From positions 160,001 to 224,000 of the IMG/VR virus record IMGVR_UViG_3300014208_000023: a stretch of DNA of 64,000 bases. One strand, 5' to 3'. Numbering within the stretch: position 1 is the stretch's first letter; each line of letters starts with the position of its first letter. The notes below the pieces were generated by a model. That model ran no database searches. It saw only the letters and a list, made by a program, of their open reading frames with translations, and was not told where the DNA came from. The translations under genes were made by a program, and so were the position numbers. This document shows positions 1-64,000 of this stretch, one piece after another. The stretch comes from a virus (Duplodnaviria; Caudoviricetes).

Positions 1-3000
1 GTGCTACCGAAAACTGCCAAATTTGCTTGCGAATTCAATTGTTGCGCTACGCCATCAAGATAGGTTGGATCGGCCTTTAATTTAACCGTAGTAACATTTT
101 TAGTTATAGAGCCAAGGGTGTCTGATAAGAAACTAAAGTTACCCCCACTAATTACGTTTGACTCTCCTATAGTAGAATTGATGAGCTGTGTAGCTTGTCC
201 GTCATCAGTTTTGCCAAGAGCAAAGCAATATAGTCTAATGCGGTCCTCAAGAATTTCAATTCTTTTATATACATCACTTATTTGAGTGATGAATAAGTCT
301 TCTAAGAATTGAGGGAAAACTTGAATACCAGTCTCATCTTTTTGTTGCAACATTTTATAGAAAACGGAGCTTGGCATCCTATTGTATTTTGGATTCCTTA
401 TTTCTATATGTCCTTGTGTATTGCAAAATACTTCAAGCTTTAGCTTATCAGCTACTGATATTATTTGTTGTGATACCGTAGTATAATCGCTCTTAAAGAT
501 ACTTAAATTAGCAAATGATTGTTCGAATGCCTGAATGTCATAATCTTTATCATAAGTATCATCAACTATAAATAAATTAACATCTTCATTAGCTCTAACT
601 TTCCAAGCTAATCTTCTGGTTAAGAATTTTATTTTTTTACGTAATTCTCTTCTACTTTTAACTGTTGGAGATAATTTACTATCTAATTTAAAATCAGTAT
701 AATCATATGATATATCATTGCCAATTACTTTGATTGGAGGATTATCTTTATTATTAATCTCTTTATGTATGCTAGTTATTTTTTCTTGTATTGCGGTATC
801 ATACTTTAACATGGCCGTTCTTAATCCGGCAACCGCAGTAGAGTCTGGGGCTAAAAACGCCATCTTATCCGCCAATGCCGCACGCTCTTCCGTTAGTTTT
901 CGAAGATCGGAATCAAACTTAAGGGCAGTTAATTGGCTACCCATTATCTTTTCGAAACTAGCTTCATCCATAGTTAATAATTTGAATGGAATAAAGTTAC
1001 CGTAGATAGCATTCTTATTTTTTATGTCAGCGCGAAGGCCTCTAAAATAAGAAACCGCAGATGTCTGATTAGTTATAAAATCTCTAGATAGAGTTCCAGT
1101 TTTTGTTGCGCCTTGGTAGTATGTTGCATAATTATATGGCTCACCAGTTATCAATAGAGATAACACATTCATTATATCTTGACCGGAGAATGGATCTTCA
1201 GTTAGAGATTGTCCTCTAGGAGCTCCTGGCTGATAACTATCTCCAAATAAAACTAGTGAAGCAATTCCCTGTTTCCACCTATATACTAATCCCTCAGGAT
1301 CATAAAAAGGCTGTTCCTGTTGTTTTCCTTTAATAGGTTGTGGAATATTTGAGCTAACTCTATTGAAATATCCGGCCTCTGTTGGAACGGATCCTGCTAA
1401 TGGGCCATTGTTATTTTTAACGAATACCGATTTGAATATCTGTTTATTTTCAGACAATAACTCTGGGTCTTTTCCATTGGCTATTCCAGTTTCAACGCCG
1501 GATACCGTATCATATTTAAGATCGAATGGGGTAAGCGGATCGAACAAAACTCCATTATAAACATCCATTGATGGATTTATATTTACTATTCCGTGCTCGA
1601 AAAATTTAGCGTTATCGCCGCCAGAAGCACTTACTTGATATCCTCCGTTTGAATATCTAGATATCGCTTGCTCAAAAATTCCGGTAAATATGCAGGCGCC
1701 TTGTTTGTCAGCAACGAACTGACTACGAAGAGCGAGCCATAGCGGAGTTGGAAAATCACTGCCGACGAAAATTGATTTTTCTACCGAATACCCGGCATTT
1801 ACATTTAAGGCGTCTTTTATGTTTTGAGTTAAGTCGCTTATACCCTGCATAAGCTTCAGTCCAGTTACTCCGCTTTGTAATCCTCCAGTTATTTTGGAGT
1901 CTAGTTTCTTTTTTGAATTAACAAATATGCTAATGCTATCCATTGGCTGAATAATGAGCTTATTCATATAATGAAGACGAAGTTTTTGTCTTAAAACATT
2001 TAATCTATTATTTTTATCACTGTTAGACGTTACTGCTCTTCGTTTGCTATTTTCAGTTAGCGATAACTGATTATACATTGCACTAACTATATTAACAAAT
2101 AATTTGGCTTCAGTCTTCGAAAGGCCTTGTTCTCCATATTCTTTATTGTAAGCAGGATTTTCTAATAGTATAGTGGAATCTATGGCAGAATCAACTGCCG
2201 CACTTCCAAATAAATTGGTGCCGCTACTTATATTGAAATTAATCTCTATTCCAGCAACATCTATTATTGCCCTAATACGCTTGCTAACTAATGTGCCCGG
2301 CTCTAATATAAATCGTATTGGATTAACATTTCTAGATGCTCTTTCTAGACTTAACTGACCTTTTTGTATTTCTAAAGTATCTTCGGCAAATTTAGTTAAA
2401 AGCTGAAAACCTTTATTGTTATAAAGAGCATTATTTGCGGAAGATATTGCGGTTTCAATATCATTGCTAGTAATGGTCATTATGTTATATGGGTCAGAGA
2501 AATTTATATTAAATCTTCCCTGTCCGAACTGCAGTCCGGTGGTAGTTGAAAAATCCATCGCGGTAGTAAATTCGATTACTCCAGTTCCCTCACCAAAACC
2601 ATTGGTATTGCTTGGGTTGCTTTGCCACGTAGTATATCTGGCATCCGTATTAAACGCCAGAATTCTTCTGACCCTATTAACGGTATCTTTGAACTTGCCG
2701 AGATTAACTCCAACCGCATCTAGCGCATCTACTGCTCCAAATAAAATTGGCAATAGGTGATAATCTACCTCTCCAATTTGCGTAGATATTTGAGCTATCT
2801 TGGTAAGCTTTTCATAATTACTAATTTGCTTACATTTATTTTGAAATAATGTTTTTGTAGCAAGAAGAAATATTCTTTCATCTTTATCCATTAAGTCTGG
2901 TCGAAAATTCTCAGCTAAAGAAGCAAATGCCCTCTTCTTAACTAAAATCGTGGCTTCTGGTTCCTGAAGCAAAATATCTAACTGTTTTGGCGTTGCGTCG

Positions 3001-3167
3001 CCAAAATGATTTCTAAAATATCCCTGTTCGGTATATGAGCGCTGGGCAGATCTATCATATTTATTTGCGAACGAACCTAAATTCGCAGATTTTACTTTAT
3101 TTTCGCCCGTGTAAAATTGCTGATCCAGCGCATCACCTAAATTTGAAAGAAAATCATCAACACTCAT
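1..3167 (-). CDS. Large tail/baseplate-associated protein (hub-like); 3' end lies outside the window
   Basis: Not in the ORF track because it has no stop in the window. ATG at 3167 (MSVDDFLSNLGDALDQQF...); frame read open by hand to position 1 (...QQLNSQANLAVFGS). It follows the tape measure and tube-initiator-like genes. The function is inferred from position only. Confidence 0.6.
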   Translation of the reverse strand, partial: MSVDDFLSNLGDALDQQFYTGENKVKSANLGSFANKYDRSAQRSYTEQGYFRNHFGDATPKQLDILLQEPEATILVKKRAFASLAENFRPDLMDKDERIFLLATKTLFQNKCKQISNYEKLTKIAQISTQIGEVDYHLLPILFGAVDALDAVGVNLGKFKDTVNRVRRILAFNTDARYTTWQSNPSNTNGFGEGTGVIEFTTAMDFSTTTGLQFGQGRFNINFSDPYNIMTITSNDIETAISSANNALYNNKGFQLLTKFAEDTLEIQKGQLSLERASRNVNPIRFILEPGTLVSKRIRAIIDVAGIEINFNISSGTNLFGSAAVDSAIDSTILLENPAYNKEYGEQGLSKTEAKLFVNIVSAMYNQLSLTENSKRRAVTSNSDKNNRLNVLRQKLRLHYMNKLIIQPMDSISIFVNSKKKLDSKITGGLQSGVTGLKLMQGISDLTQNIKDALNVNAGYSVEKSIFVGSDFPTPLWLALRSQFVADKQGACIFTGIFEQAISRYSNGGYQVSASGGDNAKFFEHGIVNINPSMDVYNGVLFDPLTPFDLKYDTVSGVETGIANGKDPELLSENKQIFKSVFVKNNNGPLAGSVPTEAGYFNRVSSNIPQPIKGKQQEQPFYDPEGLVYRWKQGIASLVLFGDSYQPGAPRGQSLTEDPFSGQDIMNVLSLLITGEPYNYATYYQGATKTGTLSRDFITNQTSAVSYFRGLRADIKNKNAIYGNFIPFKLLTMDEASFEKIMGSQLTALKFDSDLRKLTEERAALADKMAFLAPDSTAVAGLRTAMLKYDTAIQEKITSIHKEINNKDNPPIKVIGNDISYDYTDFKLDSKLSPTVKSRRELRKKIKFLTRRLAWKVRANEDVNLFIVDDTYDKDYDIQAFEQSFANLSIFKSDYTTVSQQIISVADKLKLEVFCNTQGHIEIRNPKYNRMPSSVFYKMLQQKDETGIQVFPQFLEDLFITQISDVYKRIEILEDRIRLYCFALGKTDDGQATQLINSTIGESNVISGGNFSFLSDTLGSITKNVTTVKLKADPTYLDGVAQQLNSQANLAVFGS

Positions 3168-3176
3168 ATTTACTTT

Positions 3177-4088
3177 TTAAATTCCAAATGGATTACTGCC
3201 GCCGCTACCAAATTCGGATTTGATTCCGGTTTTTGGTAAATGCCCACCAATACCAGAATAAGATAGTGGAACTGAAGAAGAGCTTCCTGGATCAATGAAG
3301 CCATCAACTGCGCTTCTTTGATTTGCAAATGTATTTGTTCTATATCCTCTTCTTTGAGTTACTACGAATTTAATGCTGTATTTGAAAAAGCCCATCTGAT
3401 CTACGCTCTCTGTAATATTCATAGATGAGAAGTATCCTCTAAAAACCCACCCTGAATAATAGAACTCAATACCTGTAGCCATAGCGGCCAAAGATGGAAC
3501 ATCTTTTGGAAGAACACTCTGCCCAGTTGGGCTACCGCCAATTAAACCAGCAACCGACGCGCCAGCAGCACCTAAAATGCCACCTATTCCTGCACCTCCC
3601 AAAGCGCTATCAACAAGATCATTAATGCCGGACACTGTGCTATCCGCAGCCATTGTTAGAGCAATGCTGTCAAACATATATTGTTCTGCTCTGTATATTT
3701 CAAATAGAACGTTTAGGCCTTCAACTCCAGAACTACCGGTGTGTCCCTCAAGTGATAGTTCAGAAAGATCTTCTCCCCAATATTGAATAATAAATCCGCC
3801 TTTTGTTCTTTCTTTATTTATTAACTTGGTATTGGTATAATTTATGGATTGTGGATTTATAAACATTGGTATTATTCCAACCTCTGGAACGAACCAATGG
3901 GCAACATGTCTTGTTAGACGGCCTTTACGGCCTGGCCTTATTTTTGATGCAGGAAGACCATTACCGTCAGCCGTAGGCATAGGTGGAGTTATAAAGCCAT
4001 TTTGTTCAAAATCTTGAATAGTATAGCTTTTTTCACCGCTATCAGCAGTGCCAGCAAGATTTTCTATTATATCATTAAGTAGTGGCAT
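3177..4088 (-). CDS. Putative tail tube initiator / baseplate centre protein
   Basis: INPQSINY...KERTKGGFIIQYWGEDLSELSLEG and GWVFRGYFSSMNITES...KYSIKF pattern resembles tube-fold baseplate initiators; directly downstream of the tape measure gene. Confidence 0.5.
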   Translation of the reverse strand: MPLLNDIIENLAGTADSGEKSYTIQDFEQNGFITPPMPTADGNGLPASKIRPGRKGRLTRHVAHWFVPEVGIIPMFINPQSINYTNTKLINKERTKGGFIIQYWGEDLSELSLEGHTGSSGVEGLNVLFEIYRAEQYMFDSIALTMAADSTVSGINDLVDSALGGAGIGGILGAAGASVAGLIGGSPTGQSVLPKDVPSLAAMATGIEFYYSGWVFRGYFSSMNITESVDQMGFFKYSIKFVVTQRRGYRTNTFANQRSAVDGFIDPGSSSSVPLSYSGIGGHLPKTGIKSEFGSGGSNPFGI

Positions 4089-6274
4089 TAGTATCCTGGA
4101 TCATTTTTTGGTTTTATAAATGTAGAGCGATGAACTGGGCTGCGTCCCGGAGCAGCATTAAAACCATTCATATCATCTTCTTGATTGATGTTATTATTAG
4201 TAGATGATTGTTTTGCGGTAAAGAATTTTTCAAATTCTTTATTAGTTTCTACCTTAACTACTACGCTAATTTCTTTTTTTGACTGAATATTAGCATTCGT
4301 CACCGCGGCCATGGTTCCAGCACGATTTCTCTGATCCGCATTTCTTGTTAAATCTTTTCTATTAACAACATTACCGTTAGTTGCTCCTGTAAGTATATTT
4401 GGATCTGGCAAACTAGGAGTATTTTTTTGTATATCTTTATTTTTATTATTTTCTTTTAATTTATCATTAAGCATTTTTAATGCAGATGCGCCACCTGTTA
4501 CATCACCTAATGCGCCTTCAGTCATTGACTTAATTCCACCCAAACTCTCTTTCAATCCTACTGATAGCTGTTCATATGCATCAATCATAGTTTGAGAGTT
4601 TATTTTTTTACCTTCATTTTCTGTAACGCCCTTTAATTCTCTAGATTCTTTATCGCCACCTCTGCTCTGGGCCGCCATCGCTCCAGATGATAGCAGCTGT
4701 AATATATTGGAGTTTCCAGATCCTAAATTTTCCCTCATACGCATTAGCGCTGACATTTGAGTTGCCATGGCGGTTCTTTCGCTAGCCAAAGCAACCTTAT
4801 TAAGTATTGTATTAGTTTCTTTTTGCAAGCTATTACCTTGGTTAGCTACAGATTCTAGTGCTTTATCTCCTACCTTTGCCGCCTTACCTAAATTACCTGA
4901 AGCCAATGCATCAAGTAATTTAGTTGCCTTTTCATCGGCACCAGGACCAGAGCCAACCATATTTCCGAATACTCCGCTTTTCATCATCTCTCGCTGCTTA
5001 ACGAACTGCGCTGCGGCATCTTGGCTTTTGGTAGCCTCATCTGATGTAACAATTCTGCCTCCGAATTGCTGCTTCATAGTATTTAGAACCATCATCATTA
5101 CTTCATCGGACTTTCCTTCACGATTTAGTTTTTCCATTTGCATCGCTCCCTGAAATCCTCCAGGGCCACCGGAACGTGCAGATACAAAGGCTTTAGTTCC
5201 AATAGTTAGCTCGCCAACTGACTTTATCATTCCTTGAATAATATCTGTAGAGGCGCTTGATGTTAGTCCAGTATTGCGTAATGCATCCATAAACTTCATC
5301 ATTACTCTGGCCGCCGCTTCAGTGTTATTACCAACATACTTAAATTGTTCAGCTACTTTTCCAAGAAATCCAGCGGTCTCGCCAAATTGCATATTAAGAT
5401 CTTTAGATAGCGTAGACATCGTGGCAAAAAGGGTAAGACCTTTACCAGCCTTATCATTAACGGCCCCCATTGGATTACCAAGATTGACGTATGCAGTGCT
5501 CATTGCCTTCATAACGGCATCCATATTTTGACCTGAACCAGTCATAACTTTCATGGCTGCATTTAGTGAAGACATTTCGCCACCTAGATTTTCACTCATA
5601 GTGATGTTTTCATCCATCACGCCAGGAATAGCATTAAAAGCTTCCGCATATTTTCCAACAGACGCAATAGTCATTCCGTTAGCTTCTGCTACGTTTGATA
5701 GGCTATTCTCATACTTTTGAGTTGTAGCCGCAAGATTTCCAATAATATCACCTTGGTCATCAAACATTTTATTTAAGTTGCCACCTGCAGAAAGCATTCC
5801 CACCATTTGGGCCTCTGCTCTTTGTCCAAATGAAGCATTATCTTTAATATTTGATAGCATTAAATTAAATGTTTTACCTCCAGGAACTTTCTCCATTAGT
5901 TGAGTTAGATGTGTCCATTCAGATCCCATCGATGAAATTTGTTCTTGAATTGTTCCAAAAGTAGCGGTAGATGCTGATAATCCTGAAAACACATCTTTTG
6001 TTTTTGTTATTTCACGAAAAGTAATATAACTTTTACTGAATTTTTCAAAAATTTCTTTGTTTTCAACAACTAGATTATTGATCTCTTTGAATTTTTTAAA
6101 TGTATCTATACCGATTTGTGACAAATCATCAAAAGCAGTTTTAAGCATTCCAGTTAAGGATGCGCTTATATTTTTAATACCTTCTTCTCTTGAAGCTAAA
6201 AATAATTCTTGAGCCTTATTATCTTCTGCTAAAATTTCTGCTGCAGTTTTTGCTTTTGTAGGAGTTTCAGACAT
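4088..6274 (-). CDS. Putative tape measure protein
   Basis: 728 aa, helical and Ala/Gly/Met-rich; canonical position after tube and the frameshifted chaperone pair. Confidence 0.65.
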   Translation of the reverse strand: MSETPTKAKTAAEILAEDNKAQELFLASREEGIKNISASLTGMLKTAFDDLSQIGIDTFKKFKEINNLVVENKEIFEKFSKSYITFREITKTKDVFSGLSASTATFGTIQEQISSMGSEWTHLTQLMEKVPGGKTFNLMLSNIKDNASFGQRAEAQMVGMLSAGGNLNKMFDDQGDIIGNLAATTQKYENSLSNVAEANGMTIASVGKYAEAFNAIPGVMDENITMSENLGGEMSSLNAAMKVMTGSGQNMDAVMKAMSTAYVNLGNPMGAVNDKAGKGLTLFATMSTLSKDLNMQFGETAGFLGKVAEQFKYVGNNTEAAARVMMKFMDALRNTGLTSSASTDIIQGMIKSVGELTIGTKAFVSARSGGPGGFQGAMQMEKLNREGKSDEVMMMVLNTMKQQFGGRIVTSDEATKSQDAAAQFVKQREMMKSGVFGNMVGSGPGADEKATKLLDALASGNLGKAAKVGDKALESVANQGNSLQKETNTILNKVALASERTAMATQMSALMRMRENLGSGNSNILQLLSSGAMAAQSRGGDKESRELKGVTENEGKKINSQTMIDAYEQLSVGLKESLGGIKSMTEGALGDVTGGASALKMLNDKLKENNKNKDIQKNTPSLPDPNILTGATNGNVVNRKDLTRNADQRNRAGTMAAVTNANIQSKKEISVVVKVETNKEFEKFFTAKQSSTNNNINQEDDMNGFNAAPGRSPVHRSTFIKPKNDPGY

Positions 6275-6626
6275 TTATTTTTTTTCTTTTTCGTCTCCGA
6301 GGGGTTAATCTTGCTCTTTCTCTTTCTATTTCGTCACTCATTTCTTTAACAAGTCTAGAAGAGGCTTCAAAATCTTCATCTGAAGAAACCATTGTTTCTG
6401 AATCAGATCCCATGGCTTGCTTAACGCCTTCAGGGTTCATAAAAGATGCGGTTAGATAGCTATTATTTTCCAACAATTTCCAGCTGTCTTGATAGTCCTC
6501 AGCCCAACTATGCTGCATCCAAGCAAGCATGACGGGGTTAAGTTTATCTAAATCCAGTTCGTCAGGAAATTTTCGATATGTTTTACACAGGAACCACAAA
6601 AATCGATGTTCTGGGTCCCTTACTAT
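6267..6626 (-). CDS. C-terminal (-1 frame) part of the long tail assembly chaperone (lambda gpGT-like)
   Basis: The -1 frame is open from the slippery site (IVRDPEHRF-LWFLCKTY...) through ORF 6267..6599, whose only start is a TTG without a clear SD. Confidence 0.75.
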   Translation of the reverse strand: MVRDPEHRFLWFLCKTYRKFPDELDLDKLNPVMLAWMQHSWAEDYQDSWKLLENNSYLTASFMNPEGVKQAMGSDSETMVSSDEDFEASSRLVKEMSDEIERERARLTPRRRKRKKINV

Positions 6627-6632
6627 TTTTTT
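6590..6632 (-). promoter_or_regulatory. Programmed -1 ribosomal frameshift signal
   Basis: A AAA AAA (6632-6626) directly before TAG; 6-nt spacer; then hairpin GGGACC-CAGAA/UUUUG-U-GGUUCC (6619-6590). Confidence 0.75.
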
Positions 6633-7228
6633 AGTTCTTCAGAAACCTCTTTCATATCTTCAACGGTTTTAATTGAAAATTGAGAATCTGAAGTTGTTTT
6701 TAATTCTTGGTATGCCGTAAATAGTTGATCGGTAACGGTTTCTTCAAGATCTTCTAGCATTTTAATCTTATCAGATAGACTATTTACTTTAACCATAACG
6801 GCTATTTCGTGCTGATCAATTTTTATTAAAGAATGAGCTAGAGTGTTAAACTTAAGGTTATAGGCCTCATCTACCTTATTGCTAACATCAACTAGCGTTA
6901 GATATACTTGGCGCTGCTCTCTGGACTTTAATGTGCGCAAAGTAAAGGTAACTCCTCCAATTTTTACATCTTTTGTCATCTTACCAATATCACACAGATA
7001 CTCTAATCTGGTTTTTGACTGCTGGCTAATTGGTGGATTTATCTTCTCTTTTCTTGCGCGGCGTAGGGCCTCTTCTTCTTCGGCAGATACCTCGAATGAA
7101 TCTAGCGGCTGGCCATATGAAGAAAAGCTCTCGTCTGGCATATCTTCATCTCCGCCAATCATGGGAAATTCGCGCATCGTTCGGCTACCAACTGATTTTT
7201 TTAGAACAGGCTTTTGAAAATCTGACAT
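6623..7228 (-). CDS. Tail assembly chaperone (short form)
   Basis: Lies between tube and tape measure; KDVKIGGVTFTLRTL...LAHSLIKID pattern; ends at a slippery heptamer; SD AAGGAG. Confidence 0.75.
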   Translation of the reverse strand: MSDFQKPVLKKSVGSRTMREFPMIGGDEDMPDESFSSYGQPLDSFEVSAEEEEALRRARKEKINPPISQQSKTRLEYLCDIGKMTKDVKIGGVTFTLRTLKSREQRQVYLTLVDVSNKVDEAYNLKFNTLAHSLIKIDQHEIAVMVKVNSLSDKIKMLEDLEETVTDQLFTAYQELKTTSDSQFSIKTVEDMKEVSEELKK

Positions 7229-7292
7229 TTTTCTCCTTTAAACATTACTGGGCTTAAATATGCTATATCTTGCCTTATGGGCTTTATTAAAT

Positions 7293-7328
7293 AATAATGC
7301 CACACTACATTAATAGCGTGGCATTATT
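7293..7328 (-). terminator. Hairpin/terminator after the tail tube gene
   Basis: 15-bp stem AATAATGCCACGCTA/TAGTGTGGCATTATT. One pair is G-U only on the minus strand; the U-tract is weak. Confidence 0.55.
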
Positions 7329-7347
7329 GGTATTTAGTAGGGCTTAA

Positions 7348-7974
7348 TTATACGTTTGTAAAGAAATCGTGAATAAGATCTGGGGCATCCATAGTTCCAC
7401 GGGTTCTTCCAACGTCAGCGGCCTGTTCAACCGAGTTAAGCTGCATAATTGCTCCGCCACGCTCTCCACCAGTTGCTGCTGGTTGATTGCCTTTGATTGA
7501 GCTTTGAATAGCTTCTGCAACCCATTCCATTGAATCGAAAATTAGCCAGTTATCAACCTGGTAGTCGTATGAAATATTGCTAATCCATACATTTTTAATC
7601 TTCGTTACGATTGGGCTATTAACATCTCCGCCCCAGAAATCGTAAATTTCAATATCAAATGGAATTCTTTGTGAATGAACGTGAAGGAAGTCTCTTCCGA
7701 AAGCTTCGCTTGCACGAAGCCGATCGAAACGAACACGTCGGCAAGTGCCAGAAATATCAGTGGATTTCGTAGGCGCCGAGTCGATATGACCATCGGTTCC
7801 AACTTCATCCACCATAGTAATGGTGCGTTGCTCTCTGACAGATAGGGTTTGAATGGCTCCTACTGGAGTATTTCCAACCTTGATAAGAACTTGAGTTGAA
7901 AGTCCAACTCCGGTTCTATTTCTGCCACCAGGGCCATAAATATTACTTCCAGTTTGAGGATAAGGTCCAGCCAT
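7348..7974 (-). CDS. Tail tube protein
   Basis: 208 aa immediately after the sheath; IKVGNTPVGAIQTLSVREQRTITMVDEVGTD tube-like beta pattern; SD GGAG. Confidence 0.75.
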   Translation of the reverse strand: MAGPYPQTGSNIYGPGGRNRTGVGLSTQVLIKVGNTPVGAIQTLSVREQRTITMVDEVGTDGHIDSAPTKSTDISGTCRRVRFDRLRASEAFGRDFLHVHSQRIPFDIEIYDFWGGDVNSPIVTKIKNVWISNISYDYQVDNWLIFDSMEWVAEAIQSSIKGNQPAATGGERGGAIMQLNSVEQAADVGRTRGTMDAPDLIHDFFTNV

Positions 7975-8002
7975 TTAAAGTTCTCCAGTATTATACATTT
8001 TT

Positions 8003-8014
8003 ATGCGAATTATT
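8003..8014 (-). promoter_or_regulatory. Candidate phage late promoter (12-nt variant) upstream of tube
   Basis: AATAATTCGCAT, one nt shorter than the recurring AATAWWNNNRYAT motif. Confidence 0.4.
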
Positions 8015-8022
8015 CATTCTGA

Positions 8023-10824
8023 TTAGTTTAGAAGGCCTACAGAAACCGATACGTATATGAAGTTGATAGAATAGACTGGCTGAACTCTAGCAGTTACATT
8101 ATACTGTGTTGGCACTACGGCATCTCGTTTAACCGTTAGATCCTTATAGTCAGTTATCAACTTCTGGGAAATAAATCCTTGAAGCAGACCGTCTGCCCTG
8201 GTAGCTATGGTTGGAATAGTATCGAGCTCTTCTGGATTACCAATGAATCCATCAAGTCCGGTTCTAAAGTTCTTGGCAATTCTGTCGCGAATGAAGACGA
8301 TTGATATCTCTTCTTCCTCAACGAAACCGCTCTGGCTTGTCGTAATTCCCCAAACACAGCGGCCTCCTCCTGCCACTGGCTGAAGTGCGCAGACTCCGGC
8401 CGTAGCAAGCTGACGTAGCGTACGATTGCTGAATTGACGGTTACGAAGAATCGTGAATCCAGTTAGAATCTTACGAGTAAGTGGAACCGCGATATTGATT
8501 GAGCCGCTGAAATATCCGGCAGCTGCTGCCGCGACATAGAAGCCGTCAATGATTTGATTGTCTGTTCCTACCTGAACAACGATCTGGTCAGGGAAGAAAT
8601 AAACACATCTGAATGTGTTACCAAATGCATCGGCTACCGAGTAGTTAGTTAGGTCTTCAGTATTTCCAGCGAGGATTTCTGCCGCACTATCTCCCTGTAG
8701 TCCTTCTAGGATGCCGATATCTTCTACGGCCGCAGATGATGCGCCGGTTAAGTTATCTGGCGTTAGACCATTGATTGCTCCGCATAGTAAAATTCGCTCT
8801 TTCTTATTGAGAGAATTACTCATCGTCTTACAGTGAGCAAGTGTGTTCTGGAATATCGCAGAAATCGTTTGTGTTGGAAGTGGAACAACCATATCTACTT
8901 CTTGAGTTTCAAGAGAAGCAATGGCATTTGTCCATCCGGCGTCGAAGAATGACTCATCTCTACGATCGACAACCGTTACTCGAAGAGCGTGATTGTTTGT
9001 AACGACGTTATGATTTACAACAACATAGCTGCTTGTTGCGGTTGGATCAATTACCTCGAACTGAAGTGAATGCTCACTAGTGAAGCACTTGGCCATTGTA
9101 ATGGTGTCGGTTCCTGAATTGTATCCGGTAATATCAAAGATTCCGATATTTGCTGGATTAGTTGAGGCGGTAATTTCAAGGTCAAATCCGCTAGTGAATG
9201 GCGTTAGTGACGTAAAATCAACGGCAGCGCTTGTTAGTGTCGCGCTCGTTCCCGATCCAGTTATAACTCCATCGGTTCCAGTAGATCCTGGAACTATGGC
9301 TCCACTTACTGAATTTATTAGTCTAAAACTAACTGAGCTTTCATTAATAAATGCAGCGAATGGCGTGGTTGATAGAGTGGTGCTTAACACTTGTGCCGTT
9401 GCATCTTCTACAATTTCTAGGGCGCCTCTTCTAACATTTAGAATTCTGAACGTTCCATTATTGGCAGCATTAAGAGCATCTACTATTTTTAGCGCTTTTC
9501 CAACATAGCTAGAATCGAACGTCTTTACTGACGTGCTAAATGTTGCATTGATTTGCGTAGTTAGATCTCTATCTAGATAACCATCAGTGCCAAAATTAAC
9601 GGTCTCATCTTGATTAATTACTGAATATGAGAATGAATTTCCGGCTGGAACACTTGAATTATCAAATACAAATGTATTTACTGAAGGTTGTCCTGATGTT
9701 CCTAGCGTAAAGAAAGCAAATTTGTTAGGTAGAAGTTGAGTCTCTACTCCAGTCGTTGGGTGAGTTACGAAGAAATGAATCGTCGTATCGGTTCCAGGTT
9801 GGACGCCTGGAGGAAGTGGTAATACGAAATCTTCTAAAGTGGTAGATAGCGCATCAACAGACGCAGAAAGTTCATATGAAGTTCTGCGCGGTATTGATGG
9901 GGCTGCTTGAACAGTCATTATACCAGGCGTAATGTTTGCAAAAGCTATTTGTGCGCCTAGAGAAAGTGTGTTATCTAGGCTTGCCGCTCCATGCTTCGTA
10001 TTAATTTGCTGAGTATTATCGAAAAATACCGGATCATTAAGATCGGTCGTAGCTATGTAGGTGGCCGTAAGGCTGTCATTTTTCTTTAGAGATCCGCCTA
10101 ATACCTTAACAGTAAATAGATCTCCTTCTCGCAAAGCAGTTGTGTTATCAAAAATACTGAAAGTTAGTATTGTGTTAGTGGCTGAGGTTCCATTAGAAAC
10201 CCAAACAACCGGATTACCGTTTGCATCAAGAATATTTCCGGATACTGAACCAAATGCTACGAAACGAGCTGTTCCAGAAACTGGTTGGTTGCTAACGTTA
10301 CGCTGAACTGAAATACACTTGATTGTCCAAGTTTCAGTTGGAGCATTAACATCAGATAGTGTCAAATTAGCTATATAGCCATCACCAACGTTAGAAGACC
10401 CAGATAGGAAAAAAGCTCCTCCTTGATCTACCAAAGCGCCTCTTTGTAGCTCAATTCTTCCGGTCGCTATATCTAGGCGATAATCATATATTGAACTAAA
10501 AGCTAGACTATCTATGGTTGCCTCAAGACCAACTAATGGCAATCCGTTTTTGAATAAGCTAGTGCGATTAGAAACTACAGGGGCATTTTGTAGAAGAAAA
10601 TGCCTGCCGTCGCTGCTAGTACTCGAAGTATAACTAGAATTAAGTCCGTCATTTCCTTCACCTAAGGCTTGTGAAACAAGCGTCTCGCTTCGGCTTCCTA
10701 GGCCGATAAGAGCAGCTACGCGAATCCCTCCAGGAACCGAGGCTCCGGCTGATTGCGTGGTTATATTTGTGACTACAGAAGGGAGAATTTCTCCGCCACC
10801 TGGAATGTTTGCGCTGCCAGCCAT
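8023..10824 (-). CDS. Contractile tail sheath protein
   Basis: 933 aa. N-terminal PSVVTNITTQSAG and C-terminal sheath domain (WGITT...EEISIVFIRDRIAKNFR...F...YNVTARVQPVYSINFIYVSV); large internal beta-rich insertions. Confidence 0.85.
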   Translation of the reverse strand: MAGSANIPGGGEILPSVVTNITTQSAGASVPGGIRVAALIGLGSRSETLVSQALGEGNDGLNSSYTSSTSSDGRHFLLQNAPVVSNRTSLFKNGLPLVGLEATIDSLAFSSIYDYRLDIATGRIELQRGALVDQGGAFFLSGSSNVGDGYIANLTLSDVNAPTETWTIKCISVQRNVSNQPVSGTARFVAFGSVSGNILDANGNPVVWVSNGTSATNTILTFSIFDNTTALREGDLFTVKVLGGSLKKNDSLTATYIATTDLNDPVFFDNTQQINTKHGAASLDNTLSLGAQIAFANITPGIMTVQAAPSIPRRTSYELSASVDALSTTLEDFVLPLPPGVQPGTDTTIHFFVTHPTTGVETQLLPNKFAFFTLGTSGQPSVNTFVFDNSSVPAGNSFSYSVINQDETVNFGTDGYLDRDLTTQINATFSTSVKTFDSSYVGKALKIVDALNAANNGTFRILNVRRGALEIVEDATAQVLSTTLSTTPFAAFINESSVSFRLINSVSGAIVPGSTGTDGVITGSGTSATLTSAAVDFTSLTPFTSGFDLEITASTNPANIGIFDITGYNSGTDTITMAKCFTSEHSLQFEVIDPTATSSYVVVNHNVVTNNHALRVTVVDRRDESFFDAGWTNAIASLETQEVDMVVPLPTQTISAIFQNTLAHCKTMSNSLNKKERILLCGAINGLTPDNLTGASSAAVEDIGILEGLQGDSAAEILAGNTEDLTNYSVADAFGNTFRCVYFFPDQIVVQVGTDNQIIDGFYVAAAAAGYFSGSINIAVPLTRKILTGFTILRNRQFSNRTLRQLATAGVCALQPVAGGGRCVWGITTSQSGFVEEEEISIVFIRDRIAKNFRTGLDGFIGNPEELDTIPTIATRADGLLQGFISQKLITDYKDLTVKRDAVVPTQYNVTARVQPVYSINFIYVSVSVGLLN

Positions 10825-10881
10825 TAGTAGCTCCCACCATTGATTGTTCTTGAAGTATGATACATATTCACCATCAGAATT

Positions 10882-10894
10882 ATATTAGTTTATT
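10882..10894 (-). promoter_or_regulatory. Candidate phage late promoter upstream of sheath
   Basis: AATAAACTAATAT, matches the recurring AATAWWNNNRYAT motif. Confidence 0.45.
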
Positions 10895-10899
10895 GCTAT

Positions 10900-11694
10900 T
10901 TACAGATTGTTGATTACATCCGTAAGCGTTTGTTGTATGTTTATAGTCAAATTTGGAGAAACTGGAGAGCTATTATCAACCCTGCCAAATTCTATACTTG
11001 TATTGATTGAATCGATAATATTTCTTATTGGAATATGCCTGCGCCATTCTGATCTATATTGTAAAGTAACCATTTGCTTGAAAAGGGTATCAGTGCGGTC
11101 AATTGCCTCATTTGGCGCACCAGCACTAACTCCACCAGGTTTAATGCCTACGCCATTTTTTTCCATATCATCACAAGCTATCTGCGTAAATAATAGTGAA
11201 ACAAGCTCTACTAAATCGTCCCTAGTTCTGGGGTCTCGGGCAATAACTTCAATAGTTATAGTGCCTTCCCAGCTTCCTGCGAATATAAAGTGAGATGGTG
11301 TAGGTATTGTTGCAATATTTCCATAACCGTCTTCAAAAACAAGATTATCCCACTGAACATTGGCTCTTTCTCTGTTGAAAGAGATTGGAACAGAATTAGC
11401 TCCTCCGTGCCTTATAATTAATGCCGGGTAATATACGACATCATATCTATGTGACGAGTTAATATATAGACGCGTAGTTAAATTATCTTTGTATCCAGCC
11501 GTTTGTGGTAAATTTGTATGATCAGGAGTCTGTGGAAATCCAAAATGATCCGTAGCAAAATGATACATAGAGTCTCTTGCAAAAAAATCTCGTAATTGCT
11601 GAATAACTAATTCCTTTGGCCATAGGATCATAGATCCTTGGACTATATTATATAGTCCATAAAGATCGCTATGGAAAGTATTATTAGTTGTCAT
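10900..11694 (-). CDS. Putative tail completion/terminator protein
   Basis: Directly upstream of the sheath; YPALIIRHGG...WEGTITIEVIARDPRTRDDLVELV pattern resembles tail terminators. Confidence 0.5.
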   Translation of the reverse strand: MTTNNTFHSDLYGLYNIVQGSMILWPKELVIQQLRDFFARDSMYHFATDHFGFPQTPDHTNLPQTAGYKDNLTTRLYINSSHRYDVVYYPALIIRHGGANSVPISFNRERANVQWDNLVFEDGYGNIATIPTPSHFIFAGSWEGTITIEVIARDPRTRDDLVELVSLLFTQIACDDMEKNGVGIKPGGVSAGAPNEAIDRTDTLFKQMVTLQYRSEWRRHIPIRNIIDSINTSIEFGRVDNSSPVSPNLTINIQQTLTDVINNL

Positions 11695-11695
11695 T

Positions 11696-14600
11696 TTATA
11701 TTCTAGAGCCGATAGTAAATTCTTGAGTTGGAGTTATTGAGCTAAAGCTCCAAGAAACCCCAGAACCAGTTACGACTGCGGCTATTTTATATAGAAGAAT
11801 AACATCATTAAAATTACTTACAGAATCAGTTAATGGAATTGCTTGCAAATTAGCAAGAGTAGCCGATCTTACCGCATATTGAATTGGAGACGCGATTGTT
11901 GGATTTATTACGTAGAATATTTTATTCGTTAATCCAGTAGAATCTGCTATTAATTCTATTTGCCCTCTAGTATTAGCGCATAGTAACCAATTAATTGTAT
12001 TAGTTGGTGGAGATGGAGTAATGTTATCTCGAAGAATAGGTATAGTTGTGACTGAATTGTTTATTTGGACAATTTTACCATCTATAAGTGCAGTTCCGCC
12101 AGTTAGTAAAACATTACTTCCAGATATAGTTACTGCAAATCCATTGAGAACTCTATTATGCATCATAACTCTAGATATTGAAGTAATAAAGTTAAGTGCA
12201 GATTTAGTCAAATGCTCTTCGCTTATATTTCCAAACTCTCTCTTATCTTGGAGATGAGTCATAGATTTAGTCGTGTCATTCATCTGACAAGTAGAGAGCA
12301 GCATCTCTTCTTGATTTAAAGATAACGATTTGAATAGTTGAATATCTAAAGTTTCCGTTCCGCCAAACGTGCTAACTGTAGTATCTAAATCAATTATAAA
12401 ATCAATATAATCAATATTAGTTTCGTCATAAAACCTAATTACTTCGCCTTTTTTACCAGCAGTGGTGGGGCCAACTTTTGACCCAGAAACATTACCTAGA
12501 TAGCCAGAATATACTCCTGTATCGGTTGTATATGCCGTAATGGTTAGCCTGATTTCTTTATAATCACCAACTGTATATCCCCTAAGCTTCGGAGAAACAT
12601 TATACATATTTATATTGCCTATGTTACCGGCAATAAGAAAACGCGCGCGCTCGTGTGTGAATGTGTGCCCATTTTTATCAACATAGTTTTCAAAATATCT
12701 CTTGAATGGACCAAGAGATGTTGCGTCCGCCACATTTTGAGCATTGAATGAAACGCTATCGTTTGTAAAATATATATTTACCGGAATGCTCGTTGTTGTG
12801 GGGGCGGGACTAGATCCGGCACCATGCACTCCGTCATAAACGGTAATGTTAGCATATCCATCTTGAGAGCCGCAATTGAAATAAGCTATGTTCTTAATGG
12901 TAAAGCGGCCATAGTCTCTTAAGTTGAACGATGGGTTTGTAGTTGCGATAGCCGGCTGAACTACGATAGTTTTTCCGATAGCCAAAGATGAACTTGAAAC
13001 ATCTTCAGTTAGTTGATAAACAACCTCAACTCTATTGGAGAGTATTTTGGTAGCTGGGGCAGGAAGTATAGTTGCTTTAAAATAACCATCACCATTAACA
13101 TCTACCGTATTAGTTATAGCTAACGGATCCGAATAAAGCGTATCTCGTTCGGTTCCATCCACATAAAAGAAATTTCTCTTGAGTGGCGTGAACATTATCG
13201 TAGGGCTAATAAATGCTGCTACTGATGTTGAGTATGACGCGGCCGGAGGAGGGCTTGCCATATTGCTTCCAAGAACACCAAATCCAAGAGGGTCTATTGA
13301 ATTATATGAATCAACTACGTTTTGTGGGAAGGCCGCAATAGAAGATGTTGTATATGCGCCAGTAGTATCTACGGTTCCGCTAATTATGCTAAACCCACTA
13401 TTGTTATAGTGATCGGCCATTGCTATACCGAACTGCCCTTCATGTTCAAACGCTAAAAATCTATAGTTGAAACCACTAGCTCTGAATGCAGCATTAGTAG
13501 AATTCACTATACCTGATAGCGTATATTTTCCAGGAGTAATTCCCTTATTGCCAGTCACATCAACTGCTGGCAATGTAAATATTGAAGAGACATCTCCATT
13601 TTGGAATAAGCATAAATAGAGCTTGTAATGTGATGCCGATAACTGTGATGGGTTAAAGTTTATACTCAAAGTCATGGCTCCACGAGGACTTGCAACCATT
13701 AAGGTTTCATATTCTCCAAAACTATTAGGAACTCTAATGTTGGCAAGAGCATGTTGCTTATCTCTATTGAATAGAGACCTATTTATTTGTGCGTAACCAG
13801 ACGAAGATCCAGTTTTATTTCTTCCATTTATTCTTACGGCATATGTTCTAGTTGTAACATTAACTATTGCTTTAACTGACTCAATAGTAAATTGATAAGC
13901 TATACCGGTACCATAGTTAATTGTTAGTAAGTCACCGGGCTTAACCAATGCAAAGTGAGCGTCAAAAATATAGCCATCAGAATCCGCCACTGTTGGATTA
14001 AAAAGAATAACGTCATCGCCATTATCAATATCATCAACTGGATTTGATGATGTTGGTCCTGGAGGGTTATTTAACCAATATGCAGTTACCGGCGTTGGTG
14101 GAACTAATAGCGTTCCGTATCCATCAATTAATAGTGGGGTAGATCTGGAATGTCTTGAGATACCATCACCAAAAAGATTTTGAGTTCTACCGCCAAGCAG
14201 TAGAAGGCTTGAACTATCGATGTAATTAACTATTTTTTGTACATCAGTATTTGATTGTGGAATGCTACTAAAATTAGCGGTATTAACATGAACGCCAGAA
14301 GCATTGTGTGCAAAATTAGTTGGAGGAACGGTTCCGCCAGTTAATGATGTAACACCAGAAGACCCATCAGATTTTTCATGAACAACAAGATCGTTGCTGA
14401 TGTCTTCAGCAATTGTTTTGAGATTAGTTGTATTTCTGCTTACTACAGAAGTTCCTATAGAAGTAGTTCCAGTTGCTGGGCTAGTCTTAACTAATGAAAC
14501 CCCGGCTCCGACATCAATATGAGATAAAATGTGACGATCATCAGTACCATCTAAATGTGGCTGAAGCTTTATTCCAGTTAAAGAAAGGAAACCTCCTAAT

Positions 14601-14962
14601 ACATCAACAGCATTACTTAAGTTTAAATATAGTGTATGTAATGATCCGGTAGAATAAGTAAGTGCAAGCTTGCTCTCATCAATGGCCGCAGTAGGTGATA
14701 TTTCAGAGTTGGTTATTGGTAAAGCAATAAGTCCTATTCCCAATAACGCAGATGGCTTTATTGTTCCGTCAGCATTCATGGAAATGGCTAAACGATCCGC
14801 AATAGATGCTAGCGATCCCTTGCCACCAATACCAACCTCCTCTTCTAATGAAAAGATGGCCGATCTAGTTGCATTTATGGCTATACCACCAATTTCAACT
14901 ACGTTGTCATCGACACGAGGTAAGGATGCGTCGTCATCTAAAGATGTGGGGAAGTTGGTCAT
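11696..14962 (-). CDS. Large virion structural protein (fibre/baseplate-like)
   Basis: 1088 aa, Thr/Ser/Gly/Asn-rich beta composition, located in the structural operon. Confidence 0.5.
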   Translation of the reverse strand: MTNFPTSLDDDASLPRVDDNVVEIGGIAINATRSAIFSLEEEVGIGGKGSLASIADRLAISMNADGTIKPSALLGIGLIALPITNSEISPTAAIDESKLALTYSTGSLHTLYLNLSNAVDVLGGFLSLTGIKLQPHLDGTDDRHILSHIDVGAGVSLVKTSPATGTTSIGTSVVSRNTTNLKTIAEDISNDLVVHEKSDGSSGVTSLTGGTVPPTNFAHNASGVHVNTANFSSIPQSNTDVQKIVNYIDSSSLLLLGGRTQNLFGDGISRHSRSTPLLIDGYGTLLVPPTPVTAYWLNNPPGPTSSNPVDDIDNGDDVILFNPTVADSDGYIFDAHFALVKPGDLLTINYGTGIAYQFTIESVKAIVNVTTRTYAVRINGRNKTGSSSGYAQINRSLFNRDKQHALANIRVPNSFGEYETLMVASPRGAMTLSINFNPSQLSASHYKLYLCLFQNGDVSSIFTLPAVDVTGNKGITPGKYTLSGIVNSTNAAFRASGFNYRFLAFEHEGQFGIAMADHYNNSGFSIISGTVDTTGAYTTSSIAAFPQNVVDSYNSIDPLGFGVLGSNMASPPPAASYSTSVAAFISPTIMFTPLKRNFFYVDGTERDTLYSDPLAITNTVDVNGDGYFKATILPAPATKILSNRVEVVYQLTEDVSSSSLAIGKTIVVQPAIATTNPSFNLRDYGRFTIKNIAYFNCGSQDGYANITVYDGVHGAGSSPAPTTTSIPVNIYFTNDSVSFNAQNVADATSLGPFKRYFENYVDKNGHTFTHERARFLIAGNIGNINMYNVSPKLRGYTVGDYKEIRLTITAYTTDTGVYSGYLGNVSGSKVGPTTAGKKGEVIRFYDETNIDYIDFIIDLDTTVSTFGGTETLDIQLFKSLSLNQEEMLLSTCQMNDTTKSMTHLQDKREFGNISEEHLTKSALNFITSISRVMMHNRVLNGFAVTISGSNVLLTGGTALIDGKIVQINNSVTTIPILRDNITPSPPTNTINWLLCANTRGQIELIADSTGLTNKIFYVINPTIASPIQYAVRSATLANLQAIPLTDSVSNFNDVILLYKIAAVVTGSGVSWSFSSITPTQEFTIGSRI

Positions 14963-14972
14963 TTCATAGAAA

Positions 14973-14985
14973 ATGCTAGATTATT
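14973..14985 (-). promoter_or_regulatory. Candidate phage late promoter
   Basis: AATAATCTAGCAT, 10 nt before ATG 14962, with no SD. Confidence 0.5.
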
Positions 14986-15000
14986 GGCCTATTGCCAAAA

Positions 15001-15348
15001 CTACTGACTTCTAATATTTTGAATGTCAGTAGCGGTAGCTCCAGCAGCATAAATACCAGCTATTACTGTAATGGCGGAGCAAAACTCCATACCACTTATT
15101 TTTGAGCTGAAAAGAGCTATTGTAGTAACGATAAGCACTAGAATAGAGAAAGTTCCTTTTTTAGAACCTAATAACCCTCTCATTCCTAATGTAAGATAAT
15201 AGCCAATACTATTCTTTTTTCGAATTAAGGGATTGTGCTGATCTGACGCAATAACGACAGAACGACTAGTAGTGCTTGTTGTTGGATCCGTTAATAGAGG
15301 CCCAGAGGTATTTTCTGTTACTACTGTAGTTGTTACTTGATTATCCAT
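15001..15348 (-). CDS. Small two-TM membrane protein, holin-like
   Basis: Two hydrophobic stretches (FSILVLIVTTIALF; FCSAITVIAGIYAAG) preceded by a basic patch. Confidence 0.4.
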   Translation of the reverse strand: MDNQVTTTVVTENTSGPLLTDPTTSTTSRSVVIASDQHNPLIRKKNSIGYYLTLGMRGLLGSKKGTFSILVLIVTTIALFSSKISGMEFCSAITVIAGIYAAGATATDIQNIRSQ

Positions 15349-15375
15349 GATAGTATTATTCCTTTTAATTACTTT

Positions 15376-16224
15376 TTATTCAATCCACGTAACAATTATT
15401 TTTCCAGATCCGCCGACGCCACCCGCGCCAGCAACACGAAGAGCACCTCCTAAATTTTGTTGCCCACCAGCGCTACCTCCACCACCTCCAGCCCCACTAT
15501 TTGCCGATGCAGACGAACCTACTGCTCCGTTACCAAATGCCCCACCAAGATTACCATCAGCACCGGCCGCGCCTGCACCGCCGACTCCAAATGGACCACC
15601 ACCGCCGCCACCGCCACCACCGCCGCCAAGATAGGTGGCGTCTGTTGCTCCTTGAATGCCACCAAGGCCACCAGCATATCCCTGTATTGATGGGTTGCCA
15701 TCTACTGATGCAAAAGCAGGCACCGCATTTAATCCTCCACCTCCTGCTCCAGGTGTAATTTCAGCAAGCTGACCGTAATTTACAACATCAATACGTCCTT
15801 GATGATATAATGTTGTTACTGCGGAGCTTAATGCAACCGGAGAGCCTCCAAATACAAATTTTGCAGTAGTTGCAGGCGTCGAAGACGAGCTACACCCTCC
15901 GCCGGCTCCTTTAAATGTTGCTAAAGACCCAAATGATGATGATACTCCGTCACCACCAGCAGTACTAGCAGCCCCACTAGTACCACCGCTTCCAATTGTT
16001 ATCGTGTAACTGGTTCCTGGTACTACCGTAAGCGACACGCTATTAAGCTGGGCTCCGGCGCCGCCACCACCACCTGAGCCACTTTGCGCAGCCGTAGTAC
16101 TTGATGGGGTTCCTCCCCCTCCGCCGCCGCCGCCGCCGCAACCAATAACAATTATTTCCGTAATACCATTGGGTACTATCCAAGAACCATTACTTAAGAA
16201 TGTTTTACTAACTAATTTACTCAT
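15376..16224 (-). CDS. Glycine-rich tail fibre-type protein
   Basis: GSWIVPNGITEIIVIGCGGGGGGG...GAGGVGGSGKIIVTW glycine-rich phage fibre domain. Confidence 0.65.
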   Translation of the reverse strand: MSKLVSKTFLSNGSWIVPNGITEIIVIGCGGGGGGGGGTPSSTTAAQSGSGGGGGAGAQLNSVSLTVVPGTSYTITIGSGGTSGAASTAGGDGVSSSFGSLATFKGAGGGCSSSSTPATTAKFVFGGSPVALSSAVTTLYHQGRIDVVNYGQLAEITPGAGGGGLNAVPAFASVDGNPSIQGYAGGLGGIQGATDATYLGGGGGGGGGGGPFGVGGAGAAGADGNLGGAFGNGAVGSSASANSGAGGGGGSAGGQQNLGGALRVAGAGGVGGSGKIIVTWIE

Positions 16225-16250
16225 TTATTTCCATTTTAATATAATTTATA

Positions 16251-18596
16251 TTAAATCATATACCAATCTGTTCCATTTGCAATAAATTCCCAAGATCCAA
16301 AATTTGCCGAAAATGTTATTGCAGAATTCAAAGTCTCTAATTTATTACCAGTAATAACATTAAATATCAAATCATACATTAAGCTAGGGCTCCAAGTTGA
16401 AGCGGAATACGTAGCAAGATTACCAGCTGGACCGCTAGCCCCATTTATAACCTCAACATAATTAGTTATATCTCCACCAGAATATGATAAAACAACAACA
16501 TAATTAGTTGCATCAGTAAGTGAAATTTGATTTGCGCCAGAAAATGTAAAACTTGTTAAAGTTGGGCTTCCTGATAAAGAAGCTGATGATACAACATCAG
16601 ATGTTGCCAGCGCCGCCCCAGTTGGAACGCTTGAAGTTCCAAATACTCCTGAATGAGCATAAATTGATGCTGTCATGTTTCCAGTAGGAGAGCCAACTTT
16701 ATTGATTAAAAACTTACAGGATGTTAGTAATTTGCCTACATTAATAGCGGTAAAAGATTGCGATACCGCTTGGTTATGAGAAGCATCGCTTGATAAATTC
16801 AAAGCGGTACCAGTATCACTATAATTAATATCATTTCCTGGTGAAACTATTATATTATAGGTTCCAGCCAAACCATCCCTATCTTTAATAATTAAATTTC
16901 TTCCAAGTGTAGGTTCTGGCAATATAATAGTTGCATTTGCGGCTATGGTAGTCAAATCTACTAATATAATATAGTCAGCAATTCCACCAGCATCAATAGA
17001 GTATGGTGTTGAGCTAATTGTTTTGGTACGAAGATATAATGCTCCATCCAAACTAATTGAACCACCATTTGCTGGGGTAATTATATTTGCAGCATTAACA
17101 GTAATATTGGCGGTTGTTGCAGTTGTATTTGCGGTCACTGCGGTTATTGTTGATGTTGTTCCAGCATTTAATACTACATTATTTACGGCTCCCATAAATA
17201 ATCCATTAGTAGAATCTATATTTGTAGATCCACCACTAAATAAGAAAAGATCTAATAATCGAGATTCTACTAAAACCTCTCCAGATGATGATGCGGTAAA
17301 TCCTGTGCCAGATAAATTACCGTTACATATAAATGATGAATACTGATTAAAAGTAGCAGATATTCCAGCATCAATAATTACTGGATCTCCACCAATTAAT
17401 GCTCCAGCCTTACTAATTATAAAATTATTTGAAACAATATTTATATTAGAAATATCTCCAGCCGCCGGAGGTGCAGCAATTACAGCTTTAATATAACATA
17501 AAGTGGTTAATGCCGCATGATTTCCATAAAACTCATTATCGCTTATTAACGCATTATTATCATTCATATGAATAATACAGTTTTTCTCAACGGTGGCGCC
17601 ATCAGCATCTAAATATCCGTGAGATCTAATTTTACAATTAGATACTTCTAAATAATCATTTCTTCCACCGGTAGAATTAAATGATATTGGTTGCGAAAAT
17701 CCATCGATAAATGAATTGGTAATTTTAAGAAAAGTGCCGGTAGTAATTGTCGTTACTACATCTAGTTTAACTGCGAATCTTGTTGCTGAACTTACCACCT
17801 CAGCTACGTTAAGTGCTCTTCCAAGAATTTTAACACCATCAATTTCTAGATGAGACCCTTGCTCTTGCATTATTAATTGAGACTCGCCAGTTACATTTTG
17901 TGGCAATCCGTAAAAAACGTCACCGAGTAAAGTTGGCTCAATAAAGTTGTCACAAATAGTAACATTTACTATTTTACTGGCCCTGGCAAACATAAACTTA
18001 TTTTCAGTATCTACTGAATTGTCTATTTCTGTTCTTACTGTATCGGTTTTAATTTTAAATAATGGAATTGGAGTTGCAAGGCCATTTATTTGTGGTGGAG
18101 ATAGGGCCAGATTTAAACAAGTGGCATTTATAATTTTAGTTCCGAGGCCTTCACCATAAATAGTAATTCCTGGTGGAACATCAATCGTATTTACAATATA
18201 ATATGTTCCAGCAGGTATAAATATTACGCCGCCTCTAGTTAATCTCTCATATCCTGCAGGTATGCCGGTATTGGCCGCTAGTGCTGCAAATAAAGGATTT
18301 AAAAATGTATCTAGTGCTGGAATGATATTGCTAAAATAGAAATTGGGCGCTGGATTCGTATATGAGTTATATCCATCTGGAACAGCCATGAAAGCTATTC
18401 CGGCCCCAGCCATTGACGCTATGAATGTATTGATATTATCAATCGATCCCTGAACGTTAGTGGCACCTCCAACTCCTGGCGAGTTATGTATATCAACGGC
18501 ATTATGATTAAAATCATTGCCATTTACGTGTTTGCGGAAATCGAAAAGATCGGCAGCAATTCTTCCATTGCCAGGTGTGAAAGGTCCATTTACCAT
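16251..18596 (-). CDS. Tailspike/fibre with a parallel beta-helix (pectate-lyase-3-like) domain
   Basis: GGVIFIPAGTYYIVNTIDVPPGITIYGEG entry motif followed by beta-helix rungs (ITNSFID, VSNCKI, ISDNEF). Confidence 0.7.
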   Translation of the reverse strand: MVNGPFTPGNGRIAADLFDFRKHVNGNDFNHNAVDIHNSPGVGGATNVQGSIDNINTFIASMAGAGIAFMAVPDGYNSYTNPAPNFYFSNIIPALDTFLNPLFAALAANTGIPAGYERLTRGGVIFIPAGTYYIVNTIDVPPGITIYGEGLGTKIINATCLNLALSPPQINGLATPIPLFKIKTDTVRTEIDNSVDTENKFMFARASKIVNVTICDNFIEPTLLGDVFYGLPQNVTGESQLIMQEQGSHLEIDGVKILGRALNVAEVVSSATRFAVKLDVVTTITTGTFLKITNSFIDGFSQPISFNSTGGRNDYLEVSNCKIRSHGYLDADGATVEKNCIIHMNDNNALISDNEFYGNHAALTTLCYIKAVIAAPPAAGDISNINIVSNNFIISKAGALIGGDPVIIDAGISATFNQYSSFICNGNLSGTGFTASSSGEVLVESRLLDLFLFSGGSTNIDSTNGLFMGAVNNVVLNAGTTSTITAVTANTTATTANITVNAANIITPANGGSISLDGALYLRTKTISSTPYSIDAGGIADYIILVDLTTIAANATIILPEPTLGRNLIIKDRDGLAGTYNIIVSPGNDINYSDTGTALNLSSDASHNQAVSQSFTAINVGKLLTSCKFLINKVGSPTGNMTASIYAHSGVFGTSSVPTGAALATSDVVSSASLSGSPTLTSFTFSGANQISLTDATNYVVVLSYSGGDITNYVEVINGASGPAGNLATYSASTWSPSLMYDLIFNVITGNKLETLNSAITFSANFGSWEFIANGTDWYMI

Positions 18597-18606
18597 TTGT
18601 AATTAG

Positions 18607-18619
18607 ATGCCAAAATATT
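18607..18619 (-). promoter_or_regulatory. Candidate phage late promoter
   Basis: AATATTTTGGCAT, 10 nt before ATG 18596. Confidence 0.5.
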
Positions 18620-18623
18620 GAGG

Positions 18624-20255
18624 TTAAGGAGCAACCCAAATTAGGGAGTGTATATGTCCTATGCCATTTTCTCCTGGAACTTGAGAGCCATCTAAAACTA
18701 TTCCTCCCCTGACGACGTGGCTATGTCCTTGAACTATAGAGGTAATTCCATCAACTTGCAGCGGATTAATGGTTTTATCTGACACCTGAATAGTATGCGT
18801 ATGAGGAGGGAAGCCAATAGATGTAGCTATACTAGTAGATAGGGCTCTAAAGATATTTATGCCAACAGAGCCATCAGAATTAGTATTTACATTCTCATAA
18901 ATTGGAACCATATAAATTGGATCCGTTTTACGAATTCTTTGTAAGGTAAATCTTTGTAGCCCAGAATTATCTAGAATAAACTTATTTCTAGTTACATTAA
19001 GGACTTCATATCTAAACTCCTCATTGCCGGCCTGGTCAAATCTAACTATAAAGTCTCTCTCGTGAATAGTTGGAACTGTTAAGGTCCAACAATTTGGTTT
19101 TAGATTAGATTCTAGGCCGCTTTCTGTAGGATCAACCGTTTCTACCGTAGGATCAAAACGAACCATAATTTTTCTATCAGAGCGTCTTGGGCTGAAATAT
19201 TGCTGCCATCCAACTACGAATCCAGTTCCAAAACATTTATTGCATCGCCCCTCAGGATACTCTCTCATACTATAACACGTGCAGGTAACGCCGGTCCATT
19301 GACGACGAACCAATACTACTGGCTCACCATCAACATTAAGAAGGGTTTCTTGCCTCTGTAAATTTTGAATAACCGGAGATACTCCTCTTATAATAAAAGA
19401 GCCAGTATAACCATCTATACATCCTCTAGTTCCACCAATATAGCTTCCAATGCATTTCCCAGAAAGAACTAATCTTGGATCACTATGATATTGATTATAG
19501 TCATATGAAGGAAAATTAAGATTGATTTGATCGCTTACCGTCATATCAGTATTTAATAAATCTACTGTTTTTTGATGATAACCATCAGTTGGCAAGTATT
19601 TCTGATTTATTACTCCAAATCTAGATTCACACTCAAATACTCTTGTATTATCTTCCTCATCAACTAGTGGCCATAAGGTAACATTTGGGTCCCAAGACTG
19701 ATATCCATCTGATCCACTAATATAATGTGCGTGCGGAGTTGTGGTTCCATAACCTCGTTCGGATACTACTAAATCTCCATATCCATCTATTGATGAATAA
19801 GTTATTAATTCATTTCCAATTTTAACTATTCCAGATGATGGAAATCCATCGACATCAACCAAAGGTATTAGCGTTGAAACTGAAGAGATATCACTAAAAA
19901 GAAGTGACTTTGGTAACACGCGAAGATTACCATAAACTATCGGCAGTGTAGCAAAATTAAATACGCTAGAGTTATATTCAAAAGCTCTTATGCCAAAATG
20001 ATACATCGTTCCTGGCGTCAAATCTTCAATAGTTGCAGAAGTATATCCGTCCAAACATATGAATGAAGGATCCTGATCGAAATGATCGGTAGTAAAATCA
20101 GGGCTTTGTCTATCATTAAAATATATGTTATAAGCAATTTTATTTGTAACTAGCACCGGATATGCTTTGGCCCACGTCACTGTTATAGACGTTCCATTAA
20201 AGTCGGAATTGGCAGCAGTAATTCCAATTATGCTTTTATTTAAGTAGTAAGGCAA
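18624..20255 (-). CDS. Putative neck/head-closure protein with an N-terminal FN3-like domain and a Zn finger
   Basis: ITVTW...YNIY...LTPGTMYHFGIRA (FN3-like); GEPVVLVRRQWTGVTCTC...CNKCFGTG (Zn finger); C-terminal HxH motifs; TTG start with AAGGA SD. Confidence 0.55.
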   Translation of the reverse strand: MPYYLNKSIIGITAANSDFNGTSITVTWAKAYPVLVTNKIAYNIYFNDRQSPDFTTDHFDQDPSFICLDGYTSATIEDLTPGTMYHFGIRAFEYNSSVFNFATLPIVYGNLRVLPKSLLFSDISSVSTLIPLVDVDGFPSSGIVKIGNELITYSSIDGYGDLVVSERGYGTTTPHAHYISGSDGYQSWDPNVTLWPLVDEEDNTRVFECESRFGVINQKYLPTDGYHQKTVDLLNTDMTVSDQINLNFPSYDYNQYHSDPRLVLSGKCIGSYIGGTRGCIDGYTGSFIIRGVSPVIQNLQRQETLLNVDGEPVVLVRRQWTGVTCTCYSMREYPEGRCNKCFGTGFVVGWQQYFSPRRSDRKIMVRFDPTVETVDPTESGLESNLKPNCWTLTVPTIHERDFIVRFDQAGNEEFRYEVLNVTRNKFILDNSGLQRFTLQRIRKTDPIYMVPIYENVNTNSDGSVGINIFRALSTSIATSIGFPPHTHTIQVSDKTINPLQVDGITSIVQGHSHVVRGGIVLDGSQVPGENGIGHIHSLIWVAP

Positions 20256-20288
20256 GGTATCCTTTTAAAATACGAGAATATTATTGGG

Positions 20289-20780
20289 CTAATCATCAAT
20301 GCGACTAGCCAGCTCGTCTTTCTTTTCCTTACGTTCTTTCTTACCATCTACGTCGTGATGATTCAATAAATGTTCAATATATTTATTAGCCTCTTCATCG
20401 CCATACTGGTCATCCATATATTCGATTTGATATGTAAATGCCTCTATCTCGTCCTCGTTCTCCAAATACTCGCCATCGTTAGCGCCCTTGGTTGGCTTAT
20501 TACGAGTTGTCATTTGAAGAAAGTGAGATATCTCATGTAGAATATAATGAATATTATTCTTAAAATTATTATCTAATAATAGTTTCTTATTTAGGATTAT
20601 AACTCCACGAACTGTTTTGGCAGAAACATCAACATCATCTCCAAAACGAATGGGCACAAGATCAATAACATCTTCATTTACTTTAAAATCTTTGCACATT
20701 TTTTTATATGTTTCATCTTCACGAAGCATATCCTTACCTTCTTCTATTTTTTTAAGCAGCTCGGCCCTGGATTGTTCCAT
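20289..20780 (-). CDS. HExxH zinc-metallopeptidase-like protein
   Basis: ILHEISHFLQ plus downstream EIEAF (third ligand candidate). Confidence 0.55.
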   Translation of the reverse strand: MEQSRAELLKKIEEGKDMLREDETYKKMCKDFKVNEDVIDLVPIRFGDDVDVSAKTVRGVIILNKKLLLDNNFKNNIHYILHEISHFLQMTTRNKPTKGANDGEYLENEDEIEAFTYQIEYMDDQYGDEEANKYIEHLLNHHDVDGKKERKEKKDELASRIDD

Positions 20781-20782
20781 AA

Positions 20783-21715
20783 TTAAAATAGTCTCCGAGC
20801 GCGAAGAGTCGATAGTCTGCGTGCAAGTGGATTTGTTCCGTTGGTCATCGTTAGCGTTCCAAGTCCTTGTGGTCCTGGCTTCATTGATGCCTTAATTTGC
20901 TTCAATTTCTCAAGATGTGTTGTATGCATTTGTGAATACTGGCTATTCATTAGTTCCGAAACCGTTGGAACATTAACGGCAACCCCGTTATCAGTTATTT
21001 GCCACTCACGCCCACGTTCAATTAAAGCCTGGCTAGAGAGCGCGTAAATAGCGGCACCCTCTACTATGATATAATGGAAAAGGTCTATAATACTTGTGTT
21101 GTCAAAATTAAAGGTAGTAAAATGTGGGATAGCATTAAACTCTGCTAGGCTAGCTGCCAAAAACGTAACTAATGTATCTACGCTAAAAATATCGCAGTCA
21201 GTGTAATAAATATTACCAGCAGAATCCATTTCCTGTATCTTGCCAGAGCTATTTAATCTTGCCCGTAGCGTTTTAATGAGTTTATTTATGTTTAGAATAG
21301 ATGTTTGTGAGTAATGGAACCCAGGATCTTCACCCAAAGCATAATACCCATCAGGACTTATTACTGCAGGAAGATTGCTATCAAAAACAACGAAATTTTT
21401 CGTTTGTGTAGTTACATTACCGGCAATACTTCCCTGCCAAATATCACTCCAAACCCCTAAGGGCCCGGCCAGCCCTATATCGTAGGCATATGCGTATATT
21501 CCGACACCCATTCTCTGGACCCCAGAACTTGTTGGCGAAAACAAAACGCTACCAGAAGGCTGAACTATTGAGATAGTTGGAAAAGTATCGGTATCAGTGG
21601 GCACACCTAAATTATTGTAGAAAGTGGCAGTTAATACCACTCTATCCGTCACGCTTAAAAGTTCCCCTCTAGCTTTATTGACCATTCCGCTCCTGGTATT
21701 ATGCGGGATTAGCAA
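20783..21715 (-). CDS. Putative head-tail adaptor (neck) protein with an N-terminal Ig-like domain
   Basis: Ig-like N-terminus (TATFYN...GIYAYAY...WSDIW) and helical C-terminus (IIVEGAAIYALSSQALIE); positioned with the neck genes. Confidence 0.5.
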   Translation of the reverse strand: MLIPHNTRSGMVNKARGELLSVTDRVVLTATFYNNLGVPTDTDTFPTISIVQPSGSVLFSPTSSGVQRMGVGIYAYAYDIGLAGPLGVWSDIWQGSIAGNVTTQTKNFVVFDSNLPAVISPDGYYALGEDPGFHYSQTSILNINKLIKTLRARLNSSGKIQEMDSAGNIYYTDCDIFSVDTLVTFLAASLAEFNAIPHFTTFNFDNTSIIDLFHYIIVEGAAIYALSSQALIERGREWQITDNGVAVNVPTVSELMNSQYSQMHTTHLEKLKQIKASMKPGPQGLGTLTMTNGTNPLARRLSTLRARRLF

Positions 21716-21735
21716 TAGTTTGATATCTTATAGCA

Positions 21736-22122
21736 ATGAAAAGTTTTTGGATCCAAAACATGTCTAACAGACTAATCTCATTGGGGGATTTAGGCATTTT
21801 ATTGCAACCATATCAAACAGTTAATCTATTAGATAGTAGGCATTATTTCTTCACAGAAGAACAAATACAAGCGTCATTAAAAAGCGGATCTCTTTTTAAG
21901 AGAAGTGACAAAATTGTTGTTAGAAAAATACCGCCGCCTAAAATTTTTAAAGGACCAAGCCCAATAGGTCTAGACGAGAAAAATGAATATCCATCAAAAA
22001 TACGTTCATTATTAGAACACAAAGAGTTTAATTATGATGAGCTTCAAATGTCCGATGAAGAATATGCCAAAGAAAATGCTGACTTGGCTGATGAGGATGA
22101 TTTAGGGAAATATAAAAAATAA
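21736..22122 (+). CDS. Hypothetical protein sharing a domain with 43638..44222
   Basis: ORF with a promoter-like motif at 21714..21726; TAATG coupling to the next gene. Confidence 0.6.
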   Translation: MKSFWIQNMSNRLISLGDLGILLQPYQTVNLLDSRHYFFTEEQIQASLKSGSLFKRSDKIVVRKIPPPKIFKGPSPIGLDEKNEYPSKIRSLLEHKEFNYDELQMSDEEYAKENADLADEDDLGKYKK

Positions 22123-22433
22123 TGGATATAGGATTAGTCAGCTTAATAGTATCTGGGTTCGTTGCTTCCGTAACGGCATTGAACTTCCTAAATACCATGT
22201 CGGTTCGAAAAGAAGCCGGGCTAGATAAGTTTGCCAAGGCCGCCGCCGTGGATAATGAGCTAATTGTTATAAGAAAAGACATAGCAGATGTCTATGCAAA
22301 ACTAGAAGACCATGGACAGAAGATAAGCAATCTTCAAGTGGGTCATGCCGTCCTGAATTCTCAGGTCGGGGCCCAGTTGAGGGAAGTTGAGAAGTTGGGG
22401 GACAAGTTAGATGAGTGGAGAAAAAATGAGTAA
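22122..22433 (+). CDS. N-terminal TM + coiled-coil protein (lysis accessory-like)
   Basis: Hydrophobic N-terminus GLVSLIVSGFVASVTALNF followed by a heptad-rich region. Confidence 0.4.
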   Translation: MDIGLVSLIVSGFVASVTALNFLNTMSVRKEAGLDKFAKAAAVDNELIVIRKDIADVYAKLEDHGQKISNLQVGHAVLNSQVGAQLREVEKLGDKLDEWRKNE

Positions 22434-22596
22434 TAATAGTTATTATGAATCACGTCAACAGCCTCAATTAGAGGTCGTTGAACTTGAGCAAGAAAACGAT
22501 CATGTAAAACTAATGAAGGCCTACCGTAAATTGAATCAAAAAATTGATTCATTAATTCAGAAGCGAAAAGCTCCAGAAAAAAACGATAAGCCCTAA
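22426..22596 (+). CDS. Small hypothetical protein
   Basis: Start moved from 22411 to ATG 22426, which has a GGAG SD and overlaps the end of the previous gene. Confidence 0.45.
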   Translation: MSNNSYYESRQQPQLEVVELEQENDHVKLMKAYRKLNQKIDSLIQKRKAPEKNDKP

Positions 22597-22599
22597 TAG

Positions 22600-22833
22600 T
22601 TATTCAGAAACAGTAACTTCAATAGCCTTGGGTTGGTTTCGGACATTTACACCGAGCTTGAAACTAACTTTCTGATCTTTTTTAATAGTTTTAAATCCTT
22701 CACAGGAGATATCGCTGAAATGCACGAATAAATCAGTCTGCACGACACCTTCCTTCTCCCAATGGATAAACCCATATCCAAGTTTGTTAATGAAAAAAAC
22801 TACCTTACCTTCATATACTTTATCGTCACTCAT
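22600..22833 (-). CDS. Cold-shock domain (CspA family) nucleic-acid-binding protein
   Basis: RNP1 LGYGFI, RNP2 LFVHFSDI, GFKT..DQKVSF...KAIEV. Confidence 0.9.
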   Translation of the reverse strand: MSDDKVYEGKVVFFINKLGYGFIHWEKEGVVQTDLFVHFSDISCEGFKTIKKDQKVSFKLGVNVRNQPKAIEVTVSE

Positions 22834-22857
22834 TATATTTCCTTACTTTTCTTAATA

Positions 22858-23124
22858 TCACTCATCTAACGCTTTTTTAATTGCCGTCTCGGAAGCTCCA
22901 GCAATAGTAGTCCCTATTAGTCCCGATCGACTGGCACCAAAATAAATATCCATTTCTTGCAGTCCCTGAACAGCAATAATATCTCTTTCTTCTTTTGTTT
23001 TAGCATGCTTCATTGCCTCATCTACCTTTTTGAAAATATCCAAAATAGGCTTTTCATAACCAGAAACTCTTGCGTGTTCTAGTAAGTGGGCCCTAGTTTG
23101 CTGCTCGTTCATAGGCTTTGACAT
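22858..23124 (-). CDS. Hypothetical protein
   Basis: 88-aa ORF with AAGGA SD. Confidence 0.55.
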   Translation of the reverse strand: MSKPMNEQQTRAHLLEHARVSGYEKPILDIFKKVDEAMKHAKTKEERDIIAVQGLQEMDIYFGASRSGLIGTTIAGASETAIKKALDE

Positions 23125-23149
23125 CTTAATCCTTTATATATCAATTACT

Positions 23150-23680
23150 TTATAATTTAGTTGCCGCCTTCAAGAAATTAACAATTACATGCATATTTCT
23201 TGATGAAATTACTTTTCTTTCCATCAATAATGCGCCAGCCTGCTTAACCGCACGAACATCAGTTTTGGCATAATCAAAGAAAGCTATATCGGCTAATTCT
23301 TTTAATGTTTCTATGTCATGTTTAGAAATCATTCCTTTATTCAATAGTAGCTGAAGAACCTCTACGGATGACATCTCATCTCCATCCATATACCATTTCT
23401 GCGTTCCATTAAAGAAGTTGGCGGCAGGACCATTTTCTCTATGCAATTTTCCGTTATGATACCATAGCTGATTGCCATCTGGATTTATTACTGCCGGACC
23501 ATCCAATCTGTGTAGCTGTCCTAAAGAGTTATAGTAACGCTTAATACCATTTTTATCAATACGAATGCCAGACTTGTCCGTTTGCTTAATTGGTTTTGGA
23601 ATATATTGTTTATATGGCTCATCATAGCTTAAATCAATATTTTTTGTTTTATGCTCAAAATCTTCGGCTAATTTTTTCAT
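23150..23680 (-). CDS. LHRxxGPA repeat (MORN-like) protein
   Basis: YYNSLGQLHRLDGPA...WYHNGKLHRENGPA...WYMDG repeats. Confidence 0.65.
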   Translation of the reverse strand: MKKLAEDFEHKTKNIDLSYDEPYKQYIPKPIKQTDKSGIRIDKNGIKRYYNSLGQLHRLDGPAVINPDGNQLWYHNGKLHRENGPAANFFNGTQKWYMDGDEMSSVEVLQLLLNKGMISKHDIETLKELADIAFFDYAKTDVRAVKQAGALLMERKVISSRNMHVIVNFLKAATKL

Positions 23681-23819
23681 CGCGGTTTTTGTTTATTCAG
23701 CAATAAAGTAAAAAATCTTATTCTTACATAGAAGATATGAAAATATTAAGCCACATATCAAATTTTATGAATTAAATGACAAATCGACACAAAAATAAAA
23801 AAAAATTACCAAAATAAGT

Positions 23820-23832
23820 AATATTCTCATAT
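23820..23832 (+). promoter_or_regulatory. Candidate phage late promoter upstream of the major capsid gene
   Basis: AATATTCTCATAT. A near-identical copy (AATATTTTCATAT) points the other way at 23735..23747. Confidence 0.5.
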
Positions 23833-23892
23833 CCTTTTAGCAAGACGCTGGGCAACTGGCAATACTTTCTCTAACTAATTAGGATAAATCGA

Positions 23893-24900
23893 ATGAATAT
23901 GTTTAATAACAGAGGCGAAATGAATGCCTCTTCACTCAAAGATGCACTCGCGCAAATTAGCAAGTTCGCTTCACTAATGGATGACAACCTTCCATCAAAC
24001 GCTAACCTCTCGTCTTCAATTCCAGAAGGCCGCAGAGATGACCTAATCTCGCGCGCTATTTCTAGCACGGAAGGAAAACTCGTTCTAGCCCAGGCTATGG
24101 CGAATCCAATTCGTAAGAATCTTGACTACCACGGAATCGCGCGCAGAGCGCTCGTAGTTGATCCACTTCCCCAAGGAGCTCTCCCTGTTTATGATCGCGA
24201 TATCGACGTTACGGCCGTAGTTGTTTCTTCAAACGGTTCAGCTCCAGAGTCTCGCGTTTTCGGTGACCGTGTTACGGTTCCAGAATTCGAAATCATGAGC
24301 AACCCAACGGTTCGTATCGCGGAAGTCAAACGCCGTAGATTCAACGTAATCGACAGAGCTGTTCAGAAGGCTCGTCAAGAGATCATGGCGCAGGAAGACG
24401 CGAACGTTTTCGCGGCCCTTGATGCGGCTGCTTCAATTGAAAACACGGTTATGGACATCGCTGACGCAGGAATGCAGAAGCGTGACCTTCGCAACCTTAA
24501 AGTTCAGGTTGATCGTTGGGACCTCGTAACCAGCAAGTTCTTCATGAACATCAACGAGTACAACGATATCCTCGGTTGGGCTTCTGGTGGTGGTCAGGGC
24601 GTCGGCGGTGGTGAAGTTGATCCCGTTACGCAGCGCGAAATCCTCCAGACGGGCCTCTATGCTCACATCTGGGGAGCCGATATCCTCGTCAGCAAGATCG
24701 TTCCAGCGGGAACCGTCTATAGCTGTGCGGATCCAGAGTTCGTAGGCGTCATGCCAGTTCGCCAGGAATGTGAAGTTCTTCCTGCCGACGAGCCCCGCTT
24801 ACTCAAGCTCGGTTGGGTTGTTTCAGAGATCATCGGTCTCGCTATCGTCAATCCTCGCGGCTGCGCGAAGGGTACGAAGTCAACCCTCGTCGGAACCTGA
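23893..24900 (+). CDS. Major capsid protein (HK97 fold)
   Basis: LAQAMANPIRKNLDYHGIARRALVVDPLPQGALPVYDRD...KARQEIMAQEDANVF...GLYAHIWGADI...GLAIVNPRG; strong C-ending codon bias; AGGA SD; strong terminator. Confidence 0.85.
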   Translation: MNMFNNRGEMNASSLKDALAQISKFASLMDDNLPSNANLSSSIPEGRRDDLISRAISSTEGKLVLAQAMANPIRKNLDYHGIARRALVVDPLPQGALPVYDRDIDVTAVVVSSNGSAPESRVFGDRVTVPEFEIMSNPTVRIAEVKRRRFNVIDRAVQKARQEIMAQEDANVFAALDAAASIENTVMDIADAGMQKRDLRNLKVQVDRWDLVTSKFFMNINEYNDILGWASGGGQGVGGGEVDPVTQREILQTGLYAHIWGADILVSKIVPAGTVYSCADPEFVGVMPVRQECEVLPADEPRLLKLGWVVSEIIGLAIVNPRGCAKGTKSTLVGT

Positions 24901-24906
24901 TAACTT

Positions 24907-24977
24907 GAGCTAACGTAAGTTAGCTCGTTAAAAGTGTAGGGAAGGATCGGAATGAAAATTCCGATCCTTTCTTTTTG
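24907..24977 (+). terminator. Tandem hairpins with an intrinsic terminator after MCP
   Basis: GAGCTAAC-GTAA-GTTAGCTC (24907-24926) and AAGGATCGGAAT-GAAA-ATTCCGATCCTT (24942-24969) followed by TCTTTTT. Confidence 0.85.
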
Positions 24978-24995
24978 TGCGTTATATTATAATAC

Positions 24996-25805
24996 ATGAT
25001 AAAATATAATGAATGGGTGGAAGCATTCCATCGAGACGGGTATTTGGTAATACCTAGCGTGCTTACTGAAGAAACTTGTAATGAGCTAAAAGACGATTTA
25101 GACGCCGCCATATATGATGGTGGAATAGGCAGGCGTAAATCAAAACTTAAAAAACGAATGTTTGAGCGTTCAAAAGCAAACCTAGAGCTATTTTGGCAGG
25201 ATCCAGTAGCAACATTTGCAGAAACACTAATTGCGGATAACGGGTCGCACGATGTTAAAGAATATAAGCGAGGTATTCCATCGGCAAACGAAACTCACGT
25301 TATTCATAACAATAGTTTTGTAATAAATGCTGGTCGTGATGGGCTTGGCGGAAGCTGCTGGCATCAAGACGACACTCCGCATATAACTTCTATTGATGGG
25401 CAGCCATTAACTAATGTAAGGCTAAATGTTTTGGCAATTACGTGCCTATACTATCTAACTGACGTATCTTCGGTAGAAAACGGACCAACCCAAGTAATAC
25501 CTGGAAGCCATTTGTTTGGCAGGCATTGTAATGGAGACATTACTGGCCTTGAAGATAAGATCGTATCCGCTACCGGACCAGTAGGAACTGCCGTTATTAT
25601 AAACAACCAGACTTGGCACAGAGGGTCTCCAAACCTATCTAATAGAGACAGGTATTGCACTCAAGTAACATATGCCAAACGTCTTATTGGCCATAAATAC
25701 GGCAATTTTATTGATTACCATATGCCAAAAGAGGTTTATAATGGGATAACCGATCCAAGAAAGCTCAGATTGCTAGGTTTTCTAGGGCATGGCGCTTATG
25801 GATAA
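24996..25805 (+). CDS. PhyH-family Fe(II)/2-oxoglutarate dioxygenase
   Basis: AFHRDGYLVIPSVL, WHQD (HxD), NGPTQVIPGSH, TWHRG...NRDR. Confidence 0.85.
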   Translation: MIKYNEWVEAFHRDGYLVIPSVLTEETCNELKDDLDAAIYDGGIGRRKSKLKKRMFERSKANLELFWQDPVATFAETLIADNGSHDVKEYKRGIPSANETHVIHNNSFVINAGRDGLGGSCWHQDDTPHITSIDGQPLTNVRLNVLAITCLYYLTDVSSVENGPTQVIPGSHLFGRHCNGDITGLEDKIVSATGPVGTAVIINNQTWHRGSPNLSNRDRYCTQVTYAKRLIGHKYGNFIDYHMPKEVYNGITDPRKLRLLGFLGHGAYG

Positions 25806-26120
25806 TCACCAACAACGCACGCAAACGGTTGCTGGGCCGCCAGTCTTCATTCTGAACCATATGCTTCCAGGACACCTACCAGAATAATCGAGAAATTTAG
25901 TCGTTAGAGCAGAGTCAAGCTCATCATGAACATCTACTCCATTAAAACTAACCTCTACTACGCTTGTATTGGTTTCATTTGAAAGGCTAAAATTGTTTAA
26001 CCCACTAACATTTATGGCAACATCTGGAAATGTTAGTGATGCAAATGCGCCACCTGCTGGTACAATTATTTTTCTAAAGTAGCAATTAGTATAACCTTGT
26101 TTGGCTCTTATTGTCGGCAT
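25806..26120 (-). CDS. Small beta-rich protein, paralog of 26973..27287
   Basis: SNETNTSVVEVSFNGVDVHDELD...IWFRMK...VRCW. Confidence 0.6.
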   Translation of the reverse strand: MPTIRAKQGYTNCYFRKIIVPAGGAFASLTFPDVAINVSGLNNFSLSNETNTSVVEVSFNGVDVHDELDSALTTKFLDYSGRCPGSIWFRMKTGGPATVCVRCW

Positions 26121-26145
26121 AACAATATACGCAATTATTAAGCTA

Positions 26146-26949
26146 TTAATTCAGTTTTTTATTTTGATTACCGAACTGTAGTTGAAAACTATCCATTAGT
26201 TTTTTGCCTTGATTTTTGGCATTATCAACAACTTTATGCAGGGCCTCATCAGGGGCCCCAGCCTTTCTTTTTAGCTCAAACTCCCAAGAGGCAGGAAAAT
26301 CTGGATGGTCCTCTAAAAGCTTACCGGCTTGCGACGGATGAATTGAAGATACATATTTTTTGAATAGTAAAAAGTATTCGCTAAATGGGGCTAGCTTGTT
26401 ATCAAAGTATTTTATTAGTTTTGGCATATCTTCTGGCCCAACCATCTTATCTCTTAGCATATCAGATAGTAGGCGAGAACGATATTGGTCTTTGTTATTC
26501 ATTGGCCAACCTTGGTATCGTAATTCTTCTAATTCAAGTATTTGACTGTCTTTATCTTTAACGCCAAGACGAGAAAATGCTACTTGACGAACTTTTGGAC
26601 TTTTATGATTCATAAACTGTTTTACATGCTTAAATCTAGTATCATTAAGTATATTTACCAAATCATCTTCATCCAATAGATTTTGTATTTCTAATATTTT
26701 ATTATCTAAATTCTTGCTTGGAGTAATATCAGGCATATCAAAAGCGTTTAGAATATGCATCGTAAGCAAATTGCTCGCGGCTTCACCTTTAGACAAAAGT
26801 GATTTGGTGGCATCTAAAATAGCCTGATATTTATCGTGACCCTCTGGCACTAAAAGAAAATTGTTACAAATCTTATTGGCTCTAGAATCATCTATTAAAT
26901 TAGATGATATTTTCAAAAATTCGCTGGCCAATTTTAATAATTTACTCAT
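26146..26949 (-). CDS. Hypothetical protein with an LLKLAxxF leader (candidate internal head protein)
   Basis: Start moved to ATG 26949 (MSKLLKLASEFLKISS); promoter-like motif at 26962..26974. Confidence 0.55.
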   Translation of the reverse strand: MSKLLKLASEFLKISSNLIDDSRANKICNNFLLVPEGHDKYQAILDATKSLLSKGEAASNLLTMHILNAFDMPDITPSKNLDNKILEIQNLLDEDDLVNILNDTRFKHVKQFMNHKSPKVRQVAFSRLGVKDKDSQILELEELRYQGWPMNNKDQYRSRLLSDMLRDKMVGPEDMPKLIKYFDNKLAPFSEYFLLFKKYVSSIHPSQAGKLLEDHPDFPASWEFELKRKAGAPDEALHKVVDNAKNQGKKLMDSFQLQFGNQNKKLN

Positions 26950-26972
26950 TTTCTTTAAAATATACAAAATTA

Positions 26973-27287
26973 TTATCTAGTAGCCCAAGCATCTACTCTA
27001 ATTGTTACTGGACCAGAGCTTCCATCTTTAATTTTAAACCATATTTTCGATACAACTCTGTTATCAAAAGTAATTCCTCTGCTTGGTAAAGAAGGATCTA
27101 ATTCTCCATGCACCGCGTTTCCATTAAAGCTATATTCTACTATTCCAGAATTATTTTCATTTAAAAACATGACGGATTCAGTAGCAAATGTAATTATGGC
27201 ATCACAAGTATCAGAAAATGTATTGTTGGTTACAATTATTTTCTTATAAAAATTAAAATCAAAACCTAATGTAATTTTATTTGCCAT
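26973..27287 (-). CDS. Small beta-rich protein, paralog of 25806..26120
   Basis: LNENNSGIVEYSFNGNAVHGELD...IWFKIK...VDAW. Confidence 0.6.
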   Translation of the reverse strand: MANKITLGFDFNFYKKIIVTNNTFSDTCDAIITFATESVMFLNENNSGIVEYSFNGNAVHGELDPSLPSRGITFDNRVVSKIWFKIKDGSSGPVTIRVDAWATR

Positions 27288-27293
27288 AATTTC

Positions 27294-28070
27294 CTACAAA
27301 AATAATCTTACGTCAAAAGAACTAAACCAATTTGCTCCAGAAGCACTTGATGGTTTAATATAAGATATTATTTTAATTGGTCCTTTTAGAATAATCGGCG
27401 CCACGATAGGTCTAATTATTGATCCGCTAGTAGTAATAAATATATTTTCAGTTATCTGAATTTCAGGTTGATTTGGTAATTTGCTTTTTAATAAAAAATA
27501 TCCACTTAGATTGGTGTCCGATCCACAAGTTACCGCTAAAATATTAATTTTTTGTCCACCACCAACATAATAGTGTCCCCAAAAAGTTTGAGTATCGGCG
27601 ACAGCAATTGTCCCTATAGTTCCACCATCACCAGAATTATTTACGAATAATGAAATAATTCCAGCATTAGTATTTCCAGAATCAGCCGACACTACTTTAA
27701 TATTTTGAATATAACAAATATCGTTATTTTGTGTTGGAACGAAAGTAGTTCCATTAAGAAGAACTATTTCTTCTCGTGGTCCCTCGAAAAATTGCGTAAA
27801 ATAAGTAATTTTAATTGATTGGGCCCCAGTTCCTCCCTGAACATCATTAACGTTGTTAGATGCTACTGATCTTTGAGCATTAGAAGATTGTTCAGTATAT
27901 GTGGTGCCCAATACTTTAGCCAAACTAACGCTTGAAGTAGATATTTTTCCTATTACAATTTCGCCAACAACCTCTGGATCTGTTGATATTACTTTTAAGG
28001 CATTATCTTTTGTTACTTGAGCTTTAAATCCATTACCCGAACCATCTACTATTAAAGATGATATTGACAT
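27294..28070 (-). CDS. Beta-rich virion-type protein
   Basis: N-terminus IVDGSGNGFKAQVTKDN is shared with the adjacent gene. Confidence 0.5.
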   Translation of the reverse strand: MSISSLIVDGSGNGFKAQVTKDNALKVISTDPEVVGEIVIGKISTSSVSLAKVLGTTYTEQSSNAQRSVASNNVNDVQGGTGAQSIKITYFTQFFEGPREEIVLLNGTTFVPTQNNDICYIQNIKVVSADSGNTNAGIISLFVNNSGDGGTIGTIAVADTQTFWGHYYVGGGQKINILAVTCGSDTNLSGYFLLKSKLPNQPEIQITENIFITTSGSIIRPIVAPIILKGPIKIISYIKPSSASGANWFSSFDVRLFL

Positions 28071-28071
28071 A

Positions 28072-28662
28072 TTAGATCTCGTTTACATCTAAAAACTGTA
28101 TAACATATGCTACGCCAACTTTTATACTGGTATTTCCTGTAGGTGGTTGTACTGTAGTAGTAAGATTTGCTCCAACTGGAAGTATAACTCCTGGAGAAAC
28201 TAAATCAGTTCTTGGCGTAGAATAAATTCTAGACAATCCAAGCGTACCGCCAGTTATTGTCTTACCTTCCCCACCAACAAATGCAGATATTTGAGCCGGA
28301 ACAGTGCTTCCCAAATTTCTATTGGAGACTGATGGGGCTGATCCTGCAGAAATAATTGTTCCACCAATTGAGTTGATATAACTTTTAACAATTATATCTC
28401 CAACAACGTTGCTATTACCAAATGAATATAATATTGTTGATAATTGCAAAAGCAGAGTATTATGAGTATTTTTTACATAAATAACTGCTGATTCTCCGGC
28501 TGTAGTTAGCGTCACAACGCCCGTATCTACGTAATAACCATTAAATCCAATTGAGCCGGCCTCTAATCCAGTATAAGATACTGCTGCGGCCTTAATTCTA
28601 TTGTTGGAAGTGACTCCAGTTAATTTTCCAGACCCAGTACCATCACTTATTACTATTGACAT
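28072..28662 (-). CDS. Beta-rich virion-type protein
   Basis: N-terminus ISDGTGSGKLTGVTSNN. Confidence 0.5.
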   Translation of the reverse strand: MSIVISDGTGSGKLTGVTSNNRIKAAAVSYTGLEAGSIGFNGYYVDTGVVTLTTAGESAVIYVKNTHNTLLLQLSTILYSFGNSNVVGDIIVKSYINSIGGTIISAGSAPSVSNRNLGSTVPAQISAFVGGEGKTITGGTLGLSRIYSTPRTDLVSPGVILPVGANLTTTVQPPTGNTSIKVGVAYVIQFLDVNEI

Positions 28663-28681
28663 TTAAACCCCCCGGTCAATG

Positions 28682-28930
28682 TTATGAGTTACAAATATTG
28701 GATAAATAAAAATTCATTTTTTTAAGCTCTGCCAATATTTCTTTCAATGTATCACTTGAAAATTGATCTGACACAACCAATGCAGGAGCTCCGTCTTTGT
28801 TAACAAACAAGGACGTTACTTTATTTTCTTTACTTATTCCAGAAATTAATACTGGATTTGAGGTTGCACCTGATCCTTCGGGAGTCTGTCCTTGTATGTC
28901 TATATTTTTTGGTGTAGCAAACCCACTCAT
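28682..28930 (-). CDS. Hypothetical protein
   Basis: 82 aa with GGAG SD. Confidence 0.5.
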   Translation of the reverse strand: MSGFATPKNIDIQGQTPEGSGATSNPVLISGISKENKVTSLFVNKDGAPALVVSDQFSSDTLKEILAELKKMNFYLSNICNS

Positions 28931-28972
28931 AGAATCTCCAAATTATTACTTTTGGAATACTATATTATGCAG

Positions 28973-29836
28973 TTATTCTACAATATATTTTCGTTTGGCA
29001 GTATGATAGCCAATATTAATCATATCTCTTATGTGTCCAGGATCGAACTTAAGAATGTGTTCGGTAAGGTTATTGTCTGGCCTAATAATCTGAATTTTTA
29101 TCTCTTTCTTGTCAGTTAATCCGGCCCTAGCTAATTTATTGTAAATTAAGACCTTTTCAAGATCATTAGATAGAATTTTATCTGTAGTAAGGTCAAGCGC
29201 CCTAAATACTACGTCTATTGATGTTGGGTTCTCATAAAATCGTTTAACTCTTAACTCTGGAGATGTAAATACTAAAGTAATCTCCTCTGCACCCATCTGT
29301 ATGGCTTGCTCTAATGGAGAGCACTGTTTAATTCCGGCATCAATAAAATAATGGTTATCTATTTTAACTGGAGTAAAGGCTCCTGGAAAAGTGGCCGAGG
29401 CCGCAATTGCTTTGAGAAAATTGGGGTGTGATGGATGAAAGCACATATATTTGCCAGAATCCACACTAACCGCGCCAGCTATGGTTACCTTGCCAGAAGA
29501 CCGTATCTTCTTAAGAGAAATTGTTTTCTCAATAAGCTTCTGCATTGGCCTGGAATTAAATATTGATGATTTCCATATGCCAGCTAGTCGCCCAAATAGA
29601 AACCAGTTAGTATAGATTTGATCGGCAGTTAAATTGCTCCAAAACCCCTCTAATTGGTCTGCGGCATCCTTTTCACTGCCAGTTTTGAACTGCGATAGAA
29701 AAGCCGCATTTATAGTTCCAGCTGATGAGCCTATATAAGCATCATATTGTAATTTAAGGTCTCCGAGTAAATACTTGATAGCGCCAACCTGAAATGAGCA
29801 CTTTTCTGCGCCCCCAGCCATTACCAAAGCTCTCAT
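28973..29836 (-). CDS. Patatin-like phospholipase/esterase
   Basis: GGAEK oxyanion block, GSSAG nucleophile elbow, AIAASATFPGAF, DAG (DGG variant). Confidence 0.85.
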   Translation of the reverse strand: MRALVMAGGAEKCSFQVGAIKYLLGDLKLQYDAYIGSSAGTINAAFLSQFKTGSEKDAADQLEGFWSNLTADQIYTNWFLFGRLAGIWKSSIFNSRPMQKLIEKTISLKKIRSSGKVTIAGAVSVDSGKYMCFHPSHPNFLKAIAASATFPGAFTPVKIDNHYFIDAGIKQCSPLEQAIQMGAEEITLVFTSPELRVKRFYENPTSIDVVFRALDLTTDKILSNDLEKVLIYNKLARAGLTDKKEIKIQIIRPDNNLTEHILKFDPGHIRDMINIGYHTAKRKYIVE

Positions 29837-29860
29837 ATATATTCCTAATTAAATACGAAT

Positions 29861-30748
29861 TTATTGTTCTTCGTAAGTGCTCAAAATTTTAGTTATTTTA
29901 ATAGTCAAATCAACATAAAATGTATCTATTGATTTTGAATCGATCATTTTTAAGAAATTTTCAATAGCTATCGTTAGTGGCTGCTTTGAATAATCAAAAT
30001 CAATTTTAGTATCCCCAATAAATAATTTGCATGACGATAGATCATCATAAACTATATTACTTATTTTACCATTATCTTCATACCATACCGAAAAATATCT
30101 AGATTTATTAACGGCTCCATTACCAACAAATGAGCTAGTTTTTATCTGGCCAAAATCAAGATCAATACAATATGTTTGTCCAGATTTAGTCTCAATATGA
30201 TTTGTAATACAGATACTATCCGGATCTTTATCTATTAAAGATAAAATCATACTTAAATCATGTGGCCCATAATCCCATAGTGATGAAAATTCTTCTTTAG
30301 TTTTACTTGGGCCATATCCAGAACTAACAATACGAAGTATTTTTTTATTATCAACAATTTCTTTAAGCTTTTGAAAAGCTGGAGAAAACAAGTGGATATA
30401 ATCAACAAGTAATTTTTTATTTTTAGATCGTGAAGTAAGACTCTCTATTTGATCATTATCAATAAGAAGCGGTTTCTCTGCTAGAACTGGAATATCATAA
30501 TAAAGATAATCGATTGCAATAGTTCCAGTAAATATTGAGGCAACTATAATTCCATCCAAATTCTCTTTCTCTCTATGAAAATCCTGCCAATCAGTATATA
30601 GTTTACAAGTATCAGGAATAAAGCCTGGTCTTTCATTTTTTCTTCTGGCCATCGCCACTAGTTCGATATTAGGCATTGCAGCTATTGTTTTACAATAATT
30701 CTCGGCCCAACGACCGGCGCCCACTATTCCTAAATGATAAATTTTCAT
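29861..30748 (-). CDS. Gfo/Idh/MocA-family oxidoreductase (putative NDP-sugar ketoreductase)
   Basis: GIVGAGRWA Rossmann motif, VLAEKP, WDYGPHDLS. Confidence 0.8.
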   Translation of the reverse strand: MKIYHLGIVGAGRWAENYCKTIAAMPNIELVAMARRKNERPGFIPDTCKLYTDWQDFHREKENLDGIIVASIFTGTIAIDYLYYDIPVLAEKPLLIDNDQIESLTSRSKNKKLLVDYIHLFSPAFQKLKEIVDNKKILRIVSSGYGPSKTKEEFSSLWDYGPHDLSMILSLIDKDPDSICITNHIETKSGQTYCIDLDFGQIKTSSFVGNGAVNKSRYFSVWYEDNGKISNIVYDDLSSCKLFIGDTKIDFDYSKQPLTIAIENFLKMIDSKSIDTFYVDLTIKITKILSTYEEQ

Positions 30749-31365
30749 TTTTTTCCTTTTCGAACTTTACGCATTTTCTTTGCTTCGTTATAATCACTCT
30801 CCCATATAGAAATAACCTTATAGCCAGCTTTTACTATAAGAGCCTCTCTCTTTAGTGTATCTTGATATAACTTACCAAAAGTCTTCTTAGCAATCGGATT
30901 ACGATCGCTAGGATTATAGATTTTAGGGTTACCGTGCCAGAAGTCGCCCAGATACTCATACACGATCTTGTTTTTACGATCAATACCATCAGGCCGAATA
31001 GACTTATTGCCAATGACGAGGATATTATTGCGCTCTTTCACGCCCAGCTCATCCAGCCACTCTGTTTCACCCTTCGATATGCTGCCAGAACATTTCGGAC
31101 AACCCATTTTATGTAGAATATGGACAGCTGGGCTTATTTCAAATATACCATGTTTCCTGCACCCGATTGCGCCGGGGGTTAGGAAATCAACGAATACGAA
31201 TCTATCATAATTGTATTTGTTACGATGAAGCTTTTTTGCCTTTAGGATAAAATTCGCACGGACCGCATCCGTCTCTTGTTTGTTCTTGTACCCAATGCAC
31301 CATGGACACTCATTACTTAAGTAGTTTGAGGCATATCTCCCGTGTTTAGAGCATATAAATGCCAT
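30745..31365 (-). mobile_element. Free-standing homing endonuclease-like gene (Zn-finger repeats + Vsr/EDxHD-like nuclease)
   Basis: CSKHG..CPWC, CRKHG..F...H..GCPKC, SKGETEW, RPDG...YEYLGDFWHG...VISIWESD. Confidence 0.7.
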
Positions 31366-31376
31366 ACTATATGCGA

Positions 31377-32327
31377 TTATACGTAAAAGTTAGGGTTAGC
31401 CGCGTACCAGCTAATTGTCTTTCTAATTCCGTCATTGAAAGATACTTTTGGTATCCATCCGAGCTTTTTGATCTTTGAACAATCAACCGAATATCTAAAG
31501 TCATGGCCTTTACGATCTTCGACATGCTTAATCATGGCAATAGTTTCCATTAATCGACTAATCTCATCGACCATCTCAATGTTTGTTTTTTCTATGCCAG
31601 AACCTATATTGTAGGTCTCTCCGAGAACTCCTTTTTCAAGAACAGTCATGACGGCCGCATTATGATCTTCCACGAAGATCCATTCACGGAGATTTGCTCC
31701 AGAGCCATGAATAGGTATTTCGCGATTATTCATTAGTGAATCAATAACTACCGGTATTAGATTTCTTACCGGTTGGCGGCCGCCGTAATTATTACAGCAG
31801 CGCGTAATCATCGCTGGCAACTTATGAGTTTCAATCGCGGCCTTCACGAGTAGTTCAGCGGAAGCCTTCGTGGCAGAGTATGGGTTTCTTGGAGCCATAC
31901 AGTCTTCTTCGGTCCAGGGAATCTCATCTATTGATTTAAGTTGTCCATATACTTCGTCTGTAGAAATTTGGATAAATTTCTCTACGCCATATTTGACTGA
32001 TAGGTCCACCATAACTTGTGTTCCAAGTATATTAGAATGAACAAATGGAATGGCTGATGCTATTGAATGATCAACAAATGATTCAGCGGCTCCATTAATA
32101 ACATATTCAGGGCGTTCTATTCTAAAAACATTCTCCATAAATTGCTTATCAGCAATATCTCCCATATAAAAATTGGGATGTAAATCTCTATTAAGATTTT
32201 TTAAATTATATGGTTGAACAATTTTATCTACTCCAACAATATGATATGGCCACTTCTCTATATATGCTTTACGAACAAAATTAGAGAAAATAAATCCCGC
32301 CGTACCAGTCACTAGAATAGTCTTCAT
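31377..32327 (-). CDS. rmlB: dTDP-glucose 4,6-dehydratase
   Basis: AAESFVDHSI, ISTDEVYG, PRNPYSATKAS, RCCNNYG, REWIFVEDH, DRKGHDFRYSVD. Confidence 0.88.
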   Translation of the reverse strand: MKTILVTGTAGFIFSNFVRKAYIEKWPYHIVGVDKIVQPYNLKNLNRDLHPNFYMGDIADKQFMENVFRIERPEYVINGAAESFVDHSIASAIPFVHSNILGTQVMVDLSVKYGVEKFIQISTDEVYGQLKSIDEIPWTEEDCMAPRNPYSATKASAELLVKAAIETHKLPAMITRCCNNYGGRQPVRNLIPVVIDSLMNNREIPIHGSGANLREWIFVEDHNAAVMTVLEKGVLGETYNIGSGIEKTNIEMVDEISRLMETIAMIKHVEDRKGHDFRYSVDCSKIKKLGWIPKVSFNDGIRKTISWYAANPNFYV

Positions 32328-33514
32328 TCAATAATCCTTAATTCTGGAAGTGGAATAATGAACTTACCTTTATATCCAGATTTTCTACATTTATCCATAA
32401 TTGAATCCGCAAAATTCCAGGCAAGTACTAATAAAACATCTGGATTCTTTTCTTGAATGGCAGATGATGGCATTACCGGTATGTGCTTGCCAGGAGTAAA
32501 TGTTCCTTGTTTTAAAGGAGCGTCATCTACAGCAAAATCAATTATAGACTCATCTACATCTAAAGCATACATTAAAGTAGTCGCCTTTGCTGGAGTTCCA
32601 TAAATAGCAATTGACTTACCGGCGGCTTTATATTCTTTAAGAATTTTATTTAGATCCTTGCCTAATTTTTTGATATTTATTTTTAATTGTTCAATAAGCT
32701 CTTTGGGATTAATTTCATCTGAAACAAATACATTTGTTATGTTTGTTTTATTTTTTACATATACCCTAATTGATCCTCCGTGATTATCAATGTGTTTAAC
32801 ATTAACTATTTTTAGATCTAATTTTTCAAAAAATGATATGAGAGGATTAATAGTATGATATGATGAGTGTTCGTGATATACAGTATCAATTAAAGTGTTA
32901 TTGCAAACATCTATAAAATATGAGACTTCAAATATAAATACTCCATTATATGCTAGTATTTTTTTAATACCTTTAACGAATCCAATCATATCTGGAACAT
33001 GAGCCCAAACATTATTAGCCGTTATTAATTCAAATTGTCCATATTGTTTTAATATAGTATCGGCATATTCTTCAGTAAAAAATTCCGCTATAGTTTCAAT
33101 GCCTTCTTTATTGGCCTGATCTGCAATATTACGAGCAGGATCTATTCCAAGAACCTTCATGCCTAATTTTTGAAATTCTTTAAGCAGTGTTCCGTCATTA
33201 GATGCAATATCTAATACTTGCATTCCAGGATCAAGCTTGCACTGATCAATTAAATCAATTGCATATTGTCTAAAATGCTCAACATTAACTTTAGACGTAC
33301 CAGATACAAATAAATAATGACGGAATAATCTTTCAGGATCAACCGTTTCATTTAATTGATAATGCCCACACTGCTCACAACAACATACTTGAAGTGGAAA
33401 TTTATCCTGTTCTTCTTTAGTTTTTAAGAATTCATTAGCTAATGGGGTATCTGGAAATTTTAATACGGGCTCACCTAATGGGTATAAACATAGGCGACAA
33501 TTTTCTTGTTTCAT
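32324..33514 (-). CDS. NDP-sugar C-methyltransferase (TylCIII/EryBIII/TcaB9-like)
   Basis: N-terminal Zn site CRLC...C..C, LDIASNDGTLL, YHEHSSY, YGTPAKATT, VDDAPLKQG..TPG, LAWNFAD. Confidence 0.85.
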   Translation of the reverse strand: MKQENCRLCLYPLGEPVLKFPDTPLANEFLKTKEEQDKFPLQVCCCEQCGHYQLNETVDPERLFRHYLFVSGTSKVNVEHFRQYAIDLIDQCKLDPGMQVLDIASNDGTLLKEFQKLGMKVLGIDPARNIADQANKEGIETIAEFFTEEYADTILKQYGQFELITANNVWAHVPDMIGFVKGIKKILAYNGVFIFEVSYFIDVCNNTLIDTVYHEHSSYHTINPLISFFEKLDLKIVNVKHIDNHGGSIRVYVKNKTNITNVFVSDEINPKELIEQLKINIKKLGKDLNKILKEYKAAGKSIAIYGTPAKATTLMYALDVDESIIDFAVDDAPLKQGTFTPGKHIPVMPSSAIQEKNPDVLLVLAWNFADSIMDKCRKSGYKGKFIIPLPELRIIE

Positions 33515-33939
33515 TAGTAATCCTCACGAATAACATCTGCCTCATGACTTGCATGATCTCTATTTCGTTTAGAAAATGATAATAATACTGTATCTTCAAG
33601 AAAAACAGTTTTGTGAATTACATTAGGCGGAGTAAATACCATTTGTCCAGCTTTAACTATGAGCGGCTTTGCATTAGGATTGGTAGACAGTCCAACATTT
33701 CTTTCATAGTATTCCATGCTACCAGACATCACATAAAGATAATGAAAATCAGTTTTATGCCAATGATTAGATCTTACGCTACCGGCTTTACTTGTAATTA
33801 TTGATGCACATTGCACTGGCGTATTTAATAGATTTTGAATTCCGCCCCTATCATCTAGAAAAGGAGGGTCGAGTGGAACTATGGGATCTTCTGGATATTC
33901 TTCTTCATTAACAGCATCTGTATAATCTTTATTCTTCAT
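33514..33939 (-). CDS. Cupin-fold protein (sugar ketoisomerase/epimerase-like)
   Basis: DDRGGI, RSNHWHKTDFHYLYVMSG, TPPNVIHKT. Confidence 0.7.
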   Translation of the reverse strand: MKNKDYTDAVNEEEYPEDPIVPLDPPFLDDRGGIQNLLNTPVQCASIITSKAGSVRSNHWHKTDFHYLYVMSGSMEYYERNVGLSTNPNAKPLIVKAGQMVFTPPNVIHKTVFLEDTVLLSFSKRNRDHASHEADVIREDY

Positions 33940-35060
33940 TTTTTCTTATCCTTTATTATATCCTCTATTTTAATTGCAATTTTGGACCAGGTGTAATTAG
34001 AAGCAAATGCGGTACACTTTTCTATAATACTGTCCGCAAAAGCTTTATTTGTTAGTCCTTTAATGACAGCATTAGTAAAAGCTGGCAAATTATCTCTAAT
34101 AGGGCTCTTAATTATTACTGCTCCCGAATCATTATAAATAGAGCCTAAACAATCTATATCTGTCATAACCGGCACAGTATATCCTGCGTGATTTTCCATA
34201 GTAGATACTGAAAACCCCTCAGTAAAAGCAACGGTATCTGCCGAAAAGGCAAATACGGAAGCTTCGCTTATTTCTTTTGCCATCGTTTCTCTGCTAACAG
34301 ATCCTATTTGTTCTACGTCTAAATGTTTTAACTTTTTAACACTTTCTTTTATATACCTAAGTCTTTGTCCCATTTCCACTACATGCGGATGATGGCTTGA
34401 ATCATTTGGTTCTATGTTAAGAATATCTCCATAATCAAAATGATAAAATATTTTCAAGCTAGCTTCTGGAACTGCTTCTTTAATTTTAGACCATTGACTT
34501 AGTAACCAATGTAATCCTCTATCACAACTACTTGTCCAAATTACTCTTCCAGGCACTCTTTTATCTTGATACCAAGACGGATCGCATCCAAGCGGAACAA
34601 CTGACCATTTCTCTGGAGTTTTTACTGATTTTTTTATATATTCCATATGCATGTCACATGGACTTAAAAAGACATCAACAAAATCATCATAATCAGCTTG
34701 GCAATATGAAAAATCATTTAAAAATTGCCAACAAATACGTGTTCCAGTAGTATTAACCCCTCGAAATGCATCTGGTTCGTTTATAGATATGACTGCATCA
34801 AAACTATCATCAATAACGGTATGGCGATCTATAAAATTGTATAATTTTACACTCTCCCAAGTATCTGGTTTATTATTTGGTTCGGCATGAACTGTAAATA
34901 AAGAAACATCATGCCCAAGCTTAGCCAGCTCTTTACTAATCATTACTGTTGATAAATCGGTTCCTGTTAAGCCTCTTAAACAGGTCCAAATATTATCATA
35001 CCAAAAATCTAATGGACGCTTTCCAATAGAAAAAGAGCCTAAAAATACTGCAATTTTCAT
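33936..35060 (-). CDS. Glycosyltransferase (GT-B, GT4-like)
   Basis: GTDLSTVMISKELAKLGHDV, WTSSCDRGL, EGFSVSTMENHA. Confidence 0.8.
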   Translation of the reverse strand: MKIAVFLGSFSIGKRPLDFWYDNIWTCLRGLTGTDLSTVMISKELAKLGHDVSLFTVHAEPNNKPDTWESVKLYNFIDRHTVIDDSFDAVISINEPDAFRGVNTTGTRICWQFLNDFSYCQADYDDFVDVFLSPCDMHMEYIKKSVKTPEKWSVVPLGCDPSWYQDKRVPGRVIWTSSCDRGLHWLLSQWSKIKEAVPEASLKIFYHFDYGDILNIEPNDSSHHPHVVEMGQRLRYIKESVKKLKHLDVEQIGSVSRETMAKEISEASVFAFSADTVAFTEGFSVSTMENHAGYTVPVMTDIDCLGSIYNDSGAVIIKSPIRDNLPAFTNAVIKGLTNKAFADSIIEKCTAFASNYTWSKIAIKIEDIIKDKKK

Positions 35061-36304
35061 TGTGTTTTCACTATAAAATTAACCAATTGTGTAAAATACT
35101 CCATACTTTTAGATATATCAATTGTTTCTTTTGCCTTAATATTAAGTAGTGGCATTGAATGAACAACAATGTCGCATTCAAGATCTGAGAATTTATCGCG
35201 ATGACATAAATTAACTCCGTGCTCAATCCTTTCTAATTCGCAAGAGTCTAATGAATAAATAGTAACTGAATGACCTTTATTTGCTAAAATCATAGCTTCA
35301 TCATGAGCTTCATCAAAAACAATATTTAAGGGTTTATTTATTTTTTTACCATGTGTTGCTTTAATGAAAATATTTCCTTGATTTTCAACGTCTCTTGTTC
35401 CAAGACATAAAGCAACATAACACTCTTCAATATGAAATCCCGCTTCACGAAAATCTGCTGCTACGCTCCATATAGATGGAGCAATTAGATGAAAACGCGG
35501 ATTAGGGTGTAACCATGATGTTCCATTTAATCGTTTATATAGCCATGGATGAGCCCATTCAATATAATTCCCTCGCATCCATGCTCCATATGGTGTGCAA
35601 AGCAAAAATTTTCCATTTTCATTCATTAAATTTTTTGCCGGAATTAGCATATCATTTACTCGATCCATGATATGTTCATATGTATCTGTGCTGGTAATAT
35701 AATCAAATTTTTGATTCAAATTAAGATTGCTTATGTCTTTAAAATATGAAACAAAAAATTTTGCTCCAGTATTAAATTCTTTTGCTTTTCTATTTGCCAA
35801 TGCAACAGAAGTTGTGGATAAATCTATTCCAACAGCTTGATATCCCATTAAAGCATATCTATTTGTAAAACCTCCATCCATCGACCCAAGATCAAGAATT
35901 GATGAGGGAGTTTTTGAGAGATTTTCAACGATTAGATTGAAGCGATTTGCTTCTTGTGATCCCTCTGATAAATTTCGTGGAAGTGGAGTTCCAGCCTCAC
36001 TCTCAGTATTCTCCGGACTGTTGTTTAGAATAGCCGTTTCATTATCATAAATCCATGCAATTGATTGTTTTGTCAAAAACAAAGCCTTTTTTGTTGCGGC
36101 AGAATCTCTAACTCTATATGGTGCATTTTCTAAAAAAATGATCGCGGATTGAACTTCATCATGAAGCATATATTGTTTCCAAATAGCAATAACTACAGAT
36201 TGTAATTGTTCTGTAGTAATATCTAGTGGAAAATCACTAAAATCATATTCGCTTGGAATTGACCAATCATTGGCTCTGTTCGATAATTTTACTTTTGGAA
36301 ACAT
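35057..36304 (-). CDS. Class I SAM-dependent methyltransferase with GT-derived flanking segments
   Basis: ILDLGSMDG, VGIDLS, FDYITSTDTYEHI, LLCTP. Confidence 0.8.
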   Translation of the reverse strand: MFPKVKLSNRANDWSIPSEYDFSDFPLDITTEQLQSVVIAIWKQYMLHDEVQSAIIFLENAPYRVRDSAATKKALFLTKQSIAWIYDNETAILNNSPENTESEAGTPLPRNLSEGSQEANRFNLIVENLSKTPSSILDLGSMDGGFTNRYALMGYQAVGIDLSTTSVALANRKAKEFNTGAKFFVSYFKDISNLNLNQKFDYITSTDTYEHIMDRVNDMLIPAKNLMNENGKFLLCTPYGAWMRGNYIEWAHPWLYKRLNGTSWLHPNPRFHLIAPSIWSVAADFREAGFHIEECYVALCLGTRDVENQGNIFIKATHGKKINKPLNIVFDEAHDEAMILANKGHSVTIYSLDSCELERIEHGVNLCHRDKFSDLECDIVVHSMPLLNIKAKETIDISKSMEYFTQLVNFIVKTQ

Positions 36305-36327
36305 AAATGCGCCTTTCTCTAATTCTA

Positions 36328-37143
36328 TTATTTAATAGCTTCAACAACAAAGCTATGCGTCAATCCGAAGTCTACTACTTGTTTTGACATTATATCATCT
36401 TTGCTTTTACCAGTTTCATAATAAAACTCTACATCTTTAAACCCTGCGGCAGATAATACCGCAGTCATTGATTTTTTAGTGAAAAGAAACATATGTCCAT
36501 CATAATTAGTCCAAGTGCATCCTTTGCCACAAGCGCCATACATTATCATAGCTAATTGTGAGCCTGGATCTGCATTCCTATAAAATTCAGGCTGCTCGAT
36601 AGCAAATTTATCCATATCATCATTCAAATAAGCTTTAATGAGTAAATCAAGATCAGGAGTAGTCATCCTAATAACTCCTCCAGGTTTTAACATTCTATGG
36701 CAGTCTTTTAATAATTTTGGAACTTCATGAATTGGATTAAGATGCTCAATAACTTGTCCTATATAAATTGATTCTATGCTATTATCTGCATGATGAGAAA
36801 ATCCATTTCTAATATCATGCACTCTAAAATCTACCATTCCTTTGCTGCGAATGAAAGTAGATAATACTTGTTGGTGCTCAGGCATCTCATGTAAAACATA
36901 AAATAATGTTTTAGCTTCATCCTGCCAGTCTAGATATTTAAGGTAATTCGATATATCTTCACGATCATAATTAATCCAACCTTCAAATGGAAATACATTT
37001 GGTCCAGAACCTATATTAAGTCTTGGTAAATATGTTTTTTTATCTTCTACCGGGATATAACATTCTGATTCTACTGAAGCAATAAAACTTGGTGATGCTA
37101 TTGCCGTACTATTTAGTAATTTTTTAAAATCGTCGTCATTCAT
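36328..37143 (-). CDS. Class I SAM-dependent methyltransferase (type 11-like)
   Basis: LNIGSG, DIRNG, QVIEHL, CHRMLKPGGVIRMTTPDL. Confidence 0.85.
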   Translation of the reverse strand: MNDDDFKKLLNSTAIASPSFIASVESECYIPVEDKKTYLPRLNIGSGPNVFPFEGWINYDREDISNYLKYLDWQDEAKTLFYVLHEMPEHQQVLSTFIRSKGMVDFRVHDIRNGFSHHADNSIESIYIGQVIEHLNPIHEVPKLLKDCHRMLKPGGVIRMTTPDLDLLIKAYLNDDMDKFAIEQPEFYRNADPGSQLAMIMYGACGKGCTWTNYDGHMFLFTKKSMTAVLSAAGFKDVEFYYETGKSKDDIMSKQVVDFGLTHSFVVEAIK

Positions 37144-39875
37144 TGGGTCTTTCTTCTTTCAGGATTTGATTCCAATAATCTTGTATCTCCATTATAATAT
37201 CCATTACCATTTTCTTTATATGGAACAGTTGGTTGATAAGGAGTCATTGGGTGAACATTAACCTCATCAATTAATTGATTAAACATATTGCTCCAGTCTT
37301 GGGCAAGATCATCTAAACCAAATGTTTGTTTAGCATATTGCTGCAAATTAATTCTGTCTGATTCGCTATAATTATTAATCGATTTAATAACCGATTTAAC
37401 AAATTTATCTTTATATTCTATTGATGTCCAATCTCCATTAATTAAAATGCCTCGATTAGATACCGTTTCATTTAATGCAGCAATACTTGAAGTAACTACT
37501 CCTAATCCCGCAGCCTGCGCTTCCATCGCAGTGATGCAAGATGTTTCGGTAAACCATGTTGGATGAATCCAGCAACCGGCTGATAAAAATTCTTCGGCCA
37601 ACACTTCTTTACTCACCCTATCATGATATACCACGCCCAATGGCTCTAGCTCTTTAATTTGATTTTTGAGTCTTCCAATTAAATCAGATTGTAATTTATC
37701 ATGTTGCGCAGAAAATTCCCAGTTTTTAAATCCATAATAAAGATGTAGCTCTGCCTTCGGAACTTGTTTTTTAATTTGTGGCCATACTTCTAATAAAATT
37801 GGCCAGCTTCTATCTGGGCTAGAACTATTAACGCATTTGAATTGATTTCTTTTTATATTTTTCGTGAAAAGATTCAAATCAATTCCATTTCTGGTTACAA
37901 TGACATGATCCGGATGAATATTATGAATATTAACTAATACCTGTTTGTGCCACTCAGTTAGTGCAAGTACCCTATCAGCTTTTAACAATAATTCATTAGT
38001 TGCGGCAATAGCATAAACATCATGAACCCATAATAATTTAAGCTTGGCTTTAATGTTATATTTATCGTCTAACATATCTGCACGACGAGATACAACTAAT
38101 ACGTCACACTCTAAATCTTTAAATTTATTAGTTTGATAATAATGTACTCCATCATAAACTTTACTACCAAAAATTCCACAACTATTATAAACGCTAACGT
38201 TATGCCCTAAAGCCGCCAATCTTTTTGCTTGCTCTAATAGCATAGTTTCACTACCGCCAATACCCATTCTTTTAACGGTTTCAGGGGTCCAAGTTTCAAC
38301 GCCATCTCCCGCAAAAAATATTACATTTAAAGGTTTATCAGTTCTTACTAATGCAGAGGAGGTTGTTGTTATGCTATTTAATTTTTGTTTTTCTAAGTCT
38401 TTAGATATATTAGAAATTCTAATAATATCATCAGAATTTTGCATAGTAATTGGTAAGCTGGCAACTAATGCAGCGGCGGATGCAAATTCATCACGAAGTA
38501 TTAATTGTTTCCATAATAATACTATGGTTGAATTAACTTGATCATCTGATAAGTGTGCAGGAAGCTCTTCGAAATTACATTTGGCAGGAATTTCCCAATT
38601 TAATAAAAATTTATTTTCATTAATGGTCTGTTTATTTAAAACCGCTCCAATAAAATCAGACATTTTAGGAGTTAATTCTTCTAGTGCTCTTAATTGATAA
38701 ATAGCCGCTAATGCTTCTTGTTTATGAATCCAAATTTCATATATTTTTTTATTTATAATAAGTGCTTGATCATTTGGCTGACTCTTAAGACCTATATTAA
38801 CGCTTTCTAATGCTCCTTTAATATCTCCCAATTTACTTAATGCCATATTTAGATATCGATGAATATCATATTCTCTATCTAATGGATTAACAAATAATAA
38901 AGTTTTAGTAACGGGAAGGTTCAATCCAACACGAGAAAAATATACGCATCTTTCCCAATGACGCATTTCATTGGGTCCTCCTCGTTCTGCCAAGAAATAA
39001 AACATTTTAGCTAAAGCAAAATAACCTTCACCCCAAGTTTCTTTAATAGAAATTGTTTTGAATGCCCACTTAAGACCATCTTCATATTTGCCCTGGGCTT
39101 GAAAAATATCAACTAATTTAAGACATGCCATGGCTCGCTCATCATCCCAGCCAGAAATATCTACATACTTACTAAGATGTTGAATAGCTTCATCTACTAA
39201 TCCATTATTATAACATTCTAATCCAAGATAATACATCTGCCTTGCATCAGAATCTCCAACCTTAGCAAAATAATTTCTTAAAATACGTAAATTACGACCA
39301 GACTCCGGAGCCTTATTACTATATTGTCTTCTATGTTTATATACAACAGAATCATCAGTAACGAATGCACAATTAACTCCATCATTAGGAATTACAACTT
39401 CATGTACTGGATTAACCCAATGAAATTTGTTCTTATTAGAGAATAATCTCTCTCTATAATGCAAACAAGTACATTGCCCTAATTCATTATAGGAATATTC
39501 ATAAGGAAACATAAAAGCAATCGCATCAACATCTGGATTTATTGCATCTGTTAATTTTAATAAATTTTCTGCTCCAACAATAACATCATCAGCATCCATC
39601 CACATTACCCATGGTTGGGTTGCAAGTTCAAAAGATCTTTGTCTGGCTTGAGAAAAATCTTCAATCAAACCAGTTTCAGGATTATTACAAGCGGTATAAT
39701 TTTCAAAAACATCTGCTAAACGACGAGCCACATCGGCAGTGCCATCAGTACTGCCAGTATCAACTATAACAATTTCTTTTACATAATCTCGAATGGACTT
39801 AATACAATCTTCTAATAGGGGCTCATTTTTTACAATTATACATACGCTTACGTTTGCTTGGGACTTCATATTCAA
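37140..39875 (-). CDS. Multidomain glycosyltransferase: GT2 - TPR - GT4
   Basis: VSVCIIVKNE...DTGSTDGT...DFSQAR...WMDADD...VHE (GT2); RQMYYLG...W..ER (TPR); GGSE..., SSPDRS, FTETSCITAMEAQAAG (GT4). Confidence 0.88.
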   Translation of the reverse strand: MNMKSQANVSVCIIVKNEPLLEDCIKSIRDYVKEIVIVDTGSTDGTADVARRLADVFENYTACNNPETGLIEDFSQARQRSFELATQPWVMWMDADDVIVGAENLLKLTDAINPDVDAIAFMFPYEYSYNELGQCTCLHYRERLFSNKNKFHWVNPVHEVVIPNDGVNCAFVTDDSVVYKHRRQYSNKAPESGRNLRILRNYFAKVGDSDARQMYYLGLECYNNGLVDEAIQHLSKYVDISGWDDERAMACLKLVDIFQAQGKYEDGLKWAFKTISIKETWGEGYFALAKMFYFLAERGGPNEMRHWERCVYFSRVGLNLPVTKTLLFVNPLDREYDIHRYLNMALSKLGDIKGALESVNIGLKSQPNDQALIINKKIYEIWIHKQEALAAIYQLRALEELTPKMSDFIGAVLNKQTINENKFLLNWEIPAKCNFEELPAHLSDDQVNSTIVLLWKQLILRDEFASAAALVASLPITMQNSDDIIRISNISKDLEKQKLNSITTTSSALVRTDKPLNVIFFAGDGVETWTPETVKRMGIGGSETMLLEQAKRLAALGHNVSVYNSCGIFGSKVYDGVHYYQTNKFKDLECDVLVVSRRADMLDDKYNIKAKLKLLWVHDVYAIAATNELLLKADRVLALTEWHKQVLVNIHNIHPDHVIVTRNGIDLNLFTKNIKRNQFKCVNSSSPDRSWPILLEVWPQIKKQVPKAELHLYYGFKNWEFSAQHDKLQSDLIGRLKNQIKELEPLGVVYHDRVSKEVLAEEFLSAGCWIHPTWFTETSCITAMEAQAAGLGVVTSSIAALNETVSNRGILINGDWTSIEYKDKFVKSVIKSINNYSESDRINLQQYAKQTFGLDDLAQDWSNMFNQLIDEVNVHPMTPYQPTVPYKENGNGYYNGDTRLLESNPERRKTQ

Positions 39876-39899
39876 TATATATAACCGAGATTATTCGAA

Positions 39900-40619
39900 T
39901 TATGTATTAAATAATACGGCACTTAATGCTGTTACGTCAGCAGTAGTAAATGCCGAAGTACTTCTTCCCCAAAATGGTGATATCATGCCACCATTGAATG
40001 GGAAGTCAGTTCCACCGCTTCTAACTCCTAGGAATTGAGCCGTAGATATTTTCCAATCAGATCCAAGTGTGCCAGTGCCTGTTGAAGATTGCGCAACTGT
40101 ATTAATATATTGAGTAACAACTCCACTTGATCCATTTTTAACTACAATAAGACTAAACCATCCAGCACCAATTACAGTTGCATCAGATAATGCGCCAGCA
40201 AAATTAACTATTCCGCCAGCATCTATATAACAGTTATAGTCATCAACACCATAAAGCCACTCTGCATCGGCAGTTCCATCGCAACGAATTAAAGCTCCCC
40301 AAATAAAATGATCGGTTCCAACGTATGCCGGTAAAGTGGTTATTATATTTGATTGAATACAATCTTGATTTGGCAAAGTTTGCCCATCAAAATCAGGATA
40401 AGATTGTCCCAGTGCCGTTGTTGCGACGGCAGGAATATTCGCAGCCGTACCGCCTGGATTAAGCGCAACTCCATTTCCGGAACCAACTTGACATGTATAA
40501 GTTCCGGTAGAATCATAATTCAAATACCATCTATATAATCTTGAGCCTAAAACATCCAGAATTGTTGTTCTGGTACTTGATCCAGAAAATGATATTAATG
40601 AGGTAGATATTCCAATCAT
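39900..40619 (-). CDS. LamG/concanavalin A-like domain protein
   Basis: Start moved to ATG 40619 (ATGA overlap with the collagen stop); [20 protein letters not shown]...FNGGM pattern. Confidence 0.5.
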
Positions 40620-43600
40620 GAATTTCCGCCTTCCATTCTTTGAAAAATTCCATACCAATTAATAGTTGTATTGCTTCCTCTAACGAAACAAATTCCAGTT
40701 GCACCTGTATATGTCATAGTTGCGTTCCAAAATGAATTATCTTGTTTAGAACCGTTGTCTACACATGTCGATCCTGATGGAATTGCCCACGCCGTAGCTC
40801 CATCATGACGAAGCGTAAAAGAACGTTTAAATACTGCTGCCTGAGCCGCACCAGAACTAACACCATTTATTACTCCATCGAGATTGGTAACTGCTGTTGT
40901 ATCTATTGTGTAAGCATACATTGGCTGCCAACCAGTAGCTGTGGTTGTAAATTCAACTTCATCCGTATAAGTTCTTCCTTTAATAGTAGATCTATTTGTC
41001 GTTCTTGATCCAAGAACATCAATATTTCCACTGCCACTTACTCCAAGCATAGAATAACCAGATAACTGTTTAACCGTAGCTCCAGTAGGTCCGGTAGCAA
41101 GATCGCCTCCAAGTTGAAGTGTTCCCGGCGGTCCGGCAGGTCCGGTAGGACCAATTGGTCCGCCAGCAGGACCAGTAGGTCCCGCAGGACCAATAGATCC
41201 GGTTGGACCTATACTTCCAGTAGGTCCCGGCGATCCTTGGGCTCCAGCTGGACCAATAACACCCTCCATCGAAACTGCTCTAAATGACGCTTTATCCAAT
41301 GAAACTATTCTAGAGTTAGCTATTTTTCTCCACTCAATAAATCCGGTGTGAGAGCCTGCTGCCAAGCTGACGCCAGCAATTGAATTTACTTGCACTGGTC
41401 CAGTATGGACCATAACTTGATTTTCACGTTTCGCAACTCCGTCGATAACCCATCTGGTTTCAACTTGAGCCGGTCCAAGAGTACCAGATGCAAGAAGCTG
41501 CATCGAGTAATCCCACATTGTATTAGCAGCCACGCCCAACGTAATATTAATGTAAGTGCTTGGAATAGCCGTGAATGTAGATCCGGTTGGTTGTCGGTGT
41601 CCCGTGGCAATTAAGAAAGATAATGGCATGACGTCCACACCGCCGATTGGACCAGTAGCTCCTTGTGGACCAATGGATCCCGTAGGTCCAACGGGACCTG
41701 TTGGTCCTGTAACACCACCGCCACCACCACCCGGAATAGCTACTTGAATAACTGTTCCGGTAGTTGTTGATGTTGCTACTGCTGATACGCCAGCTCCTAC
41801 AAAATTAAAAGCGGTGACATTGCCTTTAAGAACATCATCATCTAATACATTTATTCCGGAGAATCCTCCACCTGGACCTTGAGGACCAATACTTCCCGTT
41901 GGACCTGCCGGACCAGTAACTCCAGGCGAACCTTGAGTGCCAATAGATCCTGTAGGTCCAGGTGATCCTTGAATTCCTTGCGGACCGATACTGCCTGTAG
42001 GTCCTTGTATACCTTGTTGACCTTGCGGTCCAGTAGGTCCAGTTGATCCTATCGTTCCAGTTGGACCTTGAGGTCCAATGCTACCCGTTGCACCAGCAGA
42101 TCCTTGTAGTCCTTGAGGTCCAATGCTACCAGTAGCTCCAGCAGATCCTTGCGGACCTTGCAGTCCAGTAGATCCAATAGTTCCAGTTGGTCCCTGTATG
42201 CCTTGTGGACCAATACTGCCCGTAGGACCAATACTGCCTGTAGGTCCTTGAATACCCTGTTGACCTTGGGGTCCAGTTGGACCTGTAGATCCTATAGTTC
42301 CTGTTGGACCTTGAGGTCCAATACTGCCCGTTGCGCCAGCAGACCCTTGTTGACCTTGAGGACCTATAGGTCCAGTAGCACCAACGGTTCCAATTGATCC
42401 GGTTGGACCTTGAGGTCCAATGCTTCCAGTAGCTCCGGCAGATCCTTGTTGACCTTGCGGTCCAGTCGATCCAATAGTGCCTGTTGGACCTTGTGGTCCA
42501 ATAGAGCCAGTAGGACCTTGAATGCCTTGTGGACCAATGCTGCCTGTAGGTCCTGTAGAGCCAATCGTTCCTGTTGGACCTTGAGGTCCAATACTGCCTG
42601 TTGCGCCAGCAGATCCCTGTTGACCTTGTGGTCCAGTTGATCCAATTGTTCCAGTTGAACCACGAGGTCCAGTAGGTCCAGTAGACCCAATCGTTCCTGT
42701 TGGACCTTGAGGTCCAATACTGCCTGTAGGTCCAATAGATCCTTGTTGCCCCTGTGGTCCTGTAGGTCCAGTTGATCCTATAGTTCCGGTTGGACCTTGA
42801 GGTCCAATGCTACCTGTAGCGCCAGCAGATCCTTGTATACCTTGTTGACCCTGAGGACCTGTAGGTCCTGTAGAACCGATAGTGCCAGTTGGACCTTCTA
42901 CGCCTTGTGGTCCAACACTACCTGTAGATCCTGGAGATCCTTGAGGACCAGCTGGACCAGTTGCGCCAGTAGCATTTCCACCAATTGTAAATAAGCTAAA
43001 GTTTGCATCAACAACTGTTAAAACAGTTCCGCCAGATATAGATATTCCTCTAACTCTAATGTCTACAACGTCATTCGCACTTAGAAAATTCAAATCTGTA
43101 ATTGATATTGATGTATTTTGCCCGGTGCCTTGCGAGGCTGCTCGCGCTCGGGCATTTATGTGCTCAACACCATTAATAAAAATTGTCCACTCATAATCTT
43201 TATTCGCGCCGTCTGTATGAAATGTAATAGATGCCGCTAATTTATACCAACCAGCAATATTAATTGTAATATCACTAGTACTAGCGCTTGGAGTTGTTCC
43301 AAATGCATTTGCAACAGTATCAAGTGCTGTTATTTTATAAAAAGTATCAGTAGTTGTAAGGGTTTGTCCAGTAACATTATCGGTTACACTTAGCGTACCA
43401 TAATTTGCAGGATTACCAGCTGGTCCGGTAGCACCTACGCTACCAGTTGGTCCAATTTGTCCAGCTGGACCTATCTGCCCTGTTGGTCCAATAGTGCCGG
43501 TTGGACCAATAGGTCCAATGCTACCAGTAGCTCCAGCAGATCCTTGGGGACCTTGAGGACCAGTAGCTCCACCACCGGCACCGCCGATGCCAGTAGCATT

Positions 43601-43633
43601 TATTTGGTAATTTTTAACTCTTGTATTGGCCAT
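40616..43633 (-). CDS. Collagen-like fibre protein with BclA/C1q-like globular domains
   Basis: Extensive Gly-X-Y runs ([15 protein letters not shown]) and beta-sandwich segments ([11 protein letters not shown]...IFINGV...[11 protein letters not shown]). Confidence 0.9.
41872..42972 (-). repeat. Main collagen Gly-X-Y array (about 120 triplets), imperfect tandem DNA repeats
   Basis: Recurring units such as [31 protein letters not shown]. Confidence 0.9.
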
Positions 43634-43637
43634 TGGG

Positions 43638-44222
43638 TTAAATTATTTCAAAGTAATCTATTGTTAAGACATCATCGGGATATGGCGGCGCAACAAATAC
43701 AATTGTATCATAACCAGTTCCAAGCCCTCCGCTTTCAGCAACAAAATAGTCTTCAGGAATATGTTGTCTTAACCCATTAACAAATAATACTTCTTTAAAT
43801 TGAGATGTATGTTTGAATTTTGTTAAAGTTGTAAATGTAATATTAACATTGTTTTGTGTTCCAATTAAAGAAGAATCTTGCACATCAAATCCTCCAGTTC
43901 CAATAGTTCCAGTTACTTCTAGCCCATTAATAATGCCTGCTGATTGCAAAAAAGATTTATGAGCGTCATTAAACTGTAGCAAGTCTATATCGCTTGATAA
44001 TACAGATATTTCGCCAACTCTAATTTTATGTTGAAGCTCTCCTTTTAGAAGCGATGATCTTATATCAGACTCAGACACTCCTGGAATTGCTAAAAGATCT
44101 CTAGATTGTCCAAATGGTATTGGATAATTGAAAATAAATATAGTTTTTTTAGGATTAGAGTTATTATTTACAACAAAACCGCCATTTATTTTTTGGAAAG
44201 GCGCAAATTCATTTAATGGCAT
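43638..44222 (-). CDS. Virion-type protein upstream of the collagen fibre
   Basis: C-terminal [12 protein letters not shown]...LFVNGLRQ...DY...TIVF..PP...VLTIDY structural domain; N-terminus related to 21736..22122. Confidence 0.5.
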
Positions 44223-44990
44223 TTACTCTTCCTTCTTCGATTCGTTCCCGATTTCCTTTACTTCTTCAGACTCAATACTGTCAGCAATAGTTATGTTTAT
44301 AGATCGTTTAACATTCTTATTTTCTTTATTGGCCTTTACATTGCCAAATAATTTTTCCATCAATGAATCCTCCTGGACAAATGATGGTTGTTTTATGATT
44401 GGCATTGGTTGGTCACTGGTCTTACTAATTTGATCTTTTAGACGATAATTTGCATACAAAGATTTATGCATTAATTTCTCATCTCTACTAAGGAGAACGT
44501 TTCTAATCTCTTCTTCCGGTAATCTTTCTATATCAGCTGAGGCTAATCTATATCGTAAATAAAGTAACTCATCAAGATAATCAAATTGTGGCTTGAAAAA
44601 ATCATAATCTTTCTGCTCAACGCGCAAAGTATTATCTACGGCATTACATAGAATTCTAGAATTACTATCTAGCCAATCTGGATCGCCTATAAATTGGTCT
44701 TTAATTAAATCTACGGCAGTTTTGACTTTGAATAGATTTTTAATCTTATTAGATATTTCTGGAGAAATGAATGGCTCGCTTCTTTGATAATTTTGAAGAT
44801 TGCGCCGCGGATTAACTGTCGTCTCGGAATTGATGCGTCTAGTGTCAAAGGCTATTTTAGTCATACCACTGGGCAATGCTTCAAAAGCCTCTCTGATTTT
44901 AGAAAGATTAGTGGATTTTTCAGATCTTTCTTCGAAAGAAGCGTGTAATTTCAACAAATCTTTATTTAAGCCAAGGAAAAATAAGCTCAT
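44223..44990 (-). CDS. Hypothetical protein with K-x-A motifs
   Basis: LLKLHASF, MTKIAF, KVKTAV. Confidence 0.55.
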   Translation of the reverse strand: MSLFFLGLNKDLLKLHASFEERSEKSTNLSKIREAFEALPSGMTKIAFDTRRINSETTVNPRRNLQNYQRSEPFISPEISNKIKNLFKVKTAVDLIKDQFIGDPDWLDSNSRILCNAVDNTLRVEQKDYDFFKPQFDYLDELLYLRYRLASADIERLPEEEIRNVLLSRDEKLMHKSLYANYRLKDQISKTSDQPMPIIKQPSFVQEDSLMEKLFGNVKANKENKNVKRSINITIADSIESEEVKEIGNESKKEE

Positions 44991-45020
44991 TCTAGGAATA
45001 TGTCAAAGTATCGATAGTCT

Positions 45021-46304
45021 TCAGCTAGAGAATACTTTTAGATACATATCGGCAACTTTTTCCCACGAATTCTCTATTAGATGTTTGTTTTGAATATCGA
45101 CCTGATGTTTTTGTGCTTCTTTAGAAGAAAATAATACATCAAGCTCTTTGGCTATTTCTTCTGGAGTATTGGCCTTAATGCTGGGTAAATCCTGGAAATG
45201 CGGTATGCCGGATGTTATAATAGGCACTCCCTTGGCCATAGCAACTCTACAAGCCCCGCTAGCGCCAAATACAAGGTGTTTTGGGTCGGTTCCATAAGGA
45301 AATACGGCAACCTTATTTGTTCTCAAAAAAGAATCTATAACAATTTCAGATTGAAATCCCCTTATCAAACTAATGTTAGATTCAACATTAAGCGTTTTTG
45401 ATAGCTGAACCAGCTCTTCATAATAAATTTGATGTTCAATTCCGTTAAATGGTGATTCAGCAAGTAGGCCAGTAAAAAATACATCAGGATACTTGTCCTT
45501 AAGGATTGCCGTGGCCTTAATACAATCCTCAAATCTTTTATATCTAAAAGAAAATCCTTGCGTAACAAATGTATGGTCTGATTTATAGAAGTTCCATAAC
45601 TTTGGTAAGTTTTGATTTATAAAGCATCCATGTGGAATAACATATACTTTACCGGCAACTTCTTTATTGATCTTAAGAACTTCTTTGGCTCCTTCGCCAT
45701 GAACAACAATTTCTGGTATGCAAGCTTCAACGATAGTTTTATCTTCGTGATAAAATATGGAATGCATGGTGACTATGATTCTATATTTTGATAGCCTACT
45801 TATAAATGATAGCCAATATCTAGCGTTGGGAAATAAACCAAATTCGTGTTGAATTAAAATAACATCAGGCTCATATTTTTCTATCGCCTCTATTAACTCA
45901 TCTAATTGTTCTCCTCGACGCCAGCATTCTATAACTTGATCTTCTTCTGCAATTGTGTTGTCGATTATATTTATGTTCTGCGTAGGAGAGTTGTTATATT
46001 CTATGAATAATTTAAAATCAGCAACTTTCTTTGATATCTCCGGAATAAGTGCCTCAGCATATGTACTTATTCCACACTTCATTTTCCAATTATTAATGAA
46101 TGCAACTTTTAGTTGATCTGACGGCTTTATTGCTTTTCTTAATTCAACCTTATCATTTTTCAAATGATAGTTAAGCATTAATTCTTGAGAAGATATGCCA
46201 ATAAGCTCTTGTGGAAGCTCAATAACTGTCAAATCATCATTAACAAAAAAAGCATTCGAGATAATGCGAATGCTTCCATTTTTAACCCCAACAAAACGAG
46301 GCAT
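45021..46304 (-). CDS. Glycosyltransferase (GT4-like)
   Basis: KCGISTYAEAL, IQHEFGLF, VTMHS, IPHG, SGACRVAMAKGVPIITS. Confidence 0.85.
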   Translation of the reverse strand: MPRFVGVKNGSIRIISNAFFVNDDLTVIELPQELIGISSQELMLNYHLKNDKVELRKAIKPSDQLKVAFINNWKMKCGISTYAEALIPEISKKVADFKLFIEYNNSPTQNINIIDNTIAEEDQVIECWRRGEQLDELIEAIEKYEPDVILIQHEFGLFPNARYWLSFISRLSKYRIIVTMHSIFYHEDKTIVEACIPEIVVHGEGAKEVLKINKEVAGKVYVIPHGCFINQNLPKLWNFYKSDHTFVTQGFSFRYKRFEDCIKATAILKDKYPDVFFTGLLAESPFNGIEHQIYYEELVQLSKTLNVESNISLIRGFQSEIVIDSFLRTNKVAVFPYGTDPKHLVFGASGACRVAMAKGVPIITSGIPHFQDLPSIKANTPEEIAKELDVLFSSKEAQKHQVDIQNKHLIENSWEKVADMYLKVFSS

Positions 46305-47288
46305 CTATTCCTTAGATATAATAGTTCTAACCTTATCTTTTAGGCTACTGAAAGCATCCAAATTTATTGCCATATCAGTAGTTTTGTCATGTAGGCTTTT
46401 AACAAATAATACATCATCAATTGCAGTTAATATTGCAGATTTAGATGTTCTATAAAAATCTACATTTTTAGTAAGTGTAGCATTAAAATACTTTAATTTG
46501 TCGTGATGATGCAGATTAATGCACGGAGTTTGTGTTATATCCGCCATAACCAATCCGTGATATCGTTGAGATATAATTAATTCGTAAGAAGAACATAGTT
46601 TTGATAAAGATACAAAATCATATTCCTCAAATGGCAATATATTTAATTTGCCATGTGTCATCTTGTTTGCTATCTCGGCTGCCGCAAAATCATCTTTGTG
46701 ATTAGAGTTTCTACACATTGGCAAAACGTCAATAGAGTGCTTATGATCAATAAGAAATTCGAAAGTTTGGGCACACTCTGATTTAAAATATTCCCACGCA
46801 GAGTGCTTCCACGCAGCATCATTCCATTTTGAAACAGTATGAGAGTTTGGCAAAAACAGTATGGATTTTGGTTTTGCTTTCTGCTTGTCGACTTCATCAC
46901 TTAACGCATATACTAAATCTGGACAGTAAATAGCATTAGCATTCAGTGCTTTGATTTTATCTATAGCGTGTATGGATCTTATGCAGACAAAACTGGCTTT
47001 TTGAATTAGAAACTTGTGCCACGGATGTATAGATGTCTCCGCACCTACTCCAAGATAAACAATGGGTTTAGATGGAAGCTTTTCCAATAACTCCTTTGGA
47101 ACATTTGGTTGGCCATCTAAAAACGATCCTCCACCGAGGAATAGGGCGTCGTGACTTTCTAATAACTCTGCCGTTATTTTTTCAGAGAACGTGAATTCAT
47201 ATTCTGGAAATAATTTTTTATATGCTTCAATAAATAAATTGTCTCCGATGTTCGATTTGTTAAAGAACCCATAGACAAGTATTTTCAT
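46305..47288 (-). CDS. Polysaccharide pyruvyltransferase-family protein
   Basis: GFFNKSNIGDNL, LGGGSF, LGVG, CIRS, PDLVYAL, ISQRYHGLVMA. Confidence 0.8.
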   Translation of the reverse strand: MKILVYGFFNKSNIGDNLFIEAYKKLFPEYEFTFSEKITAELLESHDALFLGGGSFLDGQPNVPKELLEKLPSKPIVYLGVGAETSIHPWHKFLIQKASFVCIRSIHAIDKIKALNANAIYCPDLVYALSDEVDKQKAKPKSILFLPNSHTVSKWNDAAWKHSAWEYFKSECAQTFEFLIDHKHSIDVLPMCRNSNHKDDFAAAEIANKMTHGKLNILPFEEYDFVSLSKLCSSYELIISQRYHGLVMADITQTPCINLHHHDKLKYFNATLTKNVDFYRTSKSAILTAIDDVLFVKSLHDKTTDMAINLDAFSSLKDKVRTIISKE

Positions 47289-47291
47289 ACT

Positions 47292-47630
47292 TTAGTATAT
47301 AACGCTATATGAAATTTCTCGAACGTTTCCTACGTCGTAAGATATTATTAACTGATAGGCTCCACACTCTTCAATTAATTCCCAGTGTAATGTATCATGA
47401 TGTGGATTACACGGATGACAGGGATGCGAGTTAAATTGATCAGTAAAATGCACAGAAATAAATTTTGGCATATGTGACTGGCATAGATCGATACCAACTT
47501 TGCCGCATCCATTTACAAAAAAGTCTCCATCCATTGTGTGATTGCGAGCTTTATGTTTTTTAAGCATGTAGTATCCTATATAAGTGGCAGATAAAATCGA
47601 GCTTACGACGAGAAGCATGTACAATATCAT
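47292..47630 (-). CDS. Small membrane-anchored protein
   Basis: N-terminal TM followed by a His/Cys-rich beta domain. Confidence 0.5.
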   Translation of the reverse strand: MILYMLLVVSSILSATYIGYYMLKKHKARNHTMDGDFFVNGCGKVGIDLCQSHMPKFISVHFTDQFNSHPCHPCNPHHDTLHWELIEECGAYQLIISYDVGNVREISYSVIY

Positions 47631-47663
47631 TGTAACCTTATATTCGTTTATGCTCTTATTTTA

Positions 47664-48371
47664 TTAAGCATTAACATAATTTGGATTAACATTGGTTTCA
47701 CCAGTGCATCCAATTATTTGATAACCAAGCGGACTTAAAGCGGAATTAATTACTTCCTTAACTTTATTTGGTCCAACTTTAATTCTATCAGAATTATATC
47801 TAATAGTAACATTCTTACCTTCTACATCAAGACGTAACGACCCTTTAACTCCCTGAACGCTACTATCAAGCGCTGCAACTATATCGGCTGGCAAAGCATC
47901 ATCGGCCTGATTAGCATCTTTTGGAGCTGGTTTTGGTGCTGGCCTGGGAGAAGGCTTGGGAGAAGGCTTTTGATTTTTCTTGTCCAAAGGATCTGGCGGA
48001 AGGTCATCACATAAAGGGTCTCCTTGAAGACATTGCGCCAATTTATGAAAATTAGAGAAGTTTTTACGAAGCCTTGCAACTTTCTCTTCTGATTTTATAG
48101 ATGCAGTTACAATCACTCTAATGGCAGGATTAATTTTTTGAACCACAGCCCTTATTGCAGTCTCAATTTCTCCTCTGGATTTGCCGGCAGTAGTTAAGTC
48201 TTTGGCGCTAACATCAATTTTGACATCGCTAGCCGTGACCATAACGGTACTATCAGTGCTATTTGGAAGCAACTGATTTAAAGCCGCATCAACTGCAGCT
48301 TTAACGGTAGTAATTGGATCTTGAGAGATTTTATAGAATTTTGACGCTATCTTAAGTAAATCATTGACCAT
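47664..48371 (-). CDS. Hypothetical two-domain protein with an LLKIAxxF leader
   Basis: Start moved to ATG 48371 (MVNDLLKIASKFYKISQ); the longer ORF-track start runs through the upstream terminator. Confidence 0.6.
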   Translation of the reverse strand: MVNDLLKIASKFYKISQDPITTVKAAVDAALNQLLPNSTDSTVMVTASDVKIDVSAKDLTTAGKSRGEIETAIRAVVQKINPAIRVIVTASIKSEEKVARLRKNFSNFHKLAQCLQGDPLCDDLPPDPLDKKNQKPSPKPSPRPAPKPAPKDANQADDALPADIVAALDSSVQGVKGSLRLDVEGKNVTIRYNSDRIKVGPNKVKEVINSALSPLGYQIIGCTGETNVNPNYVNA

Positions 48372-48403
48372 ACGAAGATGCTTTAAAATGTATAGAAATA
48401 AAT

Positions 48404-48442
48404 AAAAAAAAAAAAAACGGAGAGCATTTTCATGCTCTCCGC
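48404..48442 (-). terminator. Intrinsic terminator after the decoration-like gene
   Basis: GCGGAGAGCAT-GAAA-ATGCTCTCCGT followed by a long U-tract. Confidence 0.88.
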
Positions 48443-48475
48443 TTTTCAAGCTAGGAGATAAGGCCTAGCTAGCTA

Positions 48476-49168
48476 TCAGGTAGCTGCGCCTGAGAACCAG
48501 TACGTCGCCATCGTGAAACGATTGGCTGATACCGATGCAACTGACCCTGAAGGTGAGTTGAGTGCAGCGACAAGATTGACTGGCGTATTGACTAGTGAGC
48601 CATTGCTTGAGAACTCGACGAGGCGAGCAACCGCAGTCGCCCCACCGCCGGCCGCGCCCTTGGTTGAACCGACTGGCGTAAGCAATCCGAGGACTGAATA
48701 CGTTAGTGGAGCATTTGGGGCTAGGGTTGCGTTTGAAGGAACTAGTCCGTCAGTCGCGGTATCACAAGCATCGAGGGTCGTAGCATAGAACCCTTGCTGA
48801 CCGTAAATGGTAACTTTACCAGATCCAGCAGCCGTGTGTGGTCCGAGTACCGCTCCGTTAATAACTTGCTGTCCAGTCTGTCCGCCAACAACCTGGCCGA
48901 ATAGAGTTCCGTAACCAGTCGTTCCTTCATCAGCAAGGAATAGTGGTTTCGTACCGGCGGCCATGGCAGTCGTTAGAACGGCGCGTTGTTTGCTGGTCGT
49001 ACCAACATATCCGTCTTCAACGTCAGCAGCTTCGAGATCGATGCTGGTGCCGATTGCAGTTGCGGTGAAGGTAACTAATTCGCCACCCTTGAGGGTAGCG
49101 GTTGGCGCGTCGAGACCGTCGAAGTCGCCGTAGGGCATTAAGCCTGATTGTTTTAATACTAGAGCCAT
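48476..49168 (-). CDS. Abundant head decoration/cement-like protein
   Basis: High-expression codon bias like MCP; ATLKGGELV...GSGKVTIYGQQGFYAT...LTYSVLGLLT; paralog of 55647..56348. Confidence 0.55.
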   Translation of the reverse strand: MALVLKQSGLMPYGDFDGLDAPTATLKGGELVTFTATAIGTSIDLEAADVEDGYVGTTSKQRAVLTTAMAAGTKPLFLADEGTTGYGTLFGQVVGGQTGQQVINGAVLGPHTAAGSGKVTIYGQQGFYATTLDACDTATDGLVPSNATLAPNAPLTYSVLGLLTPVGSTKGAAGGGATAVARLVEFSSNGSLVNTPVNLVAALNSPSGSVASVSANRFTMATYWFSGAAT

Positions 49169-49267
49169 TTTATTTTCCTATTTTCCAAAAACTTTCACCT
49201 GTTGGTCTTACAAATCTAAATTAATATACATTTATTGCCAGATTTCATAAAATAATTTGTATTTTAT

Positions 49268-50629
49268 TTATTTTCCCCATATACTATTGATAAATTTCAT
49301 AGTATCTTCGTCTGGCTTATGGCCGATAAGGTCCCAAATACTGTTCTCTTGCTTGGCTTTTTGGGCATTTTCAGTGGGTTTTACCTCTGTTGGTTTCACT
49401 TCCTCTTTTGTGGGTTCCGCTTTATTAGATTTTGCTTCTTCTACTGATTTATTTACGATTCCAGTCATAGTAGCTTTTAAATTATCTATTGCTATGGATA
49501 ATGATTTGAATGAATCTCTTACGTCTTGAATATCATTTGCCACGCCAGGGACCTGTAAATAACTAACTGCTTTAGCAAAGGATCCTTGCTTGGCTTTTGC
49601 TTCGAAAGTTTCTTTTATTTTTTCAAATGTTCCAAGCATATCAATGAATATTTTTGAATCATTTTTTACTTCCTGTATTTCATTTGGAGTAACTGGCTCA
49701 TTCTTAATAGATTTAGATTGAACAGTATTTAAAATTGTAATATAATCATTAGAGGCCTTAACTAATTTGCCCATAAAATCTTCTACGGTTTTGAAATACA
49801 CTTCTTCTTCTGGAACGGCTTTTTTTAAATCACCCATCTGATTTAAAAGATCTGCAGAATTTTCTTTAATGTTTTTTACTTTTGGACTGGTATTAAAAAT
49901 ATATCCCTCAATACCACCAATTGTTCCGCCAATTAATGCTCCAACGCCAGCACCAGCAAGCGATAGCGGCCCTCCCCAAGACGTAATAATAGCGCCAACG
50001 AGCGCTCCGCTCGCAGCCCCAGCCAATGCTCCTTCGCCAACTCCGCCAATATCACTAACTAGCTTGTCGCCCTTATTTCCACCGACAAAATCTACCGCCT
50101 TATGTGCGTAGTCTCCAAGATCGCCTAAAAAATCAGCTTTTTTTTTAAACCCATCTAGGCATTCGTCTGCCAATGCGCGAAGCTCTTCTTCGTCTGCATT
50201 ATCCATATCGTTACCAATACGAATTAGTTCCATCGCCAAATCTTTTTCGGCGTCTTTTAAGAACATATCGGAGCTGCCAGATGGTGCCTTGGAAAGAATC
50301 TTGTTAATGATTATGTTTTGACGCTCGTTTATGTTTTCAACCAAAGCATTAATCTTATCATAAGATGGAGCAACAACTACCGCATTTGGATGAGCATACT
50401 CCGCTATATTGTTCTCATATTTAATATAGCTTTCTGGCTTAACGCCATATAATGCTTCTATGGTGGAAATATCATCAGATCCAACACGAGGATACGTTTC
50501 ACTTCTATAATTTTTAAGCTCTTTACTCTCTTTTTCTTTTTTCTTTTCTTCAGCAGCAGTCTTAACTAGGCCTTTTTCTTCGGCAAGTTTAGCATAAGCC
50601 TCAAACATTTCACTTTTTCGTTCTCTCAT
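49268..50629 (-). CDS. Putative internal head/ejection protein with a glycine-zipper membrane segment
   Basis: GALAGAASGALVGAIITSWGGPLSLAGAGVGALIGGTIGG; motifs VKTAA and KKKAD. Confidence 0.5.
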   Translation of the reverse strand: MRERKSEMFEAYAKLAEEKGLVKTAAEEKKKEKESKELKNYRSETYPRVGSDDISTIEALYGVKPESYIKYENNIAEYAHPNAVVVAPSYDKINALVENINERQNIIINKILSKAPSGSSDMFLKDAEKDLAMELIRIGNDMDNADEEELRALADECLDGFKKKADFLGDLGDYAHKAVDFVGGNKGDKLVSDIGGVGEGALAGAASGALVGAIITSWGGPLSLAGAGVGALIGGTIGGIEGYIFNTSPKVKNIKENSADLLNQMGDLKKAVPEEEVYFKTVEDFMGKLVKASNDYITILNTVQSKSIKNEPVTPNEIQEVKNDSKIFIDMLGTFEKIKETFEAKAKQGSFAKAVSYLQVPGVANDIQDVRDSFKSLSIAIDNLKATMTGIVNKSVEEAKSNKAEPTKEEVKPTEVKPTENAQKAKQENSIWDLIGHKPDEDTMKFINSIWGK

Positions 50630-50655
50630 GGTTTCCTATATTATATGCTTGTATA

Positions 50656-51717
50656 TTAGTTTTTGGGCTTATCTTTAAGATATCCATTTATGATGTAGCT
50701 TACGATATCAATTTTTCTTTCAAAAGGTTTTGGAAAAGAGTATATATCTAATGATTCTGCCAATAGATTTCTGTCTTTAAACATTTTTTCTACTTGAATA
50801 AAGTTTTTAGAGCTAGTAATTTTATTTTCTTCATTTTTAAGATCTGGAAATGCCGATTCAATCCATTGAATTAGATAAGACCTAATATTTCCAATATTAC
50901 CGCGCTCTAACCATACTGTTTTCGGACCATTACTATTAAACTTATATAGATCTCTATCTACTGACGGAGATACCGTAAGATCATAAATTGGCTGGCGACC
51001 CATTGGAGCAGAGCTTGCCTCGCCATCATCTTTTTTTGGATCAGTAGTTATACCTATAGCTCCTCGTGCTGCCCCAGCAGCAGTGGTGAGCCCAATGCCG
51101 GCTATGGCGGTAGTAATTGCAAATGGAATAATTTTCCTGAATAGTTTAGACAATATTCCGCGTGATGTTCCGGCAGCCATTCCTAGAACGCCAGACCGTT
51201 TAATCATAGACGTAATGCTAGAGGCACCAGTAGATGGCGGAAGTTTGTCTTGAGAAGGATTATTTTTGGCCTTATCGTAGGCTTCTTGTAATTTTTCCTC
51301 ATCAACAGTATTGCTTACGTGCTGCGATAAAGCATCATCAGTAGCCTTCTCTATTTTAGACTGCAACTCTTCTTTAGTTGGCTTGGCTGCAGATGGATGT
51401 ATAGTATCTCTAATTATTTCCCATACGGAATTTTTTAAAGATTCCCAGATGCCAGCCCAATCAAATCCAAGCGCACCGGCAACTTCATAAGCAATTCCCA
51501 TCCAAGGAAATCCGAGCCTCATAAGTAGTGGTCCTCCCAAAAATGCCGCAAGACCAGCAAATGGGCGCTCTTTTATTTCATCCCATTTTTTTCCAGCATA
51601 TTCGGTTATTCCAGATAATATATTGTCAAAAGTGCTACCGCCTTCAGCCAAAACAATCATTGGAGATTGTTCCTGATAAAGCTTGTTAATATATAAGGTT
51701 GCTGCTAGATAAGTCAT
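50656..51717 (-). CDS. Putative internal head/ejection protein with hydrophobic segments
   Basis: PFAGLAAFLGGPLLM..., IIPFAITTAIAGIGLTTAAG. Confidence 0.45.
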   Translation of the reverse strand: MTYLAATLYINKLYQEQSPMIVLAEGGSTFDNILSGITEYAGKKWDEIKERPFAGLAAFLGGPLLMRLGFPWMGIAYEVAGALGFDWAGIWESLKNSVWEIIRDTIHPSAAKPTKEELQSKIEKATDDALSQHVSNTVDEEKLQEAYDKAKNNPSQDKLPPSTGASSITSMIKRSGVLGMAAGTSRGILSKLFRKIIPFAITTAIAGIGLTTAAGAARGAIGITTDPKKDDGEASSAPMGRQPIYDLTVSPSVDRDLYKFNSNGPKTVWLERGNIGNIRSYLIQWIESAFPDLKNEENKITSSKNFIQVEKMFKDRNLLAESLDIYSFPKPFERKIDIVSYIINGYLKDKPKN

Positions 51718-51719
51718 TA

Positions 51720-52850
51720 TTACAGCGGAGAGCTGGCTCCTCCAGTTGATTGGTGTAGCGCCGCCAACTTGCTAGCAGCGCTATTAAAGTTTAATTTATA
51801 TGATGTTGCCATTTGAAACTGACTGCTTAATGATTCGTTTGTTGCAAACATTGGTACGGTTCGCAATATACCTATAAAATTTCCTACGGCCACCATCATA
51901 GATGCAAGTCCAGAGGCAATTTGAGACAGTTCAGAATATGTATATGCATCATTTGATGGGTGACTTGGAATCCCTGGGGCATTTATTTTTGTTGCTGGGT
52001 TCGTAGGCATAGTTATTTCTTGATCTGGAATTGCGCTATTAAATGTGTTTTTTATATTGTTAGCAATTTCAATGCCAGTATCATTTGGCTCACACGCAAA
52101 TCCAGTTTTTTCTGGAGATTTATAAGTCAGTCTTTTTAAACGCAATTGAAGATTATTCATACTAGAAGTTGCGGAATCTAAAGCTCTCTCTATGGTTCCT
52201 CCGCTATTCTCATATTTTTTATACATTTGCTCAATTTGGACCGCTCGTTTATAGATATCAACAAAATCTATATTAATGCCGTCAAAAATTTGAATTGAGG
52301 CTGATTGCCCAGTAGATGGCTGCTGACCCCGACCTGCAGCTGGCTGTCCTGGCTGTCCTGGCTGTCCAGCCGCTTGCTGTCCTGGCTGTCCTGGCTGTCC
52401 TGGCTGTCCTGGCTGTCCTGGCTGTCCTGCTGTGGCCGCTTGTTGCACCGGTTTTGGAGGGAAAATATCCAGTTTTGTATTGAGAACTTTATTTTGGTTT
52501 GCCTCTTCAATAAGCGCCCCTATTGATTCTGATACTGCTGGGTTAGACGCAAAACGATTTCTTAAATCTGCTAAAAATAAAGCGAGACCATCAGGATCAA
52601 ACTGCCCATTTTCAACTATACTATTTCCATCCACCGCAGCATTATTATTTTTTGCCCAATTTTTAAAATCATTTAATGATTCCATATCTTGTAATGTTGG
52701 ATTTTTTGATGCCTTAAGTGGAGATATTTGATTCTTTAGATTACTAATTATTTGAAGGGCAGCGCCGGTTAATTCTGCTGGAGGACTAGCTTGTGCTATG
52801 ACAAGGAGTTTTTCAAGTAAGTCTAAATCATTATATATAAAAGAATTCAT
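51720..52850 (-). CDS. Hypothetical internal head protein with a GQP linker
   Basis: Two helical domains joined by (GQP)n. Confidence 0.5.
   Translation of the reverse strand: MNSFIYNDLDLLEKLLVIAQASPPAELTGAALQIISNLKNQISPLKASKNPTLQDMESLNDFKNWAKNNNAAVDGNSIVENGQFDPDGLALFLADLRNRFASNPAVSESIGALIEEANQNKVLNTKLDIFPPKPVQQAATAGQPGQPGQPGQPGQPGQQAAGQPGQPGQPAAGRGQQPSTGQSASIQIFDGINIDFVDIYKRAVQIEQMYKKYENSGGTIERALDSATSSMNNLQLRLKRLTYKSPEKTGFACEPNDTGIEIANNIKNTFNSAIPDQEITMPTNPATKINAPGIPSHPSNDAYTYSELSQIASGLASMMVAVGNFIGILRTVPMFATNESLSSQFQMATSYKLNFNSAASKLAALHQSTGGASSPL
52341..52427 (-). repeat. 9-bp tandem repeat (GGACAGCCA, Gly-Gln-Pro) x8
   Basis: 5 + 3 perfect copies separated by GQQAA codons. Confidence 0.9.
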
Positions 52851-53885
52851 TTATTTGTCCGCAAATGGATTTGGTGGCACAATGGCTGGCTTATTGCTTG
52901 GTAACATTGGCCCAGCAGGGGCAGACGTATTAGTTACCTTTATAGTTCTTTTTTTAATTCCTTGCTCAATAGAAGTTAAAAATGCATAGAGCTGATCATC
53001 ATCTTCAACATCTACATTAAGTTTATCTTTATTTTTTGTAATATATTCTATAAGAAGTTCTTTATTTGATAAATAAAATAGATTTATTGGTTCAGGGAAT
53101 ACTTTTGAGATAAGCTGAATATTATTCATATTTGGAAATTGTTTCTTTAGTTCCTCTTGACCCCTACCTTTTTCTGAATATCCTGCTGGAAGCTCGCCGG
53201 TATTTCTTATGCCAGACATAGTTCCATCCATAGTTTGTAATAACGGAGGGATGCTGTCATGAATTTTAATTAGAATTTCCGTTGCTTGTTCGGCAGCAAT
53301 ATTAACTTGCTTATGATCGGCAATTATTTTTTTAAGAGAACTTATATCATTTTCTCCAAATTGTAATTGTGTTCCAAATTTAGAAGATAAAGGAATCATT
53401 ACATTAGCCAAACTCACTATACCGTTTAGAGCAATAGTTGTATTATTGCCCCATTGACCGTCAGCTTTACCCGGTTTCATTGTTTTATAGTTTGCTGGAG
53501 CTCCTGCCTTATCAATACTTTTAAGAATATTCGATAAAGAAGTTGGTGCTGGACCACTTCCCAAATGTCTGCTGAATATTTTTCCAGTGTGGTGACGGTC
53601 TAATGATTCAATTATTGTTGGATCCGCAGTGCCATCAAGCATTTGTTTTAAGCCTGGTTTTGCTCCAGGCCTATTTTTAGCAATGTCTTCAATTGAAAAC
53701 GCACTTCTTATTCGAAGCATTTCAGTTTGCATGCGCGTTACTTGATCATTATTGGCTGGACGCATTCCTTTTGATGGAACTGTGGCCGCAGCCGGTGTGC
53801 CTGGCGTAGCTGCTGGTGCAGTAGTAGCTGCTGGATTGGCGGGCTCTGTTCCTGGATAAAATTTTGATTGTGCTTTTTTATACAT
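52851..53885 (-). CDS. Hypothetical internal head protein with a peptidoglycan-binding-like motif
   Basis: MYKKAQ leader; KADGQWGNNTTIAL resembles the DG.wG..T..Al signature. Confidence 0.45.
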   Translation of the reverse strand: MYKKAQSKFYPGTEPANPAATTAPAATPGTPAAATVPSKGMRPANNDQVTRMQTEMLRIRSAFSIEDIAKNRPGAKPGLKQMLDGTADPTIIESLDRHHTGKIFSRHLGSGPAPTSLSNILKSIDKAGAPANYKTMKPGKADGQWGNNTTIALNGIVSLANVMIPLSSKFGTQLQFGENDISSLKKIIADHKQVNIAAEQATEILIKIHDSIPPLLQTMDGTMSGIRNTGELPAGYSEKGRGQEELKKQFPNMNNIQLISKVFPEPINLFYLSNKELLIEYITKNKDKLNVDVEDDDQLYAFLTSIEQGIKKRTIKVTNTSAPAGPMLPSNKPAIVPPNPFADK

Positions 53886-55614
53886 TTGGAAGCTTTGCTT
53901 TTTTAAATGCTGTAACTGGCAAAATTATTTCGTTATTCAATCTATCGGCATATATTTTTACATTTGATGCTTTGTCTGCCGATGATGGTAACTCACTAAA
54001 CTCTTTTAGTTCGCTTGCCAAATGTTTTTTTGTATCTTCTAGCCAAGATATCATTTTAGGTCCCTCAGCTAATTTTTGAGCTTTAATTGCAGACTCATAC
54101 TTGTTGATTAAATTTTCAGTTTCTTTATATTTTTTCAATAAAGAATCAACTTCGGCGCCACCAGCAGCATTTAATTTTTCTTTAGATATTCTATCAATTT
54201 CACTGTCAATTTCTTTAAGGCTAGAATCAATTATTTCGGAGGCTTTTCTACAAAGCTCCATAAAATTGTTTGCAGCAAGCTCTACATCAGCATGACCACT
54301 TAAAAATCTAGTGCCATACATAGATTGTTCTTTATGTTTTTTTGCAGCGTCCCAAATTTTAAATGTTGCTTTATGAGCAGCATTAAGATTACGTTTTAAA
54401 GATACTATTGCAATATAATTTTCTGCAGATGGAGATTTTTTAAATTCATCTTTAGCATTAATTCCTTTTAGGATATTTGGAAGAATGCCCTTCAAATCAT
54501 CAACATTTTTATATTCTGCTGCTGACAAATCTCCTTTAACATCCTCGCATTCCAAAAGAACCTGCTGTCCTGCTTTTTGAAAATCCTGTATTGAATAGAA
54601 TCTATCAAATAACATATAGCCACCGACAGATCCAGCTATCGCTGCGGCTACCCCAGCAATAACTAATGGATTTGCAAGAAAACTAAGCAACCCTCCGCTA
54701 GCTGGTGCCGTTGCTGCTGCTGGAGCCGCAATTGCTCCAGGTATTGCCGCTGGAGCCGTAGCTGCAGCACCAGCAGCGGTTCCTGGAGCAACTAATTCTG
54801 GAACTACTCCTGGAAGAGCGCTTGGTACTGGTGGCCATGGGGCTGCGGTTTTAACGTTTAAAGTTTTTTTTAGCATACTTACTATTTCAGCCTTCTTTGT
54901 TGAAGGCGTGCTATTAACCATTTGCATTATTGAATCAATATATGCATCCACATCTTCAATGCTATCGATTCTAAATTGTGGCCCAATAATGAATTGTTTA
55001 AGGACCGAGAATGCCGTTATACGCTGGCTCTCATCTGGATTATTGAAGTTTTCAACAATTCTTTTGGCCATATCGTGAAGTCTAACCATATATAGATATA
55101 CTGATGATTTCTTTTTGTCCGGAGAGTTAGCATCGCCCTTATTAGACACAATCTTATTATTTAAGGCATCTGCTAATGCTTGAAATTTTTGAGCAATAAT
55201 TATGTTTTTAATTGTGCCAGCTAATTGTGCGCTCTTGAGAACAACTTTTAGTATTTTCTTATGTTGAGAAGGACCAGTCTCAACATCTCCGTTGTTATCT
55301 TGCGCAGGAGCCATTTCCACATCACCATCTGGGTGGGCGGATTCTAGGAGCTCATCTCCTGTTTCCGAATGCGCCCGATAGAGTAAATTTGCATCGACTT
55401 CGGCTTTTTTATATGTTCCAAAGCGATTTTCAAGATTTTCTGCCTGCTGAACATAACCTGCCGTACGCAGCTTTGACGCTAACGTAAGTAGCTTTTCAGT
55501 TAATGATAATTCGGCAGCTGGCTCCACAACTGGAGCTTCTGGAAGAATAACTGGATTCTCCTGAAGTTCAGCCATGATCTCTAGGTGCTTTAGGTCCTTC
55601 AAAGTAAAAGTCAT
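53878..55614 (-). CDS. Putative internal head/ejection protein with a TM segment
   Basis: Start moved to ATG 55614 (GAGGA SD; removes the overlap with the upstream gene); LLSFLANPLVIAGVAAAIAGSVGGYMLF; several K-x-A motifs. Confidence 0.5.
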   Translation of the reverse strand: MTFTLKDLKHLEIMAELQENPVILPEAPVVEPAAELSLTEKLLTLASKLRTAGYVQQAENLENRFGTYKKAEVDANLLYRAHSETGDELLESAHPDGDVEMAPAQDNNGDVETGPSQHKKILKVVLKSAQLAGTIKNIIIAQKFQALADALNNKIVSNKGDANSPDKKKSSVYLYMVRLHDMAKRIVENFNNPDESQRITAFSVLKQFIIGPQFRIDSIEDVDAYIDSIMQMVNSTPSTKKAEIVSMLKKTLNVKTAAPWPPVPSALPGVVPELVAPGTAAGAAATAPAAIPGAIAAPAAATAPASGGLLSFLANPLVIAGVAAAIAGSVGGYMLFDRFYSIQDFQKAGQQVLLECEDVKGDLSAAEYKNVDDLKGILPNILKGINAKDEFKKSPSAENYIAIVSLKRNLNAAHKATFKIWDAAKKHKEQSMYGTRFLSGHADVELAANNFMELCRKASEIIDSSLKEIDSEIDRISKEKLNAAGGAEVDSLLKKYKETENLINKYESAIKAQKLAEGPKMISWLEDTKKHLASELKEFSELPSSADKASNVKIYADRLNNEIILPVTAFKKAKLPNV

Positions 55615-55631
55615 AGATATTCCTCTTGAAA

Positions 55632-55644
55632 ATGCAAGATTATT
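55632..55644 (-). promoter_or_regulatory. Candidate phage late promoter
   Basis: AATAATCTTGCAT, 17 nt before ATG 55614. Confidence 0.5.
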
Positions 55645-55646
55645 GC

Positions 55647-56348
55647 TTATAGTAGCAGTGCTTGTAGCGTAGAATTTATAACTGAAGGAGGAGCAGTACA
55701 TATCGCAACTATTGGACTATTTGGAAGTATTTGTCTTGTAGTAAATAATCCATGCTCATTAAGAAACAAATTTGACATTACATTATATTGCTGATTGACT
55801 TCAAACTGATCTGTCTCAAAAAGCATTCTTTGAAACCAAATCGTAACCATCTGCGACCCAAATGTAGTGTCGTCGCCAATAACATTTGGTATCTGATAGG
55901 GATATCGCACTAGTGTTTTAATTGAGTCTGGAGTGCCTGTCCCGCCTAGATCGAAATTAAGCAGGGTTCCTGCTGGAAATACTATTACTCCATTTCTAGG
56001 AATTAGCTGAACGGGAACTGGATTAGATATAAAGTAGTTACCATCAACGTTTGGGTTGTCTAGTTCGGCCTTGATGTCCATTATAGTAATGAGCTGTCCC
56101 GCCCCATTTACCATGACGTTGGCTGGGTCTGGAGTAACTATACGTTCTTCGTCCCAGCTAACTGCGCTAAATGCTTTGGTTTTAACATCGTCAGCTATGC
56201 CGAAGAAGCTCATTCCGTTGCTTGGAGTCCCCATGATTTGGGAACCGAGAACGGTAAGTGTCATCGCGGTGCCTGATTCAAATGTGGCAGAAGGATCGAC
56301 TGGGACCTGCCATGGAACGGAATTCCCCGCCTCTAAAATCCTAAGCAT
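55647..56348 (-). CDS. Head decoration-like protein, paralog of 48476..49168
   Basis: ATFESG...GSQMVTIWFQRMLFET...LNEHGLFTT. Confidence 0.5.
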   Translation of the reverse strand: MLRILEAGNSVPWQVPVDPSATFESGTAMTLTVLGSQIMGTPSNGMSFFGIADDVKTKAFSAVSWDEERIVTPDPANVMVNGAGQLITIMDIKAELDNPNVDGNYFISNPVPVQLIPRNGVIVFPAGTLLNFDLGGTGTPDSIKTLVRYPYQIPNVIGDDTTFGSQMVTIWFQRMLFETDQFEVNQQYNVMSNLFLNEHGLFTTRQILPNSPIVAICTAPPSVINSTLQALLL

Positions 56349-56516
56349 TACGCGACCTTAGCTGTGGTTGATAGTGGTAAATGGGACCAACTTTTCCCAT
56401 TCACAATATTGTTTATGCATTTTCTACTCACGTTATACTCCTTCGATAATTCGACGTTGCTATATTTGCCACTAATCAGTCTTATCCACATAAATATAAA
56501 AAATTGACTCTTTCAT
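56348..56516 (-). pseudogene. Internally deleted homing endonuclease remnant (GIY-YIG-like N-terminus + C-terminal HTH)
   Basis: 56516..56472 encodes MKESIFYIYVDKTD*. In a shifted frame, 56491..56348 encodes a 47-aa ORF with ELSKEYNVSRKCINNIVNGKSWSHL. Confidence 0.55.
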
Positions 56517-56590
56517 TAGCGTTATACCTACCTATATATCTACTAATATACTATTATAGCGACTTACCGACAAGAAAAAGAGCTTATACT

Positions 56591-56638
56591 ATAAAATGAA
56601 GGAACCTTCCCGTTTTAAGCAGGAAGGCTTCATTTTAT
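56591..56638 (-). terminator. Hairpin/terminator after 56659..57387
   Basis: ATAAAATGAAG-CCTTCC...GGAAGG-TTC-CTTCATTTTAT interrupted stem. Confidence 0.65.
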
Positions 56639-56658
56639 ATTGATGCTAGTTTTGTTCT

Positions 56659-57387
56659 TTAGAAGGATCGTAAAGTGGGCTCGCCACCCGTATTACTTTC
56701 TTCTAATGCATCTACCTTATGTAGTCTTGGACATTCTGCAGCCTGAGCCATATCTGACTCAAGCATATGATCATAACCGCATTCAGGACATATGTCCCAA
56801 AAACCATCTTCTTGTCTTTTTTCTCTTACTCCTGATTCCGGTCCGTGGTAATTGTCGTCAGTTGGTAGTTTTCCTAATCCAAACCACGACGCCACCTCAT
56901 CACCAAATCCTTGGCCCTTATTATTCATAACGCCAGATTTTGGGCCATCATCAGCCATATTACATTCGCCACAATCACTTTTTGGAGCATTAAATACCCA
57001 GCCAATATTTTCTAAATTATCTATCTGTTTCTCTGGAGTAAGAACTTCGGAGGTTACGTCTTTAATAACATCAATAAGCGTTGATGGTTTCTTCTTGGTA
57101 GTAGATTTAGATTTAGATTTCGTTTTGGTTTTTGATTTTGTTTTAGATTTCTTTTTGGCCTTTTTCTTTGCCTCTTTAACCATTGCAAACTGACCAGAAG
57201 CAATAGTCTCCATAAATTGAGTAATTATTTCTGCTTCTTCTGGCAGATTCATTGACTCGAATATTTCTGCCGAATCAGCCAGAGATTGAAGGGCTACTTC
57301 AATCCCGACCTCTTCGTTTTTAGCCGGTAGCGCTTCTAATACTGAAGCTTCAATTTCATTTGCAGAATGACTTTTTTTGAAAAACAT
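56659..57387 (-). CDS. Hypothetical head-module protein with a Lys/Ser/Thr basic tract and a C-terminal CxxC
   Basis: KKKAKKKSKTKSKTKTKSKSKSTTKKK; CPECGYDH. Confidence 0.6.
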   Translation of the reverse strand: MFFKKSHSANEIEASVLEALPAKNEEVGIEVALQSLADSAEIFESMNLPEEAEIITQFMETIASGQFAMVKEAKKKAKKKSKTKSKTKTKSKSKSTTKKKPSTLIDVIKDVTSEVLTPEKQIDNLENIGWVFNAPKSDCGECNMADDGPKSGVMNNKGQGFGDEVASWFGLGKLPTDDNYHGPESGVREKRQEDGFWDICPECGYDHMLESDMAQAAECPRLHKVDALEESNTGGEPTLRSF

Positions 57388-57395
57388 TTTAAACC

Positions 57396-57875
57396 TTAAT
57401 TACTAGTTAATTTACCTAATTTATGATAGCCATCAAATAAAAGAGCTATAATATAATCTTTATGAACTTCTGTTACCTTACCATCGCCAAGTTTTGGATG
57501 AACTATTAAATCTCCAATATTATATGAGTGGTTTGGATTATATTTTTTGAAATCAGAGACTTTCTCATTACTAACGGCAATCTCCCAAAGCCTTCTGAGG
57601 TCTTGCTTTGGTTTTTGCTCTGGTTCGTCAATTAGATTTTTTTGTGGTGGGTGTGGATTTCTAATGACTTCTGCAACTCTTCGCGCGGCTTGCTCTGCCG
57701 TGTGATGTCGCTCAACTGTTTTTCCTATAACAACGGTATAGCTCATTATTGATCCATCAAGATTTTTATTTTCCCAAATTCTAATTCCTGAATCGTGCTT
57801 AACAGAACGCCCGGATTGTAATTCCTTAACAATCCAGGCGATAGTTTCTTTATCTGAAAGATCAGATGCTGTTAC
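57396..57875 (-). CDS. -1 frame extension of 57872..58432, ending in a Tudor/SH3-like domain
   Basis: Frame is open for 43 codons upstream of ATG 57746, back to the slippery site; C-terminal YNIGDLIVHPKLGDGKVTEV. May also be expressed alone from ATG 57746. Confidence 0.6.
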   Translation of the reverse strand, partial: VTASDLSDKETIAWIVKELQSGRSVKHDSGIRIWENKNLDGSIMSYTVVIGKTVERHHTAEQAARRVAEVIRNPHPPQKNLIDEPEQKPKQDLRRLWEIAVSNEKVSDFKKYNPNHSYNIGDLIVHPKLGDGKVTEVHKDYIIALLFDGYHKLGKLTSN

Positions 57876-57881
57876 TTTTTT
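57852..57881 (-). promoter_or_regulatory. Candidate programmed -1 frameshift signal
   Basis: A AAA AAG (57881-57875) directly before TAA; 7-nt spacer; stem ATCTGA-TCTT-TCAGAT (57867-57852). Confidence 0.6.
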
Positions 57882-58432
57882 TTTGAGGACTTATCGGCTG
57901 GCTTCTTGCCTTTTTTACCCTTTTGAGCGGCGCGCATTTTTTCCATGCGCTCTTTCATTGACATCTTCTTGCCTGGCTTCTTATCTTTCTTTGAGGAGCC
58001 GCTTGAAGAACTTGATGAAGAGCCACTTGAAGAAGAGCTTGATGATCCTGACTTTCCTGAATCTGGGCTTTTCTTTTTCGCAGCAGCCGTCTTTAGAATG
58101 CTATCGGCTAGAACAATCGTGGCCGCAGCTAGTCTATCCATGCCTTGGTCTTCAAGTTCAGTCGAAATCTCTAGAAGAAGTCCGGCGGTGTCTTCAAGAG
58201 AAACTGAAGCTTCTTTCTTTTCTCCTTCTTTTTCATGGCATTCACAGCCACAATCGCCATCACAATCCTCTTCGCATTTACAGTCCGAAGCAAGTTTTTT
58301 CATTTCCTCTTCGACTTCGCTTACTTCCTCCTTGCCTTCTCGTGAGAAGGCAAGTTTTTCCATACTTTTCTGGTGTTCTGCGGATTCGGCAATTTTAACC
58401 ATTTCCGCAGCAATATCAAAGTGATACTTCAT
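57872..58432 (-). CDS. Internal head/core-like protein with repeated K-x-A motifs and a Ser/Lys-rich tail
   Basis: Directly after the protease gene; VKIAE, EKLAF, KKLAS, KKEAS, LKTAA. Confidence 0.6.
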   Translation of the reverse strand: MKYHFDIAAEMVKIAESAEHQKSMEKLAFSREGKEEVSEVEEEMKKLASDCKCEEDCDGDCGCECHEKEGEKKEASVSLEDTAGLLLEISTELEDQGMDRLAAATIVLADSILKTAAAKKKSPDSGKSGSSSSSSSGSSSSSSSGSSKKDKKPGKKMSMKERMEKMRAAQKGKKGKKPADKSSKKK

Positions 58433-58433
58433 A

Positions 58434-61400
58434 TTAGTACTTTCTGCCTGAGAAGGCTAGGTCAAGCTCGGCCTGTAGATCATCACCACCTGAGTGAGAG
58501 TCACCGGTCTCGCGGATTCCGACCTGGGGAACTAGTCCTGCGGTCTTTACGGAGCCGACTGGCATTTTGGCAATTACTCTTTTGTAACTATCAAAACCTT
58601 CGTCGTTCCACTTCATTGATTCATCAACTTGGCGACCGATCGCAGCGCGTTCGTTCGTGATGAGTCCTCTGCGAGCCATTTCATTGGCAAGCTCGTATGA
58701 GCGAGCAAGCTTGATTTTGTAGGTTCCCATTTCCTCTTCAAGCTTGGCCTTTTCAGCCGCCGCCGTTAGAAGCTTAGCAAACTCCGCTCCACCATCAGCT
58801 TGACCGTAGAAGTCACGCCAGTATTTGACAACTTCTGAATCTAGTCCTTCAGCGACCAACTTATCAAGGTCTTCTTTACGGACAGTTCCAGCGACAATCA
58901 TCTTGTTTAGACGCTCGGCCTCTTTCTTAACCTTTGGGGCCGCTCTGGCTACTTCAAGCATACGCTTCTGAACTTCTGGCTTCGTTTCAACTAGGCCTAG
59001 GCTATCAGAAGGCTTGACATCAAGTTGCGTCTGGCCATCGGCAAGCTTGTTAGCATCTGCCATAACTGGATTGAACTTGATTGATTCAGCAGCGACTGAA
59101 TCCGTGATGTGCTCTGCAAGTTTCGTGCGATAAGCCGCGCGGCCTTCTTTTGTCGTTAGATCCATAGCTGCCTTTTCTACTACTTTTGCATTTGGTGGAA
59201 CTGGTTGGCCTGGAGCAAGCTCGACCACTAATCCGCTGGTTCCTCCGTCATTTACCATTCCGAAATCATCAGCATCTTCGTGCTTTGGTGATCTCTGTGT
59301 TTCTGGCTGCATATCTGGAACTGGATTTTTTTCCGTAGCTGGCATGTCTTCATAATCTGAATCGCCATGAAGATCTTGATCTAGATCTGGAAGAATGTCA
59401 TCATCACCAACATCGGTCATGCCTTCATCTAGTGTCTCTGGAGAGAACTCGCCATCTGCCTCAAAGTCATCATCACCCATGTTAAAATCTCCATCTCCAA
59501 CGTTATTTTCGTCTTCATCAGTTGCGTCCTGAGCGCTCTTTAGACGCGCAGTAAGGTTTTCAACGCCACTTGCATATTTGGCGTATGAGCGAAGAACGCC
59601 CTCGGCATCATTAAGTGATAGCTCGGCCTCTTCAAAAGCCGTTCCAATCATTCCTCTGATGCTTGCATTCTTAACTGTCTCTGAATCAGCCATATCGCTG
59701 ATTAGTTTGAGTTCTGAATAGTGAGCCTTTAGCTCGGAAAGTGATTTTTTAGCGGCAGATACTAGCATTCTTTCAAGTTTGCGACGCATCTCGGCAGCTG
59801 GAGTTAGAAGTGCGGCAGTTGCCTGTGGAAGAGCCTTAATGCCCTCTTCAAGCTCGCCCATTTGTGGTCCGGCTCCTCCAATTTCACGAACAGCCTCAAG
59901 AAGCTCGGCGGCACTATCACGAGTTTTCTCGGCCAGTTTTTCTGCAACTTCCTGTGGATCGCCACTACCACCAGCATCAGCTTCCGCATCTGGAGTAGCA
60001 GCAGGAGCCGCGCCCATATCGGCTACTGGAGCAGCAGCGGCTGGAGCTGGAGCAGCTGCTCCTGGCATTTCCTGAGCGCGCTTATATACTGAAGCGGCTT
60101 TCTCAAGACCAACTTCGCGAATCTTCTCTAGCATTTTGCCACCGAATTCTTTGGTAGCAATCATGTCGAATAGCTGGTCTGACTGACCGGCAGAAATTTC
60201 ATTAACTGAAGCGGTGAAAATAAGCTTGTCACCTTTCTCATCCTTCGCGAATACCTGCCAACCTGAATTGGCTAGATCGTCACGGCCATTTGATCCGGCT
60301 TTACGGATGAAACGAGCCTTAAGTGAAGCTCTTGAAAGCTTCTCTTTAATGGCAAGATCATCGCCATAAAGTCCATCAACATCGCCAACGCCTGGAAATG
60401 GTTTTGCCCCAACCATTTGTTTGTCACCTTTTTCACGAACCTGATCGCGAAGAGGGTCTATTTCATACTTAACTTTTCCTGGGGTTGGCTCATTAACGCC
60501 ACCACCACCGAGCCAGTAACCTTTTTTATCAAGGTTTTTCTTGGCGTTTTCAAGGGCTTCTTTACGACGAGCCGAACGCTCGCCTAATGGACGAACTTCG
60601 GACTTAATCTTATCGTCGCCTTCGCCACCATAATCTTTCGTCTGGAGCATTTGCTTGTCTTCTCCATCACGAGCTTTTTCGTTAAGAGGGTCGGCTGGAT
60701 ATTTTACTTTTCCTGGCGTTGGTTCATTAACGCCACCGCCACCTAGGTAGTATCCCTTTTTATCCATTGAGTTGTCCCGATCAGTCATAATATCCTCTTG
60801 TTTTTTGTTAAGGTCTTCCAAAGTCTGTTCCATTGATGATTTCAATATTTTGAGTTCTGTAAATAATGCTTCAATATCGGCATATACCGGAGCAATATTT
60901 TCATTTGATTTTAAATTTTCTTCTTTTGGTAGATCTTTAAGCTCTACCAGATCATTACTGATCTCCGTCAAATTTTGCTGCATTTGAGCAATCTTCTCTT
61001 GAAGATTTGAAGAATACGTGCTATTTTTAATATTTTGAGCGGACGCAAAAATAGTTCTAATGCGAGCACTCGGGTCAGCAGGATTAACTACAATTGACAA
61101 TTCAATTGGCTTGAGCTGACAATTTATTTCACCGTAACCCGTTTTATTTTTCATATGATCACAAAAATCACGCTCCGAACGAGCTACGCGGCCACAAGAA
61201 TCTTCTGCGCAGATTGCTTTTTCAACAATTGTTCCCATGCTTACTGATGTAGAGTATCCAGTTGAGACCTTACGAGCTAGTTCTGGGTATGAAACTTTAT
61301 CTAAAGCACATAGCGCAATTACTCGTTTGCTCTTAAAATCGTAATAAGTATCAAGAATAACACCACGAATAGCATCTACCGAGTTTGATTTATGATCAAC

Positions 61401-61799
61401 ACATAGTGGCTTGCCAATCCATTCCTTATGAGCCTTAACTAATTCTGACTCTGGAAAAATATCTCCATTGTTATTTTTGTATGGCCGAATATTTGAATCG
61501 CTGCATTTCCAACGAAGACTTTCTGGACCATCTCCGCCAACTTCCCAGCTAGCCGTTACTGGCTGTCCATCACGACCTGTTTTTAGGGAGCCATCATCAT
61601 TATAAAGACAAGCCTCCGCGGCCGTCATCATGAATGTGCTGAAATAAGTAAAATCATTTGCTTTTGGAGCTATTTTTTTGAGTTCTCCGGCAAACTTCTC
61701 AAATCTTTTGTTAATATCTTCATTGCTCAATACTGATTCGGCAGACTGAATTGAAGTTGGATTGAGAGCGAATGACTCGCCTTGTTTATGAAAACTCAT
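58434..61799 (-). CDS. Prohead maturation protease fused to a scaffold/core domain
   Basis: KPLCVDH (His), IRGVILD, ELARKV..G....VSMG, ELSIVVNPADPSARI (Ser) match the HK97/assemblin protease fold; long acidic and coiled C-terminal region. Confidence 0.8.
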   Translation of the reverse strand: MSFHKQGESFALNPTSIQSAESVLSNEDINKRFEKFAGELKKIAPKANDFTYFSTFMMTAAEACLYNDDGSLKTGRDGQPVTASWEVGGDGPESLRWKCSDSNIRPYKNNNGDIFPESELVKAHKEWIGKPLCVDHKSNSVDAIRGVILDTYYDFKSKRVIALCALDKVSYPELARKVSTGYSTSVSMGTIVEKAICAEDSCGRVARSERDFCDHMKNKTGYGEINCQLKPIELSIVVNPADPSARIRTIFASAQNIKNSTYSSNLQEKIAQMQQNLTEISNDLVELKDLPKEENLKSNENIAPVYADIEALFTELKILKSSMEQTLEDLNKKQEDIMTDRDNSMDKKGYYLGGGGVNEPTPGKVKYPADPLNEKARDGEDKQMLQTKDYGGEGDDKIKSEVRPLGERSARRKEALENAKKNLDKKGYWLGGGGVNEPTPGKVKYEIDPLRDQVREKGDKQMVGAKPFPGVGDVDGLYGDDLAIKEKLSRASLKARFIRKAGSNGRDDLANSGWQVFAKDEKGDKLIFTASVNEISAGQSDQLFDMIATKEFGGKMLEKIREVGLEKAASVYKRAQEMPGAAAPAPAAAAPVADMGAAPAATPDAEADAGGSGDPQEVAEKLAEKTRDSAAELLEAVREIGGAGPQMGELEEGIKALPQATAALLTPAAEMRRKLERMLVSAAKKSLSELKAHYSELKLISDMADSETVKNASIRGMIGTAFEEAELSLNDAEGVLRSYAKYASGVENLTARLKSAQDATDEDENNVGDGDFNMGDDDFEADGEFSPETLDEGMTDVGDDDILPDLDQDLHGDSDYEDMPATEKNPVPDMQPETQRSPKHEDADDFGMVNDGGTSGLVVELAPGQPVPPNAKVVEKAAMDLTTKEGRAAYRTKLAEHITDSVAAESIKFNPVMADANKLADGQTQLDVKPSDSLGLVETKPEVQKRMLEVARAAPKVKKEAERLNKMIVAGTVRKEDLDKLVAEGLDSEVVKYWRDFYGQADGGAEFAKLLTAAAEKAKLEEEMGTYKIKLARSYELANEMARRGLITNERAAIGRQVDESMKWNDEGFDSYKRVIAKMPVGSVKTAGLVPQVGIRETGDSHSGGDDLQAELDLAFSGRKY

Positions 61800-61961
61800 T
61801 TATGCCTTTGTATCCGCAGACGGTATTTTGCCAACAAGTTTTTCATCTTGAGCCGCTTTTTTAGCTCTTTCAAGGGCTTCCTTGGCAGACTCATCAATAA
61901 CTTCTGGAGCATCGATAACGTGTCTAATTGGTTGTGCGTCTCCGTGCTTTATGAACATCAT
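61800..61961 (-). CDS. Small 52-53 aa protein (below ORF-track cutoff)
   Basis: MMFIKHGDAQPIRHV...DTKA*; GGAG SD; stop abuts the protease ATG. Confidence 0.6.
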   Translation of the reverse strand: MMFIKHGDAQPIRHVIDAPEVIDESAKEALERAKKAAQDEKLVGKIPSADTKA

Positions 61962-61989
61962 TCTCCATTCTTATAGTAAATTATTACTA

Positions 61990-62628
61990 TTAATCAGCCT
62001 TTGAATTGGTTTCTTCGGTTTTTTTATTTCTATCATTAACCATTCTAATAGAATTCGGAATCTTATCTTCAATCTTTTCCTGTAGCTCCTTACTAACAAG
62101 ATCTACCCAGGTGCGATTTAGTATATTGTTCTCAATGTGAGCCATAATACGATCTTCTATTATTTGCTCTAGTTGGGCGGCTTCCTTTTTGATATTATCT
62201 ATTGATTTTATTATGGAGGCGCCGAACTCTTTAGATTTTAATTCTGAAAAAAGCTCTGCAAATCTATTTACTTGCTTCTCTATGTCGCCAATAGATAATA
62301 CGAAAGACTTATTTAGTTTTACAACTTGAGCGTCAGATGAAAAATCGTGCATAATAGCAAAGCACTTAAACGAAATTCTTTTAACTTTATTGAAAATTTC
62401 AATATTGGCATCTCTAAATCTCCAAAGAGCCGCTCTAGCTTTCCACGATTGCTCTGGCGTGATAGCCTCTCCATCTTTAAATGGAATATAGATTAGATCC
62501 AAATGGGTAATGGCCTCTTTTAATGTCTTAAGAAGAAATCCGTAATATGCAAGGGCCTTTTCAGCCTTTTCTTTTTCCTCATCCGTAACAGAGTAGGATA
62601 GCTGGACTGCATATCGTTTAAGGCTCAT
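61990..62628 (-). CDS. Hypothetical alpha-helical protein
   Basis: 212 aa in the head operon. Confidence 0.6.
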   Translation of the reverse strand: MSLKRYAVQLSYSVTDEEKEKAEKALAYYGFLLKTLKEAITHLDLIYIPFKDGEAITPEQSWKARAALWRFRDANIEIFNKVKRISFKCFAIMHDFSSDAQVVKLNKSFVLSIGDIEKQVNRFAELFSELKSKEFGASIIKSIDNIKKEAAQLEQIIEDRIMAHIENNILNRTWVDLVSKELQEKIEDKIPNSIRMVNDRNKKTEETNSKAD

Positions 62629-62654
62629 CGTAGTAATACCAGTTAAATGACATA

Positions 62655-63311
62655 TTATATTGTTGTTGAGCCGCCACCAACTACGCTTGGCCCAAAACCA
62701 CCCAAAGGATCTCTTTCTCCATCGTTTAAAGATGTGCTAGTTTCTGGAAATTCTCTAACATTCCTATCTCCATATGGAGACCAAGATAAATTTTCTGATG
62801 GAGCTCCAAAATAATCATCATAGCTTTGTCTTGACCCATCTACTATATCGGAAGCTGAATTAACATCGTCATTTTTATCGGAATTTATAATGAAAGATTT
62901 ATAAATATCTACTACTTTCGGATCTAATCCTTCACCAAAGCCAAAAGTTTTAGCCTCTTTAATTGCCTCTTCCGCCGTCCAATCTTCATTTTCACATCTA
63001 TACATTGCTATAGCCAAGCCTGTTCGATCTTTACCATGCAAACAGTGAATTAACGTTTTTTTAGGAGCATCAAATAGATTTCCTATTTTTGCTAAAAAAG
63101 TTATTAGAGTAGTGTTTTTACCAATATCTATTGGAAGCATAATATGCTCAATATCTAATAGCTTGCATGAAAGCGCTATTTTTTTACCAGCAGAAGCATC
63201 TAGCGATATTATTCTTTTAATTCCAACTTTTTTATTTAGCCAAATAACATCCTCAGGCGTCGGAGCTGAAGATCTATATAATTTTTCAGATACTTTTCTA
63301 AAATTATACAT
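62655..63311 (-). CDS. Protein tyrosine / dual-specificity phosphatase superfamily protein
   Basis: NFRKVSEKLYRSSAP, P-loop IHCLHGKDRTG (HCxxGxxR). Confidence 0.88.
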   Translation of the reverse strand: MYNFRKVSEKLYRSSAPTPEDVIWLNKKVGIKRIISLDASAGKKIALSCKLLDIEHIMLPIDIGKNTTLITFLAKIGNLFDAPKKTLIHCLHGKDRTGLAIAMYRCENEDWTAEEAIKEAKTFGFGEGLDPKVVDIYKSFIINSDKNDDVNSASDIVDGSRQSYDDYFGAPSENLSWSPYGDRNVREFPETSTSLNDGERDPLGGFGPSVVGGGSTTI

Positions 63312-63994
63312 TAAAGATTCTTTACTATAGAGTTTAGCACATTTCTAATATATTGCGGGTTGTGCTCCAAAAGTATATTCTTTAGAATGGTTATCGCTTG
63401 CCCCATAGAAGAATGGGTTGGCGTTTTCTTGTCGCTAACCTCATATTCATTTATCATATAGATTTTTTTTCTAATTGATTGAATAGCCGCTGACCGTTTG
63501 GCATCAGGAATACGACGAAGAAGAAATTTTACAAGATCGCTCAATCTTTTCCCTGCAAATTCGGAATCACCCATTTCGATTGCGTTAGCATTTTTTTTAA
63601 AGTGTTTTATTGATGATATTGCAATTTCAAGAGCGTCGTTTTCTGGCTCATCATCACCCTCTAAATATAAACGATCAAAATTTTCCTTAAACAGTTTTTG
63701 AAATTTTTCAACAGTTTCTTTTTCAAACTCTTTATTTAAAAGTCTTATAATTGATGAATAGCTTAAAGAAGGATTATTTGTTTCGGCCTTTTTATGCTTA
63801 AAGAACTCTATTTGCCGCAGCCTTTTTACGGCTTTAGTTTTGGAATCATATTCTCCAAGAGGCTTTCCTTTTTTTGAAACAACTTCCCATTTACCTTTTC
63901 TATTTTTTCTAACGAAGGCAAATTTATCCATACTTGAAAAGTTATAAAACTGATCGGCATAGATTTCTAATTTGTTCGTAGAAATACGAGACAT
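63311..63994 (-). CDS. Hypothetical head-module protein
   Basis: FVRKNRKGKWEVVSKKGKPLGEYDSKTKAVKRLRQIEFFK basic domain; DKFAF, HKKAE, KKNAN motifs. Confidence 0.6.
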   Translation of the reverse strand: MSRISTNKLEIYADQFYNFSSMDKFAFVRKNRKGKWEVVSKKGKPLGEYDSKTKAVKRLRQIEFFKHKKAETNNPSLSYSSIIRLLNKEFEKETVEKFQKLFKENFDRLYLEGDDEPENDALEIAISSIKHFKKNANAIEMGDSEFAGKRLSDLVKFLLRRIPDAKRSAAIQSIRKKIYMINEYEVSDKKTPTHSSMGQAITILKNILLEHNPQYIRNVLNSIVKNL

Positions 63995-64000
63995 TACAAT

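Follow-up and report, generated by a model that had tools for sequence, protein, structure and literature searches.

The BclA protein of Bacillus anthracis and B. cereus carries O-linked 6-deoxyhexose oligosaccharides, including methylated sugars, and its gene adjoins dTDP-sugar genes, those for rhamnose. In mycobacteriophages, virion glycosylation was reportedly described by Freeman et al. (2023, Cell Host Microbe). The mimivirus cluster encodes nucleotide-sugar enzymes, several glycosyltransferases (GTs) and methyl- and pyruvyltransferases, and the mimivirus fibrils bear methylated and pyruvylated glycans for which host machinery is not needed; mimivirus L230 hydroxylates lysine and adds glucose to the hydroxylysine, as in animal collagen (PMC9614988). 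Mycobacteriophages encode GTs for which glycosylation of virion proteins in the cytoplasm of the host is either demonstrated or supposed (PMC12619734). For BclA, a rhamnose-anthrose tetrasaccharide has been described (PMC6947953), and among bacterial enzymes GmaR is a flagellin O-GlcNAc transferase (PMC9638930).

Here we examine a block of enzyme and fibre genes, tightly packed on the minus strand at 28.9-48.4 kb of the window (the whole 64,000-nucleotide stretch of DNA that was analysed), in a 428-kb genome of an uncultured megaphage recorded from groundwater metagenomes. That the block belongs to a phage is borne out by the terminal repeats of the genome and by the flanking genes, which encode the capsid protein (53% identity with its counterpart in Bacillus phage G), a sheath-like protein and a prohead-protease-like protein. 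A PhyH dioxygenase gene adjoins the capsid gene and is not conserved in relatives. All genes named in the original prediction are present on the minus strand where it had placed them; its start at 29861 falls short, as the conserved block runs further, to a patatin gene. The features are:

28973..29836, minus strand: patatin-like phospholipase, the conserved final gene of the module in many relatives
29861..30748, minus strand: GFO/IDH/MocA-family oxidoreductase, by family match
30745..31365, minus strand: homing-type endonuclease (PHROG 559/681, E 4.5e-12)
31377..32327, minus strand: RmlB-like dTDP-glucose 4,6-dehydratase (TIGR01181, 343 bits against a cut-off of 365)
32324..33514, minus strand: NDP-hexose 3-C-methyltransferase (Pfam Methyltransf_13/14)
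33514..33939, minus strand: cupin, 141 aa (Pfam Cupin_2; weak match to the Cap5F cupin domain)
33936..35060, minus strand: GT-B glycosyltransferase, 374 aa (below the Pfam cut-off, with hhalign support)
35057..36304, minus strand: SAM methyltransferase, 415 aa, with a private helical domain on one side and a truncated GT-B half on the other
36328..37143, minus strand: SAM methyltransferase, 271 aa, of which about half of the relatives have one
37140..39875, minus strand: GT2-TPR-GT4 glycosyltransferase (Pfam GT2, E 5e-17; GT4/GT1, 4.5e-9 to 7.7e-8)
39900..40619, minus strand: LamG / concanavalin-A-like lectin-fold protein, 239 aa from an internal Met
40616..43633, minus strand: collagen-like fibre protein, 1005 aa (Pfam Collagen, E 2.4e-61)
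43638..44222, minus strand: conserved 194-aa protein (about 50% identity across relatives; single copy in the genome)
44223..44990, minus strand: conserved charged 255-aa protein (homologues at the same position in relatives, 37-43% identity)
45021..46304, minus strand: tentative GT-B (GT4-like) protein, 427 aa (Pfam/NCBIfam E ~0.002, sub-threshold, in colinear order)
46305..47288, minus strand: polysaccharide pyruvyltransferase, 327 aa (Pfam PS_pyruv_trans, E 7.6e-19)
48412..48447, minus strand: strong intrinsic terminator-like hairpin (16-bp stem, then a T run), immediately upstream of the block

Junctions between genes range from -4 to +30 nt and include six 4-nt overlaps, in agreement with the overlapping joints first claimed, and inside the block there is no terminator of comparable strength to the upstream hairpin. 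In one relative (L032) a GDSL lipase gene lies one gene beyond the patatin gene.

The 1005-aa Gly-X-Y fibre gene is as originally described, and is the only collagen gene in the whole 428-kb genome. Its product has 164 Gly-X-Y triplets in five runs, arranged as four collagen stalks alternating with globular knobs, and is rich in Thr and Ser: position X has P (72) and S (44), and position Y has T (56), Q (42) and I (37). The stalks offer about 113 Thr/Ser positions, which are candidate glycosylation sites, and have almost no Lys; Thr at position Y is frequent in bacterial collagen-like proteins generally. The N-terminal (14-196) and C-terminal (791-995) stalk-plus-knob units match phrog_5073, "tail fiber protein", and neither a BclA_C nor a C1q domain was detected in the protein. 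The start of the LamG gene overlaps the collagen stop by 4 nt, and its product, judging by structure comparison, has the lectin-like fold (Atlas feature score 0.97-0.98; TM 0.71-0.78 to Laminin_G_3 clusters). On the other side of the fibre gene, the 194-aa protein is a candidate virion anchor of the collagen fibre. Its N-terminal domain of about 100 residues is a module that also stands at the head of longer fibre- or spike-like proteins: a profile of this domain matched 573 representatives, and in 45 of the top 150 matches it heads proteins of 300-1323 aa, of which those inspected resemble, to the eye, beta-helix, fibre-repeat or LamG-type proteins; in four inspected proteins it runs directly into collagen repeats. 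The model of the domain (pLDDT ~85) matched no known fold. The 255-aa protein, for which there was no Pfam or PHROG match, precedes the anchor protein in those relatives whose region was fetched.

In the product of 37140..39875, a GmaR/SunS-like GT2 domain is joined to TPR-like helical repeats, to a private helical domain of small size and to a GT4 domain of the GT-B type. An AlphaFold model (pLDDT 83) places the GT-A part at residues 1-190, the helical repeats at 194-413 and the GT-B part at 517-874, and Pfam TPR hits occur in some homologues. By sequence, the only relatives of the GT2 domain among solved structures are GmaR (E 8.5e-16), SunS and ThuS, and the best fold matches of the predicted model, namely SPY, OGT, SunS and ThuS, are likewise protein or peptide glycosyltransferases, which upholds the resemblance proposed for the GT2-TPR part. 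In the alignment of the family, D-x-D-D is invariant in GT2 and both Glu of E-x7-E are kept in GT4. The 33936..35060 product is, by profile comparison, a paralogue of the GT4 domain of this enzyme (hhalign 99.8%, E 1e-28), and it has a homologue of 38-70% identity in all related loci reaching that far, save one. The "GT stub on a methyltransferase" of the original prediction is borne out: in the 415-aa methyltransferase, residues 303-392 can be aligned to the N-terminal half of the large enzyme's GT-B domain (E 7e-7), and residues 13-68 to its small helical domain (E 1e-7). The protein appears to be a detached copy of the GT2-TPR-MT-GT4 fusions of relatives. Of the GT-containing genes first claimed, 45021..46304 is tentative, having neither hhalign profile nor PDB support as a GT and no counterpart by BLAST in the 15 related IMG/VR loci that were compared. 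The pyruvyltransferase expected to cap the glycan is present, scoring 56 bits against the CsaB model (below the cut-off of that model), but the system does not include it as a conserved member, since no homologue was found in five related contigs.

Nucleotide-sugar enzymes do flank the fibre, as proposed: the RmlB-like dehydratase, the 3-C-methyltransferase, the cupin and the GFO reductase. The 3-C-methyltransferase matches MtmC over its full length (E 3.8e-70, 240 bits), and also TcaB9 and a 5t64 chain titled "Sugar 3-C-methyl transferase". From their sequences the cupin, whose position is conserved among relatives, is probably an NDP-4-keto-sugar isomerase or epimerase, and the oxidoreductase an NDP-ketosugar reductase. 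The gene at 30745..31365 does not belong to the pathway: it is a homing endonuclease inserted in the sugar operon, and in relatives it had one weak match only (30% over 107 aa). To call the system "complete" was an overstatement, because one "GT4" is tentative, the pyruvyltransferase had no homologue in the five related contigs, and the only NTP-transferase of the genome, an RmlA-like gene at 287.9 kb, lies about 80 kb from the block.

Synteny of fibre and GT island in relatives had been set as the refutation test of the original prediction, and the two are linked even among divergent relatives: in 15 of the 17 distinct related loci, collagen is found upstream of the GT homologue. The GT is 38-68% identical to the window's enzyme over all 17 loci and 46-68% where collagen is present. 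In one locus (L036) five small genes (about 4.3 kb) separate collagen and GT. These 15 loci are not independent events, because the phages are kin. The linkage outlasts rearrangement, since in one collagen-bearing relative the capsid protein is just 34% identical and is encoded 27 kb away, with collagen still linked. Since the genome contains no second collagen gene and the arrangement recurs in relatives, the linkage of fibre and enzymes is more than chance. Tailoring slots differ among relatives, which have extra GT4s and FkbM methyltransferases; such variation would be expected of a surface glycan exposed to diversifying pressure. Some relatives have additional collagen genes distant from the GT, and one encodes, directly after its capsid gene, a small collagen protein with a weak BclA_C match.

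On balance, and going by synteny and homology, we favour the view that the block is a phage-encoded cytoplasmic system for glycosylating virion proteins, with the embedded collagen-like fibre as its main acceptor. The sequence itself shows which genes and domains are there, that membrane parts are missing and that fibre and enzymes stay linked in relatives; from this we infer not only the acceptor but also a sugar product, an order of steps and a site on the virion. An RmlA-like enzyme, encoded elsewhere in the genome, or the host would supply dTDP-glucose, which RmlB, the cupin, the 3-C-methyltransferase and the GFO reductase would convert to a dTDP-3-C-methyl-6-deoxyhexose. The helical repeats of the GT2-TPR-GT4 enzyme would grip the fibre protein while its GT2 domain places the first sugar onto Thr/Ser in Gly-X-Thr/Gly-Ser-Y triplets; the chain might then be extended by the GT4 domain of the same enzyme and its paralogue, perhaps with the tentative GT-B protein, and decorated by the two SAM methyltransferases and, in the present phage only, the pyruvyltransferase. 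Priming, extension and capping are all steps that we infer. The fibre would be mounted on the virion with the 194-aa anchor-module protein, perhaps together with the 255-aa protein, and the LamG protein could be an additional fibre component. If true, this would be a virus fibre coated with an unusual glycan.

One may also consider acceptors other than, or besides, the collagen fibre, namely the LamG and 194-aa anchor proteins, a decoration protein and the major capsid protein. The last two come into question because several close relatives (G001, G002, G004, L031, L032 and L034) have their capsid gene a few kb upstream of the module, on the same strand. The GT family can moreover serve non-collagen acceptors, since distant homologues have no neighbouring collagen gene: L027, L030 (where the homologue adjoins a DnaB helicase gene) and a 42-kb podovirus, in which a 30%-identical GT directly follows the capsid gene and a small protein. 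The mycobacteriophage glycans, too, are found on capsid and tail-tube C-termini, according to the summary in PMC12619734. However, here and in G003 the module is 16-27 kb away from the capsid gene while collagen is still adjacent, and a Ser/Thr-rich C-terminal extension is lacking in the capsid protein of the present phage; we consider such an acceptor unlikely, though worth keeping in mind.

Alternatively, the island might remodel an envelope glycan of the host (a wall polysaccharide, teichoic acid or LPS precursor), with the fibre a mere conserved neighbour; the result could be a superinfection block or an altered cell surface. The pyruvyltransferase is similar to CsaB, an enzyme for pyruvylation of a secondary cell-wall polymer, and JGI names of phage glycan clusters commonly denote LPS or cell-wall modification. 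GT4 enzymes often use lipid-linked acceptors though they are not membrane proteins, and since GT-B enzymes such as PimA and MurG act on lipid-linked acceptors without transmembrane segments, the missing membrane parts are compatible with a host glycan target. Nevertheless, no block enzyme has a transmembrane-like segment, the block contains no flippase, polymerase, transporter or initiating phosphoglycosyl transferase, the detectable solved relatives of the GT2 domain act on proteins or peptides, and the block sits among virion-annotated genes and has stayed joined to fibre genes through rearrangements; we regard a host target as distinctly improbable. That the enzymes sugar-hypermodify phage DNA, the classical role of phage GTs (PMC9614988, PMC12619734), or produce a free or lipid-bound small glycoconjugate, is highly implausible, given that the block, again placed among virion-annotated genes, has no DNA base hydroxymethylase or DNA-GT family and that a TPR-bearing GT2, O-methyl/pyruvyl tailoring and a branched 6-deoxy sugar typically go with surface glycans.

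Taking glycosylation of the fibre as the preferred reading, we can place the system among known ones. As in OGT and SPINDLY, which are top Foldseek matches, helical repeats in the large enzyme are followed by a GT-B catalytic domain, but TM-scores are low (0.2-0.36) and rmsd high, and in the model its GT-B domain is closer to the GT4 enzymes MshA and PimA (TMt 0.56-0.65) than to GT41, so that, as modelled, the resemblance is one of layout only. With GmaR, SunS and ThuS it shares an N-terminal GT2 (GT-A) followed by TPR-like helical repeats thought to hold the substrate, and SunS can be superposed on the predicted model with an rmsd of 3.7-3.9 Å over about 295 columns, although identity in fold alignments is low (14-19%). 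Unlike these, the phage enzyme adds the private helical domain and a GT4 domain (in relatives also a methyltransferase domain), and has no antirepressor domain.

Like the mimivirus fibril clusters, the block combines virus-encoded nucleotide-sugar enzymes, GTs and methyl- and pyruvyltransferases, and the predicted pairing of a collagen-like protein with its glycosylating enzyme recalls mimivirus L230/L71. Mimivirus is, however, a eukaryotic giant virus whose fibril protein R135 is a GMC oxidoreductase rather than a collagen, its sugars are UDP-based (Rha, Vio4NAc) whereas a dTDP route is predicted here, the block has no lysyl hydroxylase such as L230, and we found no homology between the two past shared enzyme superfamilies. 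BclA of the exosporium and the phage fibre both have Gly-X-Thr collagen stalks with globular knobs, but BclA is a bacterial protein of the spore surface with a single stalk where the phage fibre has four, and its sugars are rhamnose and anthrose, as opposed to the 3-C-methyl-branched sugar predicted here. The likeness to the mycobacteriophage system lies in phage-encoded GTs and virion-protein acceptors (here predicted). There, capsid and tail-tube C-termini are modified by few GTs; here, the likely acceptor is a collagen-like fibre, and the enzymes also include a nucleotide-sugar pathway, methyltransferases, a pyruvyltransferase and the three-part GT2-TPR-GT4 enzyme.

The virus record (428,320 bp, with direct terminal repeats and rated complete; the window spans its bases 160001-224000) may derive from two groundwater metagenome runs, in which the full stretch is present. 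From 48.4 kb down to 28.9 kb of the window all genes lie on the minus strand, with junctions of -4 to +30 nt, six of which are 4-nt overlaps, and inside this block there is no hairpin comparable to the terminator just upstream of it. The block sits between the capsid gene and the protease/head genes, and its glycosyltransferase (GT) genes are thus found among virion genes.

Features of the window, with the block genes in transcription order
8023-10824: protein with a sheath-like C-terminal part
23893-24900, plus strand: major capsid protein (PHROG 2522, E 1.6e-78; 52.6% identity to Bacillus phage G gp27)
24996-25805, plus strand: PhyH-family 2-oxoglutarate/Fe(II) dioxygenase (Pfam E 1.1e-20), directly after the major capsid gene and converging on the glycan block
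48447-48412: strong terminator-like hairpin (16-bp stem and T run), just upstream of the block
46305-47288, minus strand: gene 1, pyruvyltransferase (Pfam E 7.6e-19)
45021-46304, minus strand: gene 2, tentative GT-B protein, 427 aa (sub-threshold matches only)
44223-44990, minus strand: gene 3, charged 255-aa protein
43638-44222, minus strand: gene 4, 194-aa protein
40616-43633, minus strand: gene 5, collagen protein, 1005 aa
39900-40619, minus strand: gene 6, LamG/concanavalin-A-fold protein
37140-39875, minus strand: gene 7, GT2-TPR-GT4 enzyme, 911 aa
Minus strand: gene 8, methyltransferase, 271 aa
35057-36304, minus strand: gene 9, methyltransferase, 415 aa
33936-35060, minus strand: gene 10, GT-B enzyme, 374 aa
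Minus strand: gene 11, cupin, 141 aa
Minus strand: gene 12, NDP-hexose 3-C-methyltransferase (full-length MtmC match, E 3.8e-70)
Minus strand: gene 13, RmlB-like dTDP-glucose 4,6-dehydratase (343 bits)
30745-31365, minus strand: gene 14, homing-type endonuclease
Minus strand: gene 15, GFO-family oxidoreductase
28973-29836, minus strand: gene 16, patatin-like phospholipase, the last module gene, conserved in many relatives
58434-61799: protein weakly matching head-maturation protease and major-head families

A TTG-start ORF listed at 47664-48449 (minus strand) overlaps the hairpin and therefore probably begins further downstream; a hydrophobic N-terminal segment is encoded by the next gene (47292-47630). 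The PhyH-family dioxygenase could be a hydroxylase of a virion protein, while its candidacy as a collagen hydroxylase was dropped, no homologue having been found in five related contigs. Among isolated phages, none matched the block DNA by megablast, and Bacillus phage G, whose capsid protein is the closest among isolates, carries no comparable module near its capsid gene and is missing among the tblastn matches to the GT2-TPR-GT4 enzyme.

The model of this large enzyme (pLDDT 83) comprises a GT-A domain (residues 1-190), TPR-like repeats directly behind this GT2 domain (194-413, 11 helices at pLDDT ~90), a small helical domain (444-499) and a GT-B domain (517-874). The N-terminal domain matches Pfam GT2 (E 5e-17), Pfam TPR matches are found in some homologues, and D39, D94, D96 and D97 of the GT2 domain, as well as E777 and E785 of the GT4 domain, are invariant in nine homologues; the family has at least 443 members, several of which contain intein/Hint and LAGLIDADG domains. 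A phmmer search against all solved structures returned only GmaR (E 8.5e-16), SunS (7.5e-11) and ThuS, the last two being glycocin S-glycosyltransferases according to their PDB entries. Structural comparison by Foldseek placed SPY, OGT, SunS and ThuS at the top, with SunS superposing at 3.7-3.9 Å over about 295 columns that span the GT2 domain and the repeats, and the GT-B part resembles MshA and PimA. In GmaR the N-terminal domain puts GlcNAc on flagellin, and the TPR domain behind it has been proposed to hold the protein substrate (PMC9638930). Judging by sequence and model, both halves of the phage enzyme have the layout of protein-glycosylating enzymes.

Two further genes of the block are related to this enzyme. 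Since in many of its homologues the repeats are separated from the GT4 domain by a methyltransferase domain, the gene of the 415-aa methyltransferase looks like a split-off copy of such a fusion. Residues 13-68 of its product correspond to a ~56-residue helical segment of the large enzyme (residues 426-481, E 1e-7), and it also carries a truncated N-terminal GT-B half of that enzyme (E 7e-7); the "GT stub" on a methyltransferase that the original prediction had described is therefore real. The helical segment, of which the genome holds no third copy, may be a docking piece common to the two proteins. The 374-aa protein falls under Pfam thresholds, yet it is a clear paralogue of the GT4 domain of the large enzyme (hhalign 99.8%, E 1e-28). 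Of the four GT genes originally counted, these two and the large enzyme stand, while the one at 45021-46304 can be called a GT only tentatively, having neither a profile match to the large enzyme nor a PDB relative.

We compared the block with loci from related viruses, 15 of them from a scan of viral contigs with the large GT and five from look-ups of further homologues, which came to 17 after near-duplicates were merged. Linkage of fibre and enzymes in relatives had been named in advance as a point on which the original prediction could fail, and such linkage is what we observed: one or more collagen genes, encoding proteins of up to 2575 aa, lie upstream of the GT gene in 15 of the 17 distinct loci, which are kin and not independent events. 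The two genes are adjacent or have either a short second collagen gene or a homing endonuclease between them; in one locus (L036) the intervening stretch of about 4.3 kb holds five small genes. The usual order begins with the 255-aa and the 194-aa protein, continues with the collagen gene(s) and the large GT, and after a set of variable slots runs through GT4 paralogue, cupin, 3-C-methyltransferase, RmlB and GFO reductase, often ending with patatin. The variable slots are taken by methyltransferases, additional GT4s, FkbM methyltransferases, REC-phosphatase genes or homing endonucleases. The module lies directly 3' of the capsid gene in several relatives, whereas here that gene is about 16 kb from the collagen gene and on the opposite strand. 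A complete 427-kb relative (G003) has its capsid gene 27 kb away, encoding a protein of only 34% identity; collagen and GT genes are found together both there and here despite the distant capsid gene. The exceptions are two more distant, high-GC loci with no collagen within 10 kb: in L030 replication genes lie upstream, with a helicase beside the GT, and in L027 the upstream genes have no PHROG match. In a 42-kb podovirus a GT of 30% identity directly follows the capsid gene and collagen is absent, and relatives have extra collagen genes elsewhere, away from the GT. No homologue of the pyruvyltransferase was found in five related contigs, nor a match to the tentative GT-B protein in the 15 related IMG/VR loci compared; both appear to lie outside the conserved core.

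Several additional observations concern the module in its relatives. Homing endonucleases (HNH, GIY-YIG) occupy differing sites in the operon (30745-31365, minus strand, in the window; 17201-17602 in L017, 17708-18265 in L031 and 9073-9993 in L035), and the module is a hot spot for selfish elements. Three loci encode, between the 3-C-methyltransferase and RmlB genes, a REC domain fused to dual-specificity phosphatase domains (L018:11012-11938, L021:16129-17043 and L035:20774-22171), a signalling-type protein that is unusual for a sugar operon and whose gene is absent from the window. One locus (L032) has a large GDSL-lipase protein one gene beyond the patatin-like phospholipase. In another, L026, a gene right after that of a 76%-identical capsid protein (2005-3060) encodes a small Gly-Pro-Thr collagen protein with a Cys-rich N-terminus, which gives a weak BclA_C match (24 bits against a cut-off of 38).

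The collagen protein, the only one of its type encoded in the 428-kb genome, has 164 Gly-X-Y triplets in runs at residues 22-75, 223-588, 640-663, 791-823 and 825-839, with globular segments between them. Its Y positions are rich in Thr (56), Gln (42) and Ile (37), and its X positions in Pro (72) and Ser (44), with Thr at 13. A PHROG family of tail fibre proteins (PHROG 5073) matches the stalk-plus-knob units at both ends (14-196 and 791-995), and a solved 780-residue chain named 'spindlefibril | axialfibril' (PDB 8zxl/9ius) matches the stalk (protein P0001, E 9.5e-26). The knobs themselves match no Pfam family even at E<=5, where a BclA_C or C1q-like knob was looked for, and give Atlas leads at about 0.83 only. 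The PHROG names speak for a tail location, although a head fibre would also agree with the arrangement in relatives, where the capsid gene directly precedes the module.

Neither the 194-aa nor the 255-aa protein belongs to a Pfam, NCBIfam or PHROG family. The former is about 50% identical among relatives, and a profile built from it matched 573 cluster representatives. Among the best 150 matches (P0129-P0278), 45 are proteins of 300-1323 aa that begin with its N-terminal ~100 residues, and the C-terminal parts behind this module, in the cases inspected by eye, look like beta-helix spikes, LamG domains or His-rich fibre repeats; four of the best 150 have the module fused straight to Gly-Pro-Thr collagen repeats. 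The AlphaFold model is confident for residues 9-100 only, and comparison of this fold gave no convincing match (VIA Z <= 3.7; BFVD E >= 0.01; no PDB profile match), with all Atlas leads below 0.9 except for the protein's own cluster. As far as can be judged from these fusions, the pattern is that of a modular virion-attachment domain, tied by them to collagen stalks, and the ~100 residues are a candidate for a new family of virion anchors. Because the module behaves in this way, we read the 194-aa, collagen and LamG proteins as one fibre apparatus.

As for the glycan, the sugar enzymes of the block would convert dTDP-glucose into dTDP-3-C-methyl-6-deoxyhexose, a product expected from the reactions that RmlB and MtmC/TcaB9-type methyltransferases are known to catalyse; the parts played by cupin and reductase in this route are less sure. 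The block had been described as a complete glycosylation system, which is overstated. The sole nucleotidyltransferase of the genome, with its best match to RmlA models (156 bits), is encoded next to an RmlD-like gene at genome 287.9 kb, which is about 80 kb away from the block edge, and the collagen block relies on another sugar locus, or on the host, for dTDP-glucose. Since the genome holds, outside the window, this RmlA-like/RmlD-like pair (286.7-288.6 kb) and GT2/GT1 genes at 126.9-133.7 kb and 295-309 kb, the phage has at least three sugar loci.

In the mechanism that we propose, the large GT would hold the fibre via its repeats while its GT2 domain primes Thr/Ser; the chain would be extended by its GT4 domain and the GT4 paralogue, and finished by the methyltransferases and, in this phage, the pyruvyltransferase. 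That virion proteins in general are the acceptors is probable, and we lean slightly towards the collagen fibre as the main one. One may also consider that the enzymes modify a glycan of the host envelope, which we regard as unlikely. In contrast to Wzx/Wzy- or ABC-dependent O-antigen and capsule clusters, the block is without their integral membrane proteins: Pfam and NCBIfam searches over it gave no flippase, polymerase, ABC transporter or initiating phosphoglycosyl transferase family, and none of its enzymes has a 19-residue window with a mean hydropathy of at least 1.6. DNA or small molecules as targets are very improbable. Returning to virion glycosylation, a wider proposal is more tentative than either statement on the acceptor: a clade of 420-480-kb megaphages might coat its virions with a nap of collagen fibres, O-glycosylated wholly by phage enzymes with a branched, methylated (here pyruvylated) glycan. 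This would be a third independent "glycosylated fibril coat", after those of Bacillus spores and mimivirus, built on a new N-terminal module for anchoring fibres and a previously undescribed GT2-TPR-(MT)-GT4 protein glycosyltransferase, and through differences in the tailoring genes the coat would vary from phage to phage in its antigenic or adhesive properties.

If the module does serve to glycosylate a collagen-like fibre, this would explain the purpose of some of the large "auxiliary" glycan islands of huge phages, provide a new family of protein O-glycosyltransferases (GT2-TPR-GT4) that is biochemically tractable and has a defined repetitive acceptor, represent convergence with the surface coats of spores and giant viruses, and bear on how such phages adhere to cells and grazers in groundwater or evade them. 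The prediction of fibre glycosylation can be tested without culturing the phage. In the literature searched on collagen-like proteins, glycosyltransferases and jumbo or huge phages we found no prior description of the module.

Mycobacteriophages are, to our knowledge, the only tailed phages whose virions have been shown to be glycosylated. There, as summarised in PMC12619734, phage enzymes place glycans on capsid and tail-tube subunits. Both systems have phage GT genes within or beside virion structural genes; however, the capsid protein here has no Ser/Thr-rich C-terminal tail, and the conserved neighbour is a collagen fibre instead. The predicted design thus differs in combining a collagen-like fibre, its own protein glycosyltransferase and a private branched-sugar route, conserved across a wide clade of uncultured megaphages. 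With GmaR and SunS the large GT shares an N-terminal GT-A domain with invariant Asp followed by TPR-like helical repeats; transfer of sugar to Ser/Thr/Cys of a protein or peptide is predicted here. In the Bacillus exosporium, glycosylated Gly-X-Thr collagen fibres are encoded beside dTDP-sugar genes, and the phage block resembles this BclA type in its Gly-X-Thr-rich stalk (Thr at Y in 56 of 164 triplets) and in having RmlB, 3-C-methyltransferase, reductase and GTs in the same block as the collagen gene. In mimivirus, virus-encoded clusters with methyl- and pyruvyltransferases dress the fibrils, and a viral enzyme glycosylates viral collagen (PMC9614988); shared with that fibril cluster are nucleotide-sugar synthesis, several GTs and methyl- and pyruvyltransferases in one cluster, and no match to the GMC oxidoreductase family, to which the mimivirus fibril protein R135 belongs, was found in the block. 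It is wholly by inference that we see in this module a combination, in tailed phages, of the mycobacteriophage, Bacillus and mimivirus themes, with an enzyme architecture and an anchor module of its own.

Follow-up and report, generated by a model that had tools for sequence, protein, structure and literature searches.

The window analyzed in this study is a 64,000-nucleotide stretch of the 428-kb genome of an uncultured phage, and it carries five consecutive, tightly packed genes (A to E) on the minus strand inside the capsid-gene operon. An ORF check revealed that all five are genuine ORFs. The true start of E was placed at 55614 because the conserved Met30 lies there and an AGGA ribosome-binding site is located 7 nt upstream. 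The genes and signals at the locus are as follows.

23893..24900, plus strand: major capsid protein (53% identity with phage G gp27)
48412..48447, minus strand: strong intrinsic-terminator-like hairpin (16-bp stem and T run), directly after g230
48476..49168, minus strand: g230, closing the unit; a Gly/Thr-rich, conserved capsid-accessory protein
49268..50629, minus strand: gene A (leader, N-module, K-K-x-A, glycine-zipper hairpin, four-helix bundle)
50656..51717, minus strand: gene B (hydrophobic helices and two conserved h-x-K-x-A sites)
51720..52850, minus strand: gene C, soluble, low-complexity helical protein
52851..53885, minus strand: gene D, soluble helical protein with a Pro/Ala-rich N-terminus and a helical bundle core
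53878..55614, minus strand: gene E, 578 aa counted from the conserved start
55647..56348, minus strand: g233, opening the unit; a conserved, cement/decoration-like capsid-accessory protein rich in beta structure
56603..56629, minus strand: terminator-like hairpin (10-bp stem and T-rich tail; a consensus match only)
58434..61799, minus strand: prohead protease-scaffold fusion, its N-terminal protease (about 260 aa) phage G gp19-like

The hairpin at 56603..56629 lies in the 310-nt gap before g233 and is the probable upstream boundary of a seven-gene transcription unit, in which A to E, g233, and g230 would be co-transcribed, ancestrally together with the major capsid gene. The cassette was conserved in at least 80 related contigs, and the two capsid-accessory genes flanked it in every relative. 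The order g233-E-D-C-B-A-g230(-MCP) was kept in 15 and then in 80 IMG/VR loci, on contigs of up to 481 kb. The genes for TerL, portal, and the protease-scaffold fusion all lie upstream of the cassette, and in the relatives the major capsid gene comes next after g230; judged by this gene order, the capsid gene of the present phage is displaced from its ancestral place. The five genes are a conserved set in an uncultured, phage-G-related megaphage clade. Compared with a 406-kb relative, A, B, and C exhibited identities of 33%, 31%, and 28%, respectively; those of g230 and g233 were 54-57%, and that of the capsid protein was 81%. Rapid divergence such as that of A, B, and C is typical of internal or ejected proteins. 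A sheath gene was found at 8023-10824, in agreement with the contractile tail proposed in the earlier note. These findings support the view that the phage is a megaphage with a contractile tail and that genes A to E are part of its head module.

The earlier note had also placed the five genes between two decoration-like genes, and this placement was upheld. The nearest language-model neighbors of g233 (Atlas clusters) include Phage_cement families (score 0.93, a lead only); g233 is 35-58% identical among relatives, lacks a K-x-A site, and yielded no sequence match in Pfam, PHROG, or PDB. In relatives, g230 directly precedes the major capsid gene, the same placing as that of the phage G decoration gene gp26, and it shows weak similarity to g233 (hhalign 33%). 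The protease-scaffold fusion, just upstream of the cassette, is the presumed processing enzyme, and its long scaffold-like region of about 860 residues contains 16 K-x-A sites. The capsid protein carries such a site at about residue 26 in every relative listed, inside a 40-residue N-terminal extension that phage G gp27 lacks. The sites and segments of the capsid protein and of A to E are listed below, with hydrophobicity expressed as the Kyte-Doolittle (KD) mean over 19 residues.

23956..23970, plus strand: capsid protein N-terminal site I-S-K-F-A followed by S, residues 22-26
49424..49891, minus strand: A, long four-helix bundle predicted at the C-terminus, residues 247-402 (pLDDT above 90 for the most part)
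49895..50047, minus strand: A, glycine-zipper hairpin, residues 195-245, KD 1.55-1.59
50135..50149, minus strand: A, internal site FKKKA followed by DFLG, residues 161-165, at the end of the N-module
50555..50593, minus strand: A, leader 'AKLAEEKGLVKTA', with motif K[IVL]AxEKGL[IV] and ending in L-V-K-T-A
51049..51159, minus strand: B, second hydrophobic region, residues 187-223, KD about 1.3
51193..51207, minus strand: B, site 2, MIKRS followed by GVLG, residues 171-175
51445..51561, minus strand: B, first hydrophobic region, residues 53-91, KD about 1.3
51646..51660, minus strand: B, site 1, MIVLA followed by EGG, residues 20-24
53427..53468, minus strand: D, block G..DGxWGxxTxxAL, the sole (nearly) invariant block of the family
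54607..54696, minus strand: E, hydrophobic helix, residues 336-365, KD 2.1
54844..54858, minus strand: E, NVKTA site followed by APW, residues 282-286 (607-aa numbering)
55402..55416, minus strand: E, Y-K-x-A site (TYKKA), from a sequence alignment

All motifs and hydrophobic stretches quoted in the earlier note were located where it had put them. Viewed in the single genome they are unremarkable: 78 of 583 ORFs contain a segment with KD of at least 1.5, and the K-x-A density is 0-11 per 1000 residues in A to E versus 5.3 for the proteome. Across relatives, conserved positional K-x-A peaks were observed in A, B, C, and E, and six control tripeptides gave almost none. In the site logo, P5 is L/I/M/F, P3 is K, P1 is A, and P1' is Q/S/G/A, and every family from A to E has a short N-terminal leader ending in hydrophobic-x-Lys-x-Ala. 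An h-x-K-x-[AS] site within 25 residues upstream of a hydrophobic segment was present in 66/130 cases for A and B and in 8/81 for the rest of the proteome, a comparison whose p-value is inflated because the sequences are related. The earlier note had claimed membrane segments in three of the five proteins, shortly after K-x-A/S-type motifs. The segments do exist in A, B, and E of this phage, but they are a family trait of A and B only: a KD of at least 1.6 was reached by 43/55 members of A (the remainder being glycine-zipper forms) and 51/54 of B, and by 6/48 of E, 2/41 of D, and 1/23 of C. In A and B the site lies a short way upstream of these segments; NVKTA of E is not conserved across its family.

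None of the five proteins exhibited a Sec-like N-terminus by inspection, as the earlier note had stated. Because the leaders of A to E end in the same site as the capsid extension, it is most likely that the prohead takes the proteins in and that they are trimmed inside it, and by this reasoning they are probably loaded into the virus head. We tentatively favor the explanation that A to E are cargo of the prohead, trimmed by its protease, and that A and B act on the host membrane after ejection.

Genes A and E are paralogous (hhalign probability 97.9%, E 4e-13). Their leaders have the motif K[IVL]AxEKGL[IV] in common, and their common N-module is matched by 1,748 metagenomic representatives, none of them named; the module was N-terminal in all but one of the 150 matches listed. 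In A, the N-module is conserved up to about residue 157, and in nearly all members of the 110-member family the second K-x-A lies directly before a TM helix or glycine zipper. Most A relatives have a single classical TM helix instead of the hairpin, and various relatives match Gly-zipper_YMGG, Gly-zipper_Omp, Glycine zipper 2TM, and DUF6861; there was also a sub-threshold YiaD glycine-zipper match. In the structure prediction and fold search suggested in the earlier note, the bundle of A matched generic helical bundles only.

This anatomy is fitted about equally well by a serious rival, which we nevertheless consider rather doubtful, namely that the proteins are cleavable membrane tethers or nucleators of prohead assembly. 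The TM helices of A and B would then reside in the inner membrane of the producer cell with the conserved N-terminal parts binding the portal or core of the growing prohead, and cutting by the prohead protease at K-x-A beside the membrane would free the finished prohead, the membrane fragments never being packaged. The site lies 0-4 residues before the classical TM helix in most A members, and the KD of that helix (2.0-2.9) is much above that of any segment in proven ejection proteins. The flanks, Lys-rich on the N side and neutral on the C side, fit an N-in, C-out membrane protein, and conservation is far stronger in the N-module than in the C-terminal bundle. In T4, too, proheads form on the membrane. 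For SPN3US, the authors concluded that their results support the contention that the prohead's detachment from the inner membrane needs protease cleavage (PMC10052503). However, the protease acts inside the prohead and could hardly get at a site lying flush with the membrane. The C-terminal bundle is confidently folded in the prediction and retained by all members, which points to a role other than anchoring alone. The anchor in the subclade of this phage is a glycine zipper of modest hydrophobicity resembling the P22 gp7 tail, and a tether does not account for the fact that soluble C and D, as well as the TM-less E members, carry leaders and sites.

In B, 51/54 family representatives have one to three hydrophobic helices. 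Site 1, where a probable N-terminal leader ends, has the form L-x-K-T-A followed by Q in 51/58 members (median residue 29); site 2 has the form h-h-K-x-A in 38/58 (median residue 181) and lies 12 residues ahead of the last hydrophobic helix. E consists of the leader and an 'LY..AHP..VE' N-module, an Ala/Pro-rich linker, one TM helix in this phage, and a helical C-terminus. K and A of its TYKKA site are invariant in a 10-sequence alignment, and the site is present in 47/52 members. NVKTA precedes the linker and the TM helix, the latter being lineage-specific.

Alternatively, A to E and the protease-scaffold protein might build an inner core that sizes the very large capsid, A to E being cut into pieces at their K-x-A sites and leaving the head ahead of DNA packaging or in its course. 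Their hydrophobic and Gly/Ala-rich stretches would then serve self-association, not membranes. Genes between the protease-scaffold and capsid genes occupy the classical scaffold position, E has several K-x-A sites (residues 21, 36, 70, and 83) in addition to the 16 of the fusion, and the proteins are predicted to be helical, low in complexity, and fast-evolving. We regard such an assembly-only role as unlikely: TM-grade helices conserved in position over hundreds of divergent members would be out of the ordinary in scaffolds, the protease protein already has a scaffold region of its own, and the A bundle and the C-terminal domain of B resemble stable folded products rather than disposable linkers.

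C has PGQ repeats in this phage and a leader ending in K-x-A/G before Q (here LLVIA followed by Q); it is fused to D in some relatives, and a pooled scan of C-position members revealed no Pfam domain. The D leader ends in I-x-K-x-A (MYKKA in this phage). Of the wall-binding-like motif that the earlier note had seen in D, the sequence itself stood: DGQWGNNT lies at residues 142-149, in the (nearly) invariant block that resembles the PG_binding_1 core. The identification of D as a peptidoglycan-binding protein did not; 0/48 family members reached E 0.05 against PG_binding_1 (PF01471), and a six-frame genome search with that profile did not match D. The block gave no PDB match either. D is predicted to fold as a long bundle of helices, and fold searches gave no match.

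The five proteins could also be envelope proteins of the infected cell, unrelated to the virion and merely housed in the head operon, for example to lyse the cell or control its lysis (A and B being holin-like and D wall-binding) or to exclude superinfection. Phage G has an endolysin (gp22/23) and the small TM-bearing gp24 and gp25 between its protease and decoration/capsid genes, and no SLT, phage-lysozyme, or Amidase_2 gene was found anywhere in the present genome; the motif of D points the same way. The cassette is, however, without homology to phage G gp20-25, A and B (353-453 aa) are far above holin size, and no muralytic or PG-binding profile matches any member. The leaders and K-x-A sites common to the cassette and the capsid protein, together with the capsid-accessory genes on both sides in every relative, further render this explanation very improbable.

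Under the favored explanation of ejected head cargo, the protease-scaffold protein would trim the leaders of A to E inside the prohead, the N-module shared by A and E would serve as a loading module, and C and D would be soluble helical partners. Cutting at the second sites of A and B would free fragments beginning with a membrane-inserting stretch, which may remain in the filled head, pass down the contracted tail along with the DNA, and enter the cytoplasmic membrane of the host, where they may help or hold open DNA entry. Precedents in contractile-tailed phages are the head proteins of SPN3US and P1 DarA, described below. The Gly/Ala-rich segments of A and B in this phage resemble those of proven ejection proteins, the maximum KD being 0.8-1.44 in T7 gp14-16 and P22 gp7/20/16. 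Several observations argue against packaging, cleavage, ejection, and membrane action as we infer them. The helix of most A relatives is well above any T7 or P22 ejection-protein segment, and so hydrophobic a helix would probably enter the producer cell's membrane as it is made, a difficulty for packaging in soluble form. Lysines ahead of the helix are partly expected from the positive-inside rule. Membrane segments are lacking in C, D, and most E members. As a rule, contractile tails use tube, hub, and tape measure to get across the envelope, so that they do not require a head-borne conduit, and sequence and fold searches found no homology to any known ejection protein.

The earlier note had likened the cassette to T7 gp14-16 and the P22 pilot proteins, and this kinship failed, as no sequence or fold relationship to either was found. 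T7 gp14, gp15, and gp16 are large, signal-peptide-free, head-packaged proteins with Gly/Ala-rich stretches (maximum KD 1.3-1.4), and they span the envelope after ejection; the A glycine zipper gave a weak, composition-driven match to the T7 gp16 PHROG (E 4e-5). T7, however, has a short tail that must be extended, its core proteins are not cut by a prohead protease because it has none, and its gp16 carries a lytic transglycosylase, which is absent in this genome. P22 gp7, gp20, and gp16 are encoded by three consecutive genes, and their products are packaged and ejected; gp7 loses a 20-residue N-terminal leader (record annotation) and has a glycine-zipper-like tail much like that of A. P22 differs in being a podophage without homology to the cassette, in that its genes follow the head-completion genes instead of lying between protease and capsid genes, and in that gp7 is cut by the host protease OpdA (record annotation), not by a phage protease.

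In the T4 internal proteins IPI-III and Alt, a short N-terminal leader, the capsid-targeting sequence, brings unrelated cargo into the core of the prohead, where the prohead protease takes the leader off; DNA and cargo are then injected together. In P1, the prohead protease Pro removes about 70-90 residues from DarA, which is co-ejected (PMC12810830). Unlike A and B, the T4 proteins and P1 DarA/Hdf are soluble anti-restriction or modifying cargo without membrane segments, and they have other cleavage motifs and no homology to the cassette. SPN3US and phiKZ differ by a lack of sequence homology and by their motif, A-x-E cut after Glu by gp245 in SPN3US versus h-x-K-x-A presumed cut after Ala by a phage-G/HK97-like protease fused to scaffold; we found no report in the literature consulted of TM or glycine-zipper segments right after a cleavage site. 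They are similar in being contractile-tailed giant phages that encode many non-shell proteins with the head genes. In SPN3US, propeptides of 20 to 254 residues are cleaved from the N-termini of head proteins at a short motif that the capsid protein also has, and many of these proteins are believed to be ejected into the cell with the DNA (PMC10052503). Herpesvirus assemblin belongs to a eukaryotic virus, has no Lys at P3, and has the scaffold itself rather than membrane-type cargo as its substrate, but it is likewise a protease fused to scaffold and cuts at Ala-Ser in a short hydrophobic-x-Ala motif. Phage prohead proteases of the phage-G/HK97 type share the assemblin fold, and we infer that the protease of this phage may cut at h-x-K-x-A.

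The virus record is 428,320 bp long, carries direct terminal repeats at its ends, and contains the window as its bases 160001-224000. Its major capsid protein shares 53% identity with gp27 of Bacillus phage G, and its protease domain 33% with gp19; as these identities suggest, the phage is a real relative of phage G. To our knowledge, phage G-related megaphages are widespread in metagenomes, phage G itself being the sole cultured member. The genes considered here are five minus-strand genes, designated A to E, which lie between two capsid-accessory (cement- or decoration-like) genes, g233 and g230.

Features of the window (window coordinates)
8023-10824, sheath gene, which marks a contractile-tailed phage
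23893-24900, plus strand, major capsid gene (place in relatives, for example, L010:17497-18513)
48447-48412, strong terminator-like hairpin after g230
48476-49168, minus strand, g230
49268-50629, minus strand, A
50656-51717, minus strand, B
51720-52850, minus strand, C
52851-53885, minus strand, D
53878-55614, minus strand, E
55647-56348, minus strand, g233
56629-56603, weaker terminator-like hairpin before g233
58434-61799, minus strand, prohead protease fused to a scaffold-like region (1121 aa)

The minus strand reads in the order large terminase and portal (just past the window end), several small genes, the protease-scaffold fusion, three small Lys-rich genes, g233, E, D, C, B, A, and g230, after which a sugar-modifying gene cluster and a collagen-like fibre follow. 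The cassette is thereby placed in a head module, with TerL, portal, and protease-scaffold genes upstream, cement-like genes on both flanks, and, in relatives, the capsid gene following. Because the seven genes from g233 to g230 are bounded by the two hairpins and either overlap or lie 0-99 nt apart, they look like one transcription unit. The scaffold-like region of the protease fusion comprises approximately 860 acidic, coiled residues with 16 copies of K-x-A, the candidate prohead-protease site; the fused arrangement recalls the herpesvirus assemblin-scaffold and P2 gpO. The small proteins encoded between this gene and g233 (window 56659-58432, minus strand; also L001:8295-9664) are Lys/Ser-rich and of low complexity, contain K-x-A at up to 32 per 1000 residues, and in relatives end in SKSK-type tails; a role as core proteins that condense DNA or act like a scaffold is possible. 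On the other side of the cassette, a 261-aa ORF (47664-48449, minus strand) is also K-x-A-rich (23 per 1000 residues), and its true start is probably further downstream than listed because the TTG start overlaps the strong hairpin.

The five ORFs are as the earlier note had described them, with E starting at 55614, and every motif and hydrophobic stretch that it had quoted for A, B, D, and E was found in its place. Hydrophobicity was scored with Kyte-Doolittle (KD) and Wimley-White windows. A comparable hydrophobic window occurs in 13% of this genome's ORFs, and the K-x-A density of the five proteins is 0-11 per 1000 residues versus 5.3 proteome-wide. Within this genome alone, the pattern is statistically unremarkable, and the case rests on conservation.

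A search with g233 retrieved 15 syntenic IMG/VR loci, and the A-family search added 80 further loci, of 145 confirmed matches; the contigs measured up to 481 kb. Locus searches with the single proteins A and B returned no loci, and synteny came through g233 and later through the A alignment. The order g233-E-D-C-B-A-g230 was observed in essentially all loci spanning the region. In most loci, g230 is directly followed by a protein of approximately 337 aa that is 72-83% identical to the capsid protein of this phage, the gene of which lies here on the plus strand, approximately 24 kb from g230; the sugar-modifying and collagen-fibre cluster separates the two. The comparison of loci suggests that this displacement is a clade-specific rearrangement of the head operon. 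The capsid gene being the one at 23893-24900, g233 and g230 were rejected as candidates for the capsid protein. Neither had a Pfam, PHROG, or PDB sequence match; the Atlas feature neighbours of g233 (score 0.93) included clusters in which 11-16% of members carry Phage_cement, Phage_cement_2, and Phage_cement_3.

Relative to a 406-kb relative, the identities were 81% for the capsid protein and 54-57% for g233 and g230, versus 33% for A, 31% for B, and 28% for C, and D was undetectable by BLAST; by this measure, the cargo genes appear to be diverging fast. The g233-E junction of many relatives holds an endonuclease of 250-300 aa, of the GIY-YIG (13 members) or LAGLIDADG (2 members) type, so that the extra ORFs at this place were rejected as cassette members. 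The junction is, from its occupants in the fetched loci, apparently a hot spot for mobile endonucleases.

Examples of homing endonucleases between g233 and E
L070:3876-4676
L042:3694-4476

One subclade encodes D and C as a single 426-aa protein (L012:4485-5765 and L013:12077-13357), with the D motif in its N-terminal half and C-like sequence in its C-terminal half; the D and C families have therefore been fused or split by lineage.

A and E are paralogs (hhalign probability 97.9%, E 4e-13; 96% with independent alignments). They have in common a leader, K[IV]AxEKGL[IV], which occurs in these two families only among the fetched loci, and an N-terminal module with an invariant Tyr and Ala-His and a nearly invariant Pro and Glu. 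A profile of the module matched 1,748 representative proteins, 504 of them below 1e-30; the matches checked were all unnamed and metagenomic, and the module was N-terminal in 149 of the 150 matches listed. The cassette as a whole is universal in the clade and has hitherto gone unnamed. A search for longer fusions of the A module that might carry an enzyme turned up no example; as evidence, this is weak.

A conserved Cys closes the module in A and is followed by K-K-x-A. Most members have a classical transmembrane helix (KD up to 2.9) 0-4 residues after this motif; in the subclade that includes this phage, the helix is replaced by a glycine-zipper hairpin approximately 30 residues after it, with a plain repeated GxxxG/A pattern. 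Compared with the glycine-zipper membrane-segment families PF13441, PF13488, and PF05433, A relatives reached 23.2 bits for Gly-zipper_YMGG (cut-off 28.9), had sub-threshold matches to Gly-zipper_Omp and Glycine zipper 2TM, and in one case matched DUF6861 above its cut-off (34.8 versus 28); the A protein of the window had a sub-threshold YiaD glycine-zipper match. A transmembrane helix is kept by a minority of E proteins, that of this phage included: 6 of 48 representatives, and 11 of 95 when an independent set was counted. In B, 51 of 54 representatives have one to three hydrophobic helices; searching the Atlas with B gave no useful information. Membrane segments are absent from C and D.

We mapped K-x-A on the family alignments (110 sequences for A, 58 for B, 27 for C, 47 for D, and 52 for E), in which the members are related, so that counts and p-values overstate independence. 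The results revealed conserved positional peaks in A, B, C, and E; the control tripeptides K-x-S, E-x-A, K-x-L, A-x-K, K-x-E, and K-x-G (n = 6) yielded almost none. The site logo was consistent at all peaks, with L/I/M/F at P5, Lys at P3, Ala at P1, and Gln/Ser/Gly/Ala at P1' (h-x-K-x-A, where h is hydrophobic). Each of the five families has an N-terminal site at about residues 12-36: residues 13-25 in A, median residue 29 in B (51 of 58 members), K-x-A/G before Gln at about 20-25 in C, I-x-K-x-A at about 13-17 in D, and residues 21 and 36 in E. A second site of B (38 of 58 members) lies a dozen residues before the last helix. The capsid protein has the same site at about residue 26 in every relative among those listed, as L-V-K-Y-A or I-A-K-F-A followed by Ala/Ser/Gln/Gly/Glu, within a 40-residue N-terminal extension that gp27 of phage G does not have. 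Because prohead proteases canonically trim the N-terminus of the capsid protein, we infer that h-x-K-x-A is the site of this protease. The cassette leaders, which end in the motif shared with the presumed processed end of the capsid protein, have at the level of sequence pattern what marks prohead-protease-processed cargo. The motif would be a sequence-readable candidate code for what enters the head and where it is cut; should it hold, sequence alone would suffice to predict what uncultured megaphages carry in their heads.

The single nearly invariant block of D, G..DGxWGxxTxxAL, resembles the PG_binding_1 core, and to this extent the peptidoglycan-binding-like motif noted earlier for D stands as a likeness; as an identity it failed the profile tests. 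None of 48 family members reached E 0.05 against PG_binding_1 (PF01471; Pfam), a six-frame genome search with PF01471 (E <= 10) did not match D, and the D profile found no peptidoglycan-binding chain among PDB sequences. In the AlphaFold model (pLDDT 72), the motif starts a 23-residue helix within a long helical bundle, and Foldseek and VIA returned no peptidoglycan-binding domain among the matches, although a domain of 60 residues might escape notice in a model of 344. A wall-binding role for D is conceivable but unsupported. The six-frame search did find the only PG_binding_1-like stretch in the genome (17.9 bits, below cut-off), in a 190-aa protein elsewhere (L100:1297-1869, minus strand; about G000:C1:75866-76438). 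This protein also has a tag-like stretch, LYKFAVAFEKASQ, near residue 40 of the ORF as listed, the true start of which may lie further downstream; it is a candidate wall-binding head cargo.

Shared leaders, a shared site, a place between protease-scaffold and capsid genes, and precedents in other phages all point to probable uptake of the five proteins into the prohead, with trimming inside it. That they would be core proteins for assembly only strikes us as quite improbable. The earlier note had proposed that membrane-type fragments leave the head with the DNA, and this is possible, with a chance somewhat short of even: the Gly/Ala-rich segments of A and B in this phage match in kind and strength those of proven ejection proteins (maximum KD 0.8-1.44 in T7 gp14-16 and P22 gp7/20/16), and P22 gp7 similarly ends in a glycine-zipper-like tail and loses a leader of 20 residues. 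However, most A relatives have classical helices of far greater hydrophobicity, which would probably be inserted into the membrane of the producer cell. Such helices fit a membrane tether that the protease would sever to release the prohead, a reading that we hold to be unlikely on the whole. Provided that the code holds, A and B would represent a first in either case: under the one reading, membrane-active cargo in a contractile-tailed phage; under the other, a defined membrane tether for prohead assembly. An envelope function unrelated to the virion is very improbable, and a holin-endolysin lysis cassette was rejected: A and B comprise 453 and 353 aa, and no muralytic domain was present in the cassette or in the scanned relatives' members.

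Under the ejected-cargo reading, a specific and speculative mechanism, to which we give only a small chance, is that A and its paralog E are head-borne, cleavage-primed membrane-insertion proteins of a contractile-tailed phage. Cleavage of A and E by the prohead protease would fall directly before a Gly/Ala-rich or fully hydrophobic peptide, which a long helical bundle follows, and the primed fragments would travel with B down the tail tube and form a port in the cytoplasmic membrane for the 428-kb genome. In layout, this is reminiscent of how class I viral fusion proteins are primed and of the hydrophobic translocators used in type III secretion. If true, such a system would be the first 'ejectosome' found to be carried in a myophage head, with a targeting and cleavage code (h-x-K-x-A) readable from sequence. 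The question touched is how very large heads are assembled and how about half a megabase of DNA is moved across a cell envelope.

As for known systems, the likeness to T7 and P22 drawn in the earlier note did not extend to homology by sequence (PHROG, tblastn). A PHROG scan for the T7 gp14, gp15, and gp16 families gave as its sole relevant match A to phrog_342 (gp16-like; E 4e-5, 22.8 bits), over the glycine zipper, and none for B to E; this match and those to the endolysin phrog_10341, YiaD, and SseD (E 0.0095) were rejected as homology, being composition-driven and sub-threshold (Pfam, PHROGs, NCBIfam). A Pfam scan found no domain in the five proteins; tblastn of A and E, and DNA and protein searches with A, E, and the whole 6.4-kb stretch, found nothing in 50,697 phage records; and profiles of A to E showed no relation to the phage G head region (gp4-gp39). 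Structure prediction with Foldseek, the check proposed earlier, was run on A and D, and the models matched only generic helical bundles in PDB and BFVD. The A model (110-sequence alignment, pLDDT 72.7) has a confident four-helix bundle at 247-402; its best match in PDB Foldseek, BFVD, and VIA wide (Z 11.3) is at the noise level for helical models, and one uncultured-phage homolog was among the matches. No homology to characterised ejection, pilot, inner-body, or internal proteins was found. A T7-type ejectosome has one component with a lytic transglycosylase, whereas profile searches with SLT (PF01464), phage lysozyme, and Amidase_2 matched nothing anywhere in the 428-kb genome.

The internal proteins of T4 are a precedent for prohead-protease-processed head cargo. 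P1 DarA is another such cargo (PMC12810830), and in SPN3US and phiKZ, N-terminal propeptides of head proteins are cut at A-x-E (PMC10052503). By analogy with these, the known kind to which the cassette would belong is head cargo with cleavable leaders. What is new is the five families themselves, a candidate cleavage code (Lys at P3, Ala at P1), and, for a contractile-tailed phage, the regular occurrence of the putative site immediately ahead of membrane segments.

Follow-up and report, generated by a model that had tools for sequence, protein, structure and literature searches.

Recoding is well known in the structural genes of phages, among them those for tail chaperones and major capsid proteins. 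To our knowledge, it is undescribed for a head protein encoded beside the protease and bearing an extension that is exchanged between relatives. Recoded capsid extensions are made from gene 10A/10B of phages T7 and T3 and from the major head protein gene of Lactobacillus phage A2 (PMC5009743; PMC10885494 ref. 41), where a -1 slip site at the 3' end of a head-module gene yields a minor, C-terminally extended form beside the major one. In dnaX, two products that share an N-terminus arise by slippage, which is transcriptional on a run of nine A's in Thermus thermophilus and a ribosomal -1 shift on A_AAA_AAG in E. coli. In retroviruses and totiviruses, the rare -1 event that produces Gag-Pol extends a structural or assembly protein, and a small fixed dose of another function thereby enters the particle, to be freed later by the viral protease.

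Here we describe a locus in a 428-kb uncultured phage, of which the window, the whole stretch of DNA analysed, covers 64,000 nucleotides. Judging from sequence comparison and structure models, a 186-aa frame (ORF-A) and the frame downstream of it very probably form one recoded gene, in which a slip yields a long form. The site has the same slip sequences as dnaX, and its stop codon directly follows, as in the 'reversed' dnaX genes (PMC5009743). However, the slip would here add a two-domain module to a head-module protein, whereas in dnaX it truncates a clamp-loader subunit, and neither a conserved stem-loop nor a Shine-Dalgarno (SD)-like stimulator accompanies the window site. With T7/T3 10A/10B and A2 the locus shares the 3' -1 site and, as a prediction, the minor extended form; in contrast to them, the carrier is not the major capsid protein, the extension is Tudor-type rather than an Ig-like decoration, and the add-on is swapped between relatives. 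The logic would be that of Gag-Pol, although packaging and cleavage are conjectural here, the add-on is a binding module and not a polymerase, and the virus is a dsDNA phage.

Results

ORF-A (57872..58432, on the minus strand like every feature below) ends in three lysines and a stop, and was delimited by a reading-frame check, 28 homologues and synteny. It directly follows a gene for a 1121-aa protein (58434..61799), an order that is conserved in relatives. Because this upstream neighbour fuses a prohead-protease domain (residues ~108-241) to a long scaffold-like region, we place ORF-A in a head-module context. The protein is small, mostly disordered and rich in Lys and Ser; its N-terminal part is helical, and further along lie a cluster of cysteines (58282..58235), the invariant motif ILKTAA (58099..58082), a stretch rich in Ser and Lys, and a basic helix (57973..57902). 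Pfam, PHROG and Atlas gave no assignment for it, and no kinship was detectable with gp20 of phage G, the closest cultured relative by protease sequence. An earlier note on this DNA called ORF-A a core protein made with its extended form at a fixed ratio; both terms derive from gene position and analogy and are unproven.

Read from 58432 to 57872, ORF-A closes with TCC TCA AAA AAA AAG TAA, which confirms the ending given in that note. The slip site (57875..57884) consists of nine A's (57884..57876) and a G (57875); within it the heptamer A_AAA_AAG (57881..57875) is in frame and adjoins the 0-frame stop TAA (57874..57872). A TAA (57893..57891) that stands two codons ahead of the A-run blocks the -1 frame, so the extension frame can be entered only at the run. 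Across the junction it reads V L K K K V T A S and then stays open to its stop at 57398..57396, giving 159 codons (57399..57875) when counted from the GTA at 57875, and thus a long form of 186 + 159 = 345 aa. Frame reading also bears out that none of its first 43 codons is ATG, GTG or TTG. The first such codon is the ATG at 57746 (57744..57746; extension residue 44), which the list of open reading frames takes as the start of ORF-B. No SD-like 4-mer precedes it, but such 4-mers precede 40% of genes against a background of 16%, so that SD analysis is weak either way. The extension stops 9 nt before the next conserved gene; therefore no intergenic space is left.

Genome-wide scans found this to be the only site in the 428 kb where a run of at least nine A's joins two long frames, and the only in-frame A_AAA_AAG with a stop directly after it. 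Open -1 frames are not rare here, as 33% of this genome's ORFs of at least 100 codons have one that continues for at least 40 codons past the stop; it is the comparative, fold and substitution evidence that lifts the junction above chance level. The 0 frame beyond the TAA of ORF-A is itself open for 41 codons. Read-through of the TAA was considered and rejected, as none of the differences from the close relative L015 after the TAA is synonymous in the 0 frame. For a second candidate site in the window (6623..6630, within 6273..7237), a PHROG search found nothing.

The run length was compared in public runs in the form of assembled Logan contigs. Nine A's are present at the junction in contigs from three samples (X1, X2 and X7; depth 18 in X1 and 26 in X2), and the four other A9/A10 runs of the genome all lie deep within long intact open frames; an in-frame A9 stands at 50138..50146. 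Because of this agreement, and because the other runs are in frame, assembly error is an unlikely source of the junction.

Two hairpins can form downstream of the site. The small one (57852..57867), noted earlier as a perfect 6-bp stem 7 nt after the heptamer, is real: 57867..57862 pair with 57857..57852 around a 4-nt loop. However, the stem is weak, confined to the window clade and absent in the three other slip-site lineages, and so is no conserved stimulator. A search for conserved 3' structure in L014, L003 and L011 gave folds no different from those of shuffled sequences (z -0.5, 0.2 and 2.0), and no SD-like stimulator was found upstream of the slip site. A 12-bp hairpin at 57840..57808, far stronger than the 6-bp stem, went unmentioned in the earlier reading. 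It lies inside the extension frame, where it encodes helix 8-20, and the 70-nt region that contains it folds as a whole at -25.8 kcal/mol (z -5.7). Its nucleotide sequence shares homology with the intrinsic terminator after ORF-A in the relative L009; it lacks a clean U-tract. A resemblance between IVKELQSG in the extension and the VVQKLQSSG motif of a distant group with in-frame add-ons received no support from BLASTP and is better accounted for by this hairpin shared with L009.

Slip sites occur in four lineages (the window, L014, L003/L004 and L011/L012), whose ORF-A proteins are 71-83% identical to that of the window (alignment A1). All four end in xxA AAA AAA AAG TAR, and in each the -1 frame is blocked shortly before this sequence and stays open past it, so that the heptamer and the open frame, proposed earlier as a conservation check, are kept across diverged phages. 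The run is A9 in the window and L014, and A10 in L003, L011 and L016. The -1 frame contains no start codon for 43 codons in the window, 16 in L014, 72 in L003/L004 and 40 in L011/L012. The add-ons themselves differ, being Tudor-like, DUF7336-like or orphan sequence. In L014, a Tudor module lies in the -1 frame three residues past the slip site (Smith-Waterman score 45, reached by 0/5000 shuffles), and BLASTP with the 21-aa L014 fragment gave no match. In the L011 frame, similarity to DUF7336 and phrog_3002 sets in at extension residue 13, well ahead of the first ATG at codon 41, while the add-on of L003 has no detectable homologue. In the add-on-free lineages (L009, L013, L023, L005, L007, L017/18 and L019, counted as eight), the A-run is broken or missing. 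The slip site is thus present in 4/4 lineages with a -1 add-on and in 0/8 without one.

Other members of the family carry their add-ons in frame. L016 keeps A10 and differs from the L011 type by one extra G, which brings its add-on into frame, an arrangement that mirrors Thermus dnaX in that a slip would truncate the product. Since distant ORF-A homologues also have in-frame C-terminal add-ons, such add-ons are a family trait. No in-frame fusion of ORF-A to the window's own add-on was found, and no fused ORF-A homologue longer than 326 aa, which is weak evidence. A search of GTDB genomes found nothing, and a metagenome scan added three loci, all add-on-free. In L009, the add-on seems to have been deleted later, with the first ~90 nt kept. 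L015 (run X3, depth 6.85) has an A8 run, and its extension therefore sits in frame +1; genuine variation, a loss or an error at low depth would each account for this. Of the four differences between L015 and the window within the first 43 codons, three fall at third positions and are synonymous in the extension frame, and none is synonymous in the ORF-A frame; over the whole extension, 12 differences are synonymous and 7 non-synonymous.

The first 43 extension codons had been regarded as a linker. In the AlphaFold model they instead contribute a helix and a strand to a domain that runs past the annotated ATG, namely the first half of an alpha-beta3-alpha fold (domain 1; residues 6-73, 57657..57860; pLDDT 70-83). 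Domain 1 takes in the stretch annotated as an intergenic 'linker' and reaches 30 codons into annotated ORF-B, and the ATG at 57746 sits within predicted strand E43-50. The model was built from two near-identical sequences. Structure search gave YkuJ as its best match (2ffg_B, rmsd 2.1 over 64/79 residues, 3% identity), at a middling Z of 7.5.

Domain 2 (residues 115-157, 57405..57533; pLDDT 84-86) is predicted by profile, model and structure search to be a five-strand Tudor/SH3-like barrel of the UvrD/PcrA/CarD/TRCF-RID type, in support of the Tudor/SH3-like assignment made from the sequence at first reading. It matches the structure 7egt_B (TM 0.73, rmsd 0.9 A, 26% identity), and further matches are 9dqs_A (Z 4.9), 7egs_B (Z 4.7) and 5dma_A (Z 4.7). 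With the Pfam Tudor profile the window protein scores 15.6 bits, below the cut-off of 23. Its homologues P0030 and P0032 exceed the Pfam gathering score for PF02559 and PF21196, and P0034 reaches 22.7 bits against 23.9. The domain has the motif G-D-x-[IV]-x-H-x-K-[FL]-G-x-G-x-V, and the same motif and barrel are found in the C-terminal Tudor domain of UvrD/PcrA and in the RNA-polymerase-interacting domain of CarD/TRCF. In contrast to these, the window domain ends a phage head-module protein and follows a W-E-x-A-V helix, which is common to a family of small bacterial proteins (P0033-P0039). Family membership makes domain 2 a probable, still putative, binder of RNA polymerase through the beta subunit. 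The 159-aa extension had no match in cultured phages (tblastn) or in IMG/VR, and an exhaustive HMMER search with it returned only the near-identical P0029 and weak Tudor-family matches. P0029 is ORF-B (116 aa) alone, as annotated by gene callers.

Discussion

The earlier proposal that a one-base slip joins ORF-A to the downstream frame in a form of about 345 aa is thus supported by comparative, fold and substitution evidence. Most expression would end at the TAA and give the 186-aa protein, while a minority of events would slip by one base at A9-G and give the 345-aa protein (KKK-V-T-A-S...), in which a YkuJ-like alpha/beta domain is followed by a UvrD/CarD-type Tudor barrel. The slip could be made by RNA polymerase, through addition of one A at the 9-10-nt run, or by the ribosome, in a -1 step on A_AAA_AAG with the stop codon next to it; both would make the same protein. 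The heptamer of the dnaX-type ribosomal shift assumed in the earlier note is in frame, but the conserved run of 9-10 A's makes slippage by RNA polymerase at least as likely.

Sequence alone does not separate the two routes, and we lean slightly toward RNA polymerase on three grounds: run length never departs from 9-10, the lineages share no 3' structure, and the long ORFs of the genome tolerate 33 internal A_AAA_AAG heptamers in frame. Bacterial RNA polymerase slips efficiently on runs of 9-10 (PMC5009743), and transcriptional slippage as the main route may be put tentatively at a little short of an even chance. In the genome, AAA-AAA-AAA (3 against 14.0 expected) and AAA-AAA-AAG (1 against 8.6) are depleted as triplets. 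A purely ribosomal shift, by tandem or P-site slippage of tRNA-Lys aided by the adjacent stop and the 6-bp stem, falls within the same recoding reading and is possible, though somewhat doubtful. It would fit the in-frame heptamer with a stop directly after it in all four lineages, a phage tRNA set that has tRNA-Lys(UUU) and no Lys(CUU), and the described dnaX genes with a 0-frame stop directly past the shift site (PMC5009743). It would also fit Bacillus phage G, where three genes after the protease a joined CDS, gp22/gp23 (JN638751 19865..21534), has the same A_AAA_AAG followed by TAG and then Val; the six A's there (GGT AAA AAG TAG) are too short for efficient polymerase slippage. However, the phage G case concerns another gene (amidase-LysM plus a second lytic domain) and its join is an annotation; virion proteomics found gp22 and not gp23 (PMC12484599). 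Against the ribosomal route, neither a conserved 3' structure nor an upstream SD-like element is seen, the run is held at more A's than the heptamer requires, and the 33 internal sites suggest that, by itself, the heptamer probably causes little shifting in the host.

The locus could instead hold two separate genes, with ORF-A ending at TAA, 129 nt of intergenic DNA with a terminator-like hairpin, ORF-B starting at ATG 57746 and the -1 frame open by chance. ORF-B does have its own ATG and is called alone, many genes here initiate without an SD, in L009 the homologue of the 12-bp hairpin is a true terminator, and open frames past stops are common. Yet this reading appears improbable: the ATG, with no SD-like motif upstream, sits in a predicted beta-strand, and the domain concerned starts at extension residue 6, the hairpin lacks a clean U-tract, the substitutions fit coding in the extension frame, and L014, L003 and L011 show the same junction without a usable start codon. 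Scarcely better placed, indeed a shade more improbable, is variation of the homopolymer in the DNA, either a phase-variable tract that switches the add-on by replication slippage or a true A10 that was misassembled. The A8 of L015/X3 beside the A9 of its close sibling X7, and the single G that puts the L016 add-on in frame, point that way. Against it, four diverged lineages share the -1 layout, as do independent assemblies (X1, X2, X7; L003 vs L004; L011 vs L012), the window's lineage yielded no assembly with the frames fused, and the other A9/A10 runs are in frame. A recent loss of one base from an ancestral in-frame gene, which left its downstream part to drift as a pseudogene, would accord with the in-frame relatives (L016 and the distant group) and with the apparent deletion in L009. 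Decay of this kind is highly improbable, however, given an intact 159-codon frame with an excess of synonymous differences, an extension predicted to fold as two domains, and the same 'break' in the same phase in four lineages.

Under the recoding reading, ORF-A may be a carrier located inside the head or associated with the scaffold, with an N-terminal part that takes a little of the add-on into the procapsid, in a role that would resemble the T4 capsid-targeting sequence, and relatives would use the same slot for other add-ons. One speculative picture, which we regard as unlikely on present grounds, is that in megaphages of this group a conserved A9-10-G-stop cassette on such a carrier supplies the capsid with swappable cargo in a low, set proportion, as in Gag-Pol. 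The cargo here would be the YkuJ-like and UvrD/CarD-type Tudor domains, both resembling bacterial RNA-polymerase-associated proteins; freed by the head protease and ejected with the DNA, it would take hold of the host's transcription complex during the opening seconds of infection. Cleavage at the K-K-V-T-A-S junction is putative and unproven, and the junction does not fit the hydrophobic-x-K-x-A pattern noted elsewhere in the genome.

If the recoding reading is true, annotation of these uncultured 400-kb phages would miss whole domains that lack their own start codon. As a natural series, from slipping to extend through slipping to truncate to no slip, the family would also serve to study how slippery runs set protein ratios. 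It would further offer giant phages a route to load host-takeover modules into the particle, here, by analogy, a probable RNA-polymerase binder.

Results

ORF-A, a reading frame of 186 aa at 57872..58432 (-), starts one base after the head protease gene (58434..61799, -; 1121 aa), in whose product residues ~108-241 form a head-maturation-protease domain (phrog_18299, E 2e-14) and whose best cultured match is Bacillus phage G gp19. ORF-A ends TCC TCA AAA AAA AAG TAA. Read from the sequence, all on the minus strand, the run of nine A's lies at 57884..57876, the following G at 57875 and the stop at 57874..57872; the -1 frame is closed upstream by a TAA at 57893..57891 and is then open for 159 codons (57875, GTA, to 57399). 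This extension frame holds no ATG, GTG or TTG until codon 44, the start of the annotated ORF-B (57396..57746, -), which follows the disputed stretch downstream of ORF-A. Re-reading confirmed the slip site as the earlier note had described it, with the heptamer A_AAA_AAG, the frame closed upstream and then start-less for 43 codons into ORF-B, and the 6-bp stem 7 nt 3' of the heptamer. Given that at least 40 open -1 codons follow the stop in 33% of the long ORFs of this genome, the case for recoding must rest on other evidence.

The virus record comprises 428,320 bp with direct terminal repeats (window, bases 160001-224000) and a GC content of 39.7%. Groundwater metagenomes carry the phage DNA; its close relatives come from wastewater and freshwater. 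All genes treated at the slip-site locus lie on the minus strand, and relatives have in common the order protease, ORF-A, 'MFFKK' protein and 233-aa protein. Two tRNA-like genes outside the window (genome 371499..371569 and 371895..371967) have an undetermined two-base anticodon 'tc' in ARAGORN.

A9 is present in contigs of two groundwater runs, with depths of 18 and 26 and possibly from the source samples, and in a freshwater run of a ~95% relative, separately assembled relatives agree at their own runs (L003 with L004, L011 with L012), and four further A9/A10 runs of the genome sit deep within long open frames (e.g. window 50138..50146). An assembly artefact at the A9 junction is thus unlikely. 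The sole exception, an A8 in the relative L015 (run X3, depth 6.85), keeps the DNA-level explanation alive at low probability; its sibling in run X7 shares with it a deletion of 12 nt and the majority of SNPs, yet reads A9, and we take the A8 to be an error due to low depth or else a genuine variation in the homopolymer. The genome's longest homopolymer, an A14 at window 48404..48417 (+), lies outside any long frame.

ORF-A has 28 homologues, and we read all three frames at the 3' ends in the DNA of most of the near ones. The heptamer and the open, start-less -1 frame, whose conservation the earlier note had proposed to check, are kept together with the stop in four lineages, counting the window. 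L014 has the same 15 nt as the window (TCA AAA AAA AAG TAA) and an add-on that reaches the contig end; L003 = L004 reads GAA AAA AAA AAG TAA (A10) before a 140-aa add-on ending 3 nt 5' of the next gene, and L011 = L012 reads GAA AAA AAA AAG TAG (A10) before one of 70 aa, against 159 aa in the window. In all four, a stop closes the -1 frame only a few codons ahead of the run, and the start-less codons number 43 (window), 16 (L014), 72 (L003) and 40 (L011). The add-ons are mutually unrelated except that of L014, which aligns to residues 83-100 of the window extension, at the entry to its Tudor module (score 45; reached by 0 of 5000 shuffles). In L011, matches to DUF7336 and phrog_3002 begin at add-on residue 13, upstream of any start codon.

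Eight lineages are free of an add-on, and in these the A run is broken or absent: L009 reads AAA AAG AAA TAA, L013 AAA AAG AAG TAG, and L023 TCT AAA AAG TAG and then a terminator, while L005, L007, L017/18 and L019 have no A run. L016 (3033..3050) keeps A10 with one extra G (AAG GTA GTA), which places its peptidoglycan-binding-like add-on in frame; a slip there would truncate rather than extend, giving a minor short form, as in Thermus dnaX. More distant homologues (265-292 aa) carry C-terminal add-ons in frame and have no A run. Across relatives, then, C-terminal add-ons are a trait of the ORF-A family, and wherever an add-on lies out of frame, the exact junction is marked by a run of 9-10 A's with an adjacent stop.

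The earlier note took the 43 codons for a linker; they are instead coding and part of a modelled domain. Against L015 (~96% identical) they show four base differences, three of them third-position and synonymous in the extension frame and none synonymous in the ORF-A frame; the annotated ORF-B part follows a similar pattern, with 9 synonymous and 6 non-synonymous differences. When the 159 residues are modelled with AlphaFold2 (mean pLDDT 72), domain 1 comprises helix 8-20, strands 31-37, 43-50 and 53-57 and helix 60-72, and residues 6-73 match B. subtilis YkuJ (Z 7.5, rmsd 2.1 over 64 residues); this Z is middling, but the match extends over the entire domain. The annotated ORF-B Met is residue 44, within a modelled strand, and starting there would halve domain 1. 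Domain 2 (residues 115-157; G-D-L-I-V-H-P-K-L-G-D-G-K-V) itself scores weakly against CarD_TRCF_RID. The Tudor/SH3-like assignment made earlier is nevertheless correct, since its homologues exceed the Pfam cut-offs for CarD_TRCF_RID and PcrA_UvrD_tudor and the modelled domain can be superposed on Tudor domains of UvrD/PcrA (7egt_B TM 0.73, rmsd 0.9 A; Z 4.7-4.9).

A 12-bp hairpin at 57840..57808, far stronger than the 6-bp stem and missing from the earlier note, lies inside the extension frame, where its sequence encodes helix 8-20. Its nucleotide sequence is homologous to that of the stem in a clean intrinsic terminator 3' of ORF-A in L009, so that the coding helix and this terminator go back to one ancestral sequence. 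The L009 terminator (~2195..2230) consists of stem and T5, and L009 has lost the add-on. At 34 nt from the heptamer, the hairpin is too distant for a classical stimulator; it may work in partial termination or pausing and also reduce add-on expression.

Discussion

Recoding at the junction between ORF-A and its extension is, in our judgement, highly probable. Ribosomal and RNA-polymerase slippage would yield the identical product K-K-K-V-T-A-S, and which of them is the main route is a tentative choice, for which we lean slightly to RNA polymerase. The run is 9 or 10 in every slip-site lineage; bacterial RNA polymerase slips efficiently on runs of this length, which is also that of the RNA-DNA hybrid (PMC5009743), and one added A yields the exact frame observed. 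Comparison of the folded junctions found no 3' structure common to the lineages. Within the genome's long ORFs, AAA-AAA-AAA is depleted (3 against 14.0 expected), as is AAA-AAA-AAG (1 against 8.6, the sole case being the ORF-A slip site), while the heptamer A_AAA_AAG is tolerated in frame at 33 internal positions; moreover, L016 retains its A10 despite an in-frame add-on.

The dnaX-type ribosomal shift of the earlier note is upheld in part, in that the in-frame heptamer with a stop as the next codon is kept in all four lineages, but the lack of a shared 3' structure and the run length fit RNA polymerase, and as main route it is somewhat the less likely of the two. The phage does encode tRNA-Lys(UUU) without Lys(CUU). 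In addition, phage G has the same heptamer-plus-stop signal three genes past its protease (JN638751 19865..21534; L022 7900..9569), where a CDS joins gp22, an amidase-LysM protein, to gp23 at GGT AAA AAG TAG then Val, with six A's only; from there the -1 frame runs on as K-K-V-E-D for >300 aa. However, this join is an annotation, and virion proteomics found gp22 and not gp23 (PMC12484599). The two routes may also act together.

A second similar site lies at 6273..7237 (-), where a 204-codon ORF ends CTA AAA AAA TAG TAA. A stop closes the -1 frame 4 codons before this point, after which 119 codons stay open, about the first 34 of them free of ATG, GTG and TTG. A PHROG search gave no match for either part. 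Among the homologues without an add-on, P0008 (172 aa) comes from a EukProt transcriptome assembly (Trinity transcript id), so a relative was apparently transcribed in the RNA-seq sample of a eukaryote culture, and RNA data for the phage group might be drawn from this sample.

Most of ORF-A is disordered by the Atlas model (pLDDT 0.53). Its N-terminal part is helical and conserved, and the protein further has a cluster of Cys residues, an invariant I-L-K-T-A-A in which K114 and A116 never vary across alignment A1, a tract of Ser and Lys, and a basic helix. The next gene after ORF-B (56659..57387, -; 242 aa) and its homologues (L001, L003, L005, L007) are built alike, with a helical N-terminus followed by F-A-M-V-K-E-A-K-K-K, a stretch rich in Lys and a C-terminal part that is variable and rich in Cys, which suggests, from sequence organization, a set of similar carrier proteins. 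After in-cell cross-linking, YkuJ elutes together with RNA polymerase, NusA and GreA (PMC10090944), and the titles of 7egs and 4kbm have UvrD/CarD Tudor domains binding the polymerase beta subunit. By analogy, both extension domains weakly point to the host transcription complex as their target. We infer a head-cargo role for the long form: ORF-A would be a procapsid-internal carrier whose rare 345-aa form would take the add-on into the head, where the protease might free it.
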